Assembly: GCA_025677605.1 (NCBI GenBank)
Contig: GCA_025677605.1_4110.1
Direction: 5' to 3' (one strand)
DNA length: 64,000 nt
Source: a phage
The position numbers and the translations under genes are program-made. Of this stretch, positions 1 through 64,000 are shown piece after piece. How positions within the stretch are numbered: the first letter of the stretch is position 1; each line of letters starts with the position of its first letter. The notes beneath the pieces are model-generated. The model was not told the DNA's origin and did no database searches. It saw nothing but the letters and a program-made list of their open reading frames with translations.

Positions 1-222
1 TAAGTGTTTTGCATCTTCATCAATCCAATCCTGAAACTGACCATTGTTTACGAGATGTTTATTAACATCACAACAGTTAGGTTGCTTTGATGGTGTACCG
101 TTATATCCAGTACTCAATACTCGGTTATTCTTTACAATAACACAACCTACTTTCTGGGAAAGACACTTACTTTCCTCAGCAACGACACTGGCTATCTTCA
201 ACCACGTTGTATGTTTCATCAT
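1..222 (-). CDS. cd: dCMP deaminase, N-terminal part (gene continues beyond left edge of window)
   Basis: Minus-strand frame absent from the ORF track because it runs off the window: MMKHTTWLKIASVVAEESKCLSQKVGCVIVKNNRVLSTGYNGTPSKQPNCCDVNKH... This matches the ESKC..KVGAVI..R(I/V)xSTGYNG.P...NCCD N-terminal pattern I recall for T4 Cd / ComEB-type deaminases. The HAE and PCxxC zinc motifs would lie outside the window. Confidence 0.85.
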   Translation of the reverse strand, partial: MMKHTTWLKIASVVAEESKCLSQKVGCVIVKNNRVLSTGYNGTPSKQPNCCDVNKHLVNNGQFQDWIDEDAKHL

Positions 223-697
223 ATGTCCCTAAATTGGTTAATAGTTCTTTACAGATCTGATGTGTACGTAAAATACGCATATAGTCTACTATATCTTTCT
301 GTGTAATGTCAAATGGTTTTGAGCTATAAACATTCCAGCAACGAACGATTTCCAGAATGAAATCCACTTCCTTATTCATAATCTTATCAACTGCCACGAT
401 AACATCTTTTTCGTTTTGTTCTAATGTACGACCAGTATCTGAAAAAATCCCACCTAATGTGAACATCGCCCCACTATACAACCCAATAAAAATATCAGAT
501 GGTTTGTACATATTATACATAGTAAGTGCATAAATTTTCATGAAGATATTACGGTGAAAGTGTTTGTATGTTTTTTCTTTAGCTTCGTCTGATACACGGT
601 CAGCTTCCGAAATACATTGTCGCACAAGTTCCAACGTATTGTTTACGTTCTTTAGCCAAATATCAGTATCTTCTTGTGATAATTGATTATAGTTCAT
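176..697 (-). CDS. hypothetical protein (173 aa)
   Basis: ORF-track ORF in the uninterrupted minus-strand gene train. Its 3' end overlaps the cd start by 47 nt. No motif recognised. Confidence 0.55.
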   Translation of the reverse strand: MNYNQLSQEDTDIWLKNVNNTLELVRQCISEADRVSDEAKEKTYKHFHRNIFMKIYALTMYNMYKPSDIFIGLYSGAMFTLGGIFSDTGRTLEQNEKDVIVAVDKIMNKEVDFILEIVRCWNVYSSKPFDITQKDIVDYMRILRTHQICKELLTNLGTYDETYNVVEDSQCRC

Positions 698-698
698 A

Positions 699-1208
699 TC
701 ACTCCTTTAATTTTAAAGATTCAACCATCTCTTCACACATTTTCATGTGATGATATTGTTTTTCATCTAAAGTATATGGGATATTACGACCTTGTAAATC
801 CATACTAATATCATAATTTCTATACATAAATGACGAGTGCTTAATCATAAATGTTACAGCTTCCCAAACTTTACCCGATTCTTCATATATTTCCTTAGTA
901 TTGATTGATGTTAATTTTCTAATTTTTTTAATATCCATACCAACAATTGTTGAATTGAAATCAAGTCCAATGTAATTAAAATTCATACAATTATATCTTA
1001 ATACTAGTCCATCTCCCTCAGTTATAGTAGTAAGAAACCACTGGTAATCATTAATTTTATGATACCATTTTCTTGTATTCAAATAATTATCGTACCATTT
1101 CTTGGTTATTTCTATTGCTTCAGTACTGATATTTTTTGCGTACTCATTTATTAAAAACATATTTTTTGAGAACTCAATACTGCTTTCTTTAGTGATTTTA
1201 AAGATCAT
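699..1208 (-). CDS. hypothetical protein (169 aa)
   Basis: ORF-track ORF with tight junctions to neighbours. No motif recognised. Confidence 0.6.
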   Translation of the reverse strand: MIFKITKESSIEFSKNMFLINEYAKNISTEAIEITKKWYDNYLNTRKWYHKINDYQWFLTTITEGDGLVLRYNCMNFNYIGLDFNSTIVGMDIKKIRKLTSINTKEIYEESGKVWEAVTFMIKHSSFMYRNYDISMDLQGRNIPYTLDEKQYHHMKMCEEMVESLKLKE

Positions 1209-1561
1209 TAAAGTATTACCTCCTTCCTAGTGTTACTTGCGTCGCACCAATAAAAGACGTGCCAGTCAGGAAACTCCTTCTTTATTTGTACTGCACAAGC
1301 TTGACTTAATATATGTGATGCTTGTTGGATCATAAACATCCCAGGTGCTTCCACATTTATCATATCCGATGGTGACAGATATGAACTCCAATTGGATGCC
1401 TCCCAAATTTGCTGGTAAACATACAAGCTATGCATTAAACCTGCACTAAAAAGTTTTTTGTATCCATCAAGATCATCATTAATCCAATAGTCTCCTGTTT
1501 CAGAAGTCCATATAGGATCAGATGAATAATCCATATCAACAGAAATGTAAACTTTACTCAT
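1208..1561 (-). CDS. hypothetical protein (117 aa)
   Basis: ORF-track ORF with a 1-nt overlap to the downstream gene. No motif recognised. Confidence 0.6.
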   Translation of the reverse strand: MSKVYISVDMDYSSDPIWTSETGDYWINDDLDGYKKLFSAGLMHSLYVYQQIWEASNWSSYLSPSDMINVEAPGMFMIQQASHILSQACAVQIKKEFPDWHVFYWCDASNTRKEVIL

Positions 1562-1609
1562 ATAATTTACCTATGCGAAAAGGGAGTACAATGACTCCCA
1601 TTTATTTAA

Positions 1610-2056
1610 TCACTTTTCGGTCGGTGTATAGTTATATTGTTGACAATCTTCAACAGTTAATACACCTTCATCGTAGCCGTACTGAAGTACAATATCAAAT
1701 GCTTCATCTACCATAGTAACAACATCACGATAACGGACAATAGTATGTGCACGTTTTTCAACAGCTTTCATGATACCCATTAGCAGCCATTTACCTTCGT
1801 CGGTATGTAGTTTTGCAAAACGTGGTCGTTTAGTTGCTGCCATAATATCAGTCCAATCAGCCTTAAAGACTTCAGGACGTTTAGGTATATCAAACAATGT
1901 AGTTGGGAAGGTTACATTGTTTTTCTTCATTGCGTCAGCTTGTGCAGCACGATAGCCTTGACGGAAAATTGGATGCTGCATTTTAAGTTGTTCTGGTGAC
2001 AATACTAGTTTATTTTTAAACGCATCATAACCATCTTTGTATTGTTCATTAGCCAT
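1610..2056 (-). CDS. hypothetical protein (149 aa; start trimmed from ORF-track 2149)
   Basis: The internal ATG at 2056 (MANEQYKDGY...) is preceded by AAGGAA and sits 4 nt after the stop of the upstream gene. The longer ORF would overlap that gene by about 90 nt. Confidence 0.55.
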   Translation of the reverse strand: MANEQYKDGYDAFKNKLVLSPEQLKMQHPIFRQGYRAAQADAMKKNNVTFPTTLFDIPKRPEVFKADWTDIMAATKRPRFAKLHTDEGKWLLMGIMKAVEKRAHTIVRYRDVVTMVDEAFDIVLQYGYDEGVLTVEDCQQYNYTPTEK

Positions 2057-2060
2057 TGTA

Positions 2061-2354
2061 TTATTCCTTATCTTCTGTGCTGACAGCTTTTTTCTCGTTG
2101 AATGAACCGTGTTCGGCTCGCAAATTTGCAGCATATTGCACCGCATCAATTGGTTTAATATTGTTCTTCATAAGAACTTCTTGCATCAATTCAAGAATTT
2201 CAGCCATACCAACCAGTAGGTCTTCTGATTCTTTAATGTCTTTTAGTGCTAACGCTTGAGTACTGATCTGCTCTAGTGCAGTACTGATGAATTCCGAATC
2301 ATCAAGAATTTCAACTTCTTCAGTGCTAGAGTTTCGTACAAGTTTCTTTGACAT
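2061..2354 (-). CDS. hypothetical acidic protein (97 aa)
   Basis: ORF-track ORF with TAAGGAG upstream of the ATG. No motif recognised. Confidence 0.6.
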   Translation of the reverse strand: MSKKLVRNSSTEEVEILDDSEFISTALEQISTQALALKDIKESEDLLVGMAEILELMQEVLMKNNIKPIDAVQYAANLRAEHGSFNEKKAVSTEDKE

Positions 2355-2365
2355 TTTAACTCCTT

Positions 2366-2391
2366 AGAAAATGCCCCACAAAGTGAGGCAT
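2366..2391 (-). terminator. possible intrinsic terminator / stabilising hairpin after clpP
   Basis: Minus strand reads ATGCCTCAC-TTT-GTGGGGCAT (9-bp stem including one G.U) followed by TTTC. The U-tract is short. Confidence 0.45.
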
Positions 2392-2417
2392 AATATATTT
2401 TAAGTTTTAGTACTGAA

Positions 2418-3113
2418 TTATACCCACTCTTCCACGCCACCGCGACGTTTAACTAGGTATTGACCTTTTTCATTACGTGGACCAAGGATAATACCATCGA
2501 TAAATCCAAGTTCACCATACTCAAGTGCTTCATCTGCACTCAACCACAAATCGCGGTCCGCATCTTCTAGTAGTTTTTCATGAGAAACACCTACAGCTTC
2601 AGCGATTTCTTTCGTCAGCAATGTGTTCAATGCATCAGAGTGTTTTAGTGCAATTTTCTGATCAGTGATCAGACCTTGTGTACCAGAACTTACTTGGTGA
2701 CACATAAAGTACGAGCGTTTACCACCAAGACGATAACCTTTAGTACCAACTACTGATTGTGTGTAGCAACCCATTGATGCTGCATAACCCATCACTACTG
2801 TGCGGATTGGTGATACACAAGATTTAGCAATATCAGAAATACCCAAACCTGCATGAACACTACCACCCGGCGAGGAAATATAAAGAGTAATTGGTTCAGA
2901 ACCTTGAGAATCCAACCACACCAATTGTTGCTTGATGATATGTGCCATCTGGTCGTTGAAATCAGTATCAAGGAAAATGATACGGTCTTGCATCATACGA
3001 GATGCTAGATCATAAGTACGTTCGTTGCCATTAACTTTTTCAACTACATATGGAATTGAAATGTTAGTTGTTTCACCATTCGCATAACCACCAAACATAA
3101 ATTGTTGAGTCAT
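2418..3113 (-). CDS. clpP: ClpP-family ATP-dependent Clp protease proteolytic subunit
   Basis: Collinear with the bacterial ClpP pattern: IPYVVE..ERTYDLASRMMQDRIIFL, YISSPGGSV, GYAASMG (Ser), MCHQ (His), DADRD (Asp), EALEYG.ID. Confidence 0.9.
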   Translation of the reverse strand: MTQQFMFGGYANGETTNISIPYVVEKVNGNERTYDLASRMMQDRIIFLDTDFNDQMAHIIKQQLVWLDSQGSEPITLYISSPGGSVHAGLGISDIAKSCVSPIRTVVMGYAASMGCYTQSVVGTKGYRLGGKRSYFMCHQVSSGTQGLITDQKIALKHSDALNTLLTKEIAEAVGVSHEKLLEDADRDLWLSADEALEYGELGFIDGIILGPRNEKGQYLVKRRGGVEEWV

Positions 3114-3148
3114 TGTATATTTTCCTCTATTGTTTCATTGATGTGAGT

Positions 3149-3176
3149 ATTATATCACAGTGTTCGTATTTGTCTA
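3149..3176 (-). promoter_or_regulatory. sigma70-like promoter upstream of clpP (TAGACA-N16-TGaTATAAT)
   Basis: Read on the minus strand in the 60-nt gap before clpP. It has an extended -10 TG and overlaps the stop of the upstream ORF. Confidence 0.4.
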
Positions 3177-3557
3177 CAATTTTCTTGTAAAATCTAGTAA
3201 ACCGTAAATTGTTTCTTTGTTGTACAGAGTTGGGTCTATCTTCAGTAACCTAACCATACCTGTATCATACACAGAAGTGTTGGTAATGTCAAACAAAGAA
3301 TGCGTATAATATTGGTCAGTACTGACATAAATGAAGAATTCGTTCGATTTATCTAAATCTTCAAAGAAAACTGCATCATAGTATTCAGCACGACCATCAA
3401 TATACACTTCAACTGAATCATCATCCAGCCAGTAGTGAGAGATTTCAGTACTGTTCTGTTGTAACTTTGTTTCACCTCTAGTGTGGTGTAAGTTTGCATT
3501 TAACACGTACTTGATTTCGTTATTATATACAATTGTGTACACAGTAATAATTTTCAT
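3174..3557 (-). CDS. hypothetical protein (127 aa)
   Basis: ORF-track ORF. No motif recognised. Confidence 0.6.
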   Translation of the reverse strand: MKIITVYTIVYNNEIKYVLNANLHHTRGETKLQQNSTEISHYWLDDDSVEVYIDGRAEYYDAVFFEDLDKSNEFFIYVSTDQYYTHSLFDITNTSVYDTGMVRLLKIDPTLYNKETIYGLLDFTRKL

Positions 3558-3952
3558 CAGTACTCCCTAATTGATACCAGTGCGTTAAGAAATTCTAAAC
3601 GAATTCCACATGGTATGGTATCAAAATCAACCTCAATCATTCTTAATGAATCAGGGATTTCATTTCTAAAGAACATATTACATGCAAAAGTACTGAAAGG
3701 TAACACATCACCTTTACTATCATCACAAACAACAACGTACACTTTACCACTAAAAGAATCCAAATCATCTGCTCTCTGGATATCACGACTATAGTGATAC
3801 CTATCTTTCAGTACTGAGTTGATTCCTTTCTTATCATCATAGAATTGAACTTTATCACAATATGTCACCAGACGCATACCATATCTTTGGAACATACGAG
3901 CACTTCCATTGATTACGATCATTTTGTCTTTTGTATGCAATGTATATATCAT
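3557..3952 (-). CDS. hypothetical protein (131 aa)
   Basis: ORF-track ORF. No motif recognised. Confidence 0.6.
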   Translation of the reverse strand: MIYTLHTKDKMIVINGSARMFQRYGMRLVTYCDKVQFYDDKKGINSVLKDRYHYSRDIQRADDLDSFSGKVYVVVCDDSKGDVLPFSTFACNMFFRNEIPDSLRMIEVDFDTIPCGIRLEFLNALVSIREY

Positions 3953-3961
3953 AGTAATCCC

Positions 3962-4753
3962 TTAGATTTCGAATACCAATTTAGGATTGTAATCGAAATT
4001 CTCACAAGCTCCACTATAAGATTCGTAACCTCTTGGATTACAAATGATACGTGTCTTACCGATGTGGTAATCAAAGCTACTATGAACATGACCATGAATC
4101 CAAACATCAGCACCCAAATCTTCAATGTACTGATCCATGTCTGAACAGTAACAACCATTCAGTGAATCGTTTTTATATTTTGGTGAAACACTTTGAAAAC
4201 TCGGTGCGTGATGGGTAATCACGATGACCTTGAAATCATTATCCTGCATTAAGCGTACTGTGTCAACTGAATTTTTGATAAATTGTTTATCTTTGTGATG
4301 CATGAACTCAGTATCTTCTGGTGTCAGTTTCTTACGCCAAGGCTCGGATGTTGTTCCATGACGGATGTGTTTATAATCGTTCATCTTCTGACGAGCATCA
4401 AACTTCGTCATGGAATTACCTTTGTCAAAGTCTGTCCACAGAGTACTACCAACGAGCAAAACACCATCCAGCCATACAAATTTGTTTTGCAAAAAGATGA
4501 AATTAGGAAACTCATCTTGTATATCGGACAGTACTTGATGCGTTTTGTAAATGTTCGAACCGTAGTACTCGTGGTTGCCAGGAACCAGTACTACATTCTT
4601 GAACTGCTTACACAGTGATTCGATGCCAGTACGATAACGGCTGCGTTTAACTTCATCGAAATCCCCTGCAATGATCAGTACTGTGTCACTGTAATCACCA
4701 CTGTGGAGGTAATCAGTGCCACCGTGCACATCAGATGTTACGACAAATTTCAT
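3962..4753 (-). CDS. calcineurin-like metallophosphoesterase (264 aa; start trimmed)
   Basis: Motifs DVHGG, GDFD, GNHEYY, THHAP and GHVH occur in canonical order. The ATG at 4753 (MKFVVTSDVHG) is preceded by GGAGGT. The ORF-track start at 4825 would overlap the ligase gene. Confidence 0.8.
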   Translation of the reverse strand: MKFVVTSDVHGGTDYLHSGDYSDTVLIIAGDFDEVKRSRYRTGIESLCKQFKNVVLVPGNHEYYGSNIYKTHQVLSDIQDEFPNFIFLQNKFVWLDGVLLVGSTLWTDFDKGNSMTKFDARQKMNDYKHIRHGTTSEPWRKKLTPEDTEFMHHKDKQFIKNSVDTVRLMQDNDFKVIVITHHAPSFQSVSPKYKNDSLNGCYCSDMDQYIEDLGADVWIHGHVHSSFDYHIGKTRIICNPRGYESYSGACENFDYNPKLVFEI

Positions 4754-4772
4754 AATTACCTCCAATAAATGT

Positions 4773-6191
4773 TTAGCCAAGTGATTCAATAATACTGTTT
4801 GAGAAGACCTCAACTGCACTATCACGAATTTCTAAGATACGAGTATAATCGTCACAAGTGTTTTTGTCAAATCTAAATTCAATAAACACTGGTAAGAATA
4901 GTGATGGTTCACCAGTACGCTTATCATATACTACGTCATTGCACTCAATTGTAACAACTTTGCCAATGAGTTCTTGCATTCTTTCCCAAATGGTTTTAAA
5001 TGTCCATTCAGCATCTTTCTCTTTAATGCCTGTTCCTACGCTTACTTTTAGTGTACCACAAGCACTTTCCAGTTGTAAAGAACCAAGCATACCTTTACGC
5101 TTACCTTCACCTTCATTGAAACCAACAATACGCAAGTCCAGTTGCATTTTCAATTTCATTTTCAACTGCTTAGGAGAAGTATGAGATTTCCAGATACCAT
5201 CTTCACATTTCAGTACTGAACCTTCTTCACCTGAACTCATGAGTTCAGAGTTGTAAGCAAAGGCTTCTTTGAGATCCTTCACCTTACGATATCCAACCAT
5301 ACGCACGAATTCACTACCTAATGCATTGATTGCACCTTCAAGAATCTCGCGACGTTCCTTACGTTTCACATCCCAGATACCAGCACAATAAGCATCATAT
5401 GGCACTACATCCCAGAGAACGAATACAGTACGCATTGCTTCGTTTTGGGTGATAGTATCCTTACCAGCTTTCTGAATGATGCCGTTACCAGTTGTACGTG
5501 GAAGAATAGTTTCCCCATCAGTATCCAGTACTAAACCCTCGCCCATAAAGACTACACCACTACTGAAACGTTCATCTGTACTTTGAATATGATGAGCAAG
5601 TCCAGCCATTTCAGCATCACGACAACCGAGGAAGTCATAAATCTTACCATTACGGGAAGTGGATGTTAATGATGCATTGATAACAACGTGGTTCAAGTAC
5701 TGACCATCCATCTTAACTTCAGCAACGGCATAACCATAATCTTTGAAGTTGATGTTCTTAGCAGTTTTCTTGTCAATCAATGAACAACGCATATAAGGTT
5801 CATCTTTAATAAAGCCTTTACCGAATACATCATTACAGTTCTTTTCCTGAATACCACAATCAAGGTTCTTCGTGAGCATTTTACGGAGAACTTCCTGATC
5901 ATCTTCAGATACGGAACCCAGTACTGAAGCAATGAAATCACGCCCCGTATTACCCGTCACACCACGCTTATAGATGCATTCTAGCTTATCAATAGCTTCA
6001 TCTAACGTCATATGTTGATACACGTCAGCAGCGTCTGGTAGCTTCTTATAGCCACTTACGATAGTAGGGTCTAGCGTATATTTCAGTACTTTTTTGAGTG
6101 TTTCATTGTTTTTGTTTTCTTCAAGGATTGCTTTCTTACCAAGTGTACTTGAAGTCTTTTTGATTTGTTCCAGAATTGCTAAAATGCTCAT
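4773..6191 (-). CDS. ATP-dependent DNA ligase (T4 gp30-like)
   Basis: N-terminus MSILAILEQIKKTSSTLGKKAILEENKNNETLKKV parallels T4 ligase MILKILNEIASIGSTKQKQAILEKNKDNELLKRV (recalled). It has the adenylation motif AEVKMDGQ (KxDG), and its length (472 aa) is similar to T4 gp30. Confidence 0.9.
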   Translation of the reverse strand: MSILAILEQIKKTSSTLGKKAILEENKNNETLKKVLKYTLDPTIVSGYKKLPDAADVYQHMTLDEAIDKLECIYKRGVTGNTGRDFIASVLGSVSEDDQEVLRKMLTKNLDCGIQEKNCNDVFGKGFIKDEPYMRCSLIDKKTAKNINFKDYGYAVAEVKMDGQYLNHVVINASLTSTSRNGKIYDFLGCRDAEMAGLAHHIQSTDERFSSGVVFMGEGLVLDTDGETILPRTTGNGIIQKAGKDTITQNEAMRTVFVLWDVVPYDAYCAGIWDVKRKERREILEGAINALGSEFVRMVGYRKVKDLKEAFAYNSELMSSGEEGSVLKCEDGIWKSHTSPKQLKMKLKMQLDLRIVGFNEGEGKRKGMLGSLQLESACGTLKVSVGTGIKEKDAEWTFKTIWERMQELIGKVVTIECNDVVYDKRTGEPSLFLPVFIEFRFDKNTCDDYTRILEIRDSAVEVFSNSIIESLG

Positions 6192-6200
6192 TATATTCCC

Positions 6201-7397
6201 TTATAGATAATAGGTTCCATAAAAAATAGGACAGTCAGTGCTAATATGAACCATAGTTTTTTTATTAGATTCTGATGAATTATTACTATATCGTTTGGTC
6301 GGTGGATAGAAAGGTGAATTATAACCACGCCATGTATTGAAAGATGTATGTTCATCGATATCAACATCCATTGACATTACACCATTCGCATCAACTTCTA
6401 CTGGGTATCCGCAGTATTTTTCAAAATCACCCTTGTACGCTATAGAATAATCATGGCGATAATATCCATAGGAATTTCTGCTGTTGTTATCTGAAATACC
6501 AAAGAATACACGATATTTTTGACCATTCTGTTCAGTCATGAATAATACGTTTTCATTGAAACGACCATTAACAAGAACGTCTTTAGTGATTTCAGTGTAT
6601 TTTACTTTCATATCAGTACTTTTAAATGATTTAGTACTGATCAGTACTGGCCTATTACATTCACCTAATGCGTTCTCAGTTCGCATTCGGTACGTATTGA
6701 AATATGCATTTGCTTTAACAATTTCAGCTTCCATTGTTGTTTTAACGTTATGGAGTGCTCTGGGTGTTAATTCGTATCGGTCAAGGCTTGCACATACACC
6801 ATATGTACCATCAGCGATACAATACACCATATGATAGAAAGAACTTTTGTTAGGTAAAGAGAATTCTTTAGTTTTCTTCAAACAAAGAGCATGAACGCGA
6901 CCACAATAGTAGTACTCTTTTTTGTTATAAAGGAATCCATCACCAACTTTCAACTCACCAACAACGCTTTTACGTTCTTCAGCTTTTTCTTGCTTCTCTT
7001 GCATCTTAGCAAATGTTTTTGTATTACCATTGATGAGTTCAAGATTATTATTAAAGAACATAGCATCTTGGAATACACCATTAACGATATCATTGTGTGT
7101 GATTAAGTCCAGCATATTGTTTGCAGTGATATTGAACTCAAATCCTTCTGGGTGACGACAAACAAAATAGGTATCACGCCCACTGTGAATCAATTTTTGA
7201 ACAATAGCAAAACCTTTTTTCGGTTCATTGTCGAGTATAAGTGACGGCATATTATTGGTTCTTGCCCAGTACTCAACACGTTCTTTCTTAGTTTCAAATG
7301 CTTTAGTGTGCATTTTAGTTGCGTCGATAATATATCCGTCAACCTGATCCCCACTAACAAAACGTCTTGCGACGAAAATCTTTTCAGGAAAATTCAT
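6201..7397 (-). CDS. hypothetical protein (398 aa; start trimmed)
   Basis: The ATG at 7397 (MNFPEKIF...) shares one nucleotide with the upstream stop (TGATG junction). The ORF-track start at 7460 would overlap by 64 nt. Confidence 0.6.
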   Translation of the reverse strand: MNFPEKIFVARRFVSGDQVDGYIIDATKMHTKAFETKKERVEYWARTNNMPSLILDNEPKKGFAIVQKLIHSGRDTYFVCRHPEGFEFNITANNMLDLITHNDIVNGVFQDAMFFNNNLELINGNTKTFAKMQEKQEKAEERKSVVGELKVGDGFLYNKKEYYYCGRVHALCLKKTKEFSLPNKSSFYHMVYCIADGTYGVCASLDRYELTPRALHNVKTTMEAEIVKANAYFNTYRMRTENALGECNRPVLISTKSFKSTDMKVKYTEITKDVLVNGRFNENVLFMTEQNGQKYRVFFGISDNNSRNSYGYYRHDYSIAYKGDFEKYCGYPVEVDANGVMSMDVDIDEHTSFNTWRGYNSPFYPPTKRYSNNSSESNKKTMVHISTDCPIFYGTYYL

Positions 7398-7816
7398 CAA
7401 ATAGTCCTCATTGTACTCATAGCTTTTAGTGTTTCGTACATATGACCGTATTTGTGACATAGCTGTAAATCAGTCATTGGGTCGTTAGTACGCATCAGTG
7501 CCATGTCATCAATCATTTCTTCAGTGCATAGTACTGCTACACTAGTGAGGGTATCGTTCAAACCTGGTTCATTGAATTTAGCAAATGGAACCTTGCCCTG
7601 TTTGGATAGATTCTCGTAATGAGTGGTTAATTTATCTTGGTTGCCAGCATTGAGAATTACAATAGTTTCGTGCTCATTATACCATTTATCGATTAGAGTA
7701 CTGAATACTGAACCTTCATAATCTTTGACGAGTTTAATACCAGCATGAAATGCCTGAATGCCAGCCTGAACACCCTGACAGTACATGTTTGTTAAGCAAT
7801 ATAGTTTCACTTCCAT
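7397..7816 (-). CDS. hypothetical protein (139 aa); weak resemblance to PTH2-type fold
   Basis: ORF-track ORF. The pattern QAGIQAFHAG...W...ETIVIL...L..L...GKVPF..F.EPG...TLTSVAVL loosely recalls peptidyl-tRNA hydrolase 2-like proteins. This is unverified. Confidence 0.55.
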   Translation of the reverse strand: MEVKLYCLTNMYCQGVQAGIQAFHAGIKLVKDYEGSVFSTLIDKWYNEHETIVILNAGNQDKLTTHYENLSKQGKVPFAKFNEPGLNDTLTSVAVLCTEEMIDDMALMRTNDPMTDLQLCHKYGHMYETLKAMSTMRTI

Positions 7817-8034
7817 ACCTCTTGTTTTTCTACATATCCTTTACCATCACAATCTGGACATGCATAATATCGACGAAATTCTTCATCGGGAACTTGTTGT
7901 GTTCCGTTACATTTAGGACAAATGCGACGAACACCAGAAATAATACGTTCATGATGCTCAGCTTGTTTAGCTGAATCAAAAATGCGACCATCTTCAGTTT
8001 GATATTTTTCAACCTGAACATAAATTACTTTCAT
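7807..8034 (-). CDS. small zinc-finger protein (DnaJ CR-type CxxCxGxG repeats)
   Basis: CPKCNGTQ ... CPDCDGKGY in a 75-aa protein. Confidence 0.6.
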   Translation of the reverse strand: MKVIYVQVEKYQTEDGRIFDSAKQAEHHERIISGVRRICPKCNGTQQVPDEEFRRYYACPDCDGKGYVEKQEVWK

Positions 8035-8321
8035 TTTATATCCTTATAAAAAGTTAAATCTTCAGTGCTTAATTGTACAAAACATTTGTTAGTTTCATTG
8101 TCAACCAGAATTTCAACATACACCTTCACTTCATGAATTGTTACAATTCTATGAATCACACCAATAGTAGTTCCATCTATATATGGTAGCTCAACCCAAC
8201 GACCAACCAATTTATCACTTAAATGGTCTTTCATTTGTTGGTTGGTATCATTGATTATTGCATCGAGTGATTTTTTAAAAAAGTTAAATTCGGTTAATGC
8301 ACTATCAATCATGTCATGCAT
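8031..8321 (-). CDS. family A small protein
   Basis: Helical N-terminus followed by SDKLVGRWVELP and a beta-rich C-terminus. Confidence 0.6.
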   Translation of the reverse strand: MHDMIDSALTEFNFFKKSLDAIINDTNQQMKDHLSDKLVGRWVELPYIDGTTIGVIHRIVTIHEVKVYVEILVDNETNKCFVQLSTEDLTFYKDIK

Positions 8322-8326
8322 AATAA

Positions 8327-9070
8327 TTACCTTTTGAATCGACTAAATGAATATTCGTCTTTTTCTTTACGCAAATAACGCATCTTACCACCTTGTGGGG
8401 TAGCAATAGTCAAATCACCAGTAAGAAACTGACTGTCAATCCAGATACGGTTACCATAAATGAGGGGATCAAACACGGCAGTATGCCCACTAAGTACATA
8501 ATCTACGTTGGTAATACGTGATGCATTAAAGACGTTGTTGGCTTTACAGAAATCAAATGTCTTTCTGTCCCATAGGCATGACTCAATTGTATCACTGGAC
8601 ATTGATTTTGTCCCAGTAATGAACTTATTCCAGTCAGTGTGCTTAAGGTCTACACTTGCATGTACGAGGCCAATCTTGAGTCCTCTGTGATTGATTTGGA
8701 TAATCATAGGTAGCTGGTTCAAGTACTGACGGAAGAATTCCACTCCTGATACACCAACTTCTTCCAGGAACTTATCGCCCCCATTCTGTGTCCAGCAATG
8801 ATACCAGTCACGATGAGTTGCAGAATCAATACACATCGATTCATGATTGCCCATGATCATATATCGATTCTCAGCGAATAAAAACTCAAACAAAAGGTGA
8901 GCACTTTGCTCACCTCTGTCAATTAAATCGCCTAAACTGAATACATAATCTTCAGGAGTAATACCAAATTCTTTCTTGGTATGTTCCCATAGTTTTGCAT
9001 TACCGTGAATGTCTCCTACTATATACAAATCTTTTTCATCAGGAACTGTTACTTCTAAGAAATGTTTCAT
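8327..9070 (-). CDS. PPP-family Ser/Thr protein phosphatase (lambda PPase / PrpE-like)
   Basis: Motifs GDIHGN, GDLIDRG, GNHE, VHA and GHT occur in canonical order. Confidence 0.85.
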   Translation of the reverse strand: MKHFLEVTVPDEKDLYIVGDIHGNAKLWEHTKKEFGITPEDYVFSLGDLIDRGEQSAHLLFEFLFAENRYMIMGNHESMCIDSATHRDWYHCWTQNGGDKFLEEVGVSGVEFFRQYLNQLPMIIQINHRGLKIGLVHASVDLKHTDWNKFITGTKSMSSDTIESCLWDRKTFDFCKANNVFNASRITNVDYVLSGHTAVFDPLIYGNRIWIDSQFLTGDLTIATPQGGKMRYLRKEKDEYSFSRFKR

Positions 9071-9321
9071 TGTTCTTTAATCCATATAATTTTATCATAG
9101 GTGACAACTTGAGTATTGGCAATTTGGTCATTAACATAGCAATCTACGTAATATCGCACATCACCATAATATGTTCCCATATCTCTTATGCATATTTTTT
9201 GCCAACCTCTGGAGTGTTTAAGAAGAATTTCTTGACCAATATATTTGTGCTTAGCACGTTGGACAAAATCATCAGATAACGATTGTAACATCTTTAACTG
9301 TTCAATTTCCGTCTTTGTCAT
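9067..9321 (-). CDS. family A small protein
   Basis: Motif KHKYIGQEILL followed by a beta-rich C-terminus. Confidence 0.6.
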   Translation of the reverse strand: MTKTEIEQLKMLQSLSDDFVQRAKHKYIGQEILLKHSRGWQKICIRDMGTYYGDVRYYVDCYVNDQIANTQVVTYDKIIWIKEQ

Positions 9322-9544
9322 GTTTCTTCTTCTTGAATTTTGTTAGTGTATCGTAAAAATCTTTACAGATTGAAATGAAAAGATACACCAACGACACAGG
9401 CCACAGTACTGATAACATAGAGCAGGTACTAATATTAATCATTGTGGTAGGGGTATCTTTAAAAGAACCCCAATTGATGATAAGAAAAGTACTGATAAAT
9501 GTACTCAGTACTCCTACACCATACAAAGCAAAAAATAAAATCAT
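9302..9544 (-). CDS. small membrane protein (2 predicted TM helices)
   Basis: Hydrophobic stretches ILFFALYGVGVLSTFISTFLII and CSMLSVLWPVSLVYLFISI. Confidence 0.55.
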   Translation of the reverse strand: MILFFALYGVGVLSTFISTFLIINWGSFKDTPTTMINISTCSMLSVLWPVSLVYLFISICKDFYDTLTKFKKKKHDKDGN

Positions 9545-9889
9545 TTATTCCTCTTCTATTAGTTCTAAACGATCTAAACGGTAAGTGAATCCGTACCATT
9601 CAGAACTTTTTGGATTTTCATATTCAACATCAACATAGATTGATGAATTCTTTACTCGCAACAAAGTAATAAACATAACTGTATTTTCGTTGATATGAGA
9701 AGCTTCATCATCACAATAAATCCAGTCAGAATCTACTTCATCCTCCTTAGCCTTATTGATGTGGTCAATATACTCTTGAGTGAATTTTACTTTTTTGCCT
9801 ATTAATTTATTTTTTAAGGTACTAACGAATTCTGATTGAAGATCAAGGAGAGATTCGAAGTACCTTAGTTCAGATGATAACGGAACCAT
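9545..9889 (-). CDS. family A small protein
   Basis: Motif LKNKLIGKKVKF followed by a beta-rich C-terminus. Confidence 0.6.
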   Translation of the reverse strand: MVPLSSELRYFESLLDLQSEFVSTLKNKLIGKKVKFTQEYIDHINKAKEDEVDSDWIYCDDEASHINENTVMFITLLRVKNSSIYVDVEYENPKSSEWYGFTYRLDRLELIEEE

Positions 9890-10506
9890 TAATCACAGCT
9901 TCCTGAACTTGAGCTTGAACTATCACAAGAGCCACTGTCATAAGAGGAAGATGAGTCGCTATAGGATGAAGTACTGATAATTGCGGCAGTTGTTGCTGCT
10001 GTCAGTAGAACAGTGCTTGTACCATCATCAGTACTGGTAGTACTGGAAGATGCTTCCTTATCAGTTTTAGTGCTTTTGCGAGTTGTACTGGTTTTTTTGG
10101 TATTTTTAGTGCTAGTCTTGCGACCTTTTGTTTTCTTAGAAGTTTTTGCTTTTGTTTTAGTTGTTGATGCTTTTGGTTGTGGTTCTTCTTTTACTGGAAC
10201 TTCTTCAACTTCTTCCTGAACTGATTTAACTTCTTCAGCCGCACCATCAATGTAAACGTCATCAACAGTTAAAGTTGGCGTATATCCTTCAAAAACTGGT
10301 ACATCATGTACTGCTTTATCACGATTATCGTCAATGACTGGTGTCATGTCACGGCGACCCATAATAATTAGTAAACCTAGTTCTAGTACTGGCGTAAAAA
10401 TAATACCAAATACTGTGTATGCCAGTGCATTACGGTTGTAAGATTTTGCCAAAAACCAACCAATAACCAGACCAAGTACGTATAGTACGTATAGTGCATA
10501 AATCAT
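9889..10506 (-). CDS. membrane-anchored protein with S/T/K-rich low-complexity tail
   Basis: Two N-terminal hydrophobic helices, then an acidic VEEV repeat region, a TSKKTKGRKTSTKNTKKTSTTRKSTK tract, and a Ser/Cys-rich end SSSSSSGSCD. Confidence 0.6.
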   Translation of the reverse strand: MIYALYVLYVLGLVIGWFLAKSYNRNALAYTVFGIIFTPVLELGLLIIMGRRDMTPVIDDNRDKAVHDVPVFEGYTPTLTVDDVYIDGAAEEVKSVQEEVEEVPVKEEPQPKASTTKTKAKTSKKTKGRKTSTKNTKKTSTTRKSTKTDKEASSSTTSTDDGTSTVLLTAATTAAIISTSSYSDSSSSYDSGSCDSSSSSSGSCD

Positions 10507-10802
10507 AGTATGACTCCTTTAATTACAATTATTTTACCGATATCTTCGATATAATTAGAAAAGTGATAGTTGTCTTGGTATATCAACCACGCACCAAACC
10601 CATCTACTATTTCGATTATATTAATTTCTTCAATTGGATTATTTTTACATTCAGCAACTAACGGACAAAAATAATCATTTAAAATTTGAAGATATATTTT
10701 ACTTACCTCTAACCATTCAGTTCTATTATAGTATTTGTCAAAAGTAAAAGTTTCCCACAGAAGTTTATATGTTTCTTCTGCTTCATATAATATTTTAATC
10801 AT
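10503..10802 (-). CDS. hypothetical small protein (99 aa)
   Basis: ORF-track ORF with a 4-nt overlap junction. Confidence 0.55.
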   Translation of the reverse strand: MIKILYEAEETYKLLWETFTFDKYYNRTEWLEVSKIYLQILNDYFCPLVAECKNNPIEEINIIEIVDGFGAWLIYQDNYHFSNYIEDIGKIIVIKGVIL

Positions 10803-11101
10803 ATACTAATAATTTCGTTAGTGGATACTACTCTTCCGTACATCAATGGGATTACGTACACATTTGGAACCGAAATCCCCACTGATTTAATTGTATCACA
10901 TAGCTCATTATTTGTCCTGGCATTTTTGAACTTTATTTCTCTACCTTCAAATGCATCAATAACAGATTGTGAATATGAATCCATTAACACCCTGAAGTTA
11001 ATCATCATAGTTGGGTAGTCTAGTATCCCCTCAAGTCGCATATCATGGCACGTTCTGAATAGCATAATGTATGTTTTATGACAAAGTAATAGTTCATTCA
11101 T
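10799..11101 (-). CDS. hypothetical small protein (100 aa)
   Basis: ORF-track ORF with a 4-nt overlap junction. Confidence 0.55.
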   Translation of the reverse strand: MNELLLCHKTYIMLFRTCHDMRLEGILDYPTMMINFRVLMDSYSQSVIDAFEGREIKFKNARTNNELCDTIKSVGISVPNVYVIPLMYGRVVSTNEIISI

Positions 11102-11415
11102 ATGAAAATCTCATCCAGATACAATGTAGTACTGGGTCTGTCTGTATTAACATCAGTACTGCAATCAATCATCAGACCGTAGTCAGTACCCCATATTTGC
11201 TTGATATAAAGGTCATAATCACGACTGGTATTTGCTTCATATACTACATTATTATAAAAAAGATCAGTCAATTCGTAATAGAAATCTTTAACACGTTTAT
11301 TCACCTCTTTTCTGTACATATCCATCTCAACGTTATCAATGTACAATAACCATTTCAGACAATAATTAAAATGATTCTCGTACATTATTAATTTATTATA
11401 TTCTTCTTGTGTCAT
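11098..11415 (-). CDS. hypothetical small protein (105 aa)
   Basis: ORF-track ORF. Similar in size and layout to 11412..11735 (…GTDYGL.ID / …GTGYGIFVD). Confidence 0.55.
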   Translation of the reverse strand: MTQEEYNKLIMYENHFNYCLKWLLYIDNVEMDMYRKEVNKRVKDFYYELTDLFYNNVVYEANTSRDYDLYIKQIWGTDYGLMIDCSTDVNTDRPSTTLYLDEIFI

Positions 11416-11735
11416 AGTTCAATCTCTTCTATGTACATACTATTTTCTATGTACGGATCAAATGGGTGTATTTTATAATCAACGAATATTCCATATCCTG
11501 TACCAAAAACACCATGAATATATACAATATCATCTTCGCACTTAATAGTTCTGTACTTAAATCTCTTTTCCAATGATTCATATATTTCACTAATTATACA
11601 GTTAATATAGTTATATAACTGATGGTTTGATTTAGTGCATTGTTCTTCAAGAAGTATATTATATAGAATCAGAAAGTATCTGTTTATATAATTCAAATAA
11701 TCTAATTCACTTTTTGTTATTAACGTGTTGGTCAT
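11412..11735 (-). CDS. hypothetical small protein (107 aa), paralogue of 11098..11415
   Basis: Shares a C-terminal WGTDYGLMID / FGTGYGIFVD segment and an ...IEEIEL / LDEIFI end. Confidence 0.55.
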   Translation of the reverse strand: MTNTLITKSELDYLNYINRYFLILYNILLEEQCTKSNHQLYNYINCIISEIYESLEKRFKYRTIKCEDDIVYIHGVFGTGYGIFVDYKIHPFDPYIENSMYIEEIEL

Positions 11736-12051
11736 ATATAATCTCTATCTCATTTGAATCGTAATATGCTTTATGGGTTCTTGTTTTATTTTGGTATTTT
11801 ATTTTGGTTTTGATAAAATATATAACCTTTTTCCATTCATAATACACGTACTCAATTTTACCATAGTCACCAGTACTAAGTAATACTTTTTTACCTTTGT
11901 ACAGTTCTTGTAATTGTGTTTTATAATCCTCAAGAAATCTACTTTCAAAAATTTTTACATCACTTTCCATCACAAGGTCGATAAGAATAGCAAGATGCCT
12001 ATCCAATAATAGTAAGTTCTCTTGATCGTATTGCATAATATCTTTGTCCAT
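11707..12051 (-). CDS. family A small protein (start uncertain)
   Basis: Motif ELYKGKKVLLSTGDYGKIEYVYY. The ORF-track start at 12123 is a TTG and overlaps the upstream gene by 125 nt. An internal ATG was chosen without strong SD support. Confidence 0.45.
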   Translation of the reverse strand: MDKDIMQYDQENLLLLDRHLAILIDLVMESDVKIFESRFLEDYKTQLQELYKGKKVLLSTGDYGKIEYVYYEWKKVIYFIKTKIKYQNKTRTHKAYYDSNEIEIIYDQHVNNKK

Positions 12052-12307
12052 TATCAGATTTTGCCGTATACATGTATGCCCCATAAGAATATGATATGTT
12101 GGTAATTTCAACTTCTCTTCCAAGATATATAGCTTTTGTTCCTACGTATTTTTTAAGCAGTGGTGTAGTTAGATCAAGGAGATAGGTTTCAAGGAAATCG
12201 GAAATATCATAACATGGGTCTACTAATTGAGTATGAAAGAAACGACGAGTATCTCTTATCAATTTCACTTGCCTGTCATACAATTCTAATCTCGTCATAT
12301 GTTGCAT
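11999..12307 (-). CDS. family A small protein (start trimmed, uncertain)
   Basis: Motif KKYVGTKAIYLGREVEITNISY. An internal ATG was chosen to limit overlap with 12276..12557. Confidence 0.45.
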   Translation of the reverse strand: MQHMTRLELYDRQVKLIRDTRRFFHTQLVDPCYDISDFLETYLLDLTTPLLKKYVGTKAIYLGREVEITNISYSYGAYMYTAKSDNGQRYYAIRSRELTIIG

Positions 12308-12557
12308 CCCATAAAAAACCTGCTCGTTCGCACCTGTACAAAATATTACCATTCCAGGTCGCCACTTCAATAATTGTCCATGTTAAATCGGTATCATCTA
12401 GAACATTGACACCAAAAACCACTTTTGATAATTCGTTCTCGTAATTATCCATCAGTACTGATAATGATGTTAGTAATCTTTCATCGGATTCTGAAAAATA
12501 TAAACTACGTAAAATACGATAATGATAATAAAAAAACTTCAATGAATCATTATTCAT
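12276..12557 (-). CDS. hypothetical small protein (93 aa)
   Basis: ORF-track ORF. Confidence 0.55.
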   Translation of the reverse strand: MNNDSLKFFYYHYRILRSLYFSESDERLLTSLSVLMDNYENELSKVVFGVNVLDDTDLTWTIIEVATWNGNILYRCERAGFLWDATYDEIRIV

Positions 12558-12859
12558 GAAAAAATAAACCTCGAATATATTCTTGAGCGAAATGTTATAT
12601 TACTTGGGATATATTTGCAACAAAGGTATGGATATCCGTAAGTGCTGGATTCGATTTTGGTAATAATAACATCACTACCTCGATATTTGCACTGAACATT
12701 TGAGTATTTTTTATTCAAAAAGTCAAGATATTCATCATGAAAATGAATGAGTTGTTCTTCAAACTTGTATTGTTTTTCATTATACATTGCAAGAGATTCT
12801 TCTTTAAGAAGATATAATGTTTTCAATAATGCTTGGAATTCATTCGTATTCATATCCAT
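12554..12859 (-). CDS. hypothetical small protein (101 aa), possible family A
   Basis: LNKKYSNVQCKYRGSDVIITKI resembles the family A motif region. Confidence 0.55.
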   Translation of the reverse strand: MDMNTNEFQALLKTLYLLKEESLAMYNEKQYKFEEQLIHFHDEYLDFLNKKYSNVQCKYRGSDVIITKIESSTYGYPYLCCKYIPSNITFRSRIYSRFIFS

Positions 12860-13106
12860 CCACAGTAGTTATTGTTGCTCGCGTTGTGAATTGGTATCTA
12901 TGCCCATACATATCAACGCCAGATACAACTATATTATTGTTAGTATCAAGATATACTGAATCAATTTTAATAATGCGTTCCCAGTCACTTGTATCATAGA
13001 CACATTTAACATATGTATCTTTATATTTTTCTGATAGTTGCTTTACTAAATTTTTCAGTACTTGAATATGTGAATTAACAAATTGGAAATCTATATTAAT
13101 ATTCAT
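12840..13106 (-). CDS. hypothetical small protein (88 aa), possible family A
   Basis: SEKYKDTYVKCVYD followed by a beta-rich C-terminus. Confidence 0.55.
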   Translation of the reverse strand: MNINIDFQFVNSHIQVLKNLVKQLSEKYKDTYVKCVYDTSDWERIIKIDSVYLDTNNNIVVSGVDMYGHRYQFTTRATITTVDGYEYE

Positions 13107-13108
13107 GT

Positions 13109-13369
13109 TTATTCATCCGTTATAGATAATTCAGAGATAATTTTTACCATATGTTCACCCAAGAAATTGTTAGATCCAGTTAGGAATATTTTAGCTTTTA
13201 TTTTAATTTCATCACTAAGTGGAGAATAATAAATCTCTACAATTTGTCCACGTCTCCCAGTTGATAAACATGTAGCAATTTTGCCTATGTACTTGATTCG
13301 CAACTCTTCCATTAGGGAGTGCAAAACCAACTGACATTGTTTGAAATGTACATCATAACTATTATCCAT
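13109..13369 (-). CDS. family A small protein
   Basis: Motif LRIKYIGKIATC followed by a beta-rich C-terminus. Confidence 0.6.
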   Translation of the reverse strand: MDNSYDVHFKQCQLVLHSLMEELRIKYIGKIATCLSTGRRGQIVEIYYSPLSDEIKIKAKIFLTGSNNFLGEHMVKIISELSITDE

Positions 13370-13383
13370 TATATCACCTAAAT

Positions 13384-13414
13384 TAAAAGAAAAGGGATCA
13401 GTACTGATCCCTTT
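13384..13414 (-). terminator. intrinsic terminator after pseT
   Basis: Perfect 24-nt palindrome AAAGGGATCAGTACTGATCCCTTT (10-bp stem, GTAC loop) followed on the minus strand by TCTTTTA. Confidence 0.75.
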
Positions 13415-13421
13415 GTAATAA

Positions 13422-14354
13422 TCAAAATAGTCCAGGTTCCACCTGAAATACTTTCAAGCCTAGTAGCTTACGCCACATGAATACAACGGCGGCCCTGTCA
13501 TCAAATACTTTCTTAACATCGTAATGATTAACAACGTTATTCATATACAACTCGAATTTGACAACATCATCAGGACGTTTATCATCGATAGCTCGCATTA
13601 ACAATACATCGTAGGGAATGCCCCAATTCTTAAGCCACTGTTCAGTATCAGCACGACACCCTTCAGTACGCCCACTCATGACGATTACCTTACGCTTATG
13701 GAAAACAGCCTCAGCAATGACAGACAGAATTACTTCTTCATCTGGTGTATCCTGAAGGACAGTACTTTCATCAAACGGGTTACGTCCCCACTTATGAGCA
13801 AGAGTACCGTCGATATCAACAATGATAGCAGCTTCACGTGCATTACCATAGTAACCAATGTGTAATGCCTTTCTATAATAGTACGTATCTGCCATTGTGT
13901 CAATGATATCATATTGAACTGAACGCTCACGCTGGAGGTTATATTTCTTACAAAGTTTTACGAACTCTTTAATCTTAAAGAATTCATGAACATCTGCACC
14001 ACGGTCTTCATTAGGCACAAAATCATCATAGAAGTTCTTTTCTTTGTAATCATAACCATTATCTTTAGCCCAACGTTTCCATTCATCACGAAAACCTTGT
14101 TTCAGGTTCGTATCGGACACAATAATATTCCATCCATTCGCTGCTGCGGCGTTTGCTGCACTGAACTGTTGATTAGTTACGTACTTCTCGTTCGCATCAG
14201 TGAATTTATAAGCATCATGTGACCCAGCCATAGACTCTCGAATATCATCACGGTTGATGTTGATAGTCTTGGACTTTGCTTTTTTAATTTCTTGCACTGC
14301 CCACGTGGTTTTACCACATCCTGGCAATCCAACTGTTAGTGTAATAGTTGGCAT
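13422..14354 (-). CDS. pseT: polynucleotide 5'-kinase / 3'-phosphatase (T4 PseT-like)
   Basis: P-loop GLPGCGKTTWA, NINRDD, and phosphatase DxDGT motif IVDIDGTLA. Collinear with the recalled T4 Pnkp sequence, including the C-terminal ...KRPDDVVK... and W..LG...FQV segments. Confidence 0.9.
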   Translation of the reverse strand: MPTITLTVGLPGCGKTTWAVQEIKKAKSKTININRDDIRESMAGSHDAYKFTDANEKYVTNQQFSAANAAAANGWNIIVSDTNLKQGFRDEWKRWAKDNGYDYKEKNFYDDFVPNEDRGADVHEFFKIKEFVKLCKKYNLQRERSVQYDIIDTMADTYYYRKALHIGYYGNAREAAIIVDIDGTLAHKWGRNPFDESTVLQDTPDEEVILSVIAEAVFHKRKVIVMSGRTEGCRADTEQWLKNWGIPYDVLLMRAIDDKRPDDVVKFELYMNNVVNHYDVKKVFDDRAAVVFMWRKLLGLKVFQVEPGLF

Positions 14355-14666
14355 TTAATCCTCAATAAATTTCACATTCTTTAGATTGTACCACGAAAAA
14401 CGTTCATGTCGTGTGTTGTGTCCTATAGTTACTTCTACATAGCACTCGTCAGAAATGTGATGAGTAACTACATGAAATTTAACATTAACATCACTAATGA
14501 TAGTTTCGAACCATGTTTTAGTGTTGTAATCCCAGCATTCAACTTTCTTACCAATGAGTGATTTCTTGTATTGTGTAATCATATCATGAACAATTTCAGA
14601 AATAGTATTAGTTAATTCAATTTCTGCATTCATTAAATTATTAAGTTCTTTTAATGCTTTATTCAT
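14355..14666 (-). CDS. family A small protein
   Basis: Motif YKKSLIGKKVECW followed by a beta-rich C-terminus. Confidence 0.6.
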   Translation of the reverse strand: MNKALKELNNLMNAEIELTNTISEIVHDMITQYKKSLIGKKVECWDYNTKTWFETIISDVNVKFHVVTHHISDECYVEVTIGHNTRHERFSWYNLKNVKFIED

Positions 14667-14938
14667 TAGATTACCTCAATAATATCATCAATTGAGATAC
14701 CAATACAATTATCGACAGTGATATTCAATGTAAAATCATCATCTACATATACATTAGTGATTTTACCATAAACATTCATCCCATCATAAGATGATTTATA
14801 ACGTACTCTTTTGTTAATATATTTTGCACGTAGAGTATTACTCTCACGGTACAATATATCCGTCAAACATTCTGATAGTACTTTATAATATAACAAATCA
14901 CTTGAATGATTGTTTTTCATTGTATTTCCCAACTCCAA
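14666..14938 (-). CDS. family A small protein (start may be the internal ATG at 14920)
   Basis: Motif LRAKYINKRVRYK followed by a beta-rich C-terminus. Confidence 0.55.
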   Translation of the reverse strand: MELGNTMKNNHSSDLLYYKVLSECLTDILYRESNTLRAKYINKRVRYKSSYDGMNVYGKITNVYVDDDFTLNITVDNCIGISIDDIIEVI

Positions 14939-15134
14939 ATCGCTTGGAGATTTTTACAAGTACAGCTTCATCACAACGAATACTAGCAGTGTCATTGGAT
15001 GAACTGTACTTTAAGGGGGTCCACTGTAATTGAGATTCTTCAAGGAACTTGATACATCTGAAGTAATCTTTCAGAGAAAGAAACTTAACCACTGACATAT
15101 CCTGAACAATACTATGCTGAACTTCAACTTTCAT
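14898..15134 (-). CDS. hypothetical small protein (78 aa)
   Basis: ORF-track ORF. Confidence 0.5.
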   Translation of the reverse strand: MKVEVQHSIVQDMSVVKFLSLKDYFRCIKFLEESQLQWTPLKYSSSNDTASIRCDEAVLVKISKRFGVGKYNEKQSFK

Positions 15135-15143
15135 ATGAACTCC

Positions 15144-15401
15144 TTATAGTGGATCGAATTTATTTTCACGTTTTGATGTATAGCGAGTTACATCATGTAT
15201 TCTCGGCTTAACATCCTTTGGTTTCCTTTTCTTCTTATATTCAGTACTACTACACCCAAAAGTATTCTCGATTCGCTTCTTACTAATCTTCACACCTTTC
15301 ATTGAGCGTTTGTGCTGTAAATCATCGATTTCTTGTTGTATTTTCCTGAACTCAGTAGGAGAAAGGGAACCATCATTTTTATACTTAGGTTTAGCCATCA
15401 C
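15144..15401 (-). CDS. hypothetical basic protein (85 aa)
   Basis: Lys/Arg-rich (KKKRKPKDVKPR). No motif recognised. Confidence 0.55.
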   Translation of the reverse strand: MMAKPKYKNDGSLSPTEFRKIQQEIDDLQHKRSMKGVKISKKRIENTFGCSSTEYKKKRKPKDVKPRIHDVTRYTSKRENKFDPL

Positions 15402-15427
15402 TTCTCCTTGTGCTGGGCTAGTTAGTA

Positions 15428-16573
15428 CTAAAAATCCTTTAGTACATCTTTGTAGTACTTTAGTAAAGTCTCTTTATAATCGACACTTTTGCCATTGTAC
15501 AACGCAAAGGCCAAGCCTTGTCGGTTCAATACATTAGGTAAATCTTGCTGAACCTTTTGAGCGAATTCCTTTCGCTCTAAGTGCTTGTATGCATGGACGA
15601 AGCTTTCTACCTCATCTTGTAAAGCATTATAGCACGAAAATACCAATTGTTCCATTCTTAATATCTTATCCATAGCATATGTATCAGTACTGAACAATTG
15701 TTTTAAGTCATCACTTGCACCAGTCAGTACAGCTTCATATAAATGGGAATCAATAAGAATGGAATCTTTTGTTAAATGCAAAGAGCAATACCAGTCAGTT
15801 TTGATTTTGCACATTGTACCATCTTTCATTATACACACAAAACCTTCAATGTCAAGCATAGAACGTACTTTATCGATTGACTCTTTAAATGTAGGCATAA
15901 TCGGGAATGTATGATGAATGTCATTACCTGTCATATTAGTACTGTACTGTGAAAGGCATGGAAACTTATCACGTAGTGCTTTACCGCATAACAACTCACC
16001 ACTAATACGATGACGAACGTTAAGAACAAATAACTGTTCCACCTGATATGGTAACACAATTCGATACTCTGGGCTTGTGTATTCCAGATTCACAGTATAG
16101 CCCAAACGGTCTGCTTCATCAATGTATTGATAGAGATTTTGGTTCTCGTTCAAAAGTCGAGTACTGTTAATAGCATGGTCAGAAGATAACGAAGTGTGTG
16201 ATTTGCAACGGATTTCACCATCATTATCACGGAATGTGCTGATGATAGATCCATCTAGCTTAGGCATTACAACCGCAATATCATCACAGGTAGTATCAGC
16301 ACTGAACATTGTGTACGGGTTTTCATATGCATTGAAGAACTTTTTCATTGTACGTGCTGCACAACGAATCATAATTCCGTTGGAATCAATTTCCCACATA
16401 GAACCACGAGTTTCTAGTGCATTTTTATTTGTGAAATCGGTATAAGATGCCAGACGATAGGTGAATACACGGTATAAACCACCACCAGGGCTTGTGTGAT
16501 CTATATAGAAAAATGCATCATTAGATTCACATAGTTCCATTAAATCATTGTATATTTCTCGTAAATTACTCAT
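15428..16573 (-). CDS. rnlA: RNA ligase 1 (T4 RnlA-like)
   Basis: N-terminus IYNDLMELCE...FFY...YRVFTYRLASYTDF...ALETRG parallels recalled T4 Rnl1 LFNNLMELCK..FFY..YRIFSYNYASYSDW..ALECRG. It has a nucleotidyl-lysine motif PKLDGS and IKTDWYCSLH (T4 has IKSDWYVSLH). Length is 381 aa versus 374 aa. Confidence 0.9.
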   Translation of the reverse strand: MSNLREIYNDLMELCESNDAFFYIDHTSPGGGLYRVFTYRLASYTDFTNKNALETRGSMWEIDSNGIMIRCAARTMKKFFNAYENPYTMFSADTTCDDIAVVMPKLDGSIISTFRDNDGEIRCKSHTSLSSDHAINSTRLLNENQNLYQYIDEADRLGYTVNLEYTSPEYRIVLPYQVEQLFVLNVRHRISGELLCGKALRDKFPCLSQYSTNMTGNDIHHTFPIMPTFKESIDKVRSMLDIEGFVCIMKDGTMCKIKTDWYCSLHLTKDSILIDSHLYEAVLTGASDDLKQLFSTDTYAMDKILRMEQLVFSCYNALQDEVESFVHAYKHLERKEFAQKVQQDLPNVLNRQGLAFALYNGKSVDYKETLLKYYKDVLKDF

Positions 16574-16833
16574 CTAATTACCTCTATATCTACATCTGTG
16601 CCATAGTAGGAAACGTAACCATTATCTGACTTACATTGAATTGATAACTCTGATTCATAGTATGTTACTTTGATCACTGTTAGAACTTTTTCTTCAATTT
16701 CTCCCGTTAAATAATCCATTTCACGAACACGAATGTTGGTTCCTTTTGGGAGTTCTTGTGCAATTTTATTAACAAGTTCAAAAGCAGCTTCTTCAAGTGT
16801 GTGCAACAATTGCAATCTATCTTGGATATTCAT
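16570..16833 (-). CDS. family A small protein (87 aa; start trimmed)
   Basis: The ATG at 16833 (MNIQDRLQLL...) is preceded by GGTGGAAA and lies just after the upstream stop. Motif ELPKGTNIRV. Confidence 0.55.
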   Translation of the reverse strand: MNIQDRLQLLHTLEEAAFELVNKIAQELPKGTNIRVREMDYLTGEIEEKVLTVIKVTYYESELSIQCKSDNGYVSYYGTDVDIEVIR

Positions 16834-16834
16834 A

Positions 16835-17524
16835 TTATTTCCACCAACTGGTATCACGTCCATTAGATAAAGACTCATTGTACTGATGCCTGAAATTTGT
16901 ATCAGGATTATTAATCATAGTACTAATAAAATCAAATTTAGTGTTCTCTTGGATATATTCAATAACACTATCTTTAAACTTGATAGTACTGAAATCTAAA
17001 TCCAAATGTTCATACGATACTGGATGACAAAACTCATGTGTACGCAATGATCTCATCGTATCCTTAATGTATTGTACGGTGTTAATCATTGCTTCATAGT
17101 CTGGCATTGCACGCATCATCATAAGCTGGAAGTGTTCTTCCTCTGTCATTGATTCATCTAAATCAATAACAACTTCTTCATTCTTAGAGTCATATACTTT
17201 AATCTTACTATTCGTAGGGTCAAGCATAGCCCAATCAGGGTACAGGCATGTTTTCCAGAAAGGATTATTACACTGAAACATACTGACCAGTACTTGATTT
17301 TTATCGAAGATTGCAAAACCAAGATCATTACTGGGCTGTACTTCACACACATATATATCATATGCAGAGTCTTCAGAGCAGAATGATCCAACTACATTTG
17401 ATATATGTGAATATGGAGTTTCTCTTGATTTTAATTCAAAGGCTCTCTCCATGCGGTTAATCTGTGGTTGTAAAGTAATTACACCCCTTAGTACATATAA
17501 AATTCTATCTAAATCTTTAATCAA
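16835..17524 (-). CDS. family B-like protein (outlier copy, divergent)
   Basis: Contains MTEEEHFQLMMMRA, i.e. the acidic-x-FQ core without the Ser. Confidence 0.55.
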   Translation of the reverse strand: MIKDLDRILYVLRGVITLQPQINRMERAFELKSRETPYSHISNVVGSFCSEDSAYDIYVCEVQPSNDLGFAIFDKNQVLVSMFQCNNPFWKTCLYPDWAMLDPTNSKIKVYDSKNEEVVIDLDESMTEEEHFQLMMMRAMPDYEAMINTVQYIKDTMRSLRTHEFCHPVSYEHLDLDFSTIKFKDSVIEYIQENTKFDFISTMINNPDTNFRHQYNESLSNGRDTSWWK

Positions 17525-18099
17525 AATTCTATCCCCGTGTCGGTTAATTTTGCCCCGTCCATGTACCTGACAGTTATTTCAATACGACTCTCGGCACTCA
17601 ATTTCTGAAGCTCACTGTAGTACAATTTAAATTCTTCAAAAAACTCAAACGGTGGAATATCGAATAGAGTACTCATCTGGAAGTGCTCAGGTAAGCCAAA
17701 ATCTAATATATTAATCTTAGGAATAAGACCATCTGATGCTGCACCTTCAGGTGTACTGCTGTCTGCTATATAAAACATAGAATCACCATGACGCTGAATG
17801 ACGAATATACAATCATCTTCAGTTACATAAATTATATTTCCTAGGTATGGATCATTATCACACCACTCATCATGGACGAGTTCTTCAACTTGAAGTAAAT
17901 CTTTTATAATTCCCTGACCACTATCATCAACTCGAATATGTAAACCAGAATCATCTTTACTCAACCAGCGGTATCTTGAATCACATCCTGATTCCATAAA
18001 TGGATATTTTGAAAAATCCATGTCAGTACCGTTATAATACCAATTGTACCACTCGTTACGCATAGTAATCAGCTTAGTACTTAATTCTACAATATTCAT
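17521..18099 (-). CDS. family B (FQxS) protein, outlier copy
   Basis: Contains GLPEHFQMSTLFD. Confidence 0.6.
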   Translation of the reverse strand: MNIVELSTKLITMRNEWYNWYYNGTDMDFSKYPFMESGCDSRYRWLSKDDSGLHIRVDDSGQGIIKDLLQVEELVHDEWCDNDPYLGNIIYVTEDDCIFVIQRHGDSMFYIADSSTPEGAASDGLIPKINILDFGLPEHFQMSTLFDIPPFEFFEEFKLYYSELQKLSAESRIEITVRYMDGAKLTDTGIEF

Positions 18100-18395
18100 T
18101 TTAGTTTTAACCTTTTAGCAACATATTCTCTTAATTTTCCATCTGGAAGTTCTACTACAAAATATGGATGATATGTTAGTCTCAGAGTAACCCTTTTTAT
18201 TACACCTCGGTCATATGATATGGGAATTCCATAGGGATCATCAATTTCAACCTCCTTACCATATAACATTGCATTGCATGTATAGGTGTATTGCGTGAGT
18301 ATACCGAGCATAGTACTAACGGAACCACCACTGCTCCATCTGGCAACATCAGCAAGCATTGTTATAGTACTACTAACTAATTGTATTTTGTCCAT
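18096..18395 (-). CDS. family A small protein
   Basis: Motif NAMLYGKEVEID followed by a beta-rich C-terminus. Confidence 0.55.
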   Translation of the reverse strand: MDKIQLVSSTITMLADVARWSSGGSVSTMLGILTQYTYTCNAMLYGKEVEIDDPYGIPISYDRGVIKRVTLRLTYHPYFVVELPDGKLREYVAKRLKLK

Positions 18396-18404
18396 AATGT
18401 ACCT

Positions 18405-18431
18405 ACAAAAAAGACCAGCAATCCATGCTGG
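18405..18431 (-). terminator. intrinsic terminator
   Basis: Minus strand reads CCAGCA-TGGAT-TGCTGG followed by TCTTTTTTG. Confidence 0.7.
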
Positions 18432-18438
18432 CCTGTAC

Positions 18439-18717
18439 TTATTTTAATTCTTTATACGTGTATATACCAACAGTATCATTGGAGAAAATAATATAAAAAT
18501 ACACACCATGTGTATCAAAATCAATTTCATCAATGATACCTGATTTATTCATTGATTTATGTGTAACTTCTTTATTAGTATAAAGTGGAATAAACTCAGA
18601 AGAAAAATCATCTATCATAGCCCTTATATCGTCTATGTATGGTTTATTTTTAATATACATATCACCATAAAGTTCTAAAAGATATTCATATGTCCACACA
18701 TCTCTTTGTAAATTCAT
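18439..18717 (-). CDS. hypothetical small protein (92 aa), possible family A
   Basis: IPLYTNKEVTHKS followed by a beta-rich C-terminus. Confidence 0.55.
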   Translation of the reverse strand: MNLQRDVWTYEYLLELYGDMYIKNKPYIDDIRAMIDDFSSEFIPLYTNKEVTHKSMNKSGIIDEIDFDTHGVYFYIIFSNDTVGIYTYKELK

Positions 18718-18725
18718 AACTTACC

Positions 18726-19454
18726 TTAGAAGTAAATCATACCAAGTAATTCAGAATCGTCTGGTCTGTTATAATCTTGCTTCTTAACTTTGAAGTAGAA
18801 AGACTCATGTTCTTCTAAATTATATCTCTTTTTAAGGCAACGTGTGTAAGTCTGACAGTTCGGATGTACCCATTCATAAATGTGTACACCATTCTCATCA
18901 TAACCATTTACACTACAACGATTGCCTTCGTGCTTTTTGTAGTTTTTACTCTTTTCAGTAAATTCACGAGCACATGTGGTATGAGGCTTTTTATAATCAA
19001 AAGGTACTTCAGTTATACGGAAATAATAGAAAAATTCGTCTTCATCATATCCCAAGAGCACTGTGTTAGTTTCACGTACATTGTAATGATTCTTACTTTT
19101 TGCTTCATTTTCGTATATATCTTTCAGTACTTCATCAAATACTACATCACTTGCAGCATTCGGGTTTGACACACCTGATACACGGCGTTCAATAATAAAA
19201 TCGGTAAACTTACGTTCTTCTTCAATATCGCCGTTCATATACAGACTAACAAACTTATCCTTGTATGTTTTGACTGAATATTGTTTACCTTGCACTTCAC
19301 TGTATACATCAGCTAGTAAATTCTCTTGTCCGCATTGGACACCACTTACTGAATATGCAGTTGCATGTTCTGCCATTACGGATGTTAGCATTTGGAAATT
19401 TGCAATGTTTAATTGGTTTGCTAACTCGCTGGCAAATCTGATACGGTCAATCAC
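18726..19454 (-). CDS. hypothetical protein (242 aa), GTG start
   Basis: The start codon reads GTG with AAGGAG 8 nt upstream. No motif recognised. Confidence 0.6.
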   Translation of the reverse strand: MIDRIRFASELANQLNIANFQMLTSVMAEHATAYSVSGVQCGQENLLADVYSEVQGKQYSVKTYKDKFVSLYMNGDIEEERKFTDFIIERRVSGVSNPNAASDVVFDEVLKDIYENEAKSKNHYNVRETNTVLLGYDEDEFFYYFRITEVPFDYKKPHTTCAREFTEKSKNYKKHEGNRCSVNGYDENGVHIYEWVHPNCQTYTRCLKKRYNLEEHESFYFKVKKQDYNRPDDSELLGMIYF

Positions 19455-19512
19455 TCTACACGCTCCTTGTGTTAGTTATTATTCCATACCAACAATTATA
19501 TCACTACTTATA

Positions 19513-19815
19513 CTACTGTCCCGCTTTATAACAATAAAGATTCTCTAATTTGAAGTCCGCAAGGTCACATTCAGAACGTACTCGGTTCTTGTTCCAGTAC
19601 AAAATACGAATCCTTTCATAATCACGATAAACACTAATAATGCTTTTGTGCTTGGATTTATAGTATTCCTGCACAGTCACAAGATACACGGTCCTCAATA
19701 AAGACTTAATGGGATAGGGCATATTCTGTGCTGTAGTAATACTATAAATCATCTTCATTGTTTCAGCAATAAGTACTTCATTTGTTTGATTTGTCATTGA
19801 AATCCTTACATACAC
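19513..19815 (-). CDS. hypothetical protein (100 aa)
   Basis: ORF-track ORF. Confidence 0.5.
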   Translation of the reverse strand: MYVRISMTNQTNEVLIAETMKMIYSITTAQNMPYPIKSLLRTVYLVTVQEYYKSKHKSIISVYRDYERIRILYWNKNRVRSECDLADFKLENLYCYKAGQ

Positions 19816-19960
19816 TATGTAAAGTAAATCCTAAACCTACACCGACAATTGGAAATAGTAAATTGATATACCATGTATTCATTGTTGAAAATGAATAAGC
19901 ACCTGCAACTGTCAGTACTGCAAGAGAAAAAAGACTCCAGATAAAAAATAATGTTCTCAT
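19778..19960 (-). CDS. small membrane protein (60 aa, 2 TM)
   Basis: Hydrophobic segments LFFIWSLFSLAVLTVAGAY and INLLFPIVGVGLGFTL. Confidence 0.5.
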   Translation of the reverse strand: MRTLFFIWSLFSLAVLTVAGAYSFSTMNTWYINLLFPIVGVGLGFTLHSVCKDFNDKSNK

Positions 19961-20247
19961 AAAAAGGTTACCTCATCGAATGAAAAGTTTAAGTACGTTG
20001 GTGAATTTTGGTCTAAACTATGAATAGTAATATGACCATTGAAATAAAAAGAAACATCCTCTGCTTGAAGTTTTGGATATTTTCTAGTACTGAAATATCT
20101 TCCTACTACTAAGTCAGAAAACATATTTCTGTATTCTTGTGATACGTTTTTGTATAGGTTATGTAGAGCACTTTCTTGTGAATCGAAAGTAATGGAATAA
20201 TCTTTCACCAATATAGCATATGTTTTCTGTATTAAAATGATATTCAT
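19957..20247 (-). CDS. family A small protein
   Basis: Motif FSDLVVGRYFST followed by a beta-rich C-terminus. Confidence 0.55.
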   Translation of the reverse strand: MNIILIQKTYAILVKDYSITFDSQESALHNLYKNVSQEYRNMFSDLVVGRYFSTRKYPKLQAEDVSFYFNGHITIHSLDQNSPTYLNFSFDEVTFL

Positions 20248-20507
20248 AAATCACCTAATACCTCAAAAATTATTGTTATTGGGTATACTGGGTTATCAGA
20301 TGAAGTAACACATACTATTAGTACGTTTTTTCCAGGTGCTACATCCTTTACAGTGAAATTAATATTATTAAGAATCAGTGATTTACCAATATAATGTTCT
20401 TTCAAAGATTCTATAAAATAGTCCAGTACTGGATTATCTACACTATAGGATAACTCAGTACTGGCTATCATTTTATATGTATGAACTATTAGTTCAGCTT
20501 TAGTCAT
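20244..20507 (-). CDS. family A small protein (87 aa; start trimmed)
   Basis: The ATG at 20507 (MTKAELIVHTYK...) gives only an 8-nt overlap with the upstream gene. Motif LKEHYIGKSLIL. Confidence 0.55.
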   Translation of the reverse strand: MTKAELIVHTYKMIASTELSYSVDNPVLDYFIESLKEHYIGKSLILNNINFTVKDVAPGKNVLIVCVTSSDNPVYPITIIFEVLGDL

Positions 20508-20700
20508 GTACACGCTCACAATTAAGGCAATAAATGCACTCAATGTCTGGTCGCCATGATTTATCAAAATCTTTGTGCTGTTCTTCAGTGTATTCCGCAT
20601 CATCATTGATGGGAAAGAAATCCCCAGCACCAGTGGCCCAGTCTGAATCTAAGCGGAAACGAGCTAATTGAGTACTGTTACAGTATGGACATTTATTCAA
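20500..20700 (-). CDS. small zinc-ribbon protein (66 aa)
   Basis: CPYC near the N-terminus and CIYCLNC near the C-terminus. Confidence 0.55.
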   Translation of the reverse strand: MNKCPYCNSTQLARFRLDSDWATGAGDFFPINDDAEYTEEQHKDFDKSWRPDIECIYCLNCERVHD

Positions 20701-20980
20701 AATTTATTCCTTCTAACTGATATACGTTTAATGAAAATGACCCACTATTATTATCGCATCTGAAACACAGTGTTAAAGAACCATTAAAACTAACGACATC
20801 AGTACAGGTACATTTTTCACCATTGGATATGATAGATTTTCCTATATATAAATCTCTTACTATAGTACGGTAATGTTGCCATAAAAAATAATACACACTT
20901 TCATAGTACTCATCTGTTACATATGACAAGTATAAGAAGCTATAAAATACTTGTATTTCCTTTAAGTTGTTTTTCATCAT
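20693..20980 (-). CDS. family A small protein (tandem cluster 1 of 5)
   Basis: RDLYIGKSIISNGEKCTCTDVVSFNGSLTLCF. Confidence 0.6.
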   Translation of the reverse strand: MMKNNLKEIQVFYSFLYLSYVTDEYYESVYYFLWQHYRTIVRDLYIGKSIISNGEKCTCTDVVSFNGSLTLCFRCDNNSGSFSLNVYQLEGINFE

Positions 20981-21240
20981 TTAAAATCCAGTAAATTTAT
21001 ACCAATGAAGTCCCCGTCTCTGCGGTAGAATTCTAAACGCAACCTACCTCTATGACTTACTACATCAGTACAACGATAGTTTTTATTATTTCTACGTATT
21101 GGAAGTCCTATAAAATGATGTTGTATCTCAGATAGATAATTTGACCATATTTTATTACGTACTTCATAGTAGAAACCTAATTCGTTATTCATATCATCAT
21201 ATAAAAGTTGATATGTGAATTGTAAATCATGATAGTTCAT
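20977..21240 (-). CDS. family A small protein (tandem cluster 2 of 5)
   Basis: MNYHDLQFTYQLLY...HHFIGLPIRRNNKNYRCTDVVSHRGRLRLEF. Confidence 0.6.
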   Translation of the reverse strand: MNYHDLQFTYQLLYDDMNNELGFYYEVRNKIWSNYLSEIQHHFIGLPIRRNNKNYRCTDVVSHRGRLRLEFYRRDGDFIGINLLDFK

Positions 21241-21512
21241 AGGTACTCCAAATCAACAAATCCGCTTTTCGACTCTTCATTGTTATAGTAAATTCCAACA
21301 AGACTTCCATTATAACTTTTAATTCTGATAATACGTACAGTCATGTCGTCAATCATATATTCTTTATCAACAAAAATCTCGTTAATCATTGCCAAATATT
21401 CACACCACAATGTAAGAAAAAAATCTCGTTCATCGTAAGTTAATATTCCTTCACCACGTTCATATTGTTCATGAAGAATTTTGTACGTGAATTGTAAATC
21501 CTTATAATTCAT
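21237..21512 (-). CDS. family A small protein (tandem cluster 3 of 5; start trimmed)
   Basis: The internal ATG gives MNYKDLQFTYKIL..., matching sibling N-termini. Motif VRIIRIKSYNGSLVGIYY. Confidence 0.6.
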   Translation of the reverse strand: MNYKDLQFTYKILHEQYERGEGILTYDERDFFLTLWCEYLAMINEIFVDKEYMIDDMTVRIIRIKSYNGSLVGIYYNNEESKSGFVDLEYL

Positions 21513-21768
21513 AGATATAAATCTCATGTAATCCATCACTAGAATCTCTACCCCTGAAGCATAGATCCCCGTTGTAACTATCAACTTGAAATATTTTTAC
21601 TGTTTTACCTTCGTATTGAATTATAGTACCTATAAAATGTTCACGTAAAGATTTTATATAATCACTCCACAAACGATGATAAAATGCATTATCCATGCAG
21701 TTGTTATCAGCGTAACGATACATATAAAATGTTAGTTTATAGGTGAAATGTAAATCCTTATAATTCAT
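21502..21768 (-). CDS. family A small protein (tandem cluster 4 of 5)
   Basis: MNYKDLHFTYKLTF...EHFIGTIIQYEGKTVKIFQVDSYNGDLCF. Confidence 0.6.
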   Translation of the reverse strand: MNYKDLHFTYKLTFYMYRYADNNCMDNAFYHRLWSDYIKSLREHFIGTIIQYEGKTVKIFQVDSYNGDLCFRGRDSSDGLHEIYIYEL

Positions 21769-22040
21769 TATAATATCTCTAAATTTATAGATTGTTGTCC
21801 AATAATAGAATCAGTATAGAATAACACAATTTCACCACCTATACTATCAACGCGTGTTAGCTTACGCATTTCACCATCTATAAAGATTTCGTTAGCGTAA
21901 AAGTAATTTTGAATCATTGTAAAATATTCATTCCATATAATATAAACTGGATTTTTATAAATGATAGGATTATGTACTTTACTTTCAATATATGTTTTGT
22001 ATAAAGCTTTATATGTTCTATTCAGTACTCGATAATCCAT
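21768..22040 (-). CDS. family A small protein (tandem cluster 5 of 5)
   Basis: MDYRVLNRTYKALY...FIDGEMRKLTRVDSIGGEIVLFY. Confidence 0.6.
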   Translation of the reverse strand: MDYRVLNRTYKALYKTYIESKVHNPIIYKNPVYIIWNEYFTMIQNYFYANEIFIDGEMRKLTRVDSIGGEIVLFYTDSIIGQQSINLEIL

Positions 22041-22051
22041 TTACTTTTCCT

Positions 22052-22080
22052 TAAAAAGATGCCCGAACTAAGTCGGGCAT
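22052..22080 (-). terminator. intrinsic terminator
   Basis: Minus strand reads ATGCCCGA-CTTAGT-TCGGGCAT (8-bp stem) followed by CTTTTTAAGG. Confidence 0.8.
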
Positions 22081-22085
22081 AATTA

Positions 22086-22700
22086 TTATTCATCGTCGTC
22101 ATCATCATCCAGTTCGATGTAGATTTCACCATCATCATCATCAAAGCTTTCAACGATAACACCTGGAATGTTTAGAGTACTGAATAATACGTCATATTTT
22201 TCATCTGAAGGAATTAAGACAAATTCTTCAATATCTTGAATATCTGGCATCTTATCTTCAGGGATACCCATCTGAAGAAGTGATTGAACCATCTTTGCTT
22301 TGAATTCTTCAAATTTCTCTTTAGATGCAAAATCCATGATAAGTTGTGCTACATATCCATCTTCATTACCAAAAGCAATTGCCATTTGTGGATCTGTACC
22401 TACTAAACACCATGTAGTTTTTGCTGTGTTAGTTTCAATAAATTTATGAATTTCTTTGATTACATCATGTCTTGAACTGTTTACGATGCAATCTAGATTC
22501 TCAATGCCGTCCATAATACCAGTACTGTCATTGGTTTCTTCAAACTCACCGAAGTCACCCAGAACATACTGTACACCATCATCATAAATGGAATATGCAT
22601 AATCTAAATCAGCAAGAGAATCACATTTACCTCGAATTGGACGAAGGGATAGCCCAAGGCGTAGATAACGAAAATAAGTATTACTGTTTGTATTTGTCAA
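22086..22700 (-). CDS. hypothetical acidic protein (poly-Asp C-terminus); TTG start proposed
   Basis: The TTG at 22700 lies 6 nt after AAGGAGA. The ORF-track start at 22742 is also TTG but has no SD and overlaps by 62 nt. The C-terminus is DDDDGEIYIELDDDDDDE. Confidence 0.5.
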   Translation of the reverse strand: MTNTNSNTYFRYLRLGLSLRPIRGKCDSLADLDYAYSIYDDGVQYVLGDFGEFEETNDSTGIMDGIENLDCIVNSSRHDVIKEIHKFIETNTAKTTWCLVGTDPQMAIAFGNEDGYVAQLIMDFASKEKFEEFKAKMVQSLLQMGIPEDKMPDIQDIEEFVLIPSDEKYDVLFSTLNIPGVIVESFDDDDGEIYIELDDDDDDE

Positions 22701-22971
22701 AATAGTTCTCCTTGGTGAGATAGAATAAATGATCACTTCCAAGATAAATTATATATCCAGTATATGAAAGACTCGGTGATGACCTCACTGTACACAGTTT
22801 ACCTTCAGTACTGCACGAAGTCAAGAGTTTTTTGCATTCAGTACTGAAGCCATTGATACCACGGCATTTAATGTGCCATAGTTCTATACCGTCTAGTACT
22901 GAAAATGTTTCGTATGATCCTAAAATACACTCATCCAATATGATAGAAGTGATATCATTTATTTCAGACAT
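22681..22971 (-). CDS. hypothetical protein (96 aa)
   Basis: ORF-track ORF. Confidence 0.55.
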   Translation of the reverse strand: MSEINDITSIILDECILGSYETFSVLDGIELWHIKCRGINGFSTECKKLLTSCSTEGKLCTVRSSPSLSYTGYIIYLGSDHLFYLTKENYFDKYKQ

Positions 22972-23257
22972 GTAAATTGTCCAGTAAGTTGATTACATCA
23001 TCGTGTGTAAGATCAGTATCAGTACAAAGGAAGTTCATAATGAACTGCATTTGTGAATAAAGATTAGCGAGAAATTCAACTTCATCCAGACGATATGAAT
23101 AACCCATTGGAACCACTTGACATGTCCATTCACCTAGGGTTTTGTTCGCAACAACCGATACAATAGTGTTACCTTTGTATTCTACTTGGATATTACGATA
23201 TCCTGAACTTTCATTTTGTTCCCATAGTACTGGGTTAGTTTTGAAGAGTACTGTCAT
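22964..23257 (-). CDS. hypothetical protein (97 aa)
   Basis: ORF-track ORF. Confidence 0.55.
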   Translation of the reverse strand: MTVLFKTNPVLWEQNESSGYRNIQVEYKGNTIVSVVANKTLGEWTCQVVPMGYSYRLDEVEFLANLYSQMQFIMNFLCTDTDLTHDDVINLLDNLHV

Positions 23258-23793
23258 GGTTCTTTCCTCATGTATTTTATTACATCTTTAAAAAGTTTTA
23301 TTTTCAAGTCATTATCATCACCTGGTAGATAAGAACTGAAGCTTTCAAAATCATCACGCTTAGCAAAAGAACGCATTTCAGTTGAACTGTACTTGCTAAC
23401 GGTTCGGTCTATACCAGCTTGGATTGCTTTTATATTACGAAAATTATACAAGTTTCCATTGTATCTGTCAAGTACATTTTGAAAGTTTTCTATCCTGTCT
23501 GAACCACATATGAAAAGAACATCACTGTACTTACCATTCAATTCCTGCATAATATCAAAAAGATTATCTTCAGTACTGATGTTGTGTTGAATTCTTGGAT
23601 AGAAACCCTCAGTGTAATACATTTTCAATTCAGGTGGTAATGGATTCTTAATACAATCTTGTGTAGTACTAAGGTATATTTTTAAATCAGCATTGTATTG
23701 TTCTTTCATCGATACGGCTTTATCAAAAATTAACCCATGTCCCAAATGCACTGGATTTATACGTCCATACGTTACTATACAAGTGTCTTTCAT
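23254..23793 (-). CDS. HxGH-type nucleotidyltransferase (cytidylyltransferase/NMNAT-like superfamily)
   Basis: The N-terminal TYGRINPVHLGHG (HxGH) and C-terminal KYSSTEMRS (ISSTxxR-like) motifs are hallmarks of the nucleotidyltransferase alpha/beta phosphodiesterase superfamily. The substrate is unknown. Confidence 0.65.
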   Translation of the reverse strand: MKDTCIVTYGRINPVHLGHGLIFDKAVSMKEQYNADLKIYLSTTQDCIKNPLPPELKMYYTEGFYPRIQHNISTEDNLFDIMQELNGKYSDVLFICGSDRIENFQNVLDRYNGNLYNFRNIKAIQAGIDRTVSKYSSTEMRSFAKRDDFESFSSYLPGDDNDLKIKLFKDVIKYMRKEP

Positions 23794-24311
23794 ATATTCT
23801 TCATCACCTGACCGATAGATTTAAGATGGTTGATTTTAGCTGGTGTTAAGTACTTATCCAGTACTATTAAACAGCTAGGGAATGGAGCACTATCAGTCTT
23901 TTTATCTGGTTCTTCAGGGATGCCAAATTTTAAACGTCCTTTAATAAAACAAATACAGTCACAAAGCTTAGATGCATATTCCTGAAATGCAATTGTATCA
24001 GTACGTGATGGAACAAGTATCAGTACTGTTGCACCATTATTATAAGCATCAACTGCCTTAGATAGCCAAGGTTTCAGGTCGCTGTATGGTGGGTTAAGAA
24101 AGACGATATTGTTTCCCCAATCCTGTGAAAGACTATCATCTTCCGGTGTAAAAAACTTGTCACATAATGCAGTTTCTTTAACACATGCTGCATCAAGTGT
24201 GAATCCCCAGACTTCATCCAAATCTTCAAAGAATTCCTTTGGAGTAGTCCAGTTATCTTTTCCAGTACTGAAGTGTACCGAATGTTTTTTCGAAGCATCC
24301 TTCTTCGACAT
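23790..24311 (-). CDS. dam: phage-type DNA N6-adenine methyltransferase (Dam family)
   Basis: HFSTGKDNWTTPKEFF..LD..WGFTLDAA, DW...VFLNPPYSD, and the LVPSRTDT layout typical of the small phage Dam family. Target specificity cannot be read from the sequence. Confidence 0.8.
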   Translation of the reverse strand: MSKKDASKKHSVHFSTGKDNWTTPKEFFEDLDEVWGFTLDAACVKETALCDKFFTPEDDSLSQDWGNNIVFLNPPYSDLKPWLSKAVDAYNNGATVLILVPSRTDTIAFQEYASKLCDCICFIKGRLKFGIPEEPDKKTDSAPFPSCLIVLDKYLTPAKINHLKSIGQVMKNI

Positions 24312-24327
24312 AATACTTTCTCCATTA

Positions 24328-24942
24328 TTAAATTTTACTTATTGTTTCTGTTATCAAACCATTATCTAAATCATATTGTAAAATATCTATTCTACGCTTT
24401 ATTCCATTAATAACTCTTAAATCGACAACAGAACTGTATTTTTCTATGATTTCATATAGATATTTTATTTTCTCCCTTTGCCATACTTGATGAGCTTCTT
24501 CAGGTGTGTGAAATAACCCAAAGTTTCGTATTTGTTTTCCAAATTTACATATTGCAGGTCTATATTTTTTGGAACACCTATCATCATTGAAATACGACAC
24601 ACCAATATAATTATTACCTCTATTTCCGTCAATTATACAACTGTTAATTAAACCAGGTATAAAGGCACACGTTTCAGGTGAGTAAATATCTTTATCTCCC
24701 CCAATTATATCTTTATCTAATTGATATCCCTCAATATAGTGAAGTTTAAACCATTTTTTGAAATTGGAATAATATTTCCATTCATCACAAACTGTTGTGT
24801 TTATGTATGATAAATTCTTATCAGTTCTTTTAAGACTATAGCAACGCCTAATTATTCCAGTCCATTTATCATATATATGATAATCCAAACTTGATGGTAT
24901 GGAGTCGCCAGGAATGTCATTAATACCAAAATTATATATCAC
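24328..24942 (-). CDS. AP2-domain DNA-binding / homing-endonuclease-like protein
   Basis: N-terminal YDKWTGIIRRCYS box and a C-terminal AP2-like segment GVSYF...KKYRPAICKFGKQIRNFGLFHTPEEAHQVWQ, as seen in free-standing phage endonuclease-like genes. No catalytic HNH motif is evident. Confidence 0.45.
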   Translation of the reverse strand: MIYNFGINDIPGDSIPSSLDYHIYDKWTGIIRRCYSLKRTDKNLSYINTTVCDEWKYYSNFKKWFKLHYIEGYQLDKDIIGGDKDIYSPETCAFIPGLINSCIIDGNRGNNYIGVSYFNDDRCSKKYRPAICKFGKQIRNFGLFHTPEEAHQVWQREKIKYLYEIIEKYSSVVDLRVINGIKRRIDILQYDLDNGLITETISKI

Positions 24943-24956
24943 TGATTTTCCTTTAA

Positions 24957-25499
24957 TTATAGACAGTTCTGTAAGATATTATCGAACAGTTTACTGTCCA
25001 GGTTGTACTCATATAAAAATTTAAATCTAGAACCGTACTTCATCATTATATTGAATGCTTCATCTTCTGCTAATACATAGAAGTTGAAGTCATCTACTGT
25101 ACCATTGAACCCAATAAAATCCATAATTTCAATAGTAACATCATGTCCTTGATGGAAGTACTTCACTGACAAAGGAAGTCCAAGAACACTATATTGTCTG
25201 GATTCCCCTTCTAATTTCCCATCTACAACATGGAATTTCCTTGATACTGTATTAGAATTATATCGCTCTTCTCCGTAATGTCCATAGCGAACAGAAAAAA
25301 TTACTGGGTTTTTTGTAGGTCTACAAGTGATTTTTGCTAGTTCTACACCTCCCATGTACTCAACAATATGATTGATAGTTCCTTTTTCTTTTACTATTTT
25401 ATATCCATCAAATGAATCTCTATCAAATTCTTCTAGTACTTCAAATTCTTTTGATTTATAAATGATCTCTGTTGTTTTGTTCTTTGAAAATACAGGCAT
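24957..25499 (-). CDS. hypothetical protein (180 aa); possible MORN-variant repeats
   Basis: ORF-track ORF. FHVVDGKLEGESRQYSVLGLPLSVKYFHQG loosely resembles YwqK/MORN_2-type repeats (weak). Confidence 0.55.
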   Translation of the reverse strand: MPVFSKNKTTEIIYKSKEFEVLEEFDRDSFDGYKIVKEKGTINHIVEYMGGVELAKITCRPTKNPVIFSVRYGHYGEERYNSNTVSRKFHVVDGKLEGESRQYSVLGLPLSVKYFHQGHDVTIEIMDFIGFNGTVDDFNFYVLAEDEAFNIMMKYGSRFKFLYEYNLDSKLFDNILQNCL

Positions 25500-26138
25500 T
25501 ATTATTCCTTTTTAGGAAACATCAAATAATGTACTCGATGTTGATTTCGTTTGCACTCAATCAACATCAGTAGAATTAATTCATCGCTACGCTCTGAATA
25601 ATTCTAATAGTACTAAATGGTTTTAATTAATATTGACGAGGTTTGGAAGAGCATATTTCATCCCCCCACTGGGGGAAAGAATTAAAATTTGACGCTGGTG
25701 GTCTTCACATATTTCATATCACGAATTCTCTTAACGAGGCGAAAGCGGGTTGCTCTGTTTCTCTCTATCGCGGTTCTTGTAGCAACGGTCGTCGGTCTTA
25801 AACATCCCGACACATAATACGAGTACCATATGAACAGTACTGGTATTTGATTTCACCAAATTTTGGACGCAACTATCTTGTACAAATAGTTGACCGCAAT
25901 TTCTAATGAAATCTCCCTTAGCAAATCTGGTAAGGTGCGATCCTTATATGTCTATCTAGGAACTCTCTGTGTGCTTATCGGAGTTCTTTATACAGCCGCA
26001 TTGCCGTGAGGGGTTCATAATATGCCCACATCTGACGGGTTTCATCTGCTGTTCGTACTGAAAGGACTACTCATCTACCCTCTACATTTTCGAGTGGATT
26101 AGGCTCTTAATCATTTCCATATGGAACCTTTCAGGATT
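25500..26138. ncRNA. ORF-free, locally GC-rich block: candidate structured non-coding RNA (class unknown, strand unresolved)
   Basis: No ORF of 60 aa or more in any frame across about 640 nt, in an otherwise saturated coding region. Hand-counted 60-nt blocks at 25741-25800 and 25981-26040 are about 50% G+C, against much lower flanks. It is bounded at 26139-26172 by a strong terminator. Several stable hairpins are present: 25537-25568 (10-bp stem), 25661-25676 (CCCCC/GGGGG), 25870-25892 (7 bp) and 25948-25988 (about 9 bp). Confidence 0.35.
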
Positions 26139-26172
26139 AAAAAAAAAGAGTGACAAAGATATATTGCCACTC
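26139..26172 (-). terminator. intrinsic terminator after 26193..27032
   Basis: Minus strand reads GAGTGGCAA-TATATCT-TTGTCACTC (9-bp stem, one G.U) followed by a run of 9 T. Confidence 0.8.
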
Positions 26173-26192
26173 ATCATTATATCACCAAGAAT

Positions 26193-27032
26193 TTATTTGT
26201 CCTGGGTATTTTCAGTAAATTTCTTCCACAGTAGTAATGTATTTTGACGAATTATTTCAATATGTCTTGAACTAAATTGTCTTTCATTATCGTCCCATAG
26301 TGCATCTGAATTCAAAAATGCCAGAAATACAAATGCAACATCTTCTCGTGGGACATTGAATACTGTATTGTTCGTACATACACGATCCATTGGTACAGGC
26401 ATACCACCAGTACGATCACTGTACTGTAAGTCACGTGCCACCAGATTTACATCTTTGACGAATTTATGATTGATATAAGGCTTCAGAACGTTAAGGAAGT
26501 CATTATATCCATTATTGTGGTCAATTTCAAACATTACATGTTCAGTATTGTCCGCGTCTTCACAGTCGTTATTATTGCTATTTTTGAAATCAAAAAACCT
26601 TTCACTCATTCTACTGGAGTTTGAAGATGAACAATTACGTATACCACCAGAACGGCGTTTAATATTTTCTAAATCTTCATCAGTACTGGAATAATAAGTA
26701 AGATCATATGAATCATTACCAATCATAATACGCTTAGTATAATGGTTATAAACTATAAAGTCATAATCTTTAATACCAAGTAACATGAACTGGAATACTA
26801 ATTCATCCGGTACATCAACGAGTGCATGTTCAAAGTCTTCATATCTGGAACGGAATACAACATCCTTAAATCCACGGTAGATAATAAAATTACCAAAGTC
26901 GAAATAATTTTCATGCATATGGACATTTTCATTTCTGATGTATTCAGACGAAGCTGGTGCAACACGGTCATCTTCTGATGCGTAATGATCGGTTTCTTTA
27001 ACATTAAAGTTGATAATAAAATTTAATTTCAT
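26193..27032 (-). CDS. hypothetical protein (279 aa)
   Basis: ORF-track ORF flanked by terminators on both sides. No motif recognised. Confidence 0.6.
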   Translation of the reverse strand: MKLNFIINFNVKETDHYASEDDRVAPASSEYIRNENVHMHENYFDFGNFIIYRGFKDVVFRSRYEDFEHALVDVPDELVFQFMLLGIKDYDFIVYNHYTKRIMIGNDSYDLTYYSSTDEDLENIKRRSGGIRNCSSSNSSRMSERFFDFKNSNNNDCEDADNTEHVMFEIDHNNGYNDFLNVLKPYINHKFVKDVNLVARDLQYSDRTGGMPVPMDRVCTNNTVFNVPREDVAFVFLAFLNSDALWDDNERQFSSRHIEIIRQNTLLLWKKFTENTQDK

Positions 27033-27044
27033 AGTGCCTCATAG

Positions 27045-27071
27045 ACAAAAAGGCCGAGAATATTCCCGACC
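27045..27071 (-). terminator. intrinsic terminator after 27087..27395
   Basis: Minus strand reads GGUCGGGA-AUAU-UCUCGGCC. The two G.U pairs would be C-A mismatches on the other strand, so the hairpin is strand-specific. It is followed by TTTTTGTC. Confidence 0.7.
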
Positions 27072-27086
27072 TTTTTTTATTATGTA

Positions 27087-27395
27087 TTAGTTTGAGGTTC
27101 CCCAGCAGTAGACTGGTTTCAAATTCTCAAGAGGATTAACTTCAGGTTTCAGTACTGTAACGCGAACTTCATAAGTACTTCCATCTGCACGAGTCATTGT
27201 TTCATAATGAATACTTTCAATGAACGTTTCATATTCTTCTTGTGAACGAGCACGAACTGCTGAAGAGTATTTCTTCTTAGTATCCGATTTTAAGGTAACA
27301 CTTACGAGTTCTGCTTCTTCGCCATTTTCAAGCTTGTTGAAATCAAACTCTGGTACACCTTCAAACATATCAAATTTCATTCCGTTGTCTTCCAT
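27087..27395 (-). CDS. hypothetical protein (102 aa)
   Basis: ORF-track ORF. Confidence 0.6.
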   Translation of the reverse strand: MEDNGMKFDMFEGVPEFDFNKLENGEEAELVSVTLKSDTKKKYSSAVRARSQEEYETFIESIHYETMTRADGSTYEVRVTVLKPEVNPLENLKPVYCWGTSN

Positions 27396-27448
27396 TTTAA
27401 ATTCCTTTTATATAATGTTTAATTAGTTTGTTTTAATAATCGGAGATA

Positions 27449-27835
27449 TTACAGTACTTCGTATTGTAGTGTTCCGTGACGGAACTTCTCTAGTTGTGAT
27501 AGTACTTCTTTACGTTCAACAATCTCTGGTACTTCTTCTTGAAGTTGATTACACACTTCAACAATGAAATCCCAATCTGAATCACAATTCTGACGAACAG
27601 CTTCAATTGTTTTCCAGTCAGTACTGATTTCACCTTCGTCATTGCGATAGTTAGGCCATGCACGACCGTAGTCACCTACTGTTTTATCATTCAAAACACG
27701 AATTGCATTGAAAATCTGACCAGTACCAAAGAATTTAGTTTGTTTCATATCTTCTAAACAACATAGTTTTGGTTCACCTTGTACCTCGATGAGAAGTACA
27801 CCACCAATTGCTTTTAGAATAGAACTTGTATTCAT
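27449..27835 (-). CDS. hypothetical protein (128 aa)
   Basis: ORF-track ORF. Confidence 0.6.
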   Translation of the reverse strand: MNTSSILKAIGGVLLIEVQGEPKLCCLEDMKQTKFFGTGQIFNAIRVLNDKTVGDYGRAWPNYRNDEGEISTDWKTIEAVRQNCDSDWDFIVEVCNQLQEEVPEIVERKEVLSQLEKFRHGTLQYEVL

Positions 27836-27866
27836 CTTTATCTCCGTTTATCAAAAAGATGCGAAC

Positions 27867-27894
27867 ATTATATCATTGAATTGTCATATGTCCA
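27867..27894 (-). promoter_or_regulatory. sigma70-like promoter (TGGACA-N16-TGaTATAAT)
   Basis: Read on the minus strand in the 66-nt gap upstream of 27449..27835. Confidence 0.4.
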
Positions 27895-27901
27895 GATGAT
27901 T

Positions 27902-28204
27902 TTAGACAATATTTTCAATCCAATTTTCAAAGTCTTGAATTGCAAGGATGAACATATTCTCGTCTTGGAAGTCGAGGATGTGCTCGCTATATAGATAACT
28001 GATGTACTTACTGTCCTCTGTCTTTGTATTGTGCTTACAGTTCATGATAAGCATTTCAACAGCACGCTCATATGAACATGGATTCAAATACAATTTAGTA
28101 CCATCAGGGTGAACAACCTCTACTGCTCCTTCAGGAATAAAACGTTTCCCAGTATTAGGAGTATATGGTTGTGTCAAGAATTTAATTTCAAATTTAGTAT
28201 CCAT
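27902..28204 (-). CDS. hypothetical protein (100 aa)
   Basis: ORF-track ORF. Confidence 0.6.
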   Translation of the reverse strand: MDTKFEIKFLTQPYTPNTGKRFIPEGAVEVVHPDGTKLYLNPCSYERAVEMLIMNCKHNTKTEDSKYISYLYSEHILDFQDENMFILAIQDFENWIENIV

Positions 28205-28224
28205 ACTAAATCTATCTCCATGTA

Positions 28225-29061
28225 TTAACTTACTCTTTCAATATTTTCGAGAATAGTATTAACTATACTCATCTTACCACCTAACTGTTGGTAAGTTTTC
28301 AACTTATTAACTATGCCTTTACGTAAGATATCAAGAATCTCGTACTGCTTAGGGTTCAGTACTAACTCTGCTTGAAATGCTGCCAGCGGATCAAAAATAC
28401 CAAGTAATGATGCATCAGGTACATCCAGTTCTAATGTAAACGAATGTCGGTATCCAGAGGTTATAGTGGCGATTGTTTTATCACCTGTACGAGTGATATC
28501 CAAATCACACATCACTGGACGCCCATCTTCGGTGTTATATCTGAAAAAAGCAACACTACGCATAATAATCCCGTCTGATGACAAACGTTCTTGGAGTGTG
28601 ATGTTGCTTTCTTCTGTACCTTGTGTTAGACGGAAAGTTGTTTCAAATGATCGTACATTATTTTCGACAGTATATTTTGCAAATCTATCAGTACTACGAA
28701 CTGAAACTATACCACTGGCATTAATTCTACGATTAAAAACTATATCATTAATCGTGGTATCTCGGTAACGAATTGTATCTTCTGACTTGTAATAATGGAC
28801 TGATGGTGTGTTGAATATTTCAGACTTAAGATCTGAATCATATTCGTATGATAGTGAAGTTTCATAAGTCTCATTATTACGAATATTAATATCTAGTGTC
28901 GAAGGACGGATATTGTTTTTTACAGAAACAGTATGTCCTGTAATGTTATAAACATCATAAGATTCTCCATTTGCTGTTTTTACTGCACCAAATGTTTCAG
29001 GATTCTCAGATAGAATCTTGATATGATCAAGTACTGAATACTCTTTGAAGTTTAAGAACAT
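28225..29061 (-). CDS. hypothetical protein (278 aa)
   Basis: ORF-track ORF with GAGGAAA before the ATG. PLAAFQAELVLNP is only faintly family-B-like. Confidence 0.6.
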   Translation of the reverse strand: MFLNFKEYSVLDHIKILSENPETFGAVKTANGESYDVYNITGHTVSVKNNIRPSTLDINIRNNETYETSLSYEYDSDLKSEIFNTPSVHYYKSEDTIRYRDTTINDIVFNRRINASGIVSVRSTDRFAKYTVENNVRSFETTFRLTQGTEESNITLQERLSSDGIIMRSVAFFRYNTEDGRPVMCDLDITRTGDKTIATITSGYRHSFTLELDVPDASLLGIFDPLAAFQAELVLNPKQYEILDILRKGIVNKLKTYQQLGGKMSIVNTILENIERVS

Positions 29062-29077
29062 TTACATTTCCTCGGAC

Positions 29078-29105
29078 AAAAAATTAGTCGAGATAAAATC
29101 TCGAC
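29078..29105 (-). terminator. hairpin plus T-run overlapping the last codons of the 45-aa ORF
   Basis: Minus strand reads GTCGAGA-TTTTA-TCTCGAC (7-bp stem, encoding SRFYLD), then TAA and TTTTTTG. Confidence 0.6.
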
Positions 29106-29221
29106 TGGTGTTTAATTTTTCCATTTTTTGCAGCTTTCTTGCGGTCCACGTGCACTTGAGCCTTATTAAACTCATTACAGTGCTTTGCAACAAAGTTGTT
29201 TACTTTAGATTTCTTAGCCAT
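29084..29221 (-). CDS. small basic protein (45 aa), possible ArfA-like ribosome-rescue factor
   Basis: Hand-translated (below the ORF-track cutoff): MAKKSKVNNFVAKHCNEFNKAQVHVDRKKAAKNGKIKHQSRFYLD. It fills the gap between two genes. Loose similarity to the ArfA core (N.x.A....F...V...KKGKG..RK.KH), and like arfA it has a hairpin inside the 3' coding end. Confidence 0.35.
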   Translation of the reverse strand: MAKKSKVNNFVAKHCNEFNKAQVHVDRKKAAKNGKIKHQSRFYLD

Positions 29222-29223
29222 AA

Positions 29224-29697
29224 TTACTCCAGGTCTGGATCTTTCACTGTAAGGCTCTCGATATCACTTGCATATAGAACTACGTTGACTTGCTTCTCAG
29301 ATACTTTAAAGTCATGATAACTATCTTTGATTATGAAGTTGTCAAGTAGAAAACCCTTGGTAACGCACATCATAATTTTATCGTCTTTAATAGTATATGT
29401 ATTTTTCTTCTTATGCACTTCACTCTGTGGTGTGATAGAAGGATCATTACGAACAACACAATCAATATATTCTTCATTCGTATTCATTGGTATACCCATT
29501 ATAAATGAGTTTTCAGTACTGATAGTTAGTATAAAAATATTAGTACGTGGGCAATGGAAATGTTCATACATTGACTTGCTGCACAAGAAAAGGCATTGGA
29601 TAATGTCTCTTACGTTAAACATTATATCATGCACTTTGAAAGCGTCCAACTCTAAAATGTCATCAATCTTTCCGTTTTCAACAGTTTTAATCTCCAT
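29224..29697 (-). CDS. hypothetical protein (157 aa)
   Basis: ORF-track ORF. No family motif. Confidence 0.6.
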   Translation of the reverse strand: MEIKTVENGKIDDILELDAFKVHDIMFNVRDIIQCLFLCSKSMYEHFHCPRTNIFILTISTENSFIMGIPMNTNEEYIDCVVRNDPSITPQSEVHKKKNTYTIKDDKIMMCVTKGFLLDNFIIKDSYHDFKVSEKQVNVVLYASDIESLTVKDPDLE

Positions 29698-29737
29698 GAT
29701 CTATCCTTGATCGTCATCGCACATCCATGTGCTGGTG

Positions 29738-30238
29738 TTACGACACAGCGTTTTCGTAATATTCTATTGCTTCCGAGATATTTTGAATTGCCTGTGCCTT
29801 TAATGATTTGTTATAGCGACCAGTAAATGAACCTAAATTCTTAATGAGATCAAGAAATAATGGAAGTACTTCAGATGTATCAGTAAAATCACACTGATAT
29901 AAAGTTCCCATCTGGAACAATTCACCGCCGTCTACGCACAACGTGTTAAAGTCTTTTTGTACTCCCTTTTCTTCATTGAAAATGAAATACGAAGTCCCCA
30001 TGTGGTGAAGATAAACACCATGTTCATCCTGAACGTGGCAGGGGGTAATACACATCGCCGTATTGTCAATATTATTTACTATCGTCAAACGGAGGCTATG
30101 TAATCCGAAAACTACAGTACTATTGAGTGTACTGCATTGTAAATGGTCATTGGTGATAGTAACTTTACTTGTCCTTTTGTCATCGAATGAACGCATAATC
30201 AAAGAAATGCAAAGTTTCATATCAGTTGTTAGTTTCAT
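29738..30238 (-). CDS. family B (FQxS) protein, variant core
   Basis: GGELFQMGTLYQ (Ser replaced by Gly). Confidence 0.6.
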   Translation of the reverse strand: MKLTTDMKLCISLIMRSFDDKRTSKVTITNDHLQCSTLNSTVVFGLHSLRLTIVNNIDNTAMCITPCHVQDEHGVYLHHMGTSYFIFNEEKGVQKDFNTLCVDGGELFQMGTLYQCDFTDTSEVLPLFLDLIKNLGSFTGRYNKSLKAQAIQNISEAIEYYENAVS

Positions 30239-30680
30239 CTAAAATACCCTTAATATGTTTGATTAAATTGACTAGTACTGATTTATCAAATGGATTATTT
30301 AGACCAATACACTCGTACTGGAATAAGTCACCATCAAGAATAACATCTAAATCAATATCTAACTTCTTATTGTTGGTATCAAACATAGTAACATTATCAG
30401 AAGAAACTGTCAACACTTTTTGTGAATTTTTAATCTTATTACTGATATAAACATCAATAAGTAATTTACTGTTCACTGTAACCGTTTCAAAGATGATTTG
30501 ACTAGTACCGTAAATGTATTTTACTGAATTATGTATTCGTGAATATTTTAATTTGTATAAATTAATACCATTGTACTTACATTTGGTATCAATTTTTAAT
30601 TTGCATGATAAGATAGCATTAACTAATTCATTTATATTAGTTAATCTTGTTTCGGCTATCGATAAAGTTGGTAAATTCAT
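30222..30680 (-). CDS. family B-like protein (divergent)
   Basis: DGDLFQYECIGL. Confidence 0.55.
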   Translation of the reverse strand: MNLPTLSIAETRLTNINELVNAILSCKLKIDTKCKYNGINLYKLKYSRIHNSVKYIYGTSQIIFETVTVNSKLLIDVYISNKIKNSQKVLTVSSDNVTMFDTNNKKLDIDLDVILDGDLFQYECIGLNNPFDKSVLVNLIKHIKGILDETNN

Positions 30681-31101
30681 TATGTAATACCTTTAGGCAT
30701 TGTAATGTTTCTGACATGATATTTGAATCGAACTCAATACTATCAAATTTGATAAATGTACTTTGTGTGAAGAAGGTAGATTCCACATCGGTTGAATAAA
30801 ATGATTCATCAAAGAGATTAGTACTGAACATACCAGTTTTCTTTTTAAAGAACATCATGAATTTTGAATTATAACGAATGACGGCTTCATCTTTATTGAT
30901 GATGATACGAGAAATCTGTGTTCTCGTTTGTGTGAGAATATTGATTTGGAAAACATTTTTCTTAACTTCAACAATATCAACCATATAACCATCCCCACTA
31001 TAAAAGTTACTTCTAACTTGGATTGGCTTTGATGTGATATTGATAATTGCGTCTTGAATAAAAAAGTTTACCGTATCAATGTTTCCTAAAATGTCTAACA
31101 T
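30637..31101 (-). CDS. family B-like protein (divergent)
   Basis: ESTFFTQSTFIK (one-residue insertion in the core). Confidence 0.5.
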   Translation of the reverse strand: MLDILGNIDTVNFFIQDAIINITSKPIQVRSNFYSGDGYMVDIVEVKKNVFQINILTQTRTQISRIIINKDEAVIRYNSKFMMFFKKKTGMFSTNLFDESFYSTDVESTFFTQSTFIKFDSIEFDSNIMSETLQCLKVLHNEFTNFIDSRNKIN

Positions 31102-31619
31102 AAATTCTCCTTAATAGCTGTCATATTTACGAGAAATTCTTCAAGTACTTCCTCTGTAATACGCTCTGTATACCAGAATATCACAATATCTTTTGAAAGA
31201 CGAACATTCATAAAAATATCTACTAACTCTCTGTAGTACTCTAGAGTTTCTATATCTTTTAGAATTAGTGAGTACTGAAACATAGATTCTTCAGTTAACT
31301 TAAATTCTGGATATAGTAATTCGTTAAATTCAATTGATTCAATCTGTACTTTTATTCCTTTGAAGTTATTGGTTATACAACCTGAATAATTATTTCGGTA
31401 CAACGCGGCATAATCCATGAATTTTGCTTTGTGATTAAAATCAAGAACAGTTTCACCTTTATATGACAATCGGTGGAACGCCGAGAACCTTGTAATTTCC
31501 CACGGTTGCTTAATATCTAGTTCTGTAATATCAATTTGATTGTGCATAAGATCTGTGAAAATCTCACCAATCTTCAATAGTAACTTAGTACGTACCAGTA
31601 CTGTCATTGAATCAGTCAT
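31095..31619 (-). CDS. family B (FQxS) protein
   Basis: TEESMFQYSLIL. Confidence 0.65.
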   Translation of the reverse strand: MTDSMTVLVRTKLLLKIGEIFTDLMHNQIDITELDIKQPWEITRFSAFHRLSYKGETVLDFNHKAKFMDYAALYRNNYSGCITNNFKGIKVQIESIEFNELLYPEFKLTEESMFQYSLILKDIETLEYYRELVDIFMNVRLSKDIVIFWYTERITEEVLEEFLVNMTAIKENLC

Positions 31620-32038
31620 TATACACCTTCATATTCATCAAGAAAATCTTCGATAATCATTTCAGCTTCATCCATATGCATAGCATCAACTTCAACAATA
31701 CGAACTTTAGATGTATCCCAAATCATATAACTAGGAACATTGTCCGGCTCGTATTCATTTTTGTACTGAACTGCATCGTAACCTTCAGTATCACAATACT
31801 CAATAAGTGATCGCCATTCGTCATCACTACCCATATCCTCACACAGAAGCACGTTATCAACGTCAACTTCTAAGGTATGCAAGTACACCGTGTCAGCATC
31901 AACAACGTTCAGTGGGCTTCTCAGCTTGCGTAACGCAGCCTCAAGAGCACTATGCTTCCCTCCCATATGTAAACCACCATAAGGAATGTAGAAGTTGTCA
32001 ATTTTAACAGTACTTGCATGGTATAGAATCATCATCAA
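31619..32038 (-). CDS. hypothetical acidic protein (139 aa), not family B
   Basis: ORF-track ORF. N-terminus ILYHAST...GGLHMGG. No confident assignment. Confidence 0.6.
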   Translation of the reverse strand: MMMILYHASTVKIDNFYIPYGGLHMGGKHSALEAALRKLRSPLNVVDADTVYLHTLEVDVDNVLLCEDMGSDDEWRSLIEYCDTEGYDAVQYKNEYEPDNVPSYMIWDTSKVRIVEVDAMHMDEAEMIIEDFLDEYEGV

Positions 32039-32634
32039 TCCTCAGTGAGAATACAGTTCAGGTACGAACACAGTTCATCGTAGAAGAGTTTGTCCAGTAC
32101 TGTAAGGTAACAGATACCGTTCTCTTTCATTGCAGCCTGTATCTTATCATAACCATTCACTGTGTCAAGGATTTCTTGATAAGATAATGCATCATCATTA
32201 ACAGTACTACTCTGGAATGCCATTTCTTCTATGTTATCGATGGGTTCCTCATCGGAATTTAAGAAGCCTCCATTTTGATATATAATGTAATCTTCATTCC
32301 ATGATTTAGTGAAACGGAGCAGGATAGGTTCATTAGCGAACATTTCGATATCACCACTTTCAATGTCGTATGAACAATATAGATTACAGTCTTCATCTAT
32401 GAATTCTGCCATAAAGATTGCAGTTCGAGAACCATCATATACATAAACTCCAGTTTTGTTCATCTCAACATCAACTGCCATTCCATTTTTGAATTGCATT
32501 CGAATCGTGATTTTAAGACTTTGGAGTATGTTATTTTCTGTATCTTTAACACTATACAATCCACGATATCGTAACCACAAATCTTTGATAGTACTTAAAG
32601 AATTGATTAAGTCTTCATTGGGATCTTTTTTCAT
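32035..32634 (-). CDS. family B (FQxS) protein
   Basis: IEEMAFQSSTVND. Confidence 0.65.
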   Translation of the reverse strand: MKKDPNEDLINSLSTIKDLWLRYRGLYSVKDTENNILQSLKITIRMQFKNGMAVDVEMNKTGVYVYDGSRTAIFMAEFIDEDCNLYCSYDIESGDIEMFANEPILLRFTKSWNEDYIIYQNGGFLNSDEEPIDNIEEMAFQSSTVNDDALSYQEILDTVNGYDKIQAAMKENGICYLTVLDKLFYDELCSYLNCILTED

Positions 32635-33248
32635 TCAGGTATTACCATATTGTTAATTAGTGTTTCTTTCTTGATGCAATCAGGCTTGATATAAATGAAC
32701 ATCTTTCGTAGACTCTTCACTTTGTACCAATCATTCAGTACTGAAACCATAAGCCATAATTCTTCTGGTGTAGTGGTAACCTCTGTGATTACACCCATCT
32801 GAAACAATGCACCCTTACAATCTTCAAGTGATTTCAGATCAGTCTTATACCCAGATTCAATATCCATTAGTGTTTTAGTTTTGGCATCATATGTGATGAA
32901 CGATTCTTTTAGCGTTTTTCTTCCATCATTTAAGGTTAAAAACACTGGATTACCTGGACTAAACATGCACTCTTCAAATTCAGGAAATAAATCATGTGCT
33001 TCTTCATCATCGTCTTGGGTTAATTCCAGTACTAATTCATCTGTATAGATATTACAAATCCCAACGCTATATCTATTATACAGCGTTGTATATTGTGTGG
33101 GTTTTCCCTTTTTTGATAGCTTGAGTTCACTTTTCGGACCGTACTTGTCAAATAGTGTTTGTTTAGCTCTAATTAAATCTGGTGCAATGTTTAGTAAATC
33201 ACGTAGTGCTTTCTCGTACTTAACATACTCTGTTCTAATGTTAGTCAT
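32631..33248 (-). CDS. family B protein, variant core
   Basis: KGALFQMGVITE (same FQMG variant as 29738..30238). Confidence 0.6.
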   Translation of the reverse strand: MTNIRTEYVKYEKALRDLLNIAPDLIRAKQTLFDKYGPKSELKLSKKGKPTQYTTLYNRYSVGICNIYTDELVLELTQDDDEEAHDLFPEFEECMFSPGNPVFLTLNDGRKTLKESFITYDAKTKTLMDIESGYKTDLKSLEDCKGALFQMGVITEVTTTPEELWLMVSVLNDWYKVKSLRKMFIYIKPDCIKKETLINNMVIPE

Positions 33249-33780
33249 TGTAACCCTCTAAAAAATAATCTAATGTATCAAGTACATCACTATCAAAAAA
33301 ACAATTATTAACTACAACGATACCAGTATTATGTTCTAAATCATAACATTTATCCAGTACATTGATGCATTCATTGTACTCAATGATATCATGAAGAGTA
33401 CTGTGCTGAAAGTGTTCTTCTTCAGTGTACTCACAGTAATTAATATCAACACTGAACGATTGGTCGTTTCTTTTGCACGGATATAATTTAGTAGACTTTC
33501 GTCCAGACCATGTAATTGAATAACAACCAATCGAATTCTGTGGGATTTGTGTACCAGCATGAAGCATAATGTACAGAGCTTGCGAACTGTATGATTCAAC
33601 GTACAAACGGTTCTTATCTGCATTCATAACACAACCATCAATTGACATGCTTAGTGAATGTGACATTCTACTGGCTTTCCTGATGCCACGGCAGAAATTA
33701 ACATAACGCTGACGTAAGCTGTTAACTTTCTCAGGCCATAGCTCAAATTCTTTAGTATTTGATAATGTTGCAATGTGCAT
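33241..33780 (-). CDS. family B (FQxS) protein
   Basis: TEEEHFQHSTLHD. Confidence 0.65.
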   Translation of the reverse strand: MHIATLSNTKEFELWPEKVNSLRQRYVNFCRGIRKASRMSHSLSMSIDGCVMNADKNRLYVESYSSQALYIMLHAGTQIPQNSIGCYSITWSGRKSTKLYPCKRNDQSFSVDINYCEYTEEEHFQHSTLHDIIEYNECINVLDKCYDLEHNTGIVVVNNCFFDSDVLDTLDYFLEGYND

Positions 33781-33782
33781 TA

Positions 33783-34385
33783 TTATTCCTTAATAACTGG
33801 TATAGCAGACCAAATTCGTTTCATTAGTTCATCTTCTAATACCACATCAGTACTGATCTTTTTGTAGTTCATTGATAATAGAAAATTACATTTCAGTTCT
33901 GATTTTAATTTTTCATAAAGATCAATGTTCATATACATTTCTTCATACGAAGGTAAAGAATGAATTAATGAATTTTGAAAATACCATTCTTCGCTGAAAT
34001 CTTTCACTTCAACACTTTTGATATTCTTAAATGAATCCTTATCAAAATAATATGAAACATCAGAACCATTATAATGTGAAAATGTTTTGAATAATTTTAT
34101 TTCATTTGTTCTACGAAGAATTCTTTCATAGGACAGAATTTTACTATCTTCTAATTCACCATGAAGTATCAGTGAAATATCAAAATCATTTGCAAGTCCA
34201 GCACCAAGGCGTTTGAATGCTAGTGTAATTCGTTGTTCACATGCCGAGATTTCAATCCTGTAAAAATCAGTTGCATACGTTAACATAGAGTATGGGAGAT
34301 GCAACTTTTCATTATTAGAAATACTTTTAGCTAACGTAATGACAGGGTTAAGCATTTTATTAAGAATAGGCATGTCAATGATCAT
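33783..34385 (-). CDS. family B (FQxS) protein
   Basis: SEEWYFQNSLIHS. Confidence 0.65.
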   Translation of the reverse strand: MIIDMPILNKMLNPVITLAKSISNNEKLHLPYSMLTYATDFYRIEISACEQRITLAFKRLGAGLANDFDISLILHGELEDSKILSYERILRRTNEIKLFKTFSHYNGSDVSYYFDKDSFKNIKSVEVKDFSEEWYFQNSLIHSLPSYEEMYMNIDLYEKLKSELKCNFLLSMNYKKISTDVVLEDELMKRIWSAIPVIKE

Positions 34386-34386
34386 A

Positions 34387-34890
34387 TCATAATTCTCTTA
34401 GTTTTTTCAATACATAGTGTAGTACTTCATCTTCATTTACATACGATGTGTACATGAGAAATTTGCAACAAGTACTGTTAAGATAGCACATGTAGGTGAA
34501 CATTGCACTATAATTATTCACAGTACTGTTCTGAAATTCAACTTCATCAATTTCACCCAATGATACAGGTCGCATGTTGCAATCTACACCATCAATTTTT
34601 ACAACAGTAGTTCCTGGATGAAAGACTGCGGATTGTGAACCTATGGTGCTTGTATCGAAACTTGGTGCATCATAGATAGGACTATTGCTATCAAAGAGCA
34701 TGAAAATGTCATGGTCTAAACCTCTTTTCTGCTCAAATACAACTCGGATCATACCATCTTTTTGTATTTTAAGAATAATATCTGGAGCCAGTTCGAATCG
34801 ACCATATTGTTCATTGATATATTTTTCTTCAAGAATTTTATGCAATTCCACAAAGTCTTTAGTACTAAAGTGTTCCATCATATCCCTCAA
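34387..34890 (-). CDS. family B (FQxS) protein
   Basis: IDEVEFQNSTVNN. Confidence 0.65.
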   Translation of the reverse strand: MRDMMEHFSTKDFVELHKILEEKYINEQYGRFELAPDIILKIQKDGMIRVVFEQKRGLDHDIFMLFDSNSPIYDAPSFDTSTIGSQSAVFHPGTTVVKIDGVDCNMRPVSLGEIDEVEFQNSTVNNYSAMFTYMCYLNSTCCKFLMYTSYVNEDEVLHYVLKKLREL

Positions 34891-35323
34891 CTAATTTTGT
34901 AATTTCTGCTCTTCGTACATCAATGTCATGAGCAAATGATATGGATGTGAAACCACGTTCCGCTGCAATGGCTCTCAACTGTAGGAGAAGTAATAACGGA
35001 TATATCACTTCATCAGAATACAAAGTACTTAATTGAAATATGGTTGCTTCATCAATCTCAGTACTTAAATCTATACTTTTAATATCAATGATTAACTGTG
35101 TATTGAAATACCATACATTGTCATTGACATAATCTATAGTAGTATTATCCATTACACTATAATCAATGTATCTTTCATTTGACCATAATGTCATCATATC
35201 ATCGCCGTCCGATGGATAGCTTACGTCAAACCATGAACCTGATTTTCGAGCTTTACCATTATCCAGTTCATTGAGGCAGTACTGGATTAACTTTTTCAGT
35301 AATTCGTAATCGTCTTTATTCAT
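34865..35323 (-). CDS. family B (FQxS) protein
   Basis: DEATIFQLSTLYS. Confidence 0.65.
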   Translation of the reverse strand: MNKDDYELLKKLIQYCLNELDNGKARKSGSWFDVSYPSDGDDMMTLWSNERYIDYSVMDNTTIDYVNDNVWYFNTQLIIDIKSIDLSTEIDEATIFQLSTLYSDEVIYPLLLLLQLRAIAAERGFTSISFAHDIDVRRAEITKLVEGYDGTL

Positions 35324-35801
35324 TGCATTTCCAGAATATAGGATGTTTGTTAAGTGTTTGAAATATCATATCAAATGTAAATTTGTAATAAGAATAAACA
35401 CCGAAATTAATTGATATAGAATTTAAATTAGTTTCATGCACCATAGCACTATGTATCAGAACTGCATTTCTATGAAACTCATTATCAAGGCTCAATTCAG
35501 CCATAAAATCATCTAAAGTTCTGTCGCCGTTCTTTTTCTCGTATATGATTTCACCACTTGGTTCAATGAATACTGAACTTTCCCTTGATAGGATCATGAT
35601 TCGTTTCTCAATGACATTTTGAGATTCTTGACAGTTGAGTTCACAAAATGTCCATGAGCCACAGAACACAGCGATAATGTCGTTGTTTTTCACGAAGTTA
35701 AAGGGAATGCCATCAATCATTATCTGTACTTCGTGCACAAATTTATGAGAATACTTCTCAAGAATTTTACAAAATTTAATAACGTCTGCTGGATTTAACA
35801 T
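35316..35801 (-). CDS. family B-like protein (degenerate core)
   Basis: SLDNEFHRNAVLIHS at the equivalent position. Confidence 0.5.
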   Translation of the reverse strand: MLNPADVIKFCKILEKYSHKFVHEVQIMIDGIPFNFVKNNDIIAVFCGSWTFCELNCQESQNVIEKRIMILSRESSVFIEPSGEIIYEKKNGDRTLDDFMAELSLDNEFHRNAVLIHSAMVHETNLNSISINFGVYSYYKFTFDMIFQTLNKHPIFWKCNE

Positions 35802-36355
35802 TGGATTGCCTTAATATGTTCAATCATTGCCTTGGAGTTAGTACTCATGTACTCAAATATATCATCATTCATGAGTTCTGTCAAGTTCAATTCAACCGTA
35901 CATCCATCTGGTAAGTTCTTCTGACAGAACGGAGCCAGTACTGCACCGTACAGTACATACGGATCATCAATAATTAAACTCTTCTGGAAGCAATCACAAT
36001 CCATATCTTCTTCATTATCGAAGTAAGTACTGATATCTATTGCAGTACTATCTTTACACATCAACTCTACATCACCTTTTTTAATTACTACACGCTTTGT
36101 CTTGGTATTGCGTAATCGGGTGTATTCTTTTATGTGTCGTTGTTGTGTATTGATTTCAATGATATCTTTGTGGTTGTACGTTATTGTGAAGTGCATATCA
36201 TTATTCAAATCACCACTCAGAAAAAAATTAAGATCTCTTAGTACAGTGTGATTGACTTTAATGTATTCACCTTCACGAATTAAACTCAGTGCAGCTACAC
36301 AATCTTCAATAAACTTCTCAAGGAACTTCCCTCTATAGTAAAGACTATATTTCAT
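35795..36355 (-). CDS. family B (FQxS) protein
   Basis: MDCDCFQKSLIID. Confidence 0.65.
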   Translation of the reverse strand: MKYSLYYRGKFLEKFIEDCVAALSLIREGEYIKVNHTVLRDLNFFLSGDLNNDMHFTITYNHKDIIEINTQQRHIKEYTRLRNTKTKRVVIKKGDVELMCKDSTAIDISTYFDNEEDMDCDCFQKSLIIDDPYVLYGAVLAPFCQKNLPDGCTVELNLTELMNDDIFEYMSTNSKAMIEHIKAIQC

Positions 36356-36930
36356 GAGAACTCCCCAGTATTGTTGATAAGACTGTCCAGACCTTCATGA
36401 ATTCTTTTAAATTCACTACGTTTAAAACGATGAACAATTTGTTGTAATGGACAGTATTTGTCTTTCTTATCCAGTTCATGATTGACGATTGTACTGAAAA
36501 GTAATAAATCCAATTCGTTAGTACTGTACATAGTACTTAACTGGAATAGTTCTTCTTCTATAGTACTACTGTTAAGATTAATCTTTGGAATTTTTTTACC
36601 TGAAATAACAATCCCTGCAAATTCACTTGTCCCTGGAACTTCAGCATTTCCTCCAATAATATAATCGTAGTTAATGTACCCATCGTTATTGGTTAAATCT
36701 TCTTTATTGTACTTAATTATCAGAAAGACACGTAGATCATTCATCGAAACTACTGCATGATCATACATACCTTCCTGGTCTTTAGTAATCGCCAAACGCA
36801 TATATGGGAGATTAAATGTCTTTTTAGTTTTACATAAATCACTATTAAGAATAGCATTCACTTTCAAAACCATCTTAGTGTAATATTGATACTCTTCGGA
36901 CATGTAATTATAAAGATTTGAGAAAGGCAT
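36352..36930 (-). CDS. family B (FQxS) protein
   Basis: IEEELFQLSTMYS. GGAGGA SD before the ATG at 36930. Confidence 0.65.
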   Translation of the reverse strand: MPFSNLYNYMSEEYQYYTKMVLKVNAILNSDLCKTKKTFNLPYMRLAITKDQEGMYDHAVVSMNDLRVFLIIKYNKEDLTNNDGYINYDYIIGGNAEVPGTSEFAGIVISGKKIPKINLNSSTIEEELFQLSTMYSTNELDLLLFSTIVNHELDKKDKYCPLQQIVHRFKRSEFKRIHEGLDSLINNTGEFS

Positions 36931-37480
36931 TTAATTCCTCCAATAATTCTTCTTGTGTTTCAGTACTTTCATTGTATAAATTATTGAAAGCGGAACACTC
37001 CCCACTACCAAGTTGCATTGATAGTTGATATACAAAATCAGCTTTAGCTATCATATCATAACCAGGAAGCAACGACAACTGGAAAAGATATGCTTCTCGC
37101 TCTTCTGGATTTTGTAGCTCAGGTGCAATATGAAGATATTCTTCATCATCATAATAATCATCGTACAAATTTCTGACGATTAATTCGTTAGTTTCTTTGA
37201 GTTTATTCACAGTAAGACTACAATCAGAAACTGAACCCAAAAATTTACTCTCTCTGCCTGATGCCACATAAGAAGCATCAACTGACCATATATTTTTGGT
37301 TTTATGTTGAATGCAGTGTTGTATTTGGATATTAGCATAACGATACAAAGTACTGCAATCAAAAACTAATCGGTACATTGGATTGTTGAAGTAATGAAAA
37401 ATATTCTCTGTTCTTTTTTGTTCATCTAACTTATGAGTAAGTTCTTCTAGTACTTTAAAAATATCAATTAGTGTTTTCAT
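36908..37480 (-). CDS. family B (FQxS) protein
   Basis: EREAYLFQLSLLPG. Confidence 0.65.
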   Translation of the reverse strand: MKTLIDIFKVLEELTHKLDEQKRTENIFHYFNNPMYRLVFDCSTLYRYANIQIQHCIQHKTKNIWSVDASYVASGRESKFLGSVSDCSLTVNKLKETNELIVRNLYDDYYDDEEYLHIAPELQNPEEREAYLFQLSLLPGYDMIAKADFVYQLSMQLGSGECSAFNNLYNESTETQEELLEELNAFLKSL

Positions 37481-38018
37481 GTTCTTTTCTCGTTTGTGCG
37501 TAGTTTTTCAAGTCCTTGAGTAATACTACTAATTGATCATCAGTGAGTAATGATGCTGTTGCACTATATGACATATAATAATTATTGAGATTGAAATCAA
37601 ATTTATAGTTACGTGCTAAAGCTTCAATCGTAAGTGCATCAGTGATTAATTTATCGTGAGTTACAGAACTCTGGAAATTTTGTTCTTCTAAATTCTCAGT
37701 ACTGAACAACGCAATAGGATCATATGATGGTTCTTTGTAATCCACTGCCTCTTTCATTCGAGGATTACGTGAAATAAAAGCCCAAGAACTGTCATATGAA
37801 AAATCAACAACACAGTCTTCCTCATCACCTTCATGTGGGTAAACGCACAGAATAGTTTTATTTTCTTCTGTGAACATCTGCTGCGTTGCAATACCCTCTC
37901 CTGTGTATTCAATTTCATAATCGAAACCGATTCTTAATTTACGTCCCTGTGAATTACACGTTTCAAGAAGTTTTCCCAGTTCGTTGTAAATTTGTAAGAT
38001 TAATAGGTAATTGTCCAT
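37464..38018 (-). CDS. family B (FQxS) protein (start trimmed)
   Basis: LEEQNFQSSVTHD. The ATG at 38018 (MDNYLLILQIY) is preceded by GAGGA. The ORF-track extension to 38075 runs through the MCP terminator hairpin. Confidence 0.65.
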   Translation of the reverse strand: MDNYLLILQIYNELGKLLETCNSQGRKLRIGFDYEIEYTGEGIATQQMFTEENKTILCVYPHEGDEEDCVVDFSYDSSWAFISRNPRMKEAVDYKEPSYDPIALFSTENLEEQNFQSSVTHDKLITDALTIEALARNYKFDFNLNNYYMSYSATASLLTDDQLVVLLKDLKNYAQTRKEHENTN

Positions 38019-38054
38019 ATGATATCCTCGGTTAAATAATATTAAAATAATAGC

Positions 38055-38087
38055 AAAGAAAAAAGCCAGAGTCAATACCCTGGCTTT
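38055..38087 (-). terminator. intrinsic terminator after the MCP gene
   Basis: Minus strand reads AAAGCCAG-GGTATTGACT-CTGGCTTT followed by TTTCTTTGC (a continuous U-rich tail). Confidence 0.8.
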
Positions 38088-38091
38088 AAAA

Positions 38092-39504
38092 TTATTTCAC
38101 GTTAAAAATCGAAGTGGCTTTTTGTAAAGCATGTACTTCAGACTGTTGATTGTCTACCATCATCATTGTGTCCTTGACATGCTCCGCATTTTGCTGTACT
38201 GAACGGTCCATCATATTAACACTCTCGGTAACCTGAAGGATTGCAATGCTTTGTTGTTCAGCCATTATAGCTAAATCATCAATGAACTGCAAGAGAGAAT
38301 CAACATTTTTTACAATAGAATCAATATCACTTGCAGTTTCGTTGATTTGTTCTATTCCTTGGTTGTTGTTTTTTACAGAGTTATCAACGATTTCTTTAAT
38401 TTCTTTACTACATGCATCACATTTCATTGCTAAGTTACGAACTTCCTGTGCAACAACAGAGAATCCACGTCCATGTTCACCCGCTTTAGCAGCCTCAATA
38501 CTGGCATTTAAAGAAAGAATATTAGTCTGGAAAGCAATAGTTTCTATATTTTTGAGTATAGCAACTATAGCATTAGAATCTTCTTTAATTCTATCCATCT
38601 GCTCTTTGCAATTATTAATACTTTCAATTGCATTAGTACTGGATTCTTTTGTAGTTTTAACCATACTTTTTGCAGTATTGGAGTTATCAGATGTATTTGC
38701 AGATGTAGCACTTAATTCTTCCATAGCAGCAGCGATTTGAGTAAGTGCCTGTCCTTGTGTTTCAGTTCTGAAAGCTAAATCATTACTTTTACTTTCGAGA
38801 TGATAGGAGTTGCTTTTCATTGACTGAACTGTAATTTGTACTTGTTCAATTGCCTCACGCATAGCTGATATTGTTTTACTAAAAGTCTGTGCAAATTCTG
38901 AGTTGAAATGATTATTTTGTATTTCTAAAGTAATATTGCCGTCTTCAGAATTCACCGAATGGGCAATTCGTTGAATTTCATCTGCTTCATTTGCATCTTT
39001 CTCCATAATATACGCAACGTACATCAGAACTATTGCCTGTACTACTACATATATTGCGTGCTCTATAATGTGCCATAACGAAATATGGTGAAAAGAAAAC
39101 ACGAATAATATTGGAATTCCAGCACCCTGTAACAATCCAAATAATAAATGATGTATAGCAATCAGTACTGAACCTGCTAATACACAACGCCAGTCACGCC
39201 ATACAATCAATAAACTTAAAAAGACAAAAACTGTAAAGTGCCATTCCACCATCCCTAAGCCAAGATGTATTAGTAACGCACTCCAGCACATCACATTTAT
39301 ACTTAACAACGTTCGAGTGAACGCATTACTTTCAACAAATAGTAAAGGAGTTAGCATTACTAATAATAAAACTGCACCGATTAGTGCAATAATAAAACTA
39401 CCATGAACAACACCGGAAACTAAAGTAACAGCAAATAAAGCCCCTATACAACATAGTACTAAATTATCGGCTTTTTTGCGTATATTTTCTAAATTACTTT
39501 TCAA
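38092..39504 (-). CDS. methyl-accepting chemotaxis protein (multi-TM N-terminal module plus MCP signalling domain)
   Basis: The near-invariant MCP hairpin-tip sequence is present: [37 protein letters not shown]. There is a methylation-helix-like segment, [19 protein letters not shown]. The N-terminal 170 aa or so has about 6 hydrophobic helices carrying His residues ([31 protein letters not shown]). No obvious HAMP domain. Confidence 0.9.
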
Positions 39505-40049
39505 CGTACTTCTCCATAATTTAAATTATCATCAATATATTTTTTTAATAACAAATGCATTTTCTCTAGTTCCTCTTGGCTTTTGGTAAGTAACTTGTCC
39601 ATAATTGTAATTTCATAATGATCTTCTAATAACCTAAGTAATTTATAACCCATTTCTAGCTTATTATAAGTTAATTGATCATATGACATAGCAGCCATGA
39701 ACATTTGTTCTTTGAAAGTGTTTGAATCAATTTTAGCTACAGCTAACTTCTCGTCATCTTCATAAGAATGTTTTACCAGTATCTTAGTGTAGCGTGATAC
39801 ATTATATAGACGAATTTCACTATCTCCGCGTAGAATTTCCATCTTGTATTCTTGTCTACGTTGTGTTGCATTAATGATCTTTACGACATAACCTAAACCA
39901 CTAATGAACAATGTAATATTAGAATATACTGATGGAGATTCTTTTGGGTTGATATTTAATTCACCTAACTCAAAATTAACAGTCTTATTATCAGGACTGT
40001 TTTTAAAAATATAAATCATGCATTCAATAATATTTACAATGCTATCCAT
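39501..40049 (-). CDS. family B-like protein (degenerate core), translationally coupled to the MCP gene
   Basis: [15 protein letters not shown] sits at the position of the FQxS core. The junction with the MCP gene is a 4-nt overlap. Confidence 0.55.
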
Positions 40050-40080
40050 AAAATACGCTCTCTTTTAAATAGGTTACAAT

Positions 40081-40109
40081 ATTCTAACACTCTACATTAC
40101 TAATGTCAA
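40081..40109 (-). promoter_or_regulatory. sigma70-type promoter TTGACA-N17-TAGAAT
   Basis: Read on the minus strand in the 82-nt gap upstream of 39501..40049, immediately downstream of a terminator. Confidence 0.65.
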
Positions 40110-40116
40110 CCTATAA

Positions 40117-40143
40117 ACGAAAAAAGACCCATCAGGGTCTTTT
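40117..40143 (-). terminator. intrinsic terminator overlapping the stop of 40132..40683
   Basis: Minus strand reads AAAGACCC-TGAT-GGGTCTTT followed by TTTCGTTT. The TGA stop lies in the loop. Confidence 0.8.
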
Positions 40144-40683
40144 AAATGCTCGTAAGTCTCTCAGAATGTTTGGTAGAGTGCCTTGTTCCATTACAGAATT
40201 CAGTACATTAAGATCCATTGTAAGATAGAAACCATCAGGGATGTAATCACGCACTAACTTATCCAACTCAATGATATCCATTGTTAACTGATCATATAGA
40301 GTACTGTACTGGAAAAGCACCCCATCGTCAACATTTAAATCTATTAAGTTATCACCGTGATTGCATTGGCAAAAGTTATTAGCAAGATTTTTATGTTTAA
40401 TGCTGCTTATGTACACATATGGATAACGTGTGAGTACACGATTCTGTGCCTCCGAACAACCATCTGCAATTTCTTCATCTGATAACTCAGGGTGCAAAAG
40501 AAACAATGAACTATCACTAATGTACAAAGTACCTATAGAACCGTTTTTATTATTACTGTGTCGAATATAACATGAACCAAGATTTGATATAGGTTTTATA
40601 TCTTGTAGTACAATAGGAAAAAAGTTAATAATAACTTTAGATAGATCTTTTAGTACTGGGTTTATTGTTAATGGTAGACTCAT
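40132..40683 (-). CDS. family B (FQxS) protein
   Basis: DDGVLFQYSTLYD. Confidence 0.65.
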   Translation of the reverse strand: MSLPLTINPVLKDLSKVIINFFPIVLQDIKPISNLGSCYIRHSNNKNGSIGTLYISDSSLFLLHPELSDEEIADGCSEAQNRVLTRYPYVYISSIKHKNLANNFCQCNHGDNLIDLNVDDGVLFQYSTLYDQLTMDIIELDKLVRDYIPDGFYLTMDLNVLNSVMEQGTLPNILRDLRAFKRP

Positions 40684-41312
40684 TTCATTATCCTTGAACC
40701 GCCTATATAGGTATCGTTAAAATAATTATCATTTTCAAACGCCATGTTATTCAAATCAGCAAGGTCATCGAAGTAACCGCCTTCAATACATATTTCTTTG
40801 AATACGTCACTGTACTTGAATAAATTTACTAAACTAAAGGTAATGTCTGCTCTTTGAACTTTAGTACATTTAAGGTGCTCATGTAGATATGGGAAAACAA
40901 TAGTATATAATAAATCATTCGGTTCATATATTAAACTATTTTGAAAGAATGATTCTTCTGAATAATCCATAACATTGAGGTTCAATCTAAGTACCTCATT
41001 ACTATCCAGTACTAATGTTTTATCTGACAAATCGAAGTTCAAGCAGTGCGTATAAAATGGTCCCAAATTACCAACTCTATTTTTATCTAAACCACTAGGA
41101 CTGAAATCAAGCCATACTTCATTCAACTCACTATCATCTGATTCTATGTACTCAAGAACATTGTTATGAAAACGCATGTCATAACATTCAAGGAACTTAT
41201 CATCCTTCAGACGTGGTAATATGTCCGTTAATGCTCGTGCATACGCAATGCAGTGCTTATACTCTAGGCGATGAAAAACGTACTTTGAAATTGGTTTTCT
41301 TTTTGTACTCAT
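40680..41312 (-). CDS. family B (FQxS) protein
   Basis: SEESFFQNSLIYE. Confidence 0.65.
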   Translation of the reverse strand: MSTKRKPISKYVFHRLEYKHCIAYARALTDILPRLKDDKFLECYDMRFHNNVLEYIESDDSELNEVWLDFSPSGLDKNRVGNLGPFYTHCLNFDLSDKTLVLDSNEVLRLNLNVMDYSEESFFQNSLIYEPNDLLYTIVFPYLHEHLKCTKVQRADITFSLVNLFKYSDVFKEICIEGGYFDDLADLNNMAFENDNYFNDTYIGGSRIMK

Positions 41313-41316
41313 TCAA

Positions 41317-41931
41317 TTAATCTCCAATTGTACATATGTTTTCTTCAGTAATACTTTTTAATTTAAGTAATAAACCATCCCAGTCCTGTTCTTTGAATAT
41401 TTCAGGTTCTAATTTGATATACTTTGTTAATGGTAATTTAGGGGATAGATTTTTACAAAATTTAATAGCATCAATAACACAGGCGTTGTGAATTAATGAG
41501 TACTGAAACAATGTTTCGTCGAGTACATCATCATCTGGAATATCCAGAAATTCAGGTTCATGTGTTGTGACATAGTATTCTTCTTCTTCATCCATATCAA
41601 TGTAGACTTTATTAAGATAATTAAGTCCAGATGAACTAATAAAAATACCATCGCTTCTTGAGATACAAATATAAGAACTGGGCATATATATATCTAAATC
41701 TCTTTCTCTGTTGTGGTCGGTCAATTCTGTTCTTACGCAGATGATAGCTTTACAATTTTCATCCATTAAATCAAACCATTTGTCACCACGGTCAAATTTG
41801 TATGTAGAATTTTGTTCAGTACTGGTATGAAATGAAATAACACGATTTGTTAGACGCCATGCAAATTCATGAATACGAATTAGTTCTAAACTTATCTGAC
41901 TAATTTTATCTATTGTTTCGTTTGTCAGCAT
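41317..41931 (-). CDS. family B (FQxS) protein
   Basis: LDETLFQYSLIHN. Confidence 0.65.
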   Translation of the reverse strand: MLTNETIDKISQISLELIRIHEFAWRLTNRVISFHTSTEQNSTYKFDRGDKWFDLMDENCKAIICVRTELTDHNRERDLDIYMPSSYICISRSDGIFISSSGLNYLNKVYIDMDEEEEYYVTTHEPEFLDIPDDDVLDETLFQYSLIHNACVIDAIKFCKNLSPKLPLTKYIKLEPEIFKEQDWDGLLLKLKSITEENICTIGD

Positions 41932-42412
41932 TTTTTAAAATCCTTACTTGTTTAATAAAGTGCTTCATTGAAGCAAATTCAAAACTAATTCTCTGAAACT
42001 CACTATATTTTTTAAAGTACGATAGAATAAACATAGCTTTAAGTTCAGAGTCATTGTAAATTAATGAATTTTGGAAATAATTTTCATCCGTTAAATCCGT
42101 AATGTACGGAAGTATATGATTAATAAATTGGGCTTTTCCTCTTTGGTGTGAAATATATTTTATATCAGAACCATCTGAACGAAATAGAATATAGTCTGTT
42201 TTACCTTTCTCAAACATAGAATGAGCCAGACGATCTTCAGCTTTAGTATGAAAATATATACTATGAGCACCGTGACGAATATTGAAAGACGATTCAGTAC
42301 TGTGATGGATAGCGAAATATCTATGCAAATTAACTTCATTAACGTACAAATAAGTTATTGTATCAAGACAATCCTTTGCGAACTTTATTAGTTCTGATAG
42401 TTTCCTCGACAT
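41906..42412 (-). CDS. family B (FQxS) protein
   Basis: TDENYFQNSLIYN. Confidence 0.65.
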   Translation of the reverse strand: MSRKLSELIKFAKDCLDTITYLYVNEVNLHRYFAIHHSTESSFNIRHGAHSIYFHTKAEDRLAHSMFEKGKTDYILFRSDGSDIKYISHQRGKAQFINHILPYITDLTDENYFQNSLIYNDSELKAMFILSYFKKYSEFQRISFEFASMKHFIKQVRILKNADKRNNR

Positions 42413-42421
42413 ATAGCACCT

Positions 42422-42892
42422 TTATAAATGTTCCAAAAATGTATTAAAGAAATCCAAATCAATATAAAAGGAATTAAGTCCTTCGCTTCTTAAGTATGTT
42501 ACAATCACAGATAGTAAAAGTATATTACTTGTATATAATAATGAGTTTTGAAAGTACATCTCTTCATTACATATTTCAATATATGAAGGTAATACTTTAA
42601 AATCACTGTCATGAACACAAATTTTATCAAGGTATGAATGGTACTGAATATAATAGTAATCAAAGCTCATGAATGATTCATTATCACACACTGATTCCCC
42701 TATGTTTAAAACTTCAGTACCAGCGTAATACCATGCATTATGAGTATTTGATTTTTCAAACACTTTGTCAAATTTACCATTATTACCAGCATGATAAATC
42801 TTCATCAAAATCTTTGCAAAATCAATACACGCCGCATATGAATCGTATCGGATAACGTGACCATCCAGTACTAACTCGTCGGATTCTATCAT
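42422..42892 (-). CDS. family B (FQxS) protein
   Basis: CNEEMYFQNSLLYT. C-terminal SFYIDLDFF. Confidence 0.65.
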   Translation of the reverse strand: MIESDELVLDGHVIRYDSYAACIDFAKILMKIYHAGNNGKFDKVFEKSNTHNAWYYAGTEVLNIGESVCDNESFMSFDYYYIQYHSYLDKICVHDSDFKVLPSYIEICNEEMYFQNSLLYTSNILLLSVIVTYLRSEGLNSFYIDLDFFNTFLEHL

Positions 42893-43371
42893 AGAGAAAG
42901 TTCCTCTGCAAGTAATTCCTCAATAAGTTCAAGATGTACTAAATCCAGATAGAAAGCACTGGCATTTACACTATTGAGATATGAATACAACATTATAGCA
43001 CGAACTGTTTCTTCTGTATAGATCAAAGATAACTGAAAGTGCGTCTCTTCAGTAGGCTTATAAGAACCTATATTATCAAGTACAATTGTCTCTTCCTCCC
43101 ATTGGAAGTAACATACAAGTGTATTCCCTGGGGTAAAGGTCATGTACAAATCCATTAGATTGTATTCTGAATCATCATAAATCGTAGCGTAGATGGCCTC
43201 TCTTTTGGATTTGAATGTAGGTAGTTTTATGACAAATGAACTTTTATCACAGCTTTTAATCTTATCGACATATGAACGCTTTTGGAACTCAGTACTTTCC
43301 ATTATAAGATGAATTTTGTAAATCTTTTTTGCAAAATCAATATCTTCCTGGAATGTCATTAATCTCTCCAT
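42889..43371 (-). CDS. family B (FQxS) protein
   Basis: TEETHFQLSLIYT. C-terminal AFYLDLVHL. Confidence 0.65.
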   Translation of the reverse strand: MERLMTFQEDIDFAKKIYKIHLIMESTEFQKRSYVDKIKSCDKSSFVIKLPTFKSKREAIYATIYDDSEYNLMDLYMTFTPGNTLVCYFQWEEETIVLDNIGSYKPTEETHFQLSLIYTEETVRAIMLYSYLNSVNASAFYLDLVHLELIEELLAEELSL

Positions 43372-43790
43372 TTTTTTCCTGGGAAATGCTTATCGTAGAA
43401 CTCATCATCACTAAGCATATAATCAGGAATTTCTCTTTCGATCTTTAAAAACTCTACATTAGTTGAAAAATATTCAGGGCTAGACTTAGGCACAAAGTCC
43501 ATTAAACCCTCCTGAATCTTCTTGAGAAGGTCAATATCACCACGGTAAGGACATACTAAGCTGTACTGAAATAGCTCGTCAGGTGGCATTACAGCGAGAT
43601 TCTCAATGTCATATTGTGAGTTATCTTTGTGAGAATAGATATAGAATTTATTCTCCGGTACTGGTTGTGTTACTTTAGAATAATACAATTCGTTATTATC
43701 ATCCAGCATTACACTATGAGTGCAACCATACGTTTGAAATCTTGTATTAAGTAAAGCCTTTGATTTAACTTTTATAATTTCAAAATACAT
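43359..43790 (-). CDS. family B (FQxS) protein
   Basis: PPDELFQYSLVCP. Confidence 0.65.
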   Translation of the reverse strand: MYFEIIKVKSKALLNTRFQTYGCTHSVMLDDNNELYYSKVTQPVPENKFYIYSHKDNSQYDIENLAVMPPDELFQYSLVCPYRGDIDLLKKIQEGLMDFVPKSSPEYFSTNVEFLKIEREIPDYMLSDDEFYDKHFPGKKWRD

Positions 43791-44128
43791 TAATCCACCT
43801 CAAGTGTAAATTTGTGCATCATAAATGATTTAACCAGAAATAAATCTTTGTGTTTTAGTTTCTGAAGAGACTCCAACAAAATATTCTGTACATCTAATAA
43901 TTCGTATACATCATATTCAAATGCAGTGCTCATTTGAAATAGTTCTTCTTCACTTAAATTGTAAAGAAGTTCCAAATTCGTATCTTTATGTTTAGTAGAA
44001 ATAAAAGATACAATGGATTCATCCTCTTCTACAGAGAAGATAACCCAATGTCCAGCCTTGCATTCTTTTTGGACAATAAAAATTTCATCACCATCGTGCA
44101 TGTACTCAATATCAACTACTTTTCCCAT
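43790..44128 (-). CDS. family B (FQxS) protein, short form
   Basis: SEEELFQMSTAFE. 112 aa. Confidence 0.65.
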   Translation of the reverse strand: MGKVVDIEYMHDGDEIFIVQKECKAGHWVIFSVEEDESIVSFISTKHKDTNLELLYNLSEEELFQMSTAFEYDVYELLDVQNILLESLQKLKHKDLFLVKSFMMHKFTLEVD

Positions 44129-44615
44129 TTAGATATCCCTTGCATACTTCAAAATCATTCAAATCAAAATAGAAGTCAGTTTCAATTTCATGCTTATATC
44201 GGAGAAAACCGTAGAGTGTTATGACATTCAATACCAACATATTCATAGTAGTACTGAACTGAAAGTAATCTTCTTCAGAAATTAGTTTTACATCTTCTTC
44301 CTTGATACTACTCTTTTTATTACGACCATTTTCATCACGTAAATCTACTACAACTTCACCTTCTTTTGAGTAAGATAGGTAATTCATGCCTACACTATAT
44401 TCACTATCATCAAATGATTCACAGAAGATTTCCATCATTTCGCCTGATTTCTGTGTATATGTTAAACAACTTTTCCTATCCCTGTTAAGACTCTTTTTTC
44501 GAGAATACATTGAACCAAATGCTGTAGTATTGTTCTTGAATTCATCATAGATTTCGTAGATATCTTTTGCGTACTGTTCAATCTCATCGTAATTAAGTTT
44601 GCTAATATCAGGCAT
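44112..44615 (-). CDS. family B (FQxS) protein
   Basis: SEEDYFQFSTTMN. C-terminal DFYFDLNDF. Confidence 0.65.
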   Translation of the reverse strand: MPDISKLNYDEIEQYAKDIYEIYDEFKNNTTAFGSMYSRKKSLNRDRKSCLTYTQKSGEMMEIFCESFDDSEYSVGMNYLSYSKEGEVVVDLRDENGRNKKSSIKEEDVKLISEEDYFQFSTTMNMLVLNVITLYGFLRYKHEIETDFYFDLNDFEVCKGYLNGKSS

Positions 44616-45112
44616 TACAATTCTCCTACACGATTAATATGATCCAACATGATATCATAATCACTAAGGTCAAAGTAAAATTGGGCATCTGGTGGTAATT
44701 TTTTATGCAATTCAGATATTGCAGTTAATGCAAAAACCACATCTTCTGAATAGATTGTGCAGTACTGAAAGTATTCACACTCATCATTGATATCAATGAG
44801 ATCTATCTCTTCGCACTCCAAAAATTCTTTATAAAAACGAAGAGTACCTTTCGCTTTCGCATTGAATCCAAAGAATGACGAACCAAGAATTCTGACATTA
44901 TTATGTGCTTCAACTTTGCTGTATAACATATGCATACGAAATGACAGGATACTGGATACCTGTACTGTATCGGTAAACATTTCACCACTTTTGGGGTCCA
45001 CATATGTAACGTCAAAATTAGTTTCAACATCTCTTAAAAAGTTATGAATGCGAATTAAATTGTCTGCAAAAGTTATAGCATTACTGTATGAGAGTTCAGG
45101 ATTGAATTGCAT
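44615..45112 (-). CDS. family B (FQxS) protein
   Basis: NDECEYFQYCTIYS. C-terminal QFYFDLSDY. Confidence 0.65.
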   Translation of the reverse strand: MQFNPELSYSNAITFADNLIRIHNFLRDVETNFDVTYVDPKSGEMFTDTVQVSSILSFRMHMLYSKVEAHNNVRILGSSFFGFNAKAKGTLRFYKEFLECEEIDLIDINDECEYFQYCTIYSEDVVFALTAISELHKKLPPDAQFYFDLSDYDIMLDHINRVGEL

Positions 45113-45143
45113 GATATGATCCTTTTCGTATTAGATGAAAAAG

Positions 45144-45172
45144 ATTATATCATGCACAGAAGGAGGTGTCAA
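45144..45172 (-). promoter_or_regulatory. perfect-consensus sigma70 promoter TTGACA-N17-TATAAT
   Basis: Read on the minus strand. The -35 overlaps the stop of 45169..45705. An AAGGA SD and the ATG of 44615..45112 follow about 30 nt downstream. Confidence 0.7.
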
Positions 45173-45705
45173 GATGGATTACGAACAAAATTCCAAATTA
45201 GATCGTAAAAAGTAAGGTCAACATAAAAAGGAGGGAAGTTATTCTGTTTAAGCCAAGAGAACATGAATTGTACACCAACTATGTACGGGTCGTCAACAGT
45301 ACTCATCTGAAAGAACAGTTCTTCGGTAAGTTCTTCTTCTATAAATGGTATAACAATGTCTGCCTCTTCATAAAAGAACTTTATTCTGTCATAGTCAGGT
45401 GAATAACTTAAAAAGCCACCGCTGTATTTTGGATCATATTCAGGGTCATTAAATTTGTTGATATTGAACATATCAACACTGTACCCGTCATCATCCAGAC
45501 CTCTTGAACGAATACTGAAGTAATCATAACTTGAATCAATAAATCTGTCAGATTTTACCCAAATAGAAGTCTCTCTGTTATTACAAATGAACTCATGGAT
45601 TTGCATAAGATCTTGAGCAGTACTGCGAGCGTGTTCAAAAGTGTCAACCTTTAAATGGTGAGTACCGTCCCAATCATCTTTCTCTATTCTGTCATAATCT
45701 AACAT
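45169..45705 (-). CDS. family B (FQxS) protein
   Basis: TEELFFQMSTVDD. C-terminal PFYVDLTFY. Confidence 0.65.
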   Translation of the reverse strand: MLDYDRIEKDDWDGTHHLKVDTFEHARSTAQDLMQIHEFICNNRETSIWVKSDRFIDSSYDYFSIRSRGLDDDGYSVDMFNINKFNDPEYDPKYSGGFLSYSPDYDRIKFFYEEADIVIPFIEEELTEELFFQMSTVDDPYIVGVQFMFSWLKQNNFPPFYVDLTFYDLIWNFVRNPS

Positions 45706-45707
45706 AA

Positions 45708-46046
45708 TTAAACCTCTTTGTATTGGACAATAAATTCCAGTTCTCTTTGTAGTTCACATGGATAGTTATTCATTATATCTTTCATTAGTTGTTGATACTT
45801 AAATAACTTTTCAATATCTACAATTCTATTATACTCCCATACTAATGATTCCTGAAATAACTCTTCTTCACTATAATCACTGTAATCAAAAATATGAAAT
45901 ACATCTCGTGCTAAATTATTAGTGATTATCTTGAACATATTCTTTTCATATGTAAGATAATAAAAATGTTCTTTCTTGTGGTTATAACCTAACTCAATCA
46001 TTACATAGTACTGATGTTTGGCTATAGTAACTTTAACTAAATCCAT
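45708..46046 (-). CDS. family B (FQxS) protein, short form
   Basis: SEEELFQESLVWE. 112 aa. Confidence 0.65.
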   Translation of the reverse strand: MDLVKVTIAKHQYYVMIELGYNHKKEHFYYLTYEKNMFKIITNNLARDVFHIFDYSDYSEEELFQESLVWEYNRIVDIEKLFKYQQLMKDIMNNYPCELQRELEFIVQYKEV

Positions 46047-46414
46047 CAGTACTCAACCTCTACATGAATAGATTCAGGAAACTTAGTCATATGATCTTCT
46101 GGATAGTTCTGCATTGCTTTGATCATCTCTACCTGTGTAGCACGGACGTATTCAATTGGTGCTCCTGGTAAATCCCAAACTGTACTTTCCTGAAAGAATT
46201 CCTCTTCTGACAGTACTGTAAGATTTACAAAATCATTACGATAATTTTTTGAATCATCATATGTGAAGATTTTAAAAGACCCATTTTCATATAGTACAAG
46301 AACAAAATGGGAGAATTTTTGTAATGCATCAAACCTTTCCACGACCGCATGATTCAGTGTACAAATGACCTCTTTTTTCCTCATACCGAATTGGATTCTA
46401 ATTTCTTTTTTCAT
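46046..46414 (-). CDS. family B (FQxS) protein, short form (start trimmed)
   Basis: SEEEFFQESTVWD. The ATG at 46414 forms an ATGA overlap with the upstream stop. Confidence 0.6.
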   Translation of the reverse strand: MKKEIRIQFGMRKKEVICTLNHAVVERFDALQKFSHFVLVLYENGSFKIFTYDDSKNYRNDFVNLTVLSEEEFFQESTVWDLPGAPIEYVRATQVEMIKAMQNYPEDHMTKFPESIHVEVEY

Positions 46415-46989
46415 AAAATCTCCTTCAGATGAGTACAAAATTTGTACAGTATATTGCAATCCGCAATGTACAATAACTCAAGAATTTTGGAATTCTGAAA
46501 TTCCTTACACAGAACATTAGAACTGTATACTGATGCTGAATCCACATTCATAATCAAATCCTGTTGGAATGCAACATCAGTACTTGGATTGAGATCCACA
46601 TCTTGTACTGCACCTTTATTATAAAATGAAGTACCTGTGCCTAAATTCTTACCCAATCCAATAATGAAAGAAGTACTGGAATTTAATGTAAGTTGATACA
46701 GATTGCTTCTTACATCGTAGAAGAAACGATTTAAATCACGATCAATCTTGAAATCATCATTGCATTTAATCAAATCACGCTTTGACATATATGGTTTAAT
46801 ATACATAAAGTTCACACCATTATATGAAAGCTCACATTCTTTTTGTGTTTTATTAAATGATTTAACTAAATCACGAAATGTAGAAGGTGATTGACTCAGT
46901 ACTGTATCGTAATAATATTCAGCAGTACTGATGAGTAGCTTAGCTTTCTCGTGAATATCAAATGTGGAAGTTTTGTTTAAATTGATCAA
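46411..46989 (-). CDS. family B-like protein (start uncertain; TTG proposed)
   Basis: STDVAFQQDLIMN. The TTG at 46989 lies 7 nt after GGAG. The ATGs at 47007, 47031 and 47061 lack an SD and overlap the upstream gene more. Confidence 0.5.
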   Translation of the reverse strand: MINLNKTSTFDIHEKAKLLISTAEYYYDTVLSQSPSTFRDLVKSFNKTQKECELSYNGVNFMYIKPYMSKRDLIKCNDDFKIDRDLNRFFYDVRSNLYQLTLNSSTSFIIGLGKNLGTGTSFYNKGAVQDVDLNPSTDVAFQQDLIMNVDSASVYSSNVLCKEFQNSKILELLYIADCNILYKFCTHLKEIL

Positions 46990-47506
46990 TTCTTCTCTCC
47001 ATTTCATCAATACAAGTATCAATGTCTTCATAATTTGCATATACAAATACAGGAGCATCATCCCTTAAACGAAGGATATTCCACAAAGAAATACCAAACA
47101 CTTCAATATCATTGTGCACTGTACTTAACTGAAAAACACTTTCTTCATTAATTTCAAGGTGTGGTAAATCTATGTGTTTGTCAACATCACTCAACGATGT
47201 AACATCAACTGCACTCGCTCCTGCATTAAAAGTATTCAGTACTGTCGAATCTTTTCTGTACACTAATCCATACAATTCCCCATTGTTATGGGTGCACATA
47301 GATAATTTTCCATTTGTTTCAGGAACAGAACCGAACTTAATAAGTGTTCGGCCTGAAGATCTGAAAGACATATACGTCATGTAATCGTGTTGTGAAACAT
47401 CTAGCTCACTACGGGCAAGTATACGCTCATCTTGCAGTACTACTTCCGTCAATTTGGTTAGTGTACTTAACTTATTTGCAAAAGAAATTATCTCATCATA
47501 GGTCAT
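46958..47506 (-). CDS. family B (FQxS) protein
   Basis: NEESVFQLSTVHN. Confidence 0.65.
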   Translation of the reverse strand: MTYDEIISFANKLSTLTKLTEVVLQDERILARSELDVSQHDYMTYMSFRSSGRTLIKFGSVPETNGKLSMCTHNNGELYGLVYRKDSTVLNTFNAGASAVDVTSLSDVDKHIDLPHLEINEESVFQLSTVHNDIEVFGISLWNILRLRDDAPVFVYANYEDIDTCIDEMERRIDQFKQNFHI

Positions 47507-47732
47507 AGTGTTCGCTCATTTCATTCATATATTCATAGCACGATAGGTATATAATTTTTTTAATCATAAAAGACATATCAGATTTATCACTGTCCTCTGC
47601 AATACGAAAAATATAACGCATATTAGCAAAGATATAAAGAGGTATATCAGATGCTTCAGTACCAGAAAATATATCTATAATAAACCCATAACTGAAATCC
47701 GATGCTGGTGCTTGTTCAAAAGTATTGTCCAT
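47496..47732 (-). CDS. hypothetical small protein (78 aa)
   Basis: ORF-track ORF. No family motif. Confidence 0.5.
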   Translation of the reverse strand: MDNTFEQAPASDFSYGFIIDIFSGTEASDIPLYIFANMRYIFRIAEDSDKSDMSFMIKKIIYLSCYEYMNEMSEHYDL

Positions 47733-47922
47733 TTTTCATCCTTATAATACCCAATAGGTACTTAATATACGTCTCAACTGAAGCCTCCTGGTATTGTGTC
47801 CCTATGTACATCAGTAACTGTAATTCCGACACGTCATTTTGATTGGAAGACCTGATTGCAGTGAACATTTGAGCACTGTATTGGTTAAGAATATCTTGCA
47901 TGTCTCTGTGTCTTATACCCAC
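47716..47922 (-). CDS. family C (LGTNYQ) small protein, isolated copy
   Basis: MYIGTQYQEASVETYIKYL. Confidence 0.6.
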   Translation of the reverse strand: MGIRHRDMQDILNQYSAQMFTAIRSSNQNDVSELQLLMYIGTQYQEASVETYIKYLLGIIRMKNGQYF

Positions 47923-48140
47923 GGTGACTCCCCCTTTCCTTGAACTTTATTCTGAATTAATTTCTGAAGGTTAAAAATGTAATCTTTCATCACAACCTCT
48001 TGATAATTAGTTCCAAGAAAATGATTCAACTTGTAATCATGATATGGTCGCCTCTTCTTCAAAAGGGGATGAAATGTATTCCATTTTGTGTAAATGTCAG
48101 AACACATCCTGTAGTACTGGTGTTTTGGAATATACTTCAT
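47913..48140 (-). CDS. family C (LGTNYQ) small protein, isolated copy
   Basis: HFLGTNYQEVVMKDYIFNL. Confidence 0.6.
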   Translation of the reverse strand: MKYIPKHQYYRMCSDIYTKWNTFHPLLKKRRPYHDYKLNHFLGTNYQEVVMKDYIFNLQKLIQNKVQGKGESPWV

Positions 48141-48670
48141 AGTATACCATCAACGAATACATCTTCGAATTCAAATGTTGAAGTATCAATGTATAAATTA
48201 CTTCTGAAGTTCATTTGCATCTCCATATATAGACGTAGAATCATGTACATGTCATCAGTACATGACAATTGAAACATCTGCTCTTCAAATGCGTTGTAAT
48301 TGTATTTCGGGATTTCAATAGTACTACTCTTTACTGTATCCCACCAGTTCTGAATACCAAAATATAATTCAGTACTTTTTCCTGTATAAAACAAATTCAT
48401 GATTTGATTTTTTTCATTCAAGTACAAACGGTTCGTGCCGCATACGGCAATACCAATACCAATAAGTGTAAGTGCAGGAAGACCGTCACGTAATACACGA
48501 CAACGATGAAATGTACCACCCTTATAGACTGACTGTAGGTAGTATCCTTCTTTAATAATGTCTCGTGATGGAATCAAACCAGTACTGCAATCCTTAAGCA
48601 AAGGAACTATAATGTTGATTTTACGAGATAATTCCTGCATTTCCTCTGCATTGTAAGCATCAATAATCAT
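48137..48670 (-). CDS. family B (FQxS) protein (start trimmed to second ATG)
   Basis: FEEQMFQLSCTDD. The ATG at 48670 is preceded by AAGGTG. The first ATG (48706) lies inside the -10 element of the predicted promoter and lacks an SD. Confidence 0.55.
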   Translation of the reverse strand: MIIDAYNAEEMQELSRKINIIVPLLKDCSTGLIPSRDIIKEGYYLQSVYKGGTFHRCRVLRDGLPALTLIGIGIAVCGTNRLYLNEKNQIMNLFYTGKSTELYFGIQNWWDTVKSSTIEIPKYNYNAFEEQMFQLSCTDDMYMILRLYMEMQMNFRSNLYIDTSTFEFEDVFVDGIL

Positions 48671-48704
48671 TTCATGTGCACCTTTTGAATTAATATTACT
48701 GTGC

Positions 48705-48732
48705 ATTGTAACACAGTACAGGCTCTTGTCAA
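48705..48732 (-). promoter_or_regulatory. sigma70-type promoter TTGACA-N16-TACAAT
   Basis: Read on the minus strand in the 36-nt gap between 48743..49189 and the next gene. Confidence 0.5.
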
Positions 48733-48742
48733 TAGCATGAAC

Positions 48743-49189
48743 TCATTTTTTAGAACTAATCTTACGTAAGTACTCAAAGTAATCTAAATCAATGTATACC
48801 TGATCGTGCTTCAAGTTCATAGTACTAATAAGATAAAACAAACGTAATACATGTAGTTCTTCATGATTCAGTACTGTACTCAATTGAAAGTATCCTTCTT
48901 CATTACCTACACTTTGTATTGTCTCTCTGGTATACACTGTACGGTCATCACTACTGTCACGTACCACAATCAACTCGTCTGCAAGTGCATTATAGGAGAT
49001 GTAATTTGAATAAGAATTGAAAAATGATTGCTCTTCCGAGCACCCACCACAGAAAGTAAAATATACACACCCACCTTTCTCGTATTCAAGCTCACTACCC
49101 AATACGTTAGGATTATCATTGAAGTACTTGATTATTTGTACAATATCCTGAACCAACTTATCATTTACTTCATAATAATAAAAAAACAT
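48743..49189 (-). CDS. family B (FQxS) protein
   Basis: NEEGYFQLSTVLN. C-terminal QVYIDLDYF. Confidence 0.65.
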   Translation of the reverse strand: MFFYYYEVNDKLVQDIVQIIKYFNDNPNVLGSELEYEKGGCVYFTFCGGCSEEQSFFNSYSNYISYNALADELIVVRDSSDDRTVYTRETIQSVGNEEGYFQLSTVLNHEELHVLRLFYLISTMNLKHDQVYIDLDYFEYLRKISSKK

Positions 49190-49194
49190 TACAA

Positions 49195-49650
49195 TTACCT
49201 CTTATATTTCTGTGTCTCTATGTATTCATAATCCATATAGAAACATGTTGAATCTATACTTTTAAAGTACCACATAATGACCAGAGTATCGAGTTCATGT
49301 TCAGTATATACAGTACTTTGCTGAAAGTAATACTCTTCACTATCCCACGGACCATCCAGTACTGAAAACGGAATTGTCAAATCTTTAGCATAATAATCAG
49401 GGTTGTATACGGTTATATCTGACCCTGGGTAGTAATTGATAAAGTAGTACAAAGGGTTATAACCACAATTATCATGATCATAATCATCACATTGCAGTAC
49501 TAATGTATCAGAACCATCAAAATCCTCAATATTCTTCGTGCAATATTCAGTCTCTGACATTTTGAAGATACCTGGAATTTCTCCACCTTTGACCTTAATC
49601 ATGTACTCATGAATCTTCTTTGCTTCTTTTAATGCACTTTGTAACGACAT
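49195..49650 (-). CDS. family B (FQxS) protein, recent triplet copy 1
   Basis: GPWDSEEYYFQQSTVYT. C-terminal CFYMDYEY. Confidence 0.7.
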   Translation of the reverse strand: MSLQSALKEAKKIHEYMIKVKGGEIPGIFKMSETEYCTKNIEDFDGSDTLVLQCDDYDHDNCGYNPLYYFINYYPGSDITVYNPDYYAKDLTIPFSVLDGPWDSEEYYFQQSTVYTEHELDTLVIMWYFKSIDSTCFYMDYEYIETQKYKR

Positions 49651-50093
49651 TACAAATCCCCTGTACTTAAATATTCACATGCTCCCCAGTCAAGAAAGAA
49701 TGGTTCAAAATTCAATTCCTTAAAGTACCACAACACAACCAAGGAATCAAGCATTTCTTGGTTAAAAATGAGACTCTGTTGGAAGTAATACTCTTCAGTA
49801 CCCCACGGGCCATCAAGTACCCCGAAGTCAACAGGTGAATTTGATGTGTCAAAAGTAATCTTAGTACCTGGAATATATACCATAAAACTAGTATATTGAC
49901 TACATGAAGAGTACTGTATAGTATTGTCTTTATCATGACCCATAAGTAAAATATCAGCAGAGTATGTCTTTATACCTGATAGATAATACTCATTACCAAA
50001 TGCACTTACTTTATCACCATAGAACCCACTTTTTATGTTATCGTGGAAGTGATGTATTTTGTTGGCTAGTTCTAGTGCTCTTTCTAAACTCAT
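49650..50093 (-). CDS. family B (FQxS) protein, recent triplet copy 2
   Basis: GPWGTEEYYFQQSLIFN. Confidence 0.7.
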   Translation of the reverse strand: MSLERALELANKIHHFHDNIKSGFYGDKVSAFGNEYYLSGIKTYSADILLMGHDKDNTIQYSSCSQYTSFMVYIPGTKITFDTSNSPVDFGVLDGPWGTEEYYFQQSLIFNQEMLDSLVVLWYFKELNFEPFFLDWGACEYLSTGDL

Positions 50094-50094
50094 T

Positions 50095-50577
50095 TCAACC
50101 CCTGTGAAGTTTATTAATACCGTTATCTACAGTTTTCTTTACGTATCTGTAATCGAAATAGAAGTTCTCAGAACCAATACTTTTAAAGTACCACATAATT
50201 ACAATACAATCAAGTTCTTCTTCATTGTATACAGTACTTTGTTGGAAGTAATACTCTTCACTATCCCACGGACCATCCAGTACTGCACACGGAATTATAA
50301 TGTCATCGGTATCGTGGACAGTACTGTAGATGGTAATATCTCCACCATTAACATAGACCATGTACTCATTATGCATATCAATGAAACATTCATAATCATT
50401 AGGGTCGGTATCTAGTACGCACGTTTCTGTATCTGGGAAGTCATTATCAATGAGGTTATCAGAGACATAATATTGAGTACTTGTGTCTTTGAAAATACCG
50501 TAAACTGAACCTTCTTTTGCCATATTCATGTACTCATGAATCTTCTTTGCTTCTTGTAATGCTCTTTTTAAACTCAT
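50095..50577 (-). CDS. family B (FQxS) protein, recent triplet copy 3
   Basis: GPWDSEEYYFQQSTVYN. C-terminal NFYFDYRY. Confidence 0.7.
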   Translation of the reverse strand: MSLKRALQEAKKIHEYMNMAKEGSVYGIFKDTSTQYYVSDNLIDNDFPDTETCVLDTDPNDYECFIDMHNEYMVYVNGGDITIYSTVHDTDDIIIPCAVLDGPWDSEEYYFQQSTVYNEEELDCIVIMWYFKSIGSENFYFDYRYVKKTVDNGINKLHRG

Positions 50578-50578
50578 T

Positions 50579-50749
50579 TCAACCCCTGTGAAGTGTCTTG
50601 ATATATTCTCTGTACGCCATGTGAATATTAGCTATATACAATTCTATACCGTACTTGTCATTTGTAATACAGTTCTTGTGTTGGATATCATTAACAAAAC
50701 GACGAATAACTGCATTCATTAATGATTCCATTTGTTCTTTTTTAAGCAT
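50579..50749 (-). CDS. small ORF (56 aa) filling the gap after the triplet
   Basis: Hand-translated: MLKKEQMESLMNAVIRRFVNDIQHKNCITNDKYGIELYIANIHMAYREYIKTLHRG. Its ATG shares one nucleotide with the upstream TGA. Its last codons (LHRG-stop) and the following junction repeat those of 50095..50577. Confidence 0.45.
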   Translation of the reverse strand: MLKKEQMESLMNAVIRRFVNDIQHKNCITNDKYGIELYIANIHMAYREYIKTLHRG

Positions 50750-51075
50750 CAGTACTCCAGATTAATAGAATAAATGCAAGAACGAACTATTTGGTCCTTG
50801 TTATCTCTGTAGTACTTTTGTAATGCAAGGTACATAAAGAAATCGATTTCTTTATCCCATACTAATGATTCCTGAAATATAAAACTTTCATAGTTCTCCA
50901 TGTATTCACATTCGATGTAATTAGGAAGCTTATCTGTTTTGGATACGTACTCAATATTACATTCATTGAAATCACGAATAATCAATATAGGTGTTTTATT
51001 CAATGTAGTAAAAAAGCACGTATAAGTAAAACCACTTCCCATTGTACTTGAAGAAACATATATTTTAGTATTCAT
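50749..51075 (-). CDS. family B (FQxS) protein, short form
   Basis: YESFIFQESLVWD. 108 aa. Confidence 0.65.
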   Translation of the reverse strand: MNTKIYVSSSTMGSGFTYTCFFTTLNKTPILIIRDFNECNIEYVSKTDKLPNYIECEYMENYESFIFQESLVWDKEIDFFMYLALQKYYRDNKDQIVRSCIYSINLEY

Positions 51076-51419
51076 TAGAATCTACTCTTAAGAAGTTTAT
51101 TACAGTGCTCATTGTATTCTTCCTCGGAAATAACTTGAGTACTGCTATTGTTGAAATGATTTCTATAATGACCAGTATTCAAACAGAATGATGCGTTATT
51201 GCGAGTTATAATGTATTTCACAATTTCTCCGCACCAGACTTCTCCAGTGAAAGTCTTTATTTTAATTTTAGTACCATTATGTTTTTTCTGAAGTACTACT
51301 TTTATTTCTTCGAACATTTCATTAAAGAACGAAAGACTTGTCCATCCGTGCATTAAATCTTCAATTTCATATAATGTATTCTGAAGAAGATCTATTTCAC
51401 GGTATTCATTGTATGTCAT
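51075..51419 (-). CDS. family A-like small protein (isolated copy inside the family B array)
   Basis: Helical N-terminus followed by QKKHNGTKIKIKTFTGEVWCGEIVKYII. Confidence 0.55.
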   Translation of the reverse strand: MTYNEYREIDLLQNTLYEIEDLMHGWTSLSFFNEMFEEIKVVLQKKHNGTKIKIKTFTGEVWCGEIVKYIITRNNASFCLNTGHYRNHFNNSSTQVISEEEYNEHCNKLLKSRF

Positions 51420-51430
51420 AGTTAAGACCC

Positions 51431-51787
51431 CTATAGATTGAAATAGTACTGAACAGTCTTGTGCTTATCTTGAGTTAATTCTATCATGCACTTCGCAGAG
51501 TATTCTTTCATGATATTCTGAATACCAATAACTTCATCTAGTGTACAAATATATTTCTTATCGAACACTAATGACTCCTGAAATAGAGTCGCCTCATCCA
51601 TTTCTGTATAGTCCAGTAGAGGTTCATTAACACCACCACCCACTCGACCGTAATCAATAAAAGAAAATCCATTTGAGGTGTACTTAATATATTGGTCCAA
51701 CGAATGATTGGTATCACCCTTAACGAGATTACAATAGAACTCAACCTTTTTGTAGAAAAAACTGTGAATAGCAAAATCATTGCTCAT
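51431..51787 (-). CDS. family B (FQxS) protein, short form
   Basis: DEATLFQESLVFD. 118 aa. Confidence 0.65.
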   Translation of the reverse strand: MSNDFAIHSFFYKKVEFYCNLVKGDTNHSLDQYIKYTSNGFSFIDYGRVGGGVNEPLLDYTEMDEATLFQESLVFDKKYICTLDEVIGIQNIMKEYSAKCMIELTQDKHKTVQYYFNL

Positions 51788-52000
51788 AATAACCTCTACT
51801 ATAATTAATAAGGTAAACTACAATATAAGGAGCACGTTCGGCGGCGGGGTATTTTTTTGTTTAAGGAAACATGAACTGTACTCTGAAAAACACAATATAA
51901 AATTTTATATTAAACATATACCTTAACATGTTTTTCAGCGAAAATTTTTTTGACCCCCCAAAACGCCCCCAAAAACAAGCCTATATTTATCATTTTAAAA

Positions 52001-52567
52001 TTACCCCTTTTCCGCGACCTTATCAAACACGTACTGTATGTACTGATTCAATGCAATGAGATCGATATCTCTGTCAAATCTCAACGTTAACTTCTCTGTC
52101 AACTCCCCGAAGGTATCATAATAATGCTTAACAAAATAACGATATCGTATTGAATTATAATCGTGCAATGTACTGTACTGAAACACTACATCAGGACTAT
52201 ATGGCATCAAATCAATAAGCTCACTTACTTTTAATTTCTCATTTTCGCCATTATTTTTAACTGTTATATATTCATTTGAACTGAACCATGCACATGATAC
52301 ATCTGAACAAATTGATGTTGTACTGTAAAATCTATCTGTACTCACAAATAATACACTATGTGATTTGTTGGATTTTCTTTCGTAAATCGATAAATCCGAC
52401 ATAAGCGTAATGATTGGTTCGTGTCGAAATTTATTATGCTGGTACGTTTCCTGAAACGCATTCGGATTTTTGTAAATCCTATCTACAATTAAATACAACC
52501 CCTTGATGTATTCTAAATCATCTTCTATCGCTTTGCATGTACTTTCTATGTCCTGAAGGTCCAGCAT
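52001..52567 (-). CDS. family B (FQxS) protein
   Basis: SPDVVFQYSTLHD. Confidence 0.65.
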   Translation of the reverse strand: MLDLQDIESTCKAIEDDLEYIKGLYLIVDRIYKNPNAFQETYQHNKFRHEPIITLMSDLSIYERKSNKSHSVLFVSTDRFYSTTSICSDVSCAWFSSNEYITVKNNGENEKLKVSELIDLMPYSPDVVFQYSTLHDYNSIRYRYFVKHYYDTFGELTEKLTLRFDRDIDLIALNQYIQYVFDKVAEKG

Positions 52568-53103
52568 TACTCCCCCTTAATCTCTTTGAGATCTTTTACT
52601 AACCTATCGTACCACGTTAAAGCTAAAAAGAAATTCGTTTTCACATTAGCACGTAATACATTATATACTTGCTGCACCTGTAAAACATAAGGATCTTGTA
52701 CTAAGGACTCCTGAAAATATTCTTCAGGACTCAGGATGTTAGGATTCAAGGTTGCAATATCAACGTGCTTTGTTAAACCAAAAAAGGTTTCTTCCTCTCT
52801 CTTGCTCATATCCAAATAACGAATCCAATTCACTGGAGCGAACTCTTCAGATGCTGATGTAGCCGATGTAATAGCATTGAACAAAAGACAATACTCTAAC
52901 TGCATCTTCTCACCTACAGCGTGCATTACCGTATCTCTCCTGTAATACACAATAGAGGGATACTTTTCAATATCGCTCTTAGGCTCAAGCCATCCTTCCT
53001 TGTGCTTAGGATAGATGTGGTCAAAATCCCCAGCCTCAAACGCCTGTACGATTTTTACTAAATTGTCAGCGAACTCGTACTCAAAATGTTTGTGCTGGAT
53101 CAT
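52567..53103 (-). CDS. family B (FQxS) protein
   Basis: SPEEYFQESLVQD. C-terminal NFFLALTWY. Confidence 0.65.
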   Translation of the reverse strand: MIQHKHFEYEFADNLVKIVQAFEAGDFDHIYPKHKEGWLEPKSDIEKYPSIVYYRRDTVMHAVGEKMQLEYCLLFNAITSATSASEEFAPVNWIRYLDMSKREEETFFGLTKHVDIATLNPNILSPEEYFQESLVQDPYVLQVQQVYNVLRANVKTNFFLALTWYDRLVKDLKEIKGE

Positions 53104-53133
53104 CTAAATCACTCCCGTCTTTGTTGTATTGTG

Positions 53134-53163
53134 TGTTATTGCATGTTATTGCATGTTATTGCG
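53134..53163 (-). repeat. 3 x 10-nt tandem direct repeat in an intergenic leader
   Basis: The plus strand reads tgttattgca tgttattgca tgttattgcg (minus strand (C/T)GCAATAACA x3), located between a predicted promoter and the GGGAG SD of 52567..53103. Confidence 0.8.
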
Positions 53164-53164
53164 T

Positions 53165-53192
53165 ATTATAACACAATCTCTTTTAACTTCAA
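53165..53192 (-). promoter_or_regulatory. possible sigma70-type promoter TTGAAG-N16-TATAAT
   Basis: Read on the minus strand. It overlaps the 3' end of 53166..53804. The -35 is weaker than at the other sites. Confidence 0.35.
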
Positions 53193-53804
53193 AATGAAAT
53201 CTTCATATACTTTTATCTGAAAATGCGGACTCTGTGCACTGAAACTAAACCCAGGTTCAATCAATTTCTTGTACTCATTTGCATATTTGCACAACTTCAG
53301 GATTTCGGTAGGGTCCACCATATCCTTCTGTACTAAGGACATTTGAAAAAGCACTTCCTCTACACCCTCGTACTCTTGACCTGCAATGTAACATATGTCA
53401 TCGTCTAACGATAATGATATGAACGTCTTTGTACTTATTACATTACCATCTTTTGAAACACCATAATCTGCAACTGAATCCACAAAGGAATCCGGCTTAG
53501 ATGAACCTGCTATGTCGCAAATGTACTTGTCAATGTATGTGATGTTATTGTTGTTATCGAATATACCAAATGCTAATGACGTGTCAAATACTTCCCTGAA
53601 ACCAATTCTGTCACTACCGATAACTAAAACTAATTTACCACAGGATGCACTGTATCTGGATGCGGAATCAAATGGAATCTCCAATTTTGAATTCTCAGGG
53701 AAAATAGCATTGAACTTCTTTAGCATTTCAAACATATAAGGAACATGAGGCTCCATGAACTTCATCACCTCATACGGTGAAGCATTTCTGGGAAAATTAT
53801 GCAT
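53166..53804 (-). CDS. family B (FQxS) protein
   Basis: VEEVLFQMSLVQK. Confidence 0.65.
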   Translation of the reverse strand: MHNFPRNASPYEVMKFMEPHVPYMFEMLKKFNAIFPENSKLEIPFDSASRYSASCGKLVLVIGSDRIGFREVFDTSLAFGIFDNNNNITYIDKYICDIAGSSKPDSFVDSVADYGVSKDGNVISTKTFISLSLDDDICYIAGQEYEGVEEVLFQMSLVQKDMVDPTEILKLCKYANEYKKLIEPGFSFSAQSPHFQIKVYEDFILKLKEIVL

Positions 53805-54330
53805 ATGTACTTACCCTTAAATTTTCGAAATCCCATACATCACTGATTGTACCATTGTGCCTGTAATCATAATATTGTACTAATACATTATACAATAACT
53901 TCAACGATACAAATTCATGATTCCACGGGGCTTTATTCTCATGAACACATTTAGAGATATAAGGTATCATATATAAAGCAACCATCTCTAATGGTTCATG
54001 TACACATTGCTTTTGAAAATATTCTTCTTCTTGCATACAATGCTCAGGAATAATTAGATCACCATGTTTACCGAAGACATATGAACCTACTGTGTATTTT
54101 TTCACATCGCAAGCGAACCATATTGTACTATCCGAAACAAATGGAATGATACCATTATTGTTTGCAATGTACATCATATGGTAAGAGCTATTTGACTTGT
54201 TAAATACCTCTATACTTTTAATATTACTACAAATCGCGTATTCAATACAATCAATAATCTTATCTTTAAATACACCAATTTCATTGAATGTCATTGCTTT
54301 CTGTACTTGCGATGTTTGCGATGTTTGCAT
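53797..54330 (-). CDS. family B-like protein (start trimmed)
   Basis: QEEEYFQKQCVHE. The ATG at 54330 (MQTSQTSQVQK...) is preceded by AAGGAG. The ORF-track ATG at 54366 lies upstream of the predicted transcription start. Confidence 0.6.
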   Translation of the reverse strand: MQTSQTSQVQKAMTFNEIGVFKDKIIDCIEYAICSNIKSIEVFNKSNSSYHMMYIANNNGIIPFVSDSTIWFACDVKKYTVGSYVFGKHGDLIIPEHCMQEEEYFQKQCVHEPLEMVALYMIPYISKCVHENKAPWNHEFVSLKLLYNVLVQYYDYRHNGTISDVWDFENLRVSTYA

Positions 54331-54356
54331 GGGGTTCTCCTTAAAAATGTTCAGGT

Positions 54357-54385
54357 ATATTAGCACCGATTCGGTACTGTGTCAA
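54357..54385 (-). promoter_or_regulatory. sigma70-type promoter TTGACA-N17-TAATAT
   Basis: Read on the minus strand in the gap between 54411..54908 and 53797..54330. Confidence 0.6.
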
Positions 54386-54393
54386 TACCAAAA

Positions 54394-54424
54394 CGAAAAA
54401 AGCCCATATCTTACGATACAGGCT
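54394..54424 (-). terminator. probable intrinsic terminator overlapping the stop of 54411..54908
   Basis: Minus strand reads AGCC-TG-TATC-GTAA-GATA-TG-GGCT (4+4 bp with a 2-nt internal mismatch) followed by TTTTTTCG. Confidence 0.5.
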
Positions 54425-54908
54425 CGGTTGGGTAAAAGGACTCATATACATTTTTCATTTGCTGGAAATAAAAATATACATGATTCTTAAGCACACCATT
54501 CTCATAAAGCATCTTGTATATTGCGTAGAAAAAGATATCAATTTCTTCATGTATTGTACTGTACTGGAACCACAACTCCGGTGTCAAGGGTTCTGGACTG
54601 TATTTGATTTCCAACAAAGCATCATCCATTGGCTTATCACGTCCTGGATACATATACCAAAGGTCATCTCTTTCCAGACGAAGATCATCTTCATCAGGAT
54701 ATACATTGTCAGGAGCAAAATTTAAAAAACTAAAAAGCACTTTACCTGAATTTGATTCTTCTAACTGATTGTTAATATAATCATATTTGTGATTTATTGA
54801 AGCATATCCTTTTCCTTCATATGCTTTCATTATATTGTATACACCTTCAATGTACTTAACGTACTGTACAGCACTCTCTAAACTAAATTCCACTTTACAT
54901 TTTTGCAT
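54411..54908 (-). CDS. family B (FQxS) protein
   Basis: TPELWFQYSTIHE. Confidence 0.65.
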   Translation of the reverse strand: MQKCKVEFSLESAVQYVKYIEGVYNIMKAYEGKGYASINHKYDYINNQLEESNSGKVLFSFLNFAPDNVYPDEDDLRLERDDLWYMYPGRDKPMDDALLEIKYSPEPLTPELWFQYSTIHEEIDIFFYAIYKMLYENGVLKNHVYFYFQQMKNVYESFYPTEPVS

Positions 54909-55246
54909 AATAAAATAATCTCAACTAAAGCAAGAACTGTATTGAATTCCACTATACTTGTAATTCCCTGAAGGTACATGTACTTTGCTATTACATATTT
55001 CTGTACTAAATTATCATTCTTCTTGAATTCATCAAACGCATCATTACAACGTGTCATGTATTCTGTACTCAAAAATATCTTATGCATCTCTAATGCACTC
55101 TGATAATATGCATACAACTCACGAATATCTATACTACGTAAATCACGTTGTTCGTACTTGTGATACGGAATAGCTTCAATTTCAATATTATAAAACCATT
55201 CTGTTAACTTATTAATATCAAATGTATTATTGTACTTCGAGGTCAT
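54878..55246 (-). CDS. hypothetical protein (122 aa; start trimmed)
   Basis: The ATG at 55246 (MTSKYNNTFD...) is preceded by AAGGAA. No family motif. Confidence 0.55.
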   Translation of the reverse strand: MTSKYNNTFDINKLTEWFYNIEIEAIPYHKYEQRDLRSIDIRELYAYYQSALEMHKIFLSTEYMTRCNDAFDEFKKNDNLVQKYVIAKYMYLQGITSIVEFNTVLALVEIILLCKNVKWNLV

Positions 55247-55535
55247 AATATTTCCTTTCCCATTCGGATACATGGGCATTAAAATTCATAACAGCTTTCT
55301 GTATCTTTTTTAATAATAACACATCATATCCACCTGTGTCAATCACTAATTGCTGTTGAAACAATTCTTCGTCGGATAATGTATTGAAATCTACAAAATA
55401 ATCTGTGACTTCGTTATCATTTAAATGTGCCATGTACCAACCTGAACTACATGAATAAATCAAATTCCAACCGTCTTCATCGCCTTCTAATTCAACATAA
55501 ATCATATCTTTTGTATAAAGCATTCTATACTTCAT
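55227..55535 (-). CDS. family B-like protein, short form
   Basis: SDEELFQQQLVID. 102 aa. Confidence 0.6.
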   Translation of the reverse strand: MKYRMLYTKDMIYVELEGDEDGWNLIYSCSSGWYMAHLNDNEVTDYFVDFNTLSDEELFQQQLVIDTGGYDVLLLKKIQKAVMNFNAHVSEWERKYYDLEVQ

Positions 55536-56040
55536 AACTATATCCTTGCATCAAAATATCATAAACTGCTTGAATGTCAGGAACTTTTATATAAAATTTA
55601 AAACCCTTAATTAAAGGATTCGCGTACAATGAACTGAATAACTTTAGATAATGCATTTGACGAGGACTATATAATAACGATTTCTGAAATAATTCAGCAC
55701 TACAATCTGTACTAATATCAATTAAATCAATTCGTTCTTCTACTTCATCATCTTGTTTCAAATCATAAAAGAAATAATCGTTTGTGTTTACCCACAAATA
55801 CCCTTCTTTATTTTCGTATACAACAGGAGATGTTTGTACCGGATTGGCTTGGGTAAATGCTGCAATACAAACGTTAACATTCCCTGCATTATTTGCATTG
55901 TGAAACATAAACGATAATTTACCATGCCTATCTTCTATGCGTAATTCATCTATATCAATGTACTTATGTATAGGATGATTATTTTTGAGCATAAGCATTA
56001 TTGTACTAATCTTGTGCGTTAATAATTCAATTTCATTCAT
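55525..56040 (-). CDS. family B (FQxS) protein
   Basis: CSAELFQKSLLYS. Confidence 0.65.
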   Translation of the reverse strand: MNEIELLTHKISTIMLMLKNNHPIHKYIDIDELRIEDRHGKLSFMFHNANNAGNVNVCIAAFTQANPVQTSPVVYENKEGYLWVNTNDYFFYDLKQDDEVEERIDLIDISTDCSAELFQKSLLYSPRQMHYLKLFSSLYANPLIKGFKFYIKVPDIQAVYDILMQGYSYEV

Positions 56041-56046
56041 ATATTA

Positions 56047-56430
56047 TTACCTATAGCATTTGAGCACTGTAACCAATCCCTCTGCATTCTTGAAATGCAT
56101 TAAAGACAATGAACTATCAACGTACTGCAATGATATAATTACATCCTGTTCTGTGTGTTTGAATAAAAATTCCTGTACCGAATTCGTACCATAATACATG
56201 TACTTCGTTGCTTCAATCTGCAAATAAGGCACTTCTGTATTGTGTAAAAAGATATTGATTATTTCATTATTCTGTAATCTGCAATCAAATTTGTATGTTT
56301 CATATAACGGTACATCCGATGATGCCTGTACTGCCTGTACTGCCTGTGCTGCATGAGCGGTGTTTATAAATGATAAAAACACAAATGTTAAAATGAATAT
56401 GATTTTATTGAACATGTTTTGTTTCCTCAA
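56047..56430 (-). CDS. secreted/periplasmic protein with Sec-type signal peptide
   Basis: MRKQNMFNKIIFILTFVFLSFINTAHA-AQAVQAVQAS: a basic n-region, a hydrophobic core and an AHA-A cleavage-type site, followed by a short AQAVQ repeat. Confidence 0.6.
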   Translation of the reverse strand: MRKQNMFNKIIFILTFVFLSFINTAHAAQAVQAVQASSDVPLYETYKFDCRLQNNEIINIFLHNTEVPYLQIEATKYMYYGTNSVQEFLFKHTEQDVIISLQYVDSSLSLMHFKNAEGLVTVLKCYR

Positions 56431-56624
56431 TAATGTTTGTACTTGTGTAAAATTCTATCCTGTACTGAAAGATGCTCAAATATAATTACACTCAAATAAT
56501 AATTGTAATCATTGATACCACCCCTCAAATGCATATTGTAATACAGCTTAATACTATCTAATAATGAATCCTGTAATGCATGTAATGCATTTAATGTCTT
56601 TGCATCTATCATCATCTTTCCCAT
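56427..56624 (-). CDS. hypothetical small protein (65 aa)
   Basis: ORF-track ORF. Confidence 0.5.
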   Translation of the reverse strand: MGKMMIDAKTLNALHALQDSLLDSIKLYYNMHLRGGINDYNYYLSVIIFEHLSVQDRILHKYKHY

Positions 56625-57013
56625 TTAATAGGGTATTCCGTTTCATTCACTACATACGACATAATCCATCCGTAATGGATAGGATGATATTTGTCTGAAT
56701 CAGGAATAAAATATAAAGCTGTACTGGGATTATAACTGAAGAAATCCCTCTCGTCAAATGTTAATCTGGCTAACTTAATTTTCCTTGGAATTGCATGAGG
56801 ACGAACTGCATTCTTTACACAGAATATACCATCTTTGTATTTTGGTTCGATAACACCCAATGCACTCTGGATTAACTCCTGAAAGACTAAATTGATTTGT
56901 GCAAATGAATCCTTGTTGTTATGCATTTCGTGCCATAAATCTCGTCTTGCATTTAACATCATTATTACTGGTCTAAGATCCTGTACTATTGTTAGATTCT
57001 GCATTGTATTCAT
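56612..57013 (-). CDS. hypothetical protein (133 aa)
   Basis: ORF-track ORF. Confidence 0.55.
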   Translation of the reverse strand: MNTMQNLTIVQDLRPVIMMLNARRDLWHEMHNNKDSFAQINLVFQELIQSALGVIEPKYKDGIFCVKNAVRPHAIPRKIKLARLTFDERDFFSYNPSTALYFIPDSDKYHPIHYGWIMSYVVNETEYPIKWER

Positions 57014-57230
57014 TTATCTCATTCTGTAACTTAACAACCAAAATTTGCGTATGAATTTTTCGCTCAAGGTGCTTGATAAATTTCTGTACCATTTCTTCTT
57101 GTACTGATGTACCAAGATAAAATAACATATTAAATTCTGATAATCGCAGAGCAAAATCTTCATCGCCCCCCTGTAAACAAAAATCCCTGTACTTCGATGC
57201 GTACAAATGATGGTTTACATTTTTGTACAT
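56973..57230 (-). CDS. family C (LGTNYQ-like) small protein
   Basis: FYLGTSVQEEMVQKFIKHL. Confidence 0.55.
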   Translation of the reverse strand: MYKNVNHHLYASKYRDFCLQGGDEDFALRLSEFNMLFYLGTSVQEEMVQKFIKHLERKIHTQILVVKLQNEINEYNAESNNSTGS

Positions 57231-57433
57231 TTAGACTCCTTTGGTGTGCATACTATCTCTGTTCGTAAAGCCCTTATGTATGCATCAACGAATTGTGGCT
57301 GTGCTCTCGTTCCTAGATAAAATAATAAATCGAACTCTGCCATTTTAACATTAAAAGGATCTGAATCTACATTTCGAATAAACTGTCTGTACTTCAATTC
57401 ATATCCGTTAGGCATCTTCTTGTATACTATCAT
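57215..57433 (-). CDS. family C (LGTNYQ-like) small protein
   Basis: FYLGTRAQPQFVDAYIRAL. Confidence 0.55.
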   Translation of the reverse strand: MIVYKKMPNGYELKYRQFIRNVDSDPFNVKMAEFDLLFYLGTRAQPQFVDAYIRALRTEIVCTPKESKCTKM

Positions 57434-57743
57434 ATTCTATACAATCACCTCTTTTAATCGAATCCCAAACTTCTTTCATCCTCTTCTGTAAACTGCACAT
57501 AATATCTATATCAAACATATAAGGGTCATGAATTAGACTGTACTGAAATAATTCATCTTCCTGCATAAGAGAAAGATCCTGAAGCAACTCGTACTTACCT
57601 AAACTCCTGGGACTCAAATAAGCAAAATATTCTTTACCGTCCTCAAAAACATAATGTACTTCATGATTCATGTACTTCTTGTAATTCTCATGCGTATAAG
57701 CAAATATACAACCGGAATTAATTCGGTGAATGTTGAATTTCAT
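57408..57743 (-). CDS. family B (FQxS) protein, short form
   Basis: QEDELFQYSLIHD. 111 aa. Confidence 0.65.
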   Translation of the reverse strand: MKFNIHRINSGCIFAYTHENYKKYMNHEVHYVFEDGKEYFAYLSPRSLGKYELLQDLSLMQEDELFQYSLIHDPYMFDIDIMCSLQKRMKEVWDSIKRGDCIEYDSIQEDA

Positions 57744-57752
57744 ATTAATCTC

Positions 57753-58079
57753 TTATACGTAAATTGGATGAATATTTTGAAGGAAATGCTTAGAAATATT
57801 CATACATGATATCATCTGCCTTTGTACTTCCTTCATCTCTTTGTATGTCAACCCAAAAGAATCATCGTATACTAACATGTACTGAAACTCTTCTTCTTCA
57901 GAGATATCAACTAGATTCGGTACTGCTATCGTATTTTCATATGATTTGATACCTTCTACCCAATAGAAACAATTATCAACTTTATTGTACTCAAATATCT
58001 TAACCCCAGGCCCACCCTGTACATTGGTCAACGCAATGAAACATGTATTCGCTCTTTTTATACAATTGATCTTACGCAT
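57753..58079 (-). CDS. family B-like protein, short form (start trimmed)
   Basis: SEEEEFQYMLVYD. The ATG at 58079 (MRKINCIKR...) has GGAG upstream and avoids overlap with 58087..58332. Confidence 0.6.
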   Translation of the reverse strand: MRKINCIKRANTCFIALTNVQGGPGVKIFEYNKVDNCFYWVEGIKSYENTIAVPNLVDISEEEEFQYMLVYDDSFGLTYKEMKEVQRQMISCMNISKHFLQNIHPIYV

Positions 58080-58086
58080 TATCGCA

Positions 58087-58332
58087 TTATCTCCATCTCT
58101 CTCCGTCATCGCAAGAGTACTGGTACGTTGTCGTTAGGGTAGGAATCATGTTCGTAATCGGCATATTATTCACAATAACCGTTACGGGCATCATAACCGT
58201 CTCTTTTCTACTCTGTCCTGTCTTTGTGCAATTCATCTTGTGCATTTCATCTGAATCCAGATACGCTAATACAAACGGTGCAATCCCAAGAACAATACAC
58301 AAGACGATAAGGAAATTTAAAAATTTTAACAT
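58087..58332 (-). CDS. small membrane-anchored protein (81 aa)
   Basis: N-terminal TM helix LNFLIVLCIVLGIAPFVLAYL. Confidence 0.55.
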   Translation of the reverse strand: MLKFLNFLIVLCIVLGIAPFVLAYLDSDEMHKMNCTKTGQSRKETVMMPVTVIVNNMPITNMIPTLTTTYQYSCDDGERWR

Positions 58333-58361
58333 AATCTGTACCCTATGATTAACGTTAGTGT

Positions 58362-58390
58362 ACTATAGCACTACAATAGAGTACTGTCAA
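58362..58390 (-). promoter_or_regulatory. sigma70-type promoter TTGACA-N17-TATAGT
   Basis: Read on the minus strand. The -35 lies in the last codons of 58371..58601 and the -10 in the 38-nt gap. Confidence 0.55.
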
Positions 58391-58601
58391 CTGCTTTGTT
58401 CTCTATTATACTCATTAAACCCCAAATTAGATAACGAACACTATCAGCTTGATAGTTAGTACCTACTGTGCATTTTAAAATTAACTCATCTTTCAGTACT
58501 GCACGTTCTTCTTGGGATATAGGAAGAGAATTTATTTGTTTTATTTGTGGTTGTAAAGTATTAATAAGCTTGCAGTACTCTTCGAATGATAATCTTTTCA
58601 T
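58371..58601 (-). CDS. family C (LGTNYQ) small protein
   Basis: CTVGTNYQADSVRYLIWGL. Confidence 0.6.
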   Translation of the reverse strand: MKRLSFEEYCKLINTLQPQIKQINSLPISQEERAVLKDELILKCTVGTNYQADSVRYLIWGLMSIIENKAVDSTLL

Positions 58602-58604
58602 GGT

Positions 58605-58946
58605 TCAGTACTCAATAATGTGTTCTTCATAAGCACTATTAGGCTCCTGTTTAGTTTCTTTTATTAGTACTATCATCTTATGTGCCAATGGCATAGGAAA
58701 CTCTAAATCCCATACTAATGATTCTTGAAAGTATTCTTCTTCAGATAAAGTACTTAAATCTTCAATGTCAATGTGTTCGTACATGTTATATTTGTAATCA
58801 GCAAAAGATATATAAAAACCTCTTGTAGAATCGTAAGTAATCGTGAATGGCTTACCTTTGTAGTCCATTACATCTTTACATAGACTGCATTTGATATATG
58901 TACTTGCAAATGATTTATAAACCTTAAGTTGAATATTAGTTTTCAT
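58605..58946 (-). CDS. family B (FQxS) protein, short form
   Basis: SEEEYFQESLVWD. 113 aa. It sits between family C genes. Confidence 0.65.
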   Translation of the reverse strand: MKTNIQLKVYKSFASTYIKCSLCKDVMDYKGKPFTITYDSTRGFYISFADYKYNMYEHIDIEDLSTLSEEEYFQESLVWDLEFPMPLAHKMIVLIKETKQEPNSAYEEHIIEY

Positions 58947-58948
58947 TT

Positions 58949-59170
58949 TTAAACACCTATTCCATTAGCAATAGCAGTACTTAACGCTAACAAATACTTC
59001 TGTACTGCTTGCTCTTGATGATCTGTACCTAAAAGTATATACACCCATAATTCACTGTAGTGTACATCTTCTGTATAAGGGTTGTTGTAACTTTTTGATA
59101 ATATAGCATCAAATTCAGATGCATGAACCCTTGTGAACTTAAGAATATCTTGTTGTGTTATGATTCTCAT
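58949..59170 (-). CDS. family C (LGTNYQ) small protein
   Basis: ILLGTDHQEQAVQKYLLAL. Confidence 0.6.
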   Translation of the reverse strand: MRIITQQDILKFTRVHASEFDAILSKSYNNPYTEDVHYSELWVYILLGTDHQEQAVQKYLLALSTAIANGIGV

Positions 59171-59382
59171 AGCTTTTCCTGTATAAGCTTCTTAAGTATT
59201 TCTATGTGTGAATTAACAGTTCTTTCTTGATGCTGTGTTCCTAAGAGTATCAGTACTATCATCTCTGAACGCAAAAGATTTTTTTCAAGTTCCCCTATAT
59301 CAGTTCTTGTATCAAGTACTAAAAATTTGTGATTATTCTTTCTGAATAGTTCTAAGTACTCTTGATTTGATATTGTCTTCAT
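59167..59382 (-). CDS. family C (LGTNYQ) small protein
   Basis: ILLGTQHQERTVNSHIEIL. Confidence 0.6.
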   Translation of the reverse strand: MKTISNQEYLELFRKNNHKFLVLDTRTDIGELEKNLLRSEMIVLILLGTQHQERTVNSHIEILKKLIQEKL

Positions 59383-59609
59383 AGTTTATCCCTGATGCCA
59401 TTTAAAAGTGCTCTAATATGCTCCTGTACGAATTTGTACTGACTGTCTGTTCCTAGAGTGAGTAACAATCTTAAATCTGAACTTTTGATATGATATTCTA
59501 AATCATTATTTGATTCTTGCCTCAGTTTCTGAAAGGATGAGAAGTTTGCTGCCATTAGTTCAATGTATTCTGCTGTTCCTAGGGGTTTGTGTATGTGCTG
59601 TCTGTGCAT
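59379..59609 (-). CDS. family C (LGTNYQ) small protein
   Basis: LTLGTDSQYKFVQEHIRAL. Confidence 0.6.
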   Translation of the reverse strand: MHRQHIHKPLGTAEYIELMAANFSSFQKLRQESNNDLEYHIKSSDLRLLLTLGTDSQYKFVQEHIRALLNGIRDKL

Positions 59610-59815
59610 TTTAATTGTATTACCCTTTTAAGTGTATTAATATAATCCACGATGATGTGTTCTTGATAGTTAGTTCCTATAGTAGCTAGAACATAGATTT
59701 CACTTATTAGAATATTTTTTTCATCCTGTGATAATTCTTCTGACCAGCTACGATGCAACTTTGGAATTAAACTACTTAATAGTTGGTTGTATTCAGTAGG
59801 TGAAATGATTTTCAT
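59579..59815 (-). CDS. family C (LGTNYQ) small protein
   Basis: ATIGTNYQEHIIVDYINTL. Confidence 0.6.
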   Translation of the reverse strand: MKIISPTEYNQLLSSLIPKLHRSWSEELSQDEKNILISEIYVLATIGTNYQEHIIVDYINTLKRVIQLKCTDSTYTNP

Positions 59816-60027
59816 TTACATCTTCTCAGTACTGATTCTTTAAGTTCATCGATGTAGTCCTCAACAAATTGTTCTTGTAGGTTTGTTCCGAGATGTAACA
59901 GTACTCTTAAATCTGCTCTAAGTACTTCTTTGTCATCTTCATCTATATCAGACAGTGATATGTTTAAGAATTTACTTGAATTCTCTATAAGTAATATTAC
60001 TTCATCACCTTCGCTTAAAATTTTCAT
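59812..60027 (-). CDS. family C (LGTNYQ) small protein
   Basis: LHLGTNLQEQFVEDYIDEL. Confidence 0.6.
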   Translation of the reverse strand: MKILSEGDEVILLIENSSKFLNISLSDIDEDDKEVLRADLRVLLHLGTNLQEQFVEDYIDELKESVLRRCK

Positions 60028-60239
60028 AATCTTTGTGTTTTCCTCGACAGTAGGTACAGGTAACGTTCAGTGCATTGTTCTTGATAGTTTGTTCCTAATA
60101 AATGAACTAATTGTTGTTCAGCTATAGAAAGCTGTTTATCTTCATAACAAGCGTATCGTTGTTTCCTATGGTATTCTTTATTGATAACATCAAGGATGAT
60201 AACACCGTATTCGTCATCTGTCAAGTGTTTCATGTGCAT
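60024..60239 (-). CDS. family C (LGTNYQ) small protein
   Basis: HLLGTNYQEQCTERYLYLL. Confidence 0.6.
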   Translation of the reverse strand: MHMKHLTDDEYGVIILDVINKEYHRKQRYACYEDKQLSIAEQQLVHLLGTNYQEQCTERYLYLLSRKTQRL

Positions 60240-60471
60240 TTCTTTTTCTTATATGTTTAGTTAAAAGGTATATTAGTTTTCTTACGTACTCGTCTTGATA
60301 GTTAGTCCCTAATAGTGCAAGAAGTTTTGCTTCAACTAAAGCTAATTGTCGTTCTTCAAATGTGTGTTCCAGAATGTACTTGGGGTTTGATTTTTTAGAA
60401 ATTGCACTATTAGTCTTCATTATAATCTTATGATATTCATTGACTGTTAAGATTTTTATATATTTGGTCAT
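60214..60471 (-). CDS. family C (LGTNYQ) small protein
   Basis: ALLGTNYQDEYVRKLIYLL. Confidence 0.6.
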   Translation of the reverse strand: MTKYIKILTVNEYHKIIMKTNSAISKKSNPKYILEHTFEERQLALVEAKLLALLGTNYQDEYVRKLIYLLTKHIRKRNAHETLDR

Positions 60472-60691
60472 GTATCTTTTCCTGAATAGTCATTTTAAGA
60501 TATCTAAGAATCGATCGAACATAATACTCCTGTCTATCGGTTCCAAGAAAGTACAGGAGTTGTTGATATAATACTTCTGCACTCCTTGCAGCAGGGGTTT
60601 GATTTGGGTCTTTTGGAAGTTGATTTGTATGTTTTCTGGATTTAATTATTCTTTCTTTTATTTCATCGTCTGTTAAGTATATCATTTGCAT
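60437..60691 (-). CDS. family C (LGTNYQ) small protein (start trimmed)
   Basis: YFLGTDRQEYYVRSILRYL. The ATG at 60691 gives MQMIYLTDDE, matching the sibling N-termini MQMINLS.DEY, and sits in the recurring ATGCAAATGA junction. Confidence 0.6.
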   Translation of the reverse strand: MQMIYLTDDEIKERIIKSRKHTNQLPKDPNQTPAARSAEVLYQQLLYFLGTDRQEYYVRSILRYLKMTIQEKIHDQIYKNLNSQ

Positions 60692-60918
60692 TTTATGTTC
60701 CTCACATGAATTGTTTGGATTAAACATTCAATCCAAGATGTAACATATCTTGTTTGATATTGTGTGCCTAAGAGACTCTGCATTTTAAACTCTGCTTCAA
60801 GTTCATATCTCTTTTCTATCGTAAAGCTTAAATGACCATATTCTGCATCGTATCTTCTCAGTGATTCCCCAATTCTATCAAATCTTTCTGCTAAGTTGAT
60901 GTTATTCACAGTATTCAT
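60682..60918 (-). CDS. family C (LGTNYQ) small protein
   Basis: SLLGTQYQTRYVTSWIECL. Confidence 0.6.
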   Translation of the reverse strand: MNTVNNINLAERFDRIGESLRRYDAEYGHLSFTIEKRYELEAEFKMQSLLGTQYQTRYVTSWIECLIQTIHVRNIKCK

Positions 60919-61178
60919 CGATCAGTACACCTCAGTGGTTGGGTCATTTGATAAAAGTACAGCTTACCTCTGATTTCCATTAACAACTCGGCTATGACGC
61001 GATTTACTTCTGTCTCTTGATAGTTTGTTCCTAAGAAGACACCCATCTTTAACTCACGATGCATAATCATCTTCTTACTGTGTTGAATTTCTTGGCTGTA
61101 ATAGATTGCATTACGTTTAGGTGAGATTTTTGCTAGTCGCTCGTTATATTCATCTTGACTTAAATTAATCATTTGCAT
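60915..61178 (-). CDS. family C (LGTNYQ) small protein
   Basis: VFLGTNYQETEVNRVIAEL. Confidence 0.6.
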   Translation of the reverse strand: MQMINLSQDEYNERLAKISPKRNAIYYSQEIQHSKKMIMHRELKMGVFLGTNYQETEVNRVIAELLMEIRGKLYFYQMTQPLRCTDR

Positions 61179-61393
61179 TTACTTTGGACCTCATTTTGAA
61201 GTGCATTAATGACCTTCAGTACAGCACTCGCTTGATAGTTTGTTCCTAAGACTGAAAGCATCTTGATCTCATTTACTACAATCCACTTATTTGATTGTTC
61301 AATAATGTGACTTTCATAAATGGCCTTGCGTAATGAATAAGTTTTTGCAAGACGTACATAATATTCATCTTTACTTAAATTAATCATTTGCAT
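61169..61393 (-). CDS. family C (LGTNYQ) small protein
   Basis: SVLGTNYQASAVLKVINAL. Confidence 0.6.
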   Translation of the reverse strand: MQMINLSKDEYYVRLAKTYSLRKAIYESHIIEQSNKWIVVNEIKMLSVLGTNYQASAVLKVINALQNEVQSKCK

Positions 61394-61602
61394 TTACTTT
61401 TAACCTCTTTCTGGAGTGCATCAATCCATAGGTCTATATACGTTTGTTGATAGTTTGTGCCTAAGAGTGCCTCTACATAGAGTTCAGCTACCTTTGCGTG
61501 CTTTAGGTCAACAGGGATGCTCTTATCGCTTGATAACATTCTCCTTCTGCTGGTGCATGTTTTCAGAAGCCTGATGTATTCAACACCTTGTAATTTTCTC
61601 AT
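61384..61602 (-). CDS. family C (LGTNYQ) small protein
   Basis: ALLGTNYQQTYIDLWIDAL. Confidence 0.6.
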   Translation of the reverse strand: MRKLQGVEYIRLLKTCTSRRRMLSSDKSIPVDLKHAKVAELYVEALLGTNYQQTYIDLWIDALQKEVKSKCK

Positions 61603-61814
61603 TCTCTGGATATCACCTTGTTACGTAGACTTGCTAACCATGCGTCAGTATAGATGTTTTGATAGTTTGTCCCAATGAAGATAGATAGCTTCATTTCAGT
61701 TATTATAACACATTTGTCCACTTGTGCAATAGATTTGTTTAAAGAAATACTAGAAACTTTTGCTTGTATAGTTCGCAACAGCCTGTAATATTCATACCCA
61801 CTAAGGATTTTCAT
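61599..61814 (-). CDS. family C (LGTNYQ) small protein
   Basis: IFIGTNYQNIYTDAWLASL. Confidence 0.6.
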   Translation of the reverse strand: MKILSGYEYYRLLRTIQAKVSSISLNKSIAQVDKCVIITEMKLSIFIGTNYQNIYTDAWLASLRNKVISRE

Positions 61815-62061
61815 TCTCTCGTCTCCAGACTTCCGTTCTTATATGTTGTTGATATGCTTCCAGATAGTTCTCTATTGCCTTAGAGATTGTTTGTGTATCG
61901 TCGCCCGTCATCAGTACAAGCATCTCTGCTTCACAGTGTATAAGTCTGCTAATATCATTAGTGAGTTTATCAGATACCGTATCATAGTGTTTGTGGATTA
62001 GTTTCTGAAATAGTTTAACGTACATAATGTGATTTATTCTGGATCGCATTGTCTTTTCCAT
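61801..62061 (-). CDS. family C-like small protein (divergent core)
   Basis: VLMTGDDTQTISKAIENYL at the equivalent position. Confidence 0.5.
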   Translation of the reverse strand: MEKTMRSRINHIMYVKLFQKLIHKHYDTVSDKLTNDISRLIHCEAEMLVLMTGDDTQTISKAIENYLEAYQQHIRTEVWRRENENP

Positions 62062-62285
62062 TCTCTTTTGGCCTGTCGGGTTTTATACGCTACAAGGTTT
62101 CTTAGTGCATTGATATAACGATCAGTGAAGATATCTTGTTTATTAGTTCCAACGAATTTAAGAAGAAACACGTCACCATTAACTACATCATTCTCAGGGG
62201 AAGGATAAAGTTCATTGTTCTTGCGAAGGGTGTTTAGTAAAGAGAATAGGGCAGATTGATACTCAGTGCTTGATAATACTTTCAT
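62034..62285 (-). CDS. family C (LGTNYQ) small protein
   Basis: KFVGTNKQDIFTDRYINAL. Confidence 0.6.
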   Translation of the reverse strand: MKVLSSTEYQSALFSLLNTLRKNNELYPSPENDVVNGDVFLLKFVGTNKQDIFTDRYINALRNLVAYKTRQAKREWKRQCDPE

Positions 62286-62509
62286 TAGTTCATTCCCTTT
62301 CTTTCTATATGTTTCATAAGAACATTAAGATACTCACCCACAAACCTATTCTGATACTGCGTCCCCATGAATTCAAACAGCCATACTTCAGCAACCATTT
62401 CTTCAATTTCATTCCAAGATAAGTACATCATAGTGAAGTAAATGTGGTTCTCTTTTTGAGATGCACTCCTTGAGCGAGCCTCGTATTCAAAGTTATTAAT
62501 GCAGTTCAT
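62285..62509 (-). CDS. family C (LGTNYQ) small protein
   Basis: EFMGTQYQNRFVGEYLNVL. Confidence 0.6.
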   Translation of the reverse strand: MNCINNFEYEARSRSASQKENHIYFTMMYLSWNEIEEMVAEVWLFEFMGTQYQNRFVGEYLNVLMKHIERKGMN

Positions 62510-62718
62510 AGTTTACTCCTGATGTATTTCTCAAGAGCTATTAGATACTCTTGGACATAAGATTTCTGGTGGTCAGTTCCTAAGAAGACACCCAGAAGTA
62601 ATTCTTTTTCCATAACTTTTGATAAGTATACATCATCCCTGTCTGCATATATCAGCAAGATTTCAATCTGCTTAGAATTGTAACGTTTCCTATATTGCTC
62701 TGGTGTTAATATAATCAT
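62506..62718 (-). CDS. family C (LGTNYQ) small protein
   Basis: VFLGTDHQKSYVQEYLIAL. Confidence 0.6.
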   Translation of the reverse strand: MIILTPEQYRKRYNSKQIEILLIYADRDDVYLSKVMEKELLLGVFLGTDHQKSYVQEYLIALEKYIRSKL

Positions 62719-62924
62719 AGTTTACTCTTTATATCTTCAATTAAAAATCCAATACAATCATTGACATACTCTTCCTGAAAGTTAGTCCCCAGTACAGCCA
62801 ACATGCGATACTCTGCTGACCTTATCGCTCTTTCAGTTTTTGGTAAGTTACGTGGTATAGTTACCATCAATTCAAGATACTCCACCATACGACTCAATGC
62901 TTGTCTTTGTGTTATAGTTTTCAT
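62715..62924 (-). CDS. family C (LGTNYQ) small protein
   Basis: AVLGTNFQEEYVNDCIGFL. Confidence 0.6.
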   Translation of the reverse strand: MKTITQRQALSRMVEYLELMVTIPRNLPKTERAIRSAEYRMLAVLGTNFQEEYVNDCIGFLIEDIKSKL

Positions 62925-63121
62925 AATTTACACCTCGCTCGTATGTCAGCTTTCAAAGATTCCAAATAGTGCGTTACCCACACTTCCTGATAGTTGGTTC
63001 CCATCGTAATCAACAGGTACAACTCAACTCTTTCTAAGTGCACATTGCTTTGGTAAATCCTTGCCGTGTTTTTACGTAGTATATGATGATATTCATCTTG
63101 GGTTAATGTACGCATTTTCAT
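62921..63121 (-). CDS. family C (LGTNYQ) small protein
   Basis: ITMGTNYQEVWVTHYLESL. Confidence 0.6.
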   Translation of the reverse strand: MKMRTLTQDEYHHILRKNTARIYQSNVHLERVELYLLITMGTNYQEVWVTHYLESLKADIRARCKL

Positions 63122-63315
63122 AGTTTACCATTTATCTCTAAACATAACTCTTTTACATATAGTTTAACATATTCATTTTGTAAGTTAGTTCCTAAGAATA
63201 GTTCCATAACTAATTCACGTTTATAGGCATTACCACGTTTATGAGACTTATACATTATCATAGCCATGTTATTGATAAGTCTTTCGTGATGCTCTTCTTG
63301 TGTTAAAATACGCAT
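63118..63315 (-). CDS. family C (LGTNYQ) small protein (first gene of the array)
   Basis: LFLGTNLQNEYVKLYVKEL. Confidence 0.6.
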   Translation of the reverse strand: MRILTQEEHHERLINNMAMIMYKSHKRGNAYKRELVMELFLGTNLQNEYVKLYVKELCLEINGKL

Positions 63316-63340
63316 AGGGCAAATTCCATAGGTTCATATA

Positions 63341-63375
63341 TGAAAAAACATCATACCCCATATGAGGCATGATGT
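63341..63375 (-). terminator. intrinsic terminator after 63382..63966
   Basis: Minus strand reads ACATCATGCCTC-ATAT-GGGGTATGATGT (12-bp stem including G.U pairs) followed by TTTTTTCAT. Confidence 0.75.
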
Positions 63376-63378
63376 CAA
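63350..63378 (-). promoter_or_regulatory. sigma70-type promoter TTGACA-N17-TATGAT at the head of the family C array
   Basis: Read on the minus strand. It is superimposed on the terminator hairpin (-35 at the 5' foot, -10 in the 3' arm) and lies about 35 nt upstream of the first family C ATG. Confidence 0.5.
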
Positions 63379-63381
63379 GTG

Positions 63382-63966
63382 TTAAAGCTTACCCATGTAA
63401 GTAAGTTCTTCCATAATAAATTTTAGTCCAGCTTCGTCGGTGAGTTCAGTACAGCCATCTTTGATTTTAACATGTTGCATATGATTAATTAAATTAGTAT
63501 ACTTCAACATATCCTCAAGGTCAGCAGCTTCAACTGAGTTTTCAAACAGTACAGCTATGATTTCTTCAGAATCGAACCTATTGTTATATTTGAATAGTTC
63601 ACGACGATTTGTTAAATTATGAGTAACTCCGTATTTGTAAACAACTTCACTATTGTGGATGAACTTATTGACATAGAAATAAGCTTCATGCGAACCATTG
63701 AATGTCTTACGCTTATAACAATCTGGGCAGTTTGTTATATTACCATTTTCAACTATATGACACATTTTTCGTTCAAAAATACAACCACATTTACATTCAA
63801 GATTGCATGTGTAATTACCATATACTCCATGTCTATTTGATTTACCTGACGGAATATACCCATTACATCTTATATCATTTCCCTGAAATTCTAGAATGCA
63901 ATTAGCAACGTAAACTATATCTTTATCAGTATATCGTATACGAGAAATATTATTAGCTTTCATCAA
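63382..63966 (-). CDS. T5orf172 / GIY-YIG-superfamily-like protein with N-terminal Cys-rich region
   Basis: EAYFYVNKFIHNSEVVYKYGVTHNLTNRRELF resembles the (Y)xYV....(Y)KxGxT.....R signature of T5orf172/MUG113-type GIY-YIG-like domains. Upstream are the Cys clusters CNLECKCGC and CPDC. Confidence 0.4.
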   Translation of the reverse strand: MMKANNISRIRYTDKDIVYVANCILEFQGNDIRCNGYIPSGKSNRHGVYGNYTCNLECKCGCIFERKMCHIVENGNITNCPDCYKRKTFNGSHEAYFYVNKFIHNSEVVYKYGVTHNLTNRRELFKYNNRFDSEEIIAVLFENSVEAADLEDMLKYTNLINHMQHVKIKDGCTELTDEAGLKFIMEELTYMGKL

Positions 63967-64000
63967 ATAATTAGCTGACCTTGTAAGTAAAACACCATTA

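Follow-up and report, generated by a model that had tools for sequence, protein, structure and literature searches.

AGTACT as a possible lineage-specific recognition word of RaK2-like jumbo phages

The hexameric palindrome AGTACT is hyper-abundant in the phage DNA analysed here, and we tentatively interpret it as a lineage-specific recognition word that is maintained by selection in the RaK2-like jumbo phages, of which Asteriusvirus is one genus. Our best guess for its reader is a putative phage-encoded protein that binds or modifies DNA in a sequence-specific manner. The window, by which we mean the whole 64,000-base stretch that was analysed, is the reverse complement of sequence from an Asteriusvirus jumbo coliphage and is 99% identical to phage A4. 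No published description of the AGTACT excess was found.

Abundance and exactness of the word

A preliminary description of this DNA had proposed from hand counts that AGTACT is strongly over-represented, and exact counting bears this out, with 185 copies in the 64,000 bases (about 1 per 346 bp) against 17-21 expected. Specifically, base composition predicts 21.5 copies, and dinucleotide-preserving shuffles give 17.3 ± 4.6 (maximum 29), such that none of 100 reaches 185. The hand counts were exact for three stretches (9 copies in 6001-9000, 7 in 40021-43000 and 8 in 58081-59000) and off by one for two others (4 rather than 5 in 1-3000, and 13 rather than 14 in 3001-6000), while 6601-6640 holds two copies and not three, the third beginning at 6643. 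Two sites do lie in the ORF-free block, at 25609 and 25836 (given earlier as about 25608 and about 25846). All copies are confined to positions 1-51450 and 58116-59926 of the window, and an A4-type genome of 355 kb carries about 920.

Among palindromic hexamers in the window, AGTACT ranks first at 8.6x, followed by CATATG at 2.3x. The one-mismatch neighbours of AGTACT occur at 0.7-3.4x, and none is depleted. Site avoidance is seen in the same genome, where 26 G+C-rich palindromic hexamers are present at 0 copies and GATC at 0.57x. The window favours an extended consensus, (T)C-AGTACT-G(A), with CAGTACTG found 53 times and TCAGTACTGA 16 times. Over the whole A4 genome, C precedes the word in 47% of copies (position -1) and G follows it in 49% (position +1), with no information further out, and this informative ±1 flank varies between genera (CAGTACTG versus AAGTACTT). 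A sharp hexamer preference with a ±1 flank is the specificity expected of a restriction or modification enzyme. A classical transcription factor would usually recognize more than a 6-bp core, which weighs against our main reading.

Codon, frame and dipeptide usage

Composition, codon use or protein sequence cannot account for the excess. Codon-preserving shuffling, which the preliminary description had named as a refuting test, does not reproduce it: synonymous shuffles within genes yield 49.0 ± 5.9 copies (maximum 66) against the 163 observed in ORFs (z = 19), pooled synonymous shuffles yield 38.5, and codon permutation yields 23.7. As had been noted by eye, the word occupies all codon phases (80, 26 and 57 copies in frames 0, 1 and 2) as well as non-coding DNA, with 22 copies outside ORFs in our own ORF set. 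The placement of AGTACT is achieved through synonymous codon choice and even dipeptide choice. AGT-ACT spells 64% of Ser-Thr dipeptides, and CTG, rightly singled out earlier as an unusual Leu codon in x-Val-Leu, is used for 38 of 94 Leu codons after Val-GTA versus 142 of 1348 at all Leu positions. Ser-Thr outnumbers Thr-Ser by 121 to 52, an asymmetry that is better read as AGTACT shaping proteins than as proteins shaping AGTACT.

In A4, genes on the + and - strands are equally rich in the word (2.3 and 1.9 per kb). Outside the terminal repeat, copies are spread evenly along gene bodies with no concentration upstream of genes, and thus a purely gene-regulatory role would leave most of them unexplained. 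Their density dips at ribosome-binding sites.

Distribution among phages and conservation of sites

An 8-11-fold excess is common to 121Q, RaK2, GAP32, CBB and Xanthomonas phage XaC1, and the groups that show an excess are Asteriusvirus, Alcyoneusvirus, Mimasvirus and XaC1. There is no excess in E. coli (3 copies versus 11.6 expected) or in T4 (12 versus 16.7), and in the distant relative PA5oct the word is nearly missing (1 copy in 40 kb). The excess is independent of the host, and its presence in the RaK2-like clade, together with its absence or avoidance in T4, E. coli and PA5oct, argues for a phage-encoded, clade-specific reader rather than a host factor.

Individual sites are two to three times better conserved than control hexamers. 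In 121Q, 43 of 65 AGTACT sites (66%) are kept compared with 34% of composition-matched hexamers (p 8e-8); the corresponding values are 9 of 28 (32%) versus 10% in RaK2 (p 1e-3) and 7 of 19 (37%) versus 14% in GAP32 (p 0.011). Taken with the codon shuffles and the clade-limited excess, this conservation argues for lineage-specific selection at the DNA level. The earlier proposal of HIP1-like selection on a DNA word, as opposed to a protein motif, is therefore supported by the shuffles, frame usage, synonymous spelling, site conservation and clade spread. The window and A4 diverge by about 1%, and 8 of the 185 sites have changed between them against 11 expected under neutrality, so per-site selection is weak or undetectable at short range.

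Promoters, hairpin and polar zones

The coordinates of the main features are collected in Table 1. Beyond the window, in the 20.7-kb terminal repeat, AGTACT brackets the -35 and -10 elements of early σ70-type promoters, in a register (AGTAC/TTGACA ... N ... AGTAC/TG/TATAAT) that is found in two genera, and the paired copies are spaced 20 or 22 bp start to start. This stereotyped register and the placement of AGTACT at hairpin apices are both seen in two genera. The density in A4 is about 6.7 per kb in the terminal repeat, about 2.8 per kb at 40-145 kb and 300-355 kb, about 1.9 per kb at 205-300 kb, and about 1.7 per kb in the structural-gene block. Within the window, the central place of AGTACT in a terminator palindrome is confirmed both by the extension of the palindrome 9 bp to either side and by the predicted RNA structure, in which a 10-bp stem closes a GUAC tetraloop (-15.5 kcal/mol, z = -3.5). 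Earlier mention of intergenic hairpins in the plural overstates the case for the window, where this is the only extended hairpin of its kind.

Table 1. Coordinates of AGTACT-related features in the window
Feature	Position	Strand	Description
Dense intragenic AGTACT trio	6615..6648		Starts at 6615, 6633 and 6643; coding region
Intrinsic-terminator hairpin	13391..13414	-	AGTACT at apex; perfect 24-bp palindrome AAAGGGATCAGTACTGATCCCTTT, then U-run
Dam-family N6-adenine methyltransferase gene	23790..24311	-	Pfam PF05869, E = 4e-32
Polar zone L	51446..58115		0 AGTACT; 22 expected at bulk density
Tandem paralogues (n = 20)	56973..63315	-	~70-aa protein, conserved LGTNYQ; span zone L edge, centre and zone R
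Central zone	58116..59926		14 ordinary AGTACT in 1.8 kb, >2x bulk density
Polar zone R	59927..64000, continuing past window end		0 AGTACT; 13.5 expected

Two polar zones, which the preliminary description had not noted and which show as gaps in the AGTACT sites at 51451-58115 and 59927-64000, flank a central zone near the end of the window. The + strand of zone L carries 43 TGTACT and no AGTACA. All 52 copies of AGTAC in this zone are on the - strand, with 0 on the + strand, making strand purity complete. The zone L pattern has P values of 2.7e-10 and 4e-16. Read on the sense strand, these TGTACT copies are AGTACA; they fall in all frames (13/18/12), and the 43 observed compare with 15.5 ± 3.2 in synonymous shuffles. 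Zone L holds 7.8 units per kb of duplex, all one-stranded, versus about 6-7 in the bulk. Zone R has the mirror orientation, with 9 AGTACA and 1 TGTACT on the + strand. In G17, its end coincides exactly with the boundary where unique DNA meets the terminal repeat (350,149/350,150); for the window, homology places this junction some 1.0-1.9 kb past position 64000. The central zone is fully coding and consists of small paralogous genes; its arrangement is repeated in 121Q and G17, and its AGTACT sites are conserved at 9/10 and 8/10.

The form of the word in the tandem paralogues is set by position alone and not by gene ancestry. At alignment columns 40 and 294, zone-L members have AGTACA on the sense strand and central-zone members have AGTACT, and zone-R members carry TGTACT on the sense strand. 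Zones L and R are transcribed in the same direction yet are opposite in word orientation. Given these one-stranded forms, AGTAC is probably the unit that is read on each strand. A4, 121Q and G17 all conserve the pattern. RaK2 and CBB have the AGTACT excess without polar zones, and directional reading, which only the two polar zones suggest, thus rests on a single genus. A Chi- or uptake-type analogy, raised in the preliminary description, fails for the bulk sites, whose palindromic form comes without skew (positions 1-51445 hold 246 AGTAC and 257 GTACT).

Proposed function and alternative explanations

We propose that AGTACT would be the target of a clade-conserved phage protein, either DNA-binding or DNA-modifying. 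This putative reader would recognize AGTAC, a 5-mer, on one particular strand, and the palindrome may be the cheapest way of placing AGTAC on both strands at one spot; because it carries the unit on both strands, it would work for either direction of traverse. AGTACT pairs 20-22 bp apart, or two helical turns, flank the early promoter -35/-10 elements in the terminal repeat, where a bracketing factor should occlude or modulate these promoters. Elsewhere, roughly uniform sites at 2-3 per kb might mark or organize the whole genome. In the ~14-15 kb adjoining the terminal-repeat junction, the unit appears on one strand only, with the strands opposite about a ~1.8-kb centre, and this geometry suggests directional, strand-specific reading that would diverge from or converge on the centre.

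It is possible, although we judge it unlikely, that AGTACT is an epigenetic mark in the manner of a strict HIP1 model, targeted by a phage orphan methyltransferase, for instance the Dam-family enzyme of Table 1, whose methylated or hemimethylated product would be read for self-marking, for early-promoter timing after replication or for strand discrimination. Specificity is exact for the 6-bp palindrome, a one-strand AGTAC unit would explain the existence of hemisites, and in HIP1, the nearest precedent, two orphan methyltransferases have their targets within the word (PMC4390886). The Dam-family methyltransferase, which the preliminary description had named as a conceivable but unsupported link, is real, with orthologues annotated in 121Q, RaK2, GAP32 and CBB, and its gene keeps its position relative to neighbours in these phages and in A4. 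Outside the clade, even the nearest relatives reach just 43-46% identity. However, PF05869 enzymes are common in phages (1,675 phage records, widespread in unrelated phages), and this protein is a candidate reader or modifier of AGTACT only. RaK2 DNA is reportedly cut by methylation-tolerant enzymes only (PMC3622015), which would suit a mark, but the C5 methyltransferase is apparently CpG-type by bisulfite sequencing in RaK2 and AGTACT lacks a CpG. Moreover, a palindrome-specific methyltransferase would skip TGTACT, leaving hemisites unmarked rather than half-marked. Quite unlikely, in our estimation, is a replication or recombination signal in which a moving machine reads AGTAC on one template strand, such as a preferred primase start site (primers of the T4 type begin with pppAC opposite 5'-GT) or a signal that a helicase-nuclease would read as it does Chi. 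A palindrome would then suit forks or ends moving either way, and a fixed origin, break or loading site would lie between the polar zones, at about 58.1-59.9 kb. A central origin or break would put 5'-AGTACA-3' on the lagging-strand template in both zones, which amounts to 5'-TGTACT-3' on the strand with the 3' end, and is favoured by the strand purity of zone L (0 versus 52) and its near-bulk but one-stranded unit total. Skew at fourfold-degenerate sites moves oppositely in the two polar zones, although by no more than it fluctuates elsewhere in the genome, and the central zone is without a non-coding, AT-rich or iteron-like region. Such a signal would not account for the exclusion of AGTAC from a single strand around the centre when both strands tolerate it elsewhere, and it must contend with the excess in RaK2 and CBB, which have no polar zones. 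To our knowledge, primases need trinucleotides only and Chi-type words are asymmetric, which also weighs against it.

Neutral molecular drive seems improbable. Biased repair (mismatch or very-short-patch-type) or gene conversion during intense T4-like replication recombination would turn near-cognates into a functionless AGTACT; several endonucleases are annotated (endonuclease VII, endonuclease V and HNH), turnover is near neutral at 1% divergence, and apparent conservation would be inflated too, such that drive could likewise mimic site conservation. Very-short-patch repair in E. coli leaves a CTWGG/CCWGG pattern, unlike the AGTACT neighbours, which are not depleted. The fixed placement of the word at promoters and at the tips of hairpins, shared by two genera, the density gradient from the terminal repeat (highest) to the structural-gene block (lowest) and the dip at ribosome-binding sites also argue against drive, and uniform drive is hard to reconcile with conserved, position-dependent hemisite zones. 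It is extremely improbable that the word arises incidentally from protein sequence, from codon usage or from an RNA motif (AGUACU), and the synonymous shuffles, which keep proteins and per-gene codon usage (49 versus 163), rule this out as a sufficient explanation. Ser-Thr and Val-Leu dipeptides are indeed common, and RNA and DNA readings of the palindrome are inseparable in the window because all of its genes lie on one strand. Nevertheless, every reading frame as well as non-coding DNA contains AGTACT, A4 genes on both strands are equally rich in it, the polar zones are opposite in orientation under the same direction of transcription, and the Ser-Thr asymmetry fits a word that shapes proteins better than the reverse.

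Comparison with known systems

HIP1 of cyanobacteria has a density comparable to that of AGTACT, at about 1 per 350-400 bp. Both HIP1 (GCGATCGC; PMC4390886; PMC5861425) and AGTACT are short, exact palindromes that are hyper-abundant genome-wide, are spread over all frames and intergenic DNA, extend across a lineage, and are conserved between related genomes above background, a pattern read as selection over biased repair. AGTACT differs in being another, shorter word (6 bp, the ScaI site) that resides in a virus and not in a cell, with a lower fold excess (8-11x versus 15-300x) and a methyltransferase that is a candidate only. Furthermore, AGTACT is built into early promoters, and next to the terminal repeat it has strand-pure hemisite zones, for which we are aware of no described counterpart in HIP1.

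The repressor gp71 of mycobacteriophage L5 acts on stoperator and operator arrays that were reportedly described by Brown et al. in EMBO J in 1997. L5 stoperators are said to be 13-bp asymmetric sites in about 30 copies, in one orientation relative to transcription and with a known repressor. As with AGTACT, a phage-specific word is scattered, including inside genes, in addition to early-promoter sites (for L5, the binding is known), and orientation matters. In contrast, AGTACT is palindromic, 6 bp long and present about 920 times, its reader is putative, and its hemisite orientation is not tied to the direction of transcription. Among polar chromosomal words and traps, Chi, KOPS and Ter/Tus are asymmetric, with a skew that runs through entire replichores. 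The hemisite arrays resemble two opposed Ter groups, or a Chi/KOPS orientation switch at an origin or dif, whereas bulk AGTACT is palindromic and without skew, its unit polarity is limited to about 14-15 kb in one genus, and a translocating reader is putative.

The E. coli CCWGG (Dcm/Vsr) site shows a modest repair-driven excess with its T:G-derived neighbour depleted. Like AGTACT, it is a short palindrome above expectation genome-wide with a possible methyltransferase link, but the AGTACT excess is 8-11x and its neighbours are not depleted. Phages are known for avoiding restriction sites, and AGTACT, a Type II site (ScaI) that is 8.6-fold enriched, departs in the opposite direction.

The abundance of AGTACT and its genomic setting

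The window carries exactly 185 copies of the palindrome AGTACT, and each of the hand counts in the preliminary description lies within one of the exact count. Base composition alone predicts 21.5 copies, and dinucleotide-preserving shuffles produce 17.3 ± 4.6 with a maximum of 29. The resulting 8.6-fold excess is unmatched among the 64 palindromic hexamers, the runner-up reaching only 2.3-fold. Although the GTAC core is already enriched (552 versus 196), enrichment is maximal at the hexamer. The flanks contribute less: C is favoured at -1 and, symmetrically, G at +1, with no information past ±1; CAGTACTG has 53 copies and TCAGTACTGA has 16. Extension of the palindrome past 8 bp is at chance level, the one long case among the 185 copies being the terminator at 13391-13414. 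The nine classes of one-mismatch neighbours range from 0.7-fold to 3.4-fold, with AGTATT/AATACT at 0.94-1.11-fold and mild enrichment of the variants that retain the GTAC core; none of the nine is a depleted counterpart of AGTACT. Alongside this excess the window shows classical restriction-site avoidance: it lacks 26 G+C-rich palindromic hexamers altogether, among them GGATCC, CTGCAG, GGTACC and CCATGG, and GATC occurs 111 times versus 196 expected.

The window is the reverse complement of part of an Asteriusvirus jumbo myovirus genome, and corresponds to approximately positions 27,268-91,267 of Escherichia phage A4 (ON286972, 355,528 bp) with 98.8-99.2% identity. Among its relatives, 121Q, PBECO4 and G17 share about 78-84% identity with it. 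Every gene in the window is on the minus strand, and neither tRNA genes nor Rfam families were found within it. In G17 (MK327931), the terminal repeat is present as two identical direct copies of 20,668 bp each (1-20,668 and 350,150-370,817), and the Sharanji paper reports the same length by PhageTerm (PMC11895373); from these two sources we infer where the repeat lies in the genome of the window. The repeat is the early block, made up of small genes that all have a σ70-type promoter and a terminator of their own. The A4 record appears to include only one copy of the repeat (A4 about 4.4-25.4/26.3 kb) and to start about 4.4 kb outside it. The distance from the repeat to the Dam-family methyltransferase gene is about 41 kb in A4 versus about 11 kb in CBB. 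Features of the window are collected below. The gap matching the ORF-free block is also unannotated in A4 (65,083-65,776) and in 121Q.

Features of the window, in window coordinates
Feature	Position	Strand	Remarks
Terminator	13391-13414		Perfect 24-bp palindrome; folds with a GUAC loop and U-tail
Dam-family methyltransferase gene	23790-24311
ORF-free block	25500-26190		About 700 bp; AGTACT at 25609 and 25836; no tRNA or Rfam match
Long co-directional gene arrays	29700-51400 and 51400-58100		150-210-aa genes, including several small paralogous families
Zone L	51446-58115		Left polar zone
Tandem gene array	56973-63315	minus	20 paralogous genes of about 70 aa with conserved LGTNYQ; spans zone L, the central zone and zone R
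Central zone	58116-59926		Between the polar zones
Zone R	59927-64000		Right polar zone; continues beyond the window end

Coding constraints do not explain the word

About 90% of the copies lie inside ORFs, where they are distributed as 80, 26 and 57 among frames 0, 1 and 2; another 22 are outside ORFs, a few of which are really coding given that the ORF set was defined mechanically. The occurrence of AGTACT in every frame and in non-coding DNA therefore excludes a peptide motif. Within-gene synonymous shuffles, which preserve the proteins and a per-gene codon usage itself inflated by AGTACT, yield 49.0 ± 5.9 copies versus the 163 observed in ORFs, whereas pooled synonymous shuffling and codon permutation yield 38.5 and 23.7. 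The preliminary description had proposed selection at the DNA level but recognized that codon usage might by itself recreate the observed count. Because all three shuffles fall so far short of 163, the enrichment survives this check, and an artefact of codon or protein composition is ruled out. By the same evidence, we consider the chance that AGTACT is a by-product of coding or of RNA to be negligible.

The influence of the word extends to the choice of amino acids. AGT-ACT spells 77 of the 121 Ser-Thr dipeptides (17.7 expected) and GTA-CTN is used in 73 of the 128 Val-Leu dipeptides (27 expected), whereas the reversed dipeptides show no such effect (ACT-AGT, 1 versus 7.6). Furthermore, Ser-Thr outnumbers Thr-Ser (52 cases) and Val-Leu outnumbers Leu-Val (65 cases), and thus the DNA word biases protein sequence rather than the reverse.

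A trait of the phage lineage

AGTACT ranks first or second among over-represented hexamers in all relatives sampled, as 40-50-kb stretches except for the whole A4 genome. The enriched set comprises A4, 121Q, G17, RaK2, GAP32, CBB (where enrichment is found throughout) and XaC1. No excess was detected in the stretches sampled from T4, E. coli and PA5oct, the last being a more distant relative whose stretch over-represents CTGCAG and GCCGGC. The preferred flanks depend on genus: phages of E. coli and Klebsiella favour CAGTACTG, XaC1 and GAP32 favour AAGTACTT, and therefore the hexamer is the constant core. A host factor was rejected as the cause, given that these phages infect hosts from E. coli through to Xanthomonas and that the E. 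coli sample under-represents the word. The trait is tied to the phage lineage and is independent of the host.

Copies of AGTACT in sampled genomes
Sequence	Observed	Expected
Whole A4 genome	922	120
121Q sample	144	16
RaK2 (Alcyoneusvirus) sample	137	15
GAP32 (Mimasvirus) sample	145	15
Xanthomonas phage XaC1 sample	170	15
T4, 50 kb	12	16.7
E. coli K-12, 50 kb	3	11.6
PA5oct, 40 kb (100,001-140,000)	1	about 13

Individual sites are also conserved in aligned DNA. Of the sites in the window, 66% are retained in 121Q versus 34% of composition-matched hexamers (p = 8e-8), and the corresponding values are 32% versus 10% for RaK2 and 37% versus 14% for GAP32. Compared with A4, at a divergence of 1.0% where a conservation signal is undetectable, 8 of the 185 sites differ when 11 changes are expected under neutrality, and four A4 sites are missing from the window. 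Selection on each site is therefore weak, as expected of a word with many sites.

Placement along the genome and in early promoters

Outside the terminal repeat, gene bodies carry AGTACT evenly, with 2-3.5 copies per kb, and the density is lowest (about 1.7 per kb) in the structural-gene block. Genes on the plus and minus strands are equally rich in the word. Gaps between sites are Poisson-like outside the repeat (gaps of 60 bp or less), and no preferred short-range spacing or phasing was found outside promoters. Across the whole A4 genome, no density peak precedes the gene starts; relative to start codons, the interval from -30 to +15 has a three- to four-fold lower density, as though the word were kept out of the regions that bind ribosomes.

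Within the terminal repeat the density rises to 5-9 copies per kb, peaking at 17 copies in 1.9 kb at the gene-free end of the repeat. Cleavage at AGTACT was rejected as the source of the genome ends, since AGTACT is not found at the termini of G17. The early promoters of A4 and RaK2 share a common layout in which AGTAC runs into TTGACA (or TTGCAA) and, after a spacer, a second AGTAC is followed by TG and TATAAT, such that the paired copies of AGTACT are 20 or 22 bp apart. A third copy, TTCAGTACTGAA, is often found about 23 bp upstream, and both phages also have hairpins with AGTACT at the apex. Outside the early region, a -10-like hexamer follows AGTACT at only 7 of 726 A4 sites. RpoD-like promoters have been described in published work on CBB and PA5oct, which does not describe AGTACT.

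Polar zones beside the terminal repeat

Near the end of the window the palindrome gives way to hemisites, in which the unit AGTAC is present on one strand only. Zone L has no AGTACT versus 22 expected at bulk density (P = 2.7e-10). Its plus strand instead has 43 copies of TGTACT with the usual flanks (cTGTACTga) and none of AGTACA, so that AGTAC occurs 0 times on the plus strand and 52 times on the minus strand (p = 4e-16). Zone R likewise lacks AGTACT (13.5 expected) and has nine copies of the mirror form cAGTACAg, whereas the central zone between them has 14 ordinary copies of AGTACT. This polarity is confined to zones L and R; positions 1-51445 show no bulk skew (AGTAC 246 versus GTACT 257). 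Both zones share one direction of transcription. The zone L variant occurs in all three frames (13, 18 and 12), and its 43 copies compare with 15.5 ± 3.2 in synonymous shuffles.

A4, 121Q and G17, which are 80-97% identical, show the three-part pattern as well, and therefore an assembly or basecalling artefact, such as a strand-specific error at a modified site, is excluded. TGTACT in zone L is retained in 8 of 12 and 11 of 15 cases versus a background of 40-45%, and AGTACA in zone R in 4 of 5 and 5 of 5; neither is ever aligned to AGTACT. In G17, zone R stops exactly at the junction of unique DNA with the terminal repeat, which by homology lies about 1.0-1.9 kb past the window end. Polar zones are absent from RaK2 and CBB.

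The tandem array of 20 paralogous genes is particularly informative. Its members carry AGTACA, AGTACT or TGTACT on the sense strand according to position only, even at homologous alignment columns, and thus the rule is regional and acts at the DNA level rather than being inherited with the genes. Horizontal acquisition of the polar zones was rejected on the same grounds. The length of this array appears to differ between A4 and G17 in alignment. Divergence from A4 is 1.0% in 1-51445, 2.7% in zone L, 4.1% in the central zone and 5.5% in zone R; the DNA beside the terminal repeat either evolves faster or recombines with other lineages. Read most simply, the hemisites would make AGTAC on one given strand the functional unit, and the palindrome a pair of overlapping units.

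Possible functions of AGTACT

AGTACT is specific to this lineage and is maintained by selection acting on DNA, part of which is strand-specific. A phage protein conserved across the clade may well read it, and we tentatively favour this explanation. The sharp specificity for a hexamer resembles that of a restriction- or modification-type enzyme or of a very specific binding protein. Such a protein would be predicted to occlude or modulate early promoters, judging from the promoter register, and the evenly spread bulk sites would predict genome-wide marking or organization.

It is unlikely that the word is a methyltransferase target in the strict sense proposed for HIP1. The conserved Dam-family gene offers a candidate enzyme, but nothing ties it to AGTACT. 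The C5 cytosine methyltransferase, whose gene (A4 292,647-294,545) is split by an intein with Hint and LAGLIDADG homing-endonuclease domains, was rejected as the reader given this intein and RaK2 bisulfite data that point to CpG methylation. The geometry of the polar zones suits a directional signal for replication or recombination that diverges from about 58-60 kb. However, shifts in skew at fourfold-degenerate sites have the sign expected of an origin but a size within genome-wide noise, and no non-coding origin-like features were found in the central zone, which leaves this explanation quite improbable. We give still less credence to a neutral repair drive, against which the neighbour test, the promoter register and the polar zones all count.

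A broader proposal, which we regard as doubtful, is that AGTAC is a strand-read signal of genome architecture for a phage-encoded machine that moves or polymerizes, such as a barrier to replication, recombination or transcription, or a DNA-coating factor. The palindrome would be bidirectional over the recombining bulk of the genome, and the opposed hemisite arrays close to the terminal-repeat junction would act as a directional gate or trap enclosing a fixed site at about 58-60 kb. If true, strand-read AGTAC would give a virus its own equivalent of Ter/Tus, KOPS or Chi, made from an iterated palindrome.

Whatever its function, a clade of 350-kb phages spends coding freedom on approximately 900 copies of AGTACT, even skewing its choice of dipeptides. 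This implies a major unrecognized DNA-protein or epigenetic system in a phage group under development for therapy, and the excess provides a tangible starting point for identifying it. With the hemisite zones and the promoter register, the function can be tested directly. The word also matters in practice, since the digestion patterns of these phages with ScaI and RsaI, their methylation-aware basecalling and their synonymous recoding depend on it.

Comparison with known systems

Phages are generally described as avoiding short palindromes. AGTACT is the opposite of such restriction-site avoidance, being enriched 8.6-fold in a window where many other palindromes are avoided. Searches of a limited library for work on jumbo phages, including Asteriusvirus, RaK2 and GAP32, and on palindromes and methylation turned up no description of the word, and a search with CAGTACTG alone returned primer sequences only. 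The polar zones are a new finding.

Several known classes of repeated sequence differ from AGTACT. A Vsr-type repair excess was rejected because no depleted neighbour accompanies the word. REP and MITE elements are unlike it, in that its flank information ends at ±1, long palindromes are no commoner than chance and most copies lie within ORFs. Polar words of the Chi or KOPS type also differ, since AGTACT is palindromic in bulk and without genome-wide strand skew.

The closest known phenomenon is cyanobacterial HIP1, which is over-represented in all frames and whose conservation has been taken as evidence of selection, its function being unknown (PMC5861425; PMC4390886). AGTACT shares its palindrome excess, its presence in all frames and in non-coding DNA, its conserved sites and its lineage-wide distribution. 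These phages offer a small and tractable model for the long-open role of highly iterated palindromes. Unlike HIP1, however, AGTACT is viral, coincides with a Type II restriction site, forms part of early promoters, and is accompanied by conserved, strand-pure hemisite arrays that adjoin the terminal repeat.

Follow-up and report, generated by a model that had tools for sequence, protein, structure and literature searches.

The window, i.e. the whole stretch of 64,000 nucleotides that was analysed, belongs to an Asteriusvirus, a RaK2-like jumbo coliphage of E. coli, and is 98.7% identical to phage A4. In RaK2-like jumbo phages, more than 80% of the genes are without a known function. The RNA-repair genes of this window are surrounded by a dense set of diverged copies of one small, undescribed protein, about 26 in all, 25 of them between positions 8031 and 22040 and one lying apart at 51075-51419. 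Twenty-three are clear members and three are marginal, which is close to the upper figure of an earlier sequence-only reading (about 18 clear and up to about 26 paralogues). The ORFs, motifs and N-termini quoted in that reading were all found, on the minus strand. Every copy is intact and the genes are closely packed, with overlapping start and stop codons. Three genes in between are context and not members, namely a Ser/Thr phosphatase (8327-9070), a PseT-type polynucleotide kinase/3'-phosphatase (13422-14354) and an RnlA-type RNA ligase 1 (15428-16573), all minus strand. They follow the annotation of phage A4, the latter two also a comparison with the T4-type enzymes.

Pairwise BLASTP links only the block at 20244-22040 (E 1e-10 to 4e-3, 23-36% identity), and therefore profile methods were needed for the wider family claim. 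Based on a leave-one-cluster-out HMM cross-validation, 23 of the 26 candidates beat all 59 other small proteins of the window, with scores of 8.5-26.2 bits against 4.9-8.7 bits for the best negative per run; shuffled copies of the candidates reached at most 8.9 bits. The remaining three (11098-11415, 16570-16833 and 21768-22040) are each linked by other evidence. A profile of 19 scattered members ranks the seven block members above the negatives (Mann-Whitney p = 2.5e-5), and the reverse test, with the block profile on the scattered members, gave the same separation (p = 2.5e-5). When an iterative HMM search within the window was seeded with the tandem block, it made no progress beyond the scores of shuffled decoys (13.8-17.6 bits) and gave no extension by itself. 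The ORFs 14898-15134, 19513-19815, 22681-22971 and 22964-23257 were rejected as members in the cross-validation, and the membrane, basic and Zn-ribbon ORFs within the range are non-members as well.

The first member (8031-8321, 96 aa, motif DKLVGRWV) is weakly supported, with 9.5 bits against 7.6 for the best negative and an hhalign alignment to 14355-14666 over 91 columns. The motif KHKYIGQEI was located at 9067-9321 (84 aa, 15.7 bits), which is connected by hhalign to 9545-9889 (74%) and 14355-14666 (63%), and NKLIGKKV at 9545-9889, a 114-aa member with an insertion in the beta part (14.6 bits leave-one-out). With their leave-one-out scores, these are followed by 10503-10802 (99 aa, 8.5 bits), 10799-11101 (100 aa, 13.1 bits), 11412-11735 (107 aa, 11.5 bits), 11707-12036 (109 aa from the ATG of phage A4, ELYKGKKV, 26.2 bits), 11999-12307 (102 aa, KKYVGTKA, 12.7 bits), 12276-12557 (93 aa, 19.2 bits), 12554-12859 (101 aa, 23.2 bits) and 12840-13106 (88 aa, 19.0 bits). 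With the block-only profile, 10503-10802 and 12276-12557 score 13.9 and 15.6 bits, respectively. In the orthologue clustering, an orthologue of 10799-11101 is absent from PBECO4, Turkey3, ph0011 and Turkey5. The gene at 11999-12307 is unannotated in phage A4, yet an identical protein (P0031) is present in a public protein collection. The marginal member 11098-11415 (105 aa) has a leave-one-out score of 6.4 bits and is linked by hhalign (86% probability, 100 columns) to 11412-11735. IKYIGKIA lies in 13109-13369 (86 aa), with 9.3 bits against 5.9 for the best negative and an hhalign probability of 74% to PBECO4 gp123.

Leave-one-out scores were also obtained for 14355-14666 (103 aa, KSLIGKKV, 19.8 bits), 14666-14920 (84 aa, RAKYINKRV, 12.3 bits), the marginal 16570-16833 (87 aa, 6.4 bits), 18096-18395 (99 aa, AMLYGKEV, 10.4 bits), 18439-18717 (92 aa, 13.1 bits) and 19957-20247 (96 aa, 18.1 bits), the last of which lies near the tandem block and is recruited by the block HMM. 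EHYIGKSL was found at 20244-20507 (87 aa from the ATG of A4, 15.8 bits), which matches block members by BLASTP with E-values of 4e-4 and 4e-3. The tandem block itself (20693-22040) holds five members (20693-20980, 20977-21240, 21237-21512, 21502-21768 and 21768-22040) joined by mutual BLASTP (E 2e-10 to 5e-3, 24-36% identity), a tie that includes the marginal 21768-22040. Starts and stops overlap here by 1-11 nt, and the shared N-termini noticed earlier are of the MNYKDLQFTYK type at 20977-21768. The outlying member at 51075-51419 (114 aa) has 11.7 bits against 6.0 for the best negative.

Several unrelated sets of small helix-plus-strand ORFs might look alike through AT-rich composition and a short motif. 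This would agree with a pairwise BLAST signal confined to the block, and with PHROGs, in which the members are spread over 17 families, all of 'unknown function' (phrog_32291 and phrog_21004 are the most populated, with five members each). Several cross-group scores are at noise level, with 14355, 13109 and 18096 reaching 0-2 bits with the block-only HMM, and with the scattered-only HMM a score of 13.8 bits was obtained for 43359-43790, which is a non-member. Individual deep links, between the most distant sub-groups, are weak and rest on transitive profile scores. However, the same 23 members stand above both the same-composition negatives and their own shuffled copies, and the HMM-HMM alignments consistently hold the motif in register instead of revealing mostly unrelated proteins. 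Moreover, held-out genes of other genomes are recognised: the 26-sequence HMM gives 17-28 bits for non-orthologous genes of PBECO4 and Turkey5, against a shuffle maximum of 11.0. Unrelated sets are therefore very unlikely, and the proposal of a single family across 8-22 kb and 51075-51419 holds: judged by sequence profiles, these appear to be one divergent family of real genes.

The family extends beyond this genus. In the RaK2-like Klebsiella phage Muenster, at least eight ORFs score 11-27 bits (shuffle maximum 10.9) and occupy the same rnlA-pseT-phosphatase synteny; one of these, MU_13711, sits before rnlA and reaches 26.9 bits with the family HMM. No member was found among the 19 small ORFs of the rnlA-pseT region of the T4-like phage phiD1 (best 3.6 bits with the family HMM). 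In Yersinia phage fHe-Yen9-04 the synteny is kept, and the family HMM finds nothing above noise. On these profile scores, the family would be specific to the lineage of RaK2-like jumbo phages (Asteriusvirus and Alcyoneusvirus).

Two members were modelled with AlphaFold2, both from MSAs that included the paralogues, so that the models may be biased towards a common fold. The block member 21502-21768 (W21502, pLDDT 92.5) has two helices (H3-22 and H28-45) and four strands (E49-52, E55-65, E68-75 and E80-84); the member 14355-14666 (W14355, pLDDT 87.2) starts with one long helix (H2-37), after which come six strands. Although distant, both share the predicted layout of a helix, a Gly junction and a beta meander, which again speaks against unrelated sets. 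A helical N-terminus, a mid-protein (K/H)(Y/F)(I/L)GK motif and a beta-rich, SH3/Tudor-like C-terminus had been anticipated in the sequence-only reading, and the motif Gly is indeed at the helix-to-strand junction; the anticipated helical hairpin is seen in W21502 and not in the one long helix of W14355. The conserved columns are hydrophobic core positions and Gly47 only, with partial polar preferences for Thr at position 9 (60%) and Lys at position 48 (46%), and no catalytic signature was found among the conserved columns of the family alignment. Based on these models, the product is predicted to be a soluble protein of about 85-115 aa, usually acidic or neutral, with one or two N-terminal helices, a conserved Y/F-I/L-G-K junction and a four- to six-stranded meander or SH3-like beta domain. 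Foldseek against BFVD, one of the checks proposed earlier, gave a full-length structural match to H6X4R2 of Klebsiella phage RaK2, an uncharacterised protein of 89 aa (TM 0.71, 87 columns, 16% identity). This protein and the Muenster ORFs (about 16-31% identity) are equally uncharacterised, so they widen the distribution and add no function. As comparison folds, SH3/Tudor-like small beta-barrels are provided by a circularly permuted SH3 (8jvz_B) and the ERCC6L2 Tudor domain (6hq9_B).

The members might be accessory subunits or specificity adaptors of RNA repair, i.e. Sm/SH3-like proteins that bind RNA or RnlA/PseT and steer the repair of different cleaved tRNAs. With a helix at the N-terminus and a bent beta meander after it, the layout recalls the Sm/Hfq topology, and the neighbourhood of rnlA, pseT, phosphatases and Pth2 is kept across two genera. 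Member 14355-14666 abuts the pseT start directly. Member 16570-16833, which overlaps the rnlA start by 4 nt, is the best conserved of the family by far (identities of 78-93% in three relatives within Asteriusvirus, and of 53% in Turkey5), and its counterpart in Muenster can still be recognised (MU_13711, 31% identity over 84 aa). However, most members are acidic or neutral (median pI 5.5, with 2 of 26 basic), so they do not present a basic Sm/Hfq-type RNA-binding surface, and no basic or aromatic surface residues are conserved. A relationship to Hfq/Sm was rejected at the sequence level, as hhalign gives a probability of 0.06% when the family alignment is compared with E. coli Hfq. In addition, 25 copies far exceed the needs of two enzymes, members are absent from T4-type phages that share the rnlA-pseT module, and fHe-Yen9-04 lacks a family signal despite its synteny. 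A role as adaptors is decidedly unlikely.

The databases agree with the earlier impression that the family is not a recognised one, nor does the motif correspond to a known domain family. A Pfam-A scan of all 26 members gave a best E-value of 0.0095, with all matches below the cutoff and unrelated, and a PDB sequence search gave no match. Among 1.84 billion representative proteins, only relatives from the RaK2-like phage group matched. In two large-database searches, the 26-member profile retrieved 8 and 28 proteins, close relatives apart from one spurious match of 4463 aa, and sub-family profiles gave no improvement; with E-values calculated for billions of sequences, relatives of 20-30 bits such as those of Muenster are missed. 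In the literature searched, paralogues in RaK2 and CBB are mentioned in general terms only, and this small-protein family does not occur.

Compared to its neighbours, the family is strongly diverged. The median identity of the best PBECO4 match is 38% for family members versus 80% for neighbouring proteins, and four DNA stretches without a blastn match to relatives (9095-13382, 14388-14879, 18118-18345 and 21074-22023) consist almost wholly of family genes. Where otherwise collinear relatives differ in their DNA, the difference is accounted for almost entirely by these genes, a pattern typical of host-interaction or counter-defence loci. Copy number, proposed earlier as a check, also varies, with 25 copies in the region here versus 17-18 in four relatives, and many members have no orthologue in close relatives according to orthologue clustering. 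Such turnover could also be expected if the members were expendable filler from ORFan churn, i.e. duplicates in a recombination-prone hyperplastic region with little or no specific contribution to fitness. The somewhat looser constraint compared to the neighbours (dN/dS of 0.26 versus 0.14) points in the same direction. Still, the pooled dN/dS against phage A4 is well under 1, with 42 synonymous and 45 non-synonymous changes where about 170 non-synonymous ones are expected under neutrality, and the family genes are therefore under purifying selection. Filler would also hardly leave all copies intact and tightly packed, keep the core of the fold across two genera, or give confident AlphaFold2 models, making this explanation unlikely. 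The pooled dN/dS gives no sign of positive selection on the short timescale, and the deep divergence could stem from old paralogue sorting or recombination instead of an arms race.

The window contains three perfect TTGACA-N16-18-TATAAT sites versus 0.23 expected, and all three lie on the coding strand. One of these sigma-70 consensus promoters (15828-15855, minus strand) lies within rnlA and reads into the downstream small genes, and another is found at 23471-23443. A generic promoter and terminator scan gave no promoter enrichment over shuffles; only the perfect-consensus sites are enriched. By virion mass spectrometry, 62 proteins were identified in phAPEC6 (PMC7247149). None of these is among gp358c-gp398c, which cover this region, and this speaks against a place in the virion, with the reservation that small proteins can escape mass spectrometry.

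Conservation is confined to the hydrophobic core and a single glycine, leaving the surface free to change, and a repertoire of binders is therefore the most likely role, i.e. a diversifying set of non-enzymatic, stoichiometric binders for host takeover or anti-defence, with binding, targets and timing suggested by patterns. The family would have expanded by tandem duplication within an accessory region of rnlA, pseT, phosphatases and ligases. Its copies are retained under purifying selection, yet have diverged or been exchanged between phage lineages far beyond their neighbours, and each might have its own target among the macromolecules of the host (or a competitor) during takeover or counter-defence. 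The genes probably form translationally coupled operons that are expressed from (early) promoters of the host sigma-70 type. Taken as a whole, this explanation of one lineage-specific family with tandem growth, a binder repertoire and early promoters is judged somewhat more probable than improbable. A more specific version is speculative and has a very small likelihood: the array might be a hypervariable inhibitor or decoy repertoire, whose members neutralise host RNA- or tRNA-targeting nucleases (PrrC/RloC-type anticodon nucleases, toxin RNases) or other defence proteins, with RnlA and PseT mending the damage. If true, this would be an 'inhibit plus repair' counter-defence island, with cassettes swapped between co-circulating jumbo phages. 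In any case, about 25 hypothetical proteins per genome, across 17 PHROGs, collapse into one family with a confident fold model. For phages considered for therapy, this also yields a defined set of genes that is amenable to screens by deletion, expression and interaction.

A similar arrangement is known from the T4 rnlA(63)-alc-pseT.x-pseT-cd.x hyperplastic region, where small uncharacterised early ORFs likewise alternate with the genes of RNA ligase 1 and polynucleotide kinase. The repair enzymes of the window and the T4 region are homologous (33-38% identity), whereas the small ORFs are not, based on the family HMM on phiD1. Expansions of small domains have been described in other jumbo phages: paralogues account for about 10% of the RaK2 proteins (PMC3622015), and a Zn-ribbon is present in about 35 copies in Bacillus phage G (PMC7824862). 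The present family resembles these in having many diverged small-domain copies per jumbo genome, clustered in accessory regions and mostly without database homologues. Unlike them, this family of a helix, a Gly junction and a beta part is not singled out in the literature searched. It is newly shown here to extend to Alcyoneusvirus and to coincide with the hypervariable DNA segments.

The DNA derives from a RaK2-like jumbo coliphage of the genus Asteriusvirus, and all genes in the window lie on the minus strand. Escherichia phage A4 is 98.7% identical to the window over 10 kb, while PBECO4, 121Q, phAPEC6, G17 and others share about 86% identity over only 64–69% of the same 10 kb. In the A4 annotation, the block that holds the family consists of a Ser/Thr phosphatase (8327-9070), a PseT-type polynucleotide kinase/phosphatase (PNK; 13422-14354), an RnlA-type RNA ligase (15428-16573) and about 30 'hypothetical proteins'. 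Directly upstream, a Pth2-like hydrolase and a DNA ligase are annotated in relatives. The family genes are tightly packed, with start/stop overlaps of 1–11 nt. Besides these, three predicted membrane proteins are interspersed (9302-9544, 9889-10506 and 19778-19960, minus strand), the second having a long low-complexity tail rich in Ser, Thr and Lys. A DnaJ-type CxxCxGxG ORF (7807-8034, minus) flanks the array and a 66-aa Zn-ribbon ORF with a CxxC...CxxC pattern (20500-20700, minus) sits within it, between the members starting at 20244 and 20693; its counterpart in Klebsiella phage Muenster carries an HHpred note to TFIIS-type ribbons. In phage ph0011 (L004), an additional 494-aa gene is inserted in this region (18626-20110), which is absent in the window, PBECO4, Turkey3 and Turkey5.

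The sequence-only reading proposed that a family of small paralogues, with a helical N-terminus and a beta-rich C-terminus, is scattered among these repair genes. All ORFs, motifs and N-termini it quoted are found in the window. However, pairwise BLASTP of the 149 minus-strand ORFs links only six, at 20244-22040 (E 2e-10 to 5e-3, 23–36% identity), and an HMM iterated within the window did not extend past the score level of shuffled decoys. Therefore, stronger tests were required for the wider claim. An HMM-HMM comparison of the window ORFs and the small CDSs of PBECO4, Turkey3, ph0011 and Turkey5 (all 3,741 cluster pairs) resulted in three sub-networks with probabilities of 40–97%, the motif register being identical in all alignments. 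The first contains the tandem block of five members (20693-22040) and the ORFs starting at 19957 and 20244, the second those at 11098 and 11412, and the third those at 9067, 9545, 14355, 13109, 8031, 14666 and 12840. An unrelated paralogue family at 57–62 kb served as positive control for the method (92–98%).

The decisive membership test is a leave-one-cluster-out cross-validation, in which a profile from the remaining candidates, realigned in every run, was scored against the left-out protein, 59 other small window proteins and 30 shuffles. Twenty-three candidates reached 8.5–26.2 bits, each above all of its negatives (best negative per run 4.9–8.7 bits), and the three marginal ones (11098-11415, 16570-16833 and the ORF at 21768) are tied to the family by other evidence. 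In addition, a profile of the 19 scattered members separates the seven block members from negatives, and the reverse (Mann-Whitney p = 2.5e-5), with certain individual deep links only at noise level. These results argue against the candidates being several unrelated families. The family thus comprises 25 members at 8031-22040 and one at 51075-51419. Among them is a 102-aa protein with the motif KKYVGTKA (11999-12307, minus), located in a 240-nt stretch between A4_437 and A4_436 that is unannotated in A4; an identical protein, P0031, occurs in the public protein collection.

Four small ORFs, at 14898, 19513, 22681 and 22964, score like negatives and are not members. Elsewhere on the minus strand, a separate, unrelated family of 65–96 aa occupies 47716-48140 and 56973-62509, with members at 56973, 60024, 59379, 58949, 62285, 60437, 60682, 47913 and 47716 (hhalign 92–98%). 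The ORFs at 42889, 49195, 49650 and 50095 form a BLASTP cluster (within 42889-50577). A looser set (45708, 51431, 57408, 58605, 55227 and 43359, within 43359-58946) is joined solely via short aligned stretches and may have just a small motif in common.

An HMM built from the 26 window proteins only recognises genes of relatives that are not orthologous to any window member, such as PBECO4 16273-16539 (25.4 bits) and 24668-24928 (26.5 bits) and Turkey5 23815-24111 (28.5 bits), against a maximum of 11.0 bits over 623 shuffles. These held-out genes likewise speak against several unrelated families, and the original family claim is confirmed and sharpened. Muenster (Alcyoneusvirus), whose RnlA is 64.6% identical to that of the window, shows the same synteny (methyltransferase, nucleotidyltransferase, rnlA, pseT, phosphatase, Pth, ligase), with scores of 11.2–26.9 bits for at least eight small ORFs in this neighbourhood (shuffle maximum 10.9). 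No score above noise was obtained in the rnlA-pseT region of T4-like phage phiD1 or in Yersinia phage fHe-Yen9-04.

Two members were modelled with confidence by AlphaFold2 from alignments of their paralogues and orthologues. The first (21502-21768; pLDDT 92.5, pTM 0.78) has predicted helices at residues 3–22 and 28–45 and strands at 49–52, 55–65, 68–75 and 80–84; the second (14355-14666; pLDDT 87.2, pTM 0.69) has a single helix (2–37) and six strands. Neither Pfam nor a PDB sequence search returned a match, and in PHROGs the 26 members are spread over 17 families, all of 'unknown function'. A HMMER search of 1.84 billion representative proteins yielded 28 matches; apart from a single spurious hit to a repetitive protein, they are all proteins of 84–114 aa from this group of phages. 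On this subject, the searchable literature offers only the mention of many paralogues in RaK2-like phages.

What stands out about the family is where it lies: its members fall on the hypervariable DNA by which otherwise collinear genomes differ. Median identity to the best PBECO4 match is 38% for the family versus 80% for its neighbours (PNK 89%, RnlA 84%), and the only stretches lacking a blastn match to relatives (9095-13382, 14388-14879, 18118-18345 and 21074-22023) are composed almost wholly of family genes. Copy number varies as well, with 25 in the region here and 17–18 in four relatives. Some members are near-identical in one relative and about 30% identical in another, e.g., 20693-20980 (PBECO4 98%, ph0011 60%, Turkey3 29%); this mosaic identity points to allele exchange. 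Such divergence might be read as near-neutral ORFan churn. However, the pooled dN/dS against near-identical A4 is 0.26 (42 synonymous, 45 non-synonymous; other genes 0.14), so the copies are constrained and functional rather than decaying, and the core is conserved across genera.

Among 105 members drawn from six genomes, conservation is confined to positions of the hydrophobic core, spaced i/i+4 as in helices and i/i+2 as in strands, and to one Gly at the helix-strand junction; the remaining columns show near-maximal variability, and no catalytic or metal-binding pattern of Cys, His, Asp or Ser is seen. Acidic or neutral proteins predominate (median pI 5.5; 2/26 basic), which argues against generic nucleic-acid binding. 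This charge, the high copy number and the absence of the family from T4 count against a role as RNA-repair adaptors, whereas two members whose coupling to rnlA and pseT is conserved speak for it. Of these, 16570-16833 (minus) shares 4 nt with the start of rnlA and is far better conserved than other members (identity 78–93% in three relatives within Asteriusvirus and 53% in Turkey5); its reciprocal counterpart is the Muenster ORF directly before rnlA (31% identity). The other, 14355-14666 (minus), abuts the pseT start. Both may have a role linked to the repair enzymes.

The window contains three perfect sigma-70 sites (TTGACA-N16-18-TATAAT), each of them on the coding strand, versus 0.23 expected by chance: one inside rnlA (15828-15855), one inside a cytidylyltransferase gene (23443-23471) and one at 45144-45172. 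Two of them feed the family region; a relaxed promoter scan gave no enrichment. Terminator-like sites (hairpin and T-run, minus strand) at 22080-22059, 18434-18412 and 13414-13391 fill three of the region's few sizeable intergenic gaps, one directly preceding the tandem block and another directly downstream of pseT.

The phAPEC6 virion proteome (PMC7247149) contains no family products, which are probably made off the virion and early. With the family, its predicted fold, distribution, hypervariability and constraint established, the best-supported reading is that of a lineage-specific, tandemly expanded set of small protein scaffolds, non-enzymatic and diversified at the surface, which would bind host or competitor macromolecules during takeover or counter-defence. 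Paralogue expansions in the accessory regions of jumbo phages are a known phenomenon, of which this family is a new, unannotated example.

Follow-up and report, generated by a model that had tools for sequence, protein, structure and literature searches.

Within a 64,000-nt window of phage DNA, one interval stands out by its lack of ORFs. The longest stretch free of any ORF of at least 60 codons in all six frames spans positions 25500 to 26192 (693 nt); the runners-up measure 213 and 171 nt. A sequence-only reading had described this interval as the only long ORF-free stretch of the window, which is borne out, and as a GC-rich island, which is so to a modest degree: in 200-nt windows, the GC fraction is 0.39 to 0.435 across 25600 to 26100 and 0.29 to 0.35 in the flanks, rather than 50% overall. 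The same reading had proposed a large structured RNA of unknown class. The analysis below identifies the island as a promoter-driven structured noncoding RNA gene and not a 3′ UTR, a pseudogene, or an intron. Matches with nhmmer and covariance models, the alignment, and structure counts place the gene, approximately 0.5 kb long, on the minus strand between approximately 25630 and approximately 26170.

Conservation and copy number in Rak2-like jumbo phages

The DNA of the element is 87% identical to its counterpart in 121Q-type phages, whereas identity falls to 33% and 45% for the two flanking proteins; between the element and its counterparts in other genera it is 66 to 74%. Purifying selection on the element is thus much stronger than on the neighboring protein genes. 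In blastn searches, every Rak2-like genome checked contained three to five matching places, and more distant members of the Rak2-like group have related copies. A full reading of one genome gave exactly four copies, all in one orientation, at 18, 128, 208, and 262 kb of 352 kb. These copies belong to old paralogue lineages common to several genomes, and paralogues differ mainly in their peripheral hairpins. Neither blastn nor a covariance model found a second copy in the 64-kb window. The earlier proposal of a structured RNA holds, with the corrections that the RNA lies on the minus strand and that the copy in the window is one of a multicopy family.

We give almost no credence to the idea that the island is a decayed protein gene, or the remnant of an intron or mobile element tied to nearby HNH endonuclease genes, as the sequence-only reading had entertained for intron, mobile-element, or ribozyme remnants. 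HNH endonuclease genes do lie 1 to 3 kb away, and some annotators have called short ORFs over the region. The element is, however, far better conserved than the flanking genes, and compensatory base-pair changes run throughout it. No long ORF is found in any of the family members compared, and none is common to them. Mean conservation by codon phase is 0.750, 0.780, and 0.749, and the spectral power at period 3 ranks 65th of 282, so the third-position variation of a coding gene or pseudogene is not seen; nor do relatives carry an intact gene at this place. Around the four copies of one genome, the neighboring genes are unrelated and the flanking ORFs complete, and each copy has its own promoter, which leaves the link to an endonuclease gene without support. 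Insertion into a host gene with continuous exons and no promoter of its own, as expected of a group I intron, is not what is seen, and no group I or group II model matches. Paralogous neighbor genes that might encode a protein partner were also not found around the four copies. The short ORFs annotated over the element in some records are spurious small "hypothetical proteins."

Covariation defines a fold with four pseudoknots

Structure was counted on 40 diverse copies over 94 base pairs in 18 helices, including four pseudoknots. Overall, 93.9% of these pairs are formed, compared with 74.5% in shuffled controls and at most 42% in slid controls, and none of 500 shuffles attained the observed values. 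Both sides change in 71 of the 94 pairs, and nearly all of the highest-ranked covarying column pairs are Watson–Crick. The nested part of the 3′ domain was also scored on 60 distinct copies, among them copies from islands and divergent ones, and 97.5% of pairs were formed. Single-sequence folding was not significant (z = −1.55 for the minus strand and −1.09 for the plus strand); it is thus conservation and covariation, and not folding energy, that speak for structure. The covariation, which had been suggested as a check, is very strong. We conclude that the RNA has at least 18 helices and four pseudoknots, whose pairs are maintained by compensatory changes, and probably a fifth long-range contact between two loops.

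All features are given on the minus strand, from 5′ to 3′ along the RNA. The 5′ strand of pseudoknot PK1, CUGAAAGG (26127–26134), pairs with 26058 to 26065, and seven of its eight pairs change on both sides; CUGAAAGG/CCUUUCAG in the window copy is replaced by CUGAUUGA/UCAAUCAG in other copies. It is followed by the leader hairpin La (UUCC-AUAU-GGAA, 26115–26126; 4/4 pairs changing on both sides) and by hairpin K (26075–26102; 7/8), which has two bulges and the conserved loop GAAAAUGUA. Directly after hairpin K, conserved alignment columns form a near-invariant GAUGAG (26075–26070). Hairpin J (GUA/UAC, 26055–26070) is 100% paired with two of three pairs covarying, and its loop, 26058 to 26065, supplies the 3′ strand of PK1.

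Helix H (26052–48 with 25996–92; span 25992–26052) is paired in all copies, and both sides change in three of its five pairs. It encloses a variable hairpin as well as helix I (26038–35 with 26007–04), which is likewise 100% paired and has one of four pairs changing on both sides; the interrupted helix noted earlier at 26003 to 26038 is this helix I. Across helix H, PK3 joins AUG (26001–25999) to CAU (25950–25948) in 100% of copies (span 25948–26001); its pair 25999–25950 is G-C in 31 copies and A-U in nine, and ranks high in a G-test. Hairpin G (25960–65 with 25981–86; span 25960–25986), in which all six pairs change on both sides, corresponds to the stem previously placed at 25948 to 25988. 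Its loop probably kisses the loop at 25918 to 25928, through AGCA/UGCU in the window copy. At matching positions, the copies have the complementary pairs AUCGUU/AACGAU, UACAU/AUGUA, AUACC/GGUAU, and AGCA/UGCU, and a self-versus-cross test of the predicted contact is weakly positive (4.26 against 3.89). Within 25916 to 25946, hairpin F (25946–43 with 25934–31) and a C-C/G-G clamp, F2 (25930–29 with 25917–16), are counted helices of the 40-copy structure, and alignment columns place the invariant UAAGGGAG after them. The variable domain V (25849–25913) is closed by 25913–11 with 25851–49, all three pairs of which change on both sides. This domain is missing or different in many copies, and the 7-bp stem seen earlier at 25870 to 25892 falls within it.

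The 3′ domain (25713–25847) is pseudoknotted and comprises seven counted helices, in the order L, PK2, E, N, B, P, and C. Hairpin L (25847–36 with 25827–16) presents a loop that forms PK2 (25834–28 with 25719–13), which is 99.6% paired with all seven pairs covarying. Hairpin E (25813–25788) precedes pseudoknot N (25786–82 with 25753–49), helix B (25772–68 with 25724–20), helix P (25765–61 with 25745–41), and hairpin C (25738–36 with 25730–28). At this domain, the covariance model R1 scores 113 bits on the window copy. The GC-GAAA-GC tetraloop formerly proposed at 25738 to 25745 was read on the wrong strand: on the RNA, CUUUC (25745–41) pairs with GAGAG (25765–61). We likewise rejected "GCGAAAGC" as a GNRA tetraloop, its A/G change covarying with a distant U/C as helix P of the minus strand.

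Beyond the 3′ domain, the tail contains two short direct repeats flanking a hairpin. Box 2, CCACCAGCGUCAA (25689–25701), repeats box 1, CAAACCUCGUCAA (25633–25645), with which the conserved part of the element ends. Where one box differs between copies, the other has the identical change at the corresponding position, and in a divergent subfamily both boxes are altered. A search inside the RNA for segments complementary to the variable positions of the boxes found none. We also considered a pairing between box 1 and GAUGAG and rejected it, since no compensation is seen where GAUGAG varies in the alignment. The C/G hairpin of the tail (CCCCC-AGU-GGGGGG, 25655–25681) is kept in all copies, including island and divergent ones, and contains the stem identified before at 25661 to 25676.

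Transcription signals and strand

A phage-type promoter precedes the element on the minus strand. Its −35-like hexamer AGGACA (26198–26203), which overlaps the end of the upstream gene 26193..27032, is separated by a 16-nt spacer from the TATAAT of an extended −10 element, TGaTATAAT (26176–26184), giving 10 of 12 matches and the TG. The −10 element is conserved as TGnTATAAT among copies, the hexamer varies as GGGACA, GGAACA, GAGACA, or TGAAACG in other copies, and the two elements stand at equal spacing upstream of most copies. By a manual count, approximately 37 of 44 anchorable copies have an exact TGnTATAAT at most 130 nt upstream on the RNA strand, against a chance expectation that we calculate at approximately 0.01 per copy. 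The TGAAACG/TATA promoter class is known in phages CBB and GAP32, and in the CBB paper it is tied to DNA-synthesis genes (PMC5259590). The region has a promoter of its own, and the earlier statement that it is not simply the 3′ UTR of 26193..27032 is upheld.

Between promoter and fold lies a hairpin followed by U9 (26139–26172), with a 9-bp stem (26172–26148) and then a T-run. This is the strong minus-strand terminator reported before; it serves the upstream gene as an intrinsic terminator, and its sequence is predicted to form the first ~30 nt of the RNA as well. Contrary to what had been supposed, the region is not sealed off, because the consensus extended −10 promoter sits immediately upstream of the terminator. 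From the promoter, the 5′ start of the RNA is predicted near 26169 to 26171; the RNA would thus begin at or inside the terminator hairpin instead of being cut off by it. The order of promoter, hairpin with U-run, and RNA is kept in the paralogue group of the window copy.

As read from promoter, terminators, and an excess of G·U over A·C in the supported helices, the strand is the minus strand, codirectional with the flanking genes, and we hold with high confidence that the island contains a structured RNA gene on that strand. In minus sense, the supported helices contain 186 G·U and 63 A·C, and the excess comes mostly from helices B, P, L, and E. Since G·U is tolerated, selection acts on RNA and not on DNA hairpins. 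A functional RNA on the plus strand, antisense to the flanks, with the TTGACG boxes as −35 elements or CUGACGAG as a hammerhead-like core, is very improbable. RNAalifold energies are about equal on both strands, and GAUAG or GGUGG can form 5 bp with the invariant CUAUC that are all canonical in plus sense only. Yet helices B and P and the C/G hairpin would then contain A·C mismatches, and the near-universal TGnTATAAT promoter and the terminators are on the minus strand. No conserved −10 element follows the TTGACG boxes, which read CTGACG in about half of the copies; CUGACGAG has neither a hammerhead stem II nor a GAAA and no Rfam match. Both assignments were therefore rejected together with the plus-strand reading.

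The 5′ end of the gene is thus predicted from the promoter. In about half of the copies, a hairpin followed by U6 or U7 on the minus strand forms an intrinsic terminator inside the element, and the 3′ tail is conserved past this internal terminator. In the window copy, a terminator scan found no canonical terminator 3′ of the RNA, and nothing halts read-through into gene 24957..25499. A genuine 10-bp hairpin at 25537 to 25568, included in the structured region by the sequence-only reading, lies outside the conserved family core, between the element and the next gene, which starts at 25499. It has a shorter form in the 121Q-type orthologue and is not called as a terminator in the window copy; it may be the 3′-end structure of this copy, which has no internal terminator.

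These arrangements bear on whether the element is a cis-regulatory leader, such as a giant riboswitch, an attenuator, or a processive antiterminator, with the internal terminator as its expression platform. Three of the four copies in one genome are upstream of, and codirectional with, the next gene; about half of all copies have a terminator after the folded core, and the window copy proceeds without a stop before gene 24957..25499. We nevertheless consider a leader improbable. The genes downstream of paralogues are unrelated, so that the element keeps no constant position before a functionally related set of genes, and no known leader is as large or has as many pseudoknots. Island copies run head-on to a cI-like repressor gene, and one paralogue ends against a convergent baseplate gene, with nothing to regulate; because that paralogue sits between convergent genes, the element cannot be a leader there.

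Related copies in enterobacterial islands

Single related copies are also found in integrated islands of approximately 10 to 11 kb in the chromosomes of Enterobacterales (Klebsiella, Enterobacter, Serratia, and Escherichia coli). The islands contain an integrase, the RNA, cI/cro, and defense cargo such as Kiwa, with the element and the cI-like repressor gene oriented toward each other. Their copies are preceded by a −10 element of the form TGnnCTATACT or TGaTATAAT. The RNA element and the promoter type are all that the islands share with Rak2-like phages: island proteins of 286, 233, and 250 aa had no tblastn match in 50,697 phage genomes, comparison with PHROGs returned nothing beyond cro-like and cI-like regulators, and no recognizable replication gene was found in the islands.

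What the RNA may do

Our favored reading, to which we give an even chance, is an abundant trans-acting RNA or RNA–protein complex. Judging from the sequence signals, the transcript, its ends, and its abundance in this phage group are inferred as follows. Host sigma-70 RNA polymerase would transcribe the RNA in large amounts from early to mid infection, probably with the aid of a phage factor recognizing the TGAAACG-like −35 element. The RNA would fold into two compact pseudoknotted domains, whose invariant junction nucleotides would form a binding or catalytic surface, and the stable product would work in trans, in all likelihood bound to a phage protein or assembled into an RNA multimer. Toward the 3′ end, the C/G hairpin and the pair of CGUCA(G/A) boxes would be recognition or processing signals for a common factor. 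The following observations sit uneasily with this reading. The RNA of the window copy is predicted to start at a hairpin with U9 that resembles a terminator, and no canonical terminator follows downstream. In other copies, conservation of the tail beyond the internal terminator suits a role at the DNA level or in cis no less well. The islands have nothing else in common with the phages, and their possession of the element is simpler to explain if it is needed in cis.

Such a cis-acting, replicon-linked element could be a replication origin that fires through a structured primer or R-loop RNA. The phage would then have several dispersed origins, and the islands would carry one for amplification by the T4-like replisome of the jumbo phage. 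We regard this as unlikely, though it is the main rival to our reading. It would account for the dispersal of the copies at 18, 128, 208, and 262 kb in a single orientation, for a promoter class linked to DNA synthesis in CBB (PMC5259590), and for islands that lack a recognizable replication gene and share just the element and promoter type with the phages. The tail, with its G5–6/C5–6 hairpin, two covarying direct repeats, and AT-rich DNA, conserved past the terminator, is also as expected. Against an origin, no known origin RNA needs anything near the structure seen here, with its four pseudoknots and many invariant nucleotides at junctions, an efficient-looking terminator stands upstream of the G-run in half of the copies, and tolerance of G·U points to selection on RNA rather than on DNA hairpins. 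Cumulative GC skew in OR844650.1 has no extremum at three of four copies and a strand switch near one; this test is weak, because skew in that genome follows gene orientation.

Tentatively, and with less than even confidence, we suggest that the RNA may be a component without which no replicon can exploit the machinery of Rak2-like phages, and the only one so required, and that the islands may be the first satellites, or RNA-decoy defense elements, of virulent jumbo phages. In one form of this proposal, the component would be an RNA-built origin or another cis-acting "license"; in another, it would be a catalytic or scaffold RNA that islands have copied to hijack or jam the phage. In either case, the phage-type promoter before the shared RNA would switch the islands on. 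New RNA classes of such size and complexity are rare, and RNAs of comparable length (~0.5 kb), number of pseudoknots (four or more), and wealth of invariant junction nucleotides have in the past proved to be ribozymes, RNA–protein cores, or unexpected assemblies. The RNA is a hallmark of a whole jumbo phage clade that is being developed for therapy, and several old paralogues are kept per genome. A multicopy hallmark RNA that is shared with islands therefore offers a direct experimental handle on two questions, namely, how Rak2-like phages organize early to mid infection or replication, and whether jumbo phages have satellites or RNA-level antagonists.

Comparison with known RNAs

The RNA belongs to an uncatalogued family. 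Rfam 15 returned no matches in the whole 64-kb window at gathering thresholds, and in E-value mode, 25300 to 26300 and 12 other members gave chance-level matches only, of at most 25 bits. The unmatched families include group I and II introns, RNase P, tmRNA, GOLLD, ROOL, OLE, HEARO, 6S, and riboswitches. ARAGORN found no tRNA or tmRNA gene in the window, and the literature searched contained no description of the RNA. The earlier failure to match tRNA, tmRNA, RNase P, or group I and II cores agrees with these results. Covariation, the promoter, and the absence of an Rfam match together give strong support to the proposal of a large structured RNA of unknown class. A likeness of ACAGAGCAACCCGCUUUCG to conserved regions of RNase P was dropped for want of support from any model and because its pairing partners are different. 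Pseudoknots are present in the 3′ domain, but their order does not seem to follow the group I scheme with its P3–P7 core.

Among RNAs of replication origins, ColE1 RNA II is a folded primer of approximately 550 nt in which a G-run nucleates the hybrid, and T4 oriF and oriG combine a middle promoter with an R-loop. The present element resembles the former as a promoter-driven RNA of approximately 0.5 kb whose fold matters and which has a G-run near its 3′ part, and the latter in its several dispersed copies, T4-like replisome, and middle-type promoter. However, neither ColE1 RNA II nor the oriF and oriG RNAs are known to have multiple pseudoknots or comparable sequence invariance, and half of the present copies differ from origin primers in having a terminator before the G-run.

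The immunity RNAs of P4 (CI RNA, seqA/seqC) and P1/P7 (c4 RNA) are approximately 70 to 80 nt long and act by pairing with repeated boxes. As a lead only, these systems are called to mind by the place of the RNA gene in the islands, next to integrase and repressor genes, and by the short direct-repeat boxes that change in concert; the present RNA is six times larger and occurs in virulent phages as well.

PA5oct, a related Pseudomonas jumbo phage, expresses four ORF-free noncoding RNAs of 236 to 619 nt defined by RNA-Seq, two of which take approximately 5% of phage reads each (PMC7318152). Their number and size match the present family, but PA5oct ncRNA002 and ncRNA004 have no nhmmer or covariance-model similarity to it.

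Nearest in kind are the large "ornate" RNAs ROOL and GOLLD, with which OLE and raiA are grouped. ROOL and GOLLD measure several hundred nucleotides, have many helices and pseudoknots with highly conserved junctions, and are stand-alone genes, often in phages or prophages, with no known function (PMC12286853). The present element is similarly large, multipseudoknotted, stand-alone, and in phage DNA, a likeness of kind and not homology. Homo-oligomeric RNA cages are the defining structural finding for ROOL and GOLLD. The present RNA differs from both in being multicopy in each genome, with old divergent paralogues that do not lie beside tRNA genes, and in having a conserved 3′ tail with repeated boxes and a second home in small integrated islands.

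Results

The window shares 99.7% identity with Escherichia phage A4, an Asteriusvirus (Rak2-like group) jumbo phage of 355 kb, and the annotated neighbors of the RNA gene lie on the minus strand throughout. The nearest two, 24957..25499 and 26193..27032, match no Pfam family. The interval between them (25500–26192, 693 nt) is, as the sequence-only reading had proposed, the longest region of the window without an ORF of at least 60 aa in any of the six frames; the next-longest such stretches are 51788–52000 (213 nt) and 50578–50748 (171 nt), for which whole-window scans gave neither an Rfam nor a tRNA match. That reading had also called the island GC-rich: its GC content is higher than that of its surroundings (0.39–0.435 versus 0.29–0.35), but the contrast is modest. 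The minus-strand terminator that it placed at 26172–26139 is real. Two small genes 1 to 3 kb from the element, 27087–27395 (A4_402) and the more distant A4_397, are putative HNH endonucleases according to the A4 annotation; the former had no Pfam match at E ≤ 0.01, and HNH-annotated small genes are not associated with other copies of the RNA.

By blastn, the RNA region is ∼87% identical in 121Q/PBECO4-type phages, and its core (∼25624–26114) is 66 to 74% identical in every other Rak2-like genus examined, with three to five matching places per record. The records with the core include Yersinia fHe-Yen9-04, Salmonella 7t3 and Munch, Serratia BF, Erwinia phages, Cronobacter GAP32, Pectobacterium CBB, and Xanthomonas XbC2 and XaC1. 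At the orthologous locus of 121Q-type phages, the two flanking proteins share only 33% and 45% identity with those of the window; thus, the noncoding stretch is conserved far better than the surrounding genes, and the element is under strong selection. No coding signal was detected (there is neither codon periodicity nor an ORF common to the copies), and a pseudogene or intron remnant is an unlikely reading of the region. Several deposited genomes have two to five short "hypothetical proteins" placed over the RNA gene, 28 to 52 aa long in MK773491.1 (7t3) and PQ464595.1 (Kaldavass); these calls are almost certainly spurious.

The complete, unannotated Asteriusvirus genome OR844650.1 carries exactly four copies in one shared orientation, at 18.3, 128.3, 208.1, and 261.5 kb. 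A covariance model confirmed these four and found exactly one copy in the window. Unrelated genes flank the four copies, among them one for a sigma-70-like protein, a DUF7325 gene, and a zinc-finger/DUF2726 gene that stands opposite a baseplate gene. With pattern scans of IMG/VR and metagenomes, the set grew to 65 distinct copies of full length, 47 of which are mutually <95% identical (median pairwise identity, 64%). Copies from one genome fall into separate clusters, each common to other genomes, which indicates that the paralogues are old.

We aligned 40 copies in RNA orientation with MAFFT (alignment A1), derived helices from RNAalifold, a G-test covariation scan, and inspection, and then counted pairs on A1. 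The fold comprises 94 pairs in 18 helices, four of them pseudoknots. Standard pairs occupy 93.9% of cells, compared with 74.5% in shuffled alignments and 36 to 42% when the 3′ partner was slid by one to three columns. Changes on both sides were seen in 71 of 94 pairs (shuffled, 53.0; slid, 28–35) and in 710 cells (shuffled, 212; slid, 84–133), and the covariation score was 0.505 (shuffled, 0.171; slid, about 0.08). None of 500 shuffles attained the observed value by any measure, although shuffling disregards kinship among the sequences, a limit that applies to all of these pairing statistics. Given the slid controls and the large number of pairs that occur as three or four pair types, chance is a very unlikely source of the pairing. 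Covariance model R1, built on the 3′ domain, scored 89 to 130 bits on all 62 copies searched. In the R1-based alignment of 60 distinct rows, which is fitted to the model and hence biased toward it, pairing in the nested helices reached 97.5%, and 19 of 25 pairs had changed on both sides.

On the minus strand, the promoter and start are followed by a 5′ domain (26134–25916), a variable domain V (25913–25849), and a 3′ domain (25847–25713). PK1 joins the leader to the loop of hairpin J (26134–27 with 26065–58), PK2 engages the loop of hairpin L (25834–28 with 25719–13; covariation at all seven pairs, with pairing in 99.6% of cells), and the remaining pseudoknots are PK3 (26001–25999 with 25950–48) and N (25786–82 with 25753–49). 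A fifth contact is likely, a kissing interaction between the loop of hairpin G and the one that precedes UAAGGGAG; its pairs vary by lineage (AUCGUU/AACGAU, UACAU/AUGUA, AUACC/GGUAU, and AGCA/UGCU), and a self-versus-cross test was only weakly positive. Unpaired stretches that are invariant or nearly so in A1 are GAUGAG, CAAUGCGG, AUAAAG, GAUAGACAUAUAAGG, UAAGGGAG, GACCGUUGC, and AGAAACAG..CAACCCGCUU. Depending on the copy, a mini-domain of ∼35 nt (GUACAA...CCGUCCAAAAUUUG-like) is found at either of two insertion points, domain V in the window (25849–25913) or an insertion in hairpin C in loci L030, L012, L071, and L020 (A1 columns ∼615–650), as a movable module on the periphery of the fold would be.

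The RNA is encoded on the minus strand, as three independent lines of evidence agree: promoter, terminators, and wobble pairs. A consensus extended −10 element, TGnTATAAT, lies on this strand 57 to 105 nt upstream of the conserved core in about 37 of 44 anchorable copies by our count, the remainder having mostly TATAAT or TATACT, and a −35-like GGGACA, GGAACA, GAGACA, or TGAAACG is found 16 to 17 nt further upstream. The region's best promoter-like site is that of the window copy, at 26203–26176 (AGGACA, a 16-nt spacer, and TATAAT with a preceding TG). In about half of the copies, the folded core is directly followed on the minus strand by a hairpin and U6–7. Within helices supported by compensatory changes, 186 G·U pairs read in the minus orientation stand against 63 A·C, which would be G·U on the plus strand. 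Helix B exchanges G-C for G·U in 12 copies, and at the center of helix P (GAGAG/CUUUC), 28 of 40 copies have G·U and the others A-U. That G·U is tolerated on just one of the strands is also evidence against a DNA cruciform. A plus-strand RNA, from which RNAalifold energy does not discriminate the minus-strand one, is unlikely.

In the window copy, the −10 element (26181–26176) follows the stop codon of 26193..27032 and precedes the terminator hairpin of this gene (region 26139–26184). The predicted RNA start is near 26170, at the foot of this hairpin with its U9, which also terminates the upstream gene. Because the −10 precedes the hairpin, transcripts would start with a terminator-like hairpin and U9, which could act as an attenuator or 5′ stabilizer; the order promoter, hairpin with U9, RNA is conserved within the paralogue group of this copy. 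The window copy has neither an internal terminator nor a canonical one ahead of the next gene. The promoters of the RNA copies match exactly a class described as "divergent RpoD-like" in CBB and GAP32 (TGAAACG together with a classic −10), where it is concentrated upstream of DNA-synthesis genes (PMC5259590). The class (−35 TGAAACG/GGGACA-like, 16–17 nt, extended −10) precedes the RNA in Asteriusvirus and in bacterial islands as well. Just upstream of paralogue c18 in OR844650.1 lies a gene (18823–19788 of locus L004) whose sigma-70-like product has Pfam regions 2, 3, and 4; a phage sigma factor could be the reader of the unusual −35.

The conserved tail consists of box 2 (25701–25689), a C/G hairpin (25681–25655), and box 1 (25645–25633), the two boxes being direct repeats. 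Their variable letters change in step and in the same way, with G/G or A/A at 25689 and 25633 and U/U or C/C at 25698 and 25641. No complementary partner for the variable positions was found anywhere within the RNA, and the boxes may bind a common external ligand or pair alternately with one 5′ strand. In a divergent subfamily of six metagenomic loci, CGAAG replaces CGUCAG in both boxes, and the strand 5′ of box 2 is UUCG in place of GACGA. This subfamily retains the 3′ domain and tail (R1, 92–117 bits) and the same promoter, TGTTATAAT, with a strongly diverged 5′ domain. It is probably carried by distant Rak2-like jumbo phages, since the portal protein of one contig (L067) is 60 to 64% identical to those of Vibrio phage 2.275.O, XaC1, and CBB.

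Unexpectedly, eight full-length homologues (nhmmer, 1e-89 to 1e-108; R1, 100–110 bits) turned up when bacteria were scanned with a single genome for each species. Seven are in Enterobacterales, namely Serratia fonticola (complete chromosome), Serratia sp., Enterobacter chinensis, Silvania, Buttiauxella, and two more; the eighth is on a 2.8-kb contig binned as Clostridium. Each bacterial genome has one copy, in low-GC DNA (about 0.35) adjoining high-GC core genes. The usual order is core genes, integrase, zero to three small ORFs, the RNA, a cI-like S24 repressor gene that the RNA faces, a cro-like gene, a 286-aa protein, LprI, an invertase, cargo, and core genes. Integrases are of the tyrosine (423–432 aa) or large serine (534–703 aa) type and are swappable, and the 286-aa protein is conserved. 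In three Enterobacter-type loci (L123–125), the cargo is the Kiwa defense pair KwaA/KwaB. E. coli LR-29-1 has a related ∼10-kb island beside ffs with different cargo (DUF4326/DUF488/dual-OB) and blank RefSeq annotation over the RNA; among 5426 complete E. coli genomes, just 2 contain a copy. As a family, the islands (for example, L123 3578–14464, L120 1–4800, L122 1–5118, and L126 6959–17303) are low-GC, integrated, and about 10 to 11 kb long with variable cargo, and those of Serratia and E. coli deviate from the usual layout. They look like satellites or defense islands. In the 6 of 10 loci with sufficient upstream sequence, island copies retain a promoter of the phage type (TGAAAC or TGAAATG, ∼16 nt, TATACT or TATAAT). 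Three island proteins had no tblastn match among 50,697 phage genomes, which leaves the RNA and its promoter type as the only shared features found.

Discussion

The element is a promoter-preceded, structurally constrained RNA gene, multicopy in phages and single-copy in islands; the earlier suspicion of a structured RNA was right, and its object exceeds in interest what sequence alone had revealed. Near-consensus promoters and discrete terminators point to the RNA as the product, and the dense tertiary structure with invariant junctions suggests a binding or catalytic core. With confidence evenly divided, we favor an abundant, stable, trans-acting RNA or RNA–protein complex made early to mid infection. 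A leader or riboswitch is unlikely, and a leader role is excluded for one paralogue, which lies between convergent genes. The related Pseudomonas jumbo phage PA5oct has four ncRNAs defined by RNA-seq and described as abundant (PMC7318152), which we count in favor of a trans-acting RNA, although the two compared here, ncRNA002 and ncRNA004, have no detectable relationship to the family. Those two (MK797984.1 21951–22401 and 246116–246734; loci L113 and L114) are GC-rich and ORF-free.

The main rival, which we consider distinctly less probable, is a replicon element that acts in cis, for example an origin whose primer RNA is structured. Dispersal of copies along the genome, the promoter class, and conservation of a G-run and repeat tail past the terminator all fit an origin, most strongly so the islands, which have no recognizable replication genes and would benefit from a phage origin. 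However, the structure far exceeds the needs of any known origin RNA, and the terminator sits ahead of the G-run. The cumulative GC skew of OR844650.1 has no extremum at three of its four copies, a weak test given that skew in this genome tracks gene orientation.

The element is not a member of ROOL, GOLLD, OLE, raiA, or any other Rfam 15 family, none of which matched. Nor did we find a description in the literature, including the CBB, phAPEC6, and PA5oct genome papers and a comparative review of jumbo phages, an incomplete coverage that makes an earlier description possible. These data define a large RNA family that is new, contains multiple pseudoknots, is a marker of Rak2-like jumbo phages, and ties them to small defense-carrying islands. 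It is alike in kind to the ornate large RNAs ROOL, GOLLD, OLE, and raiA, which are also large, pseudoknotted, phage-associated, and of unknown function. Unlike them, it has old multicopy paralogy and a 3′ box module, and it occurs in integrated islands too.
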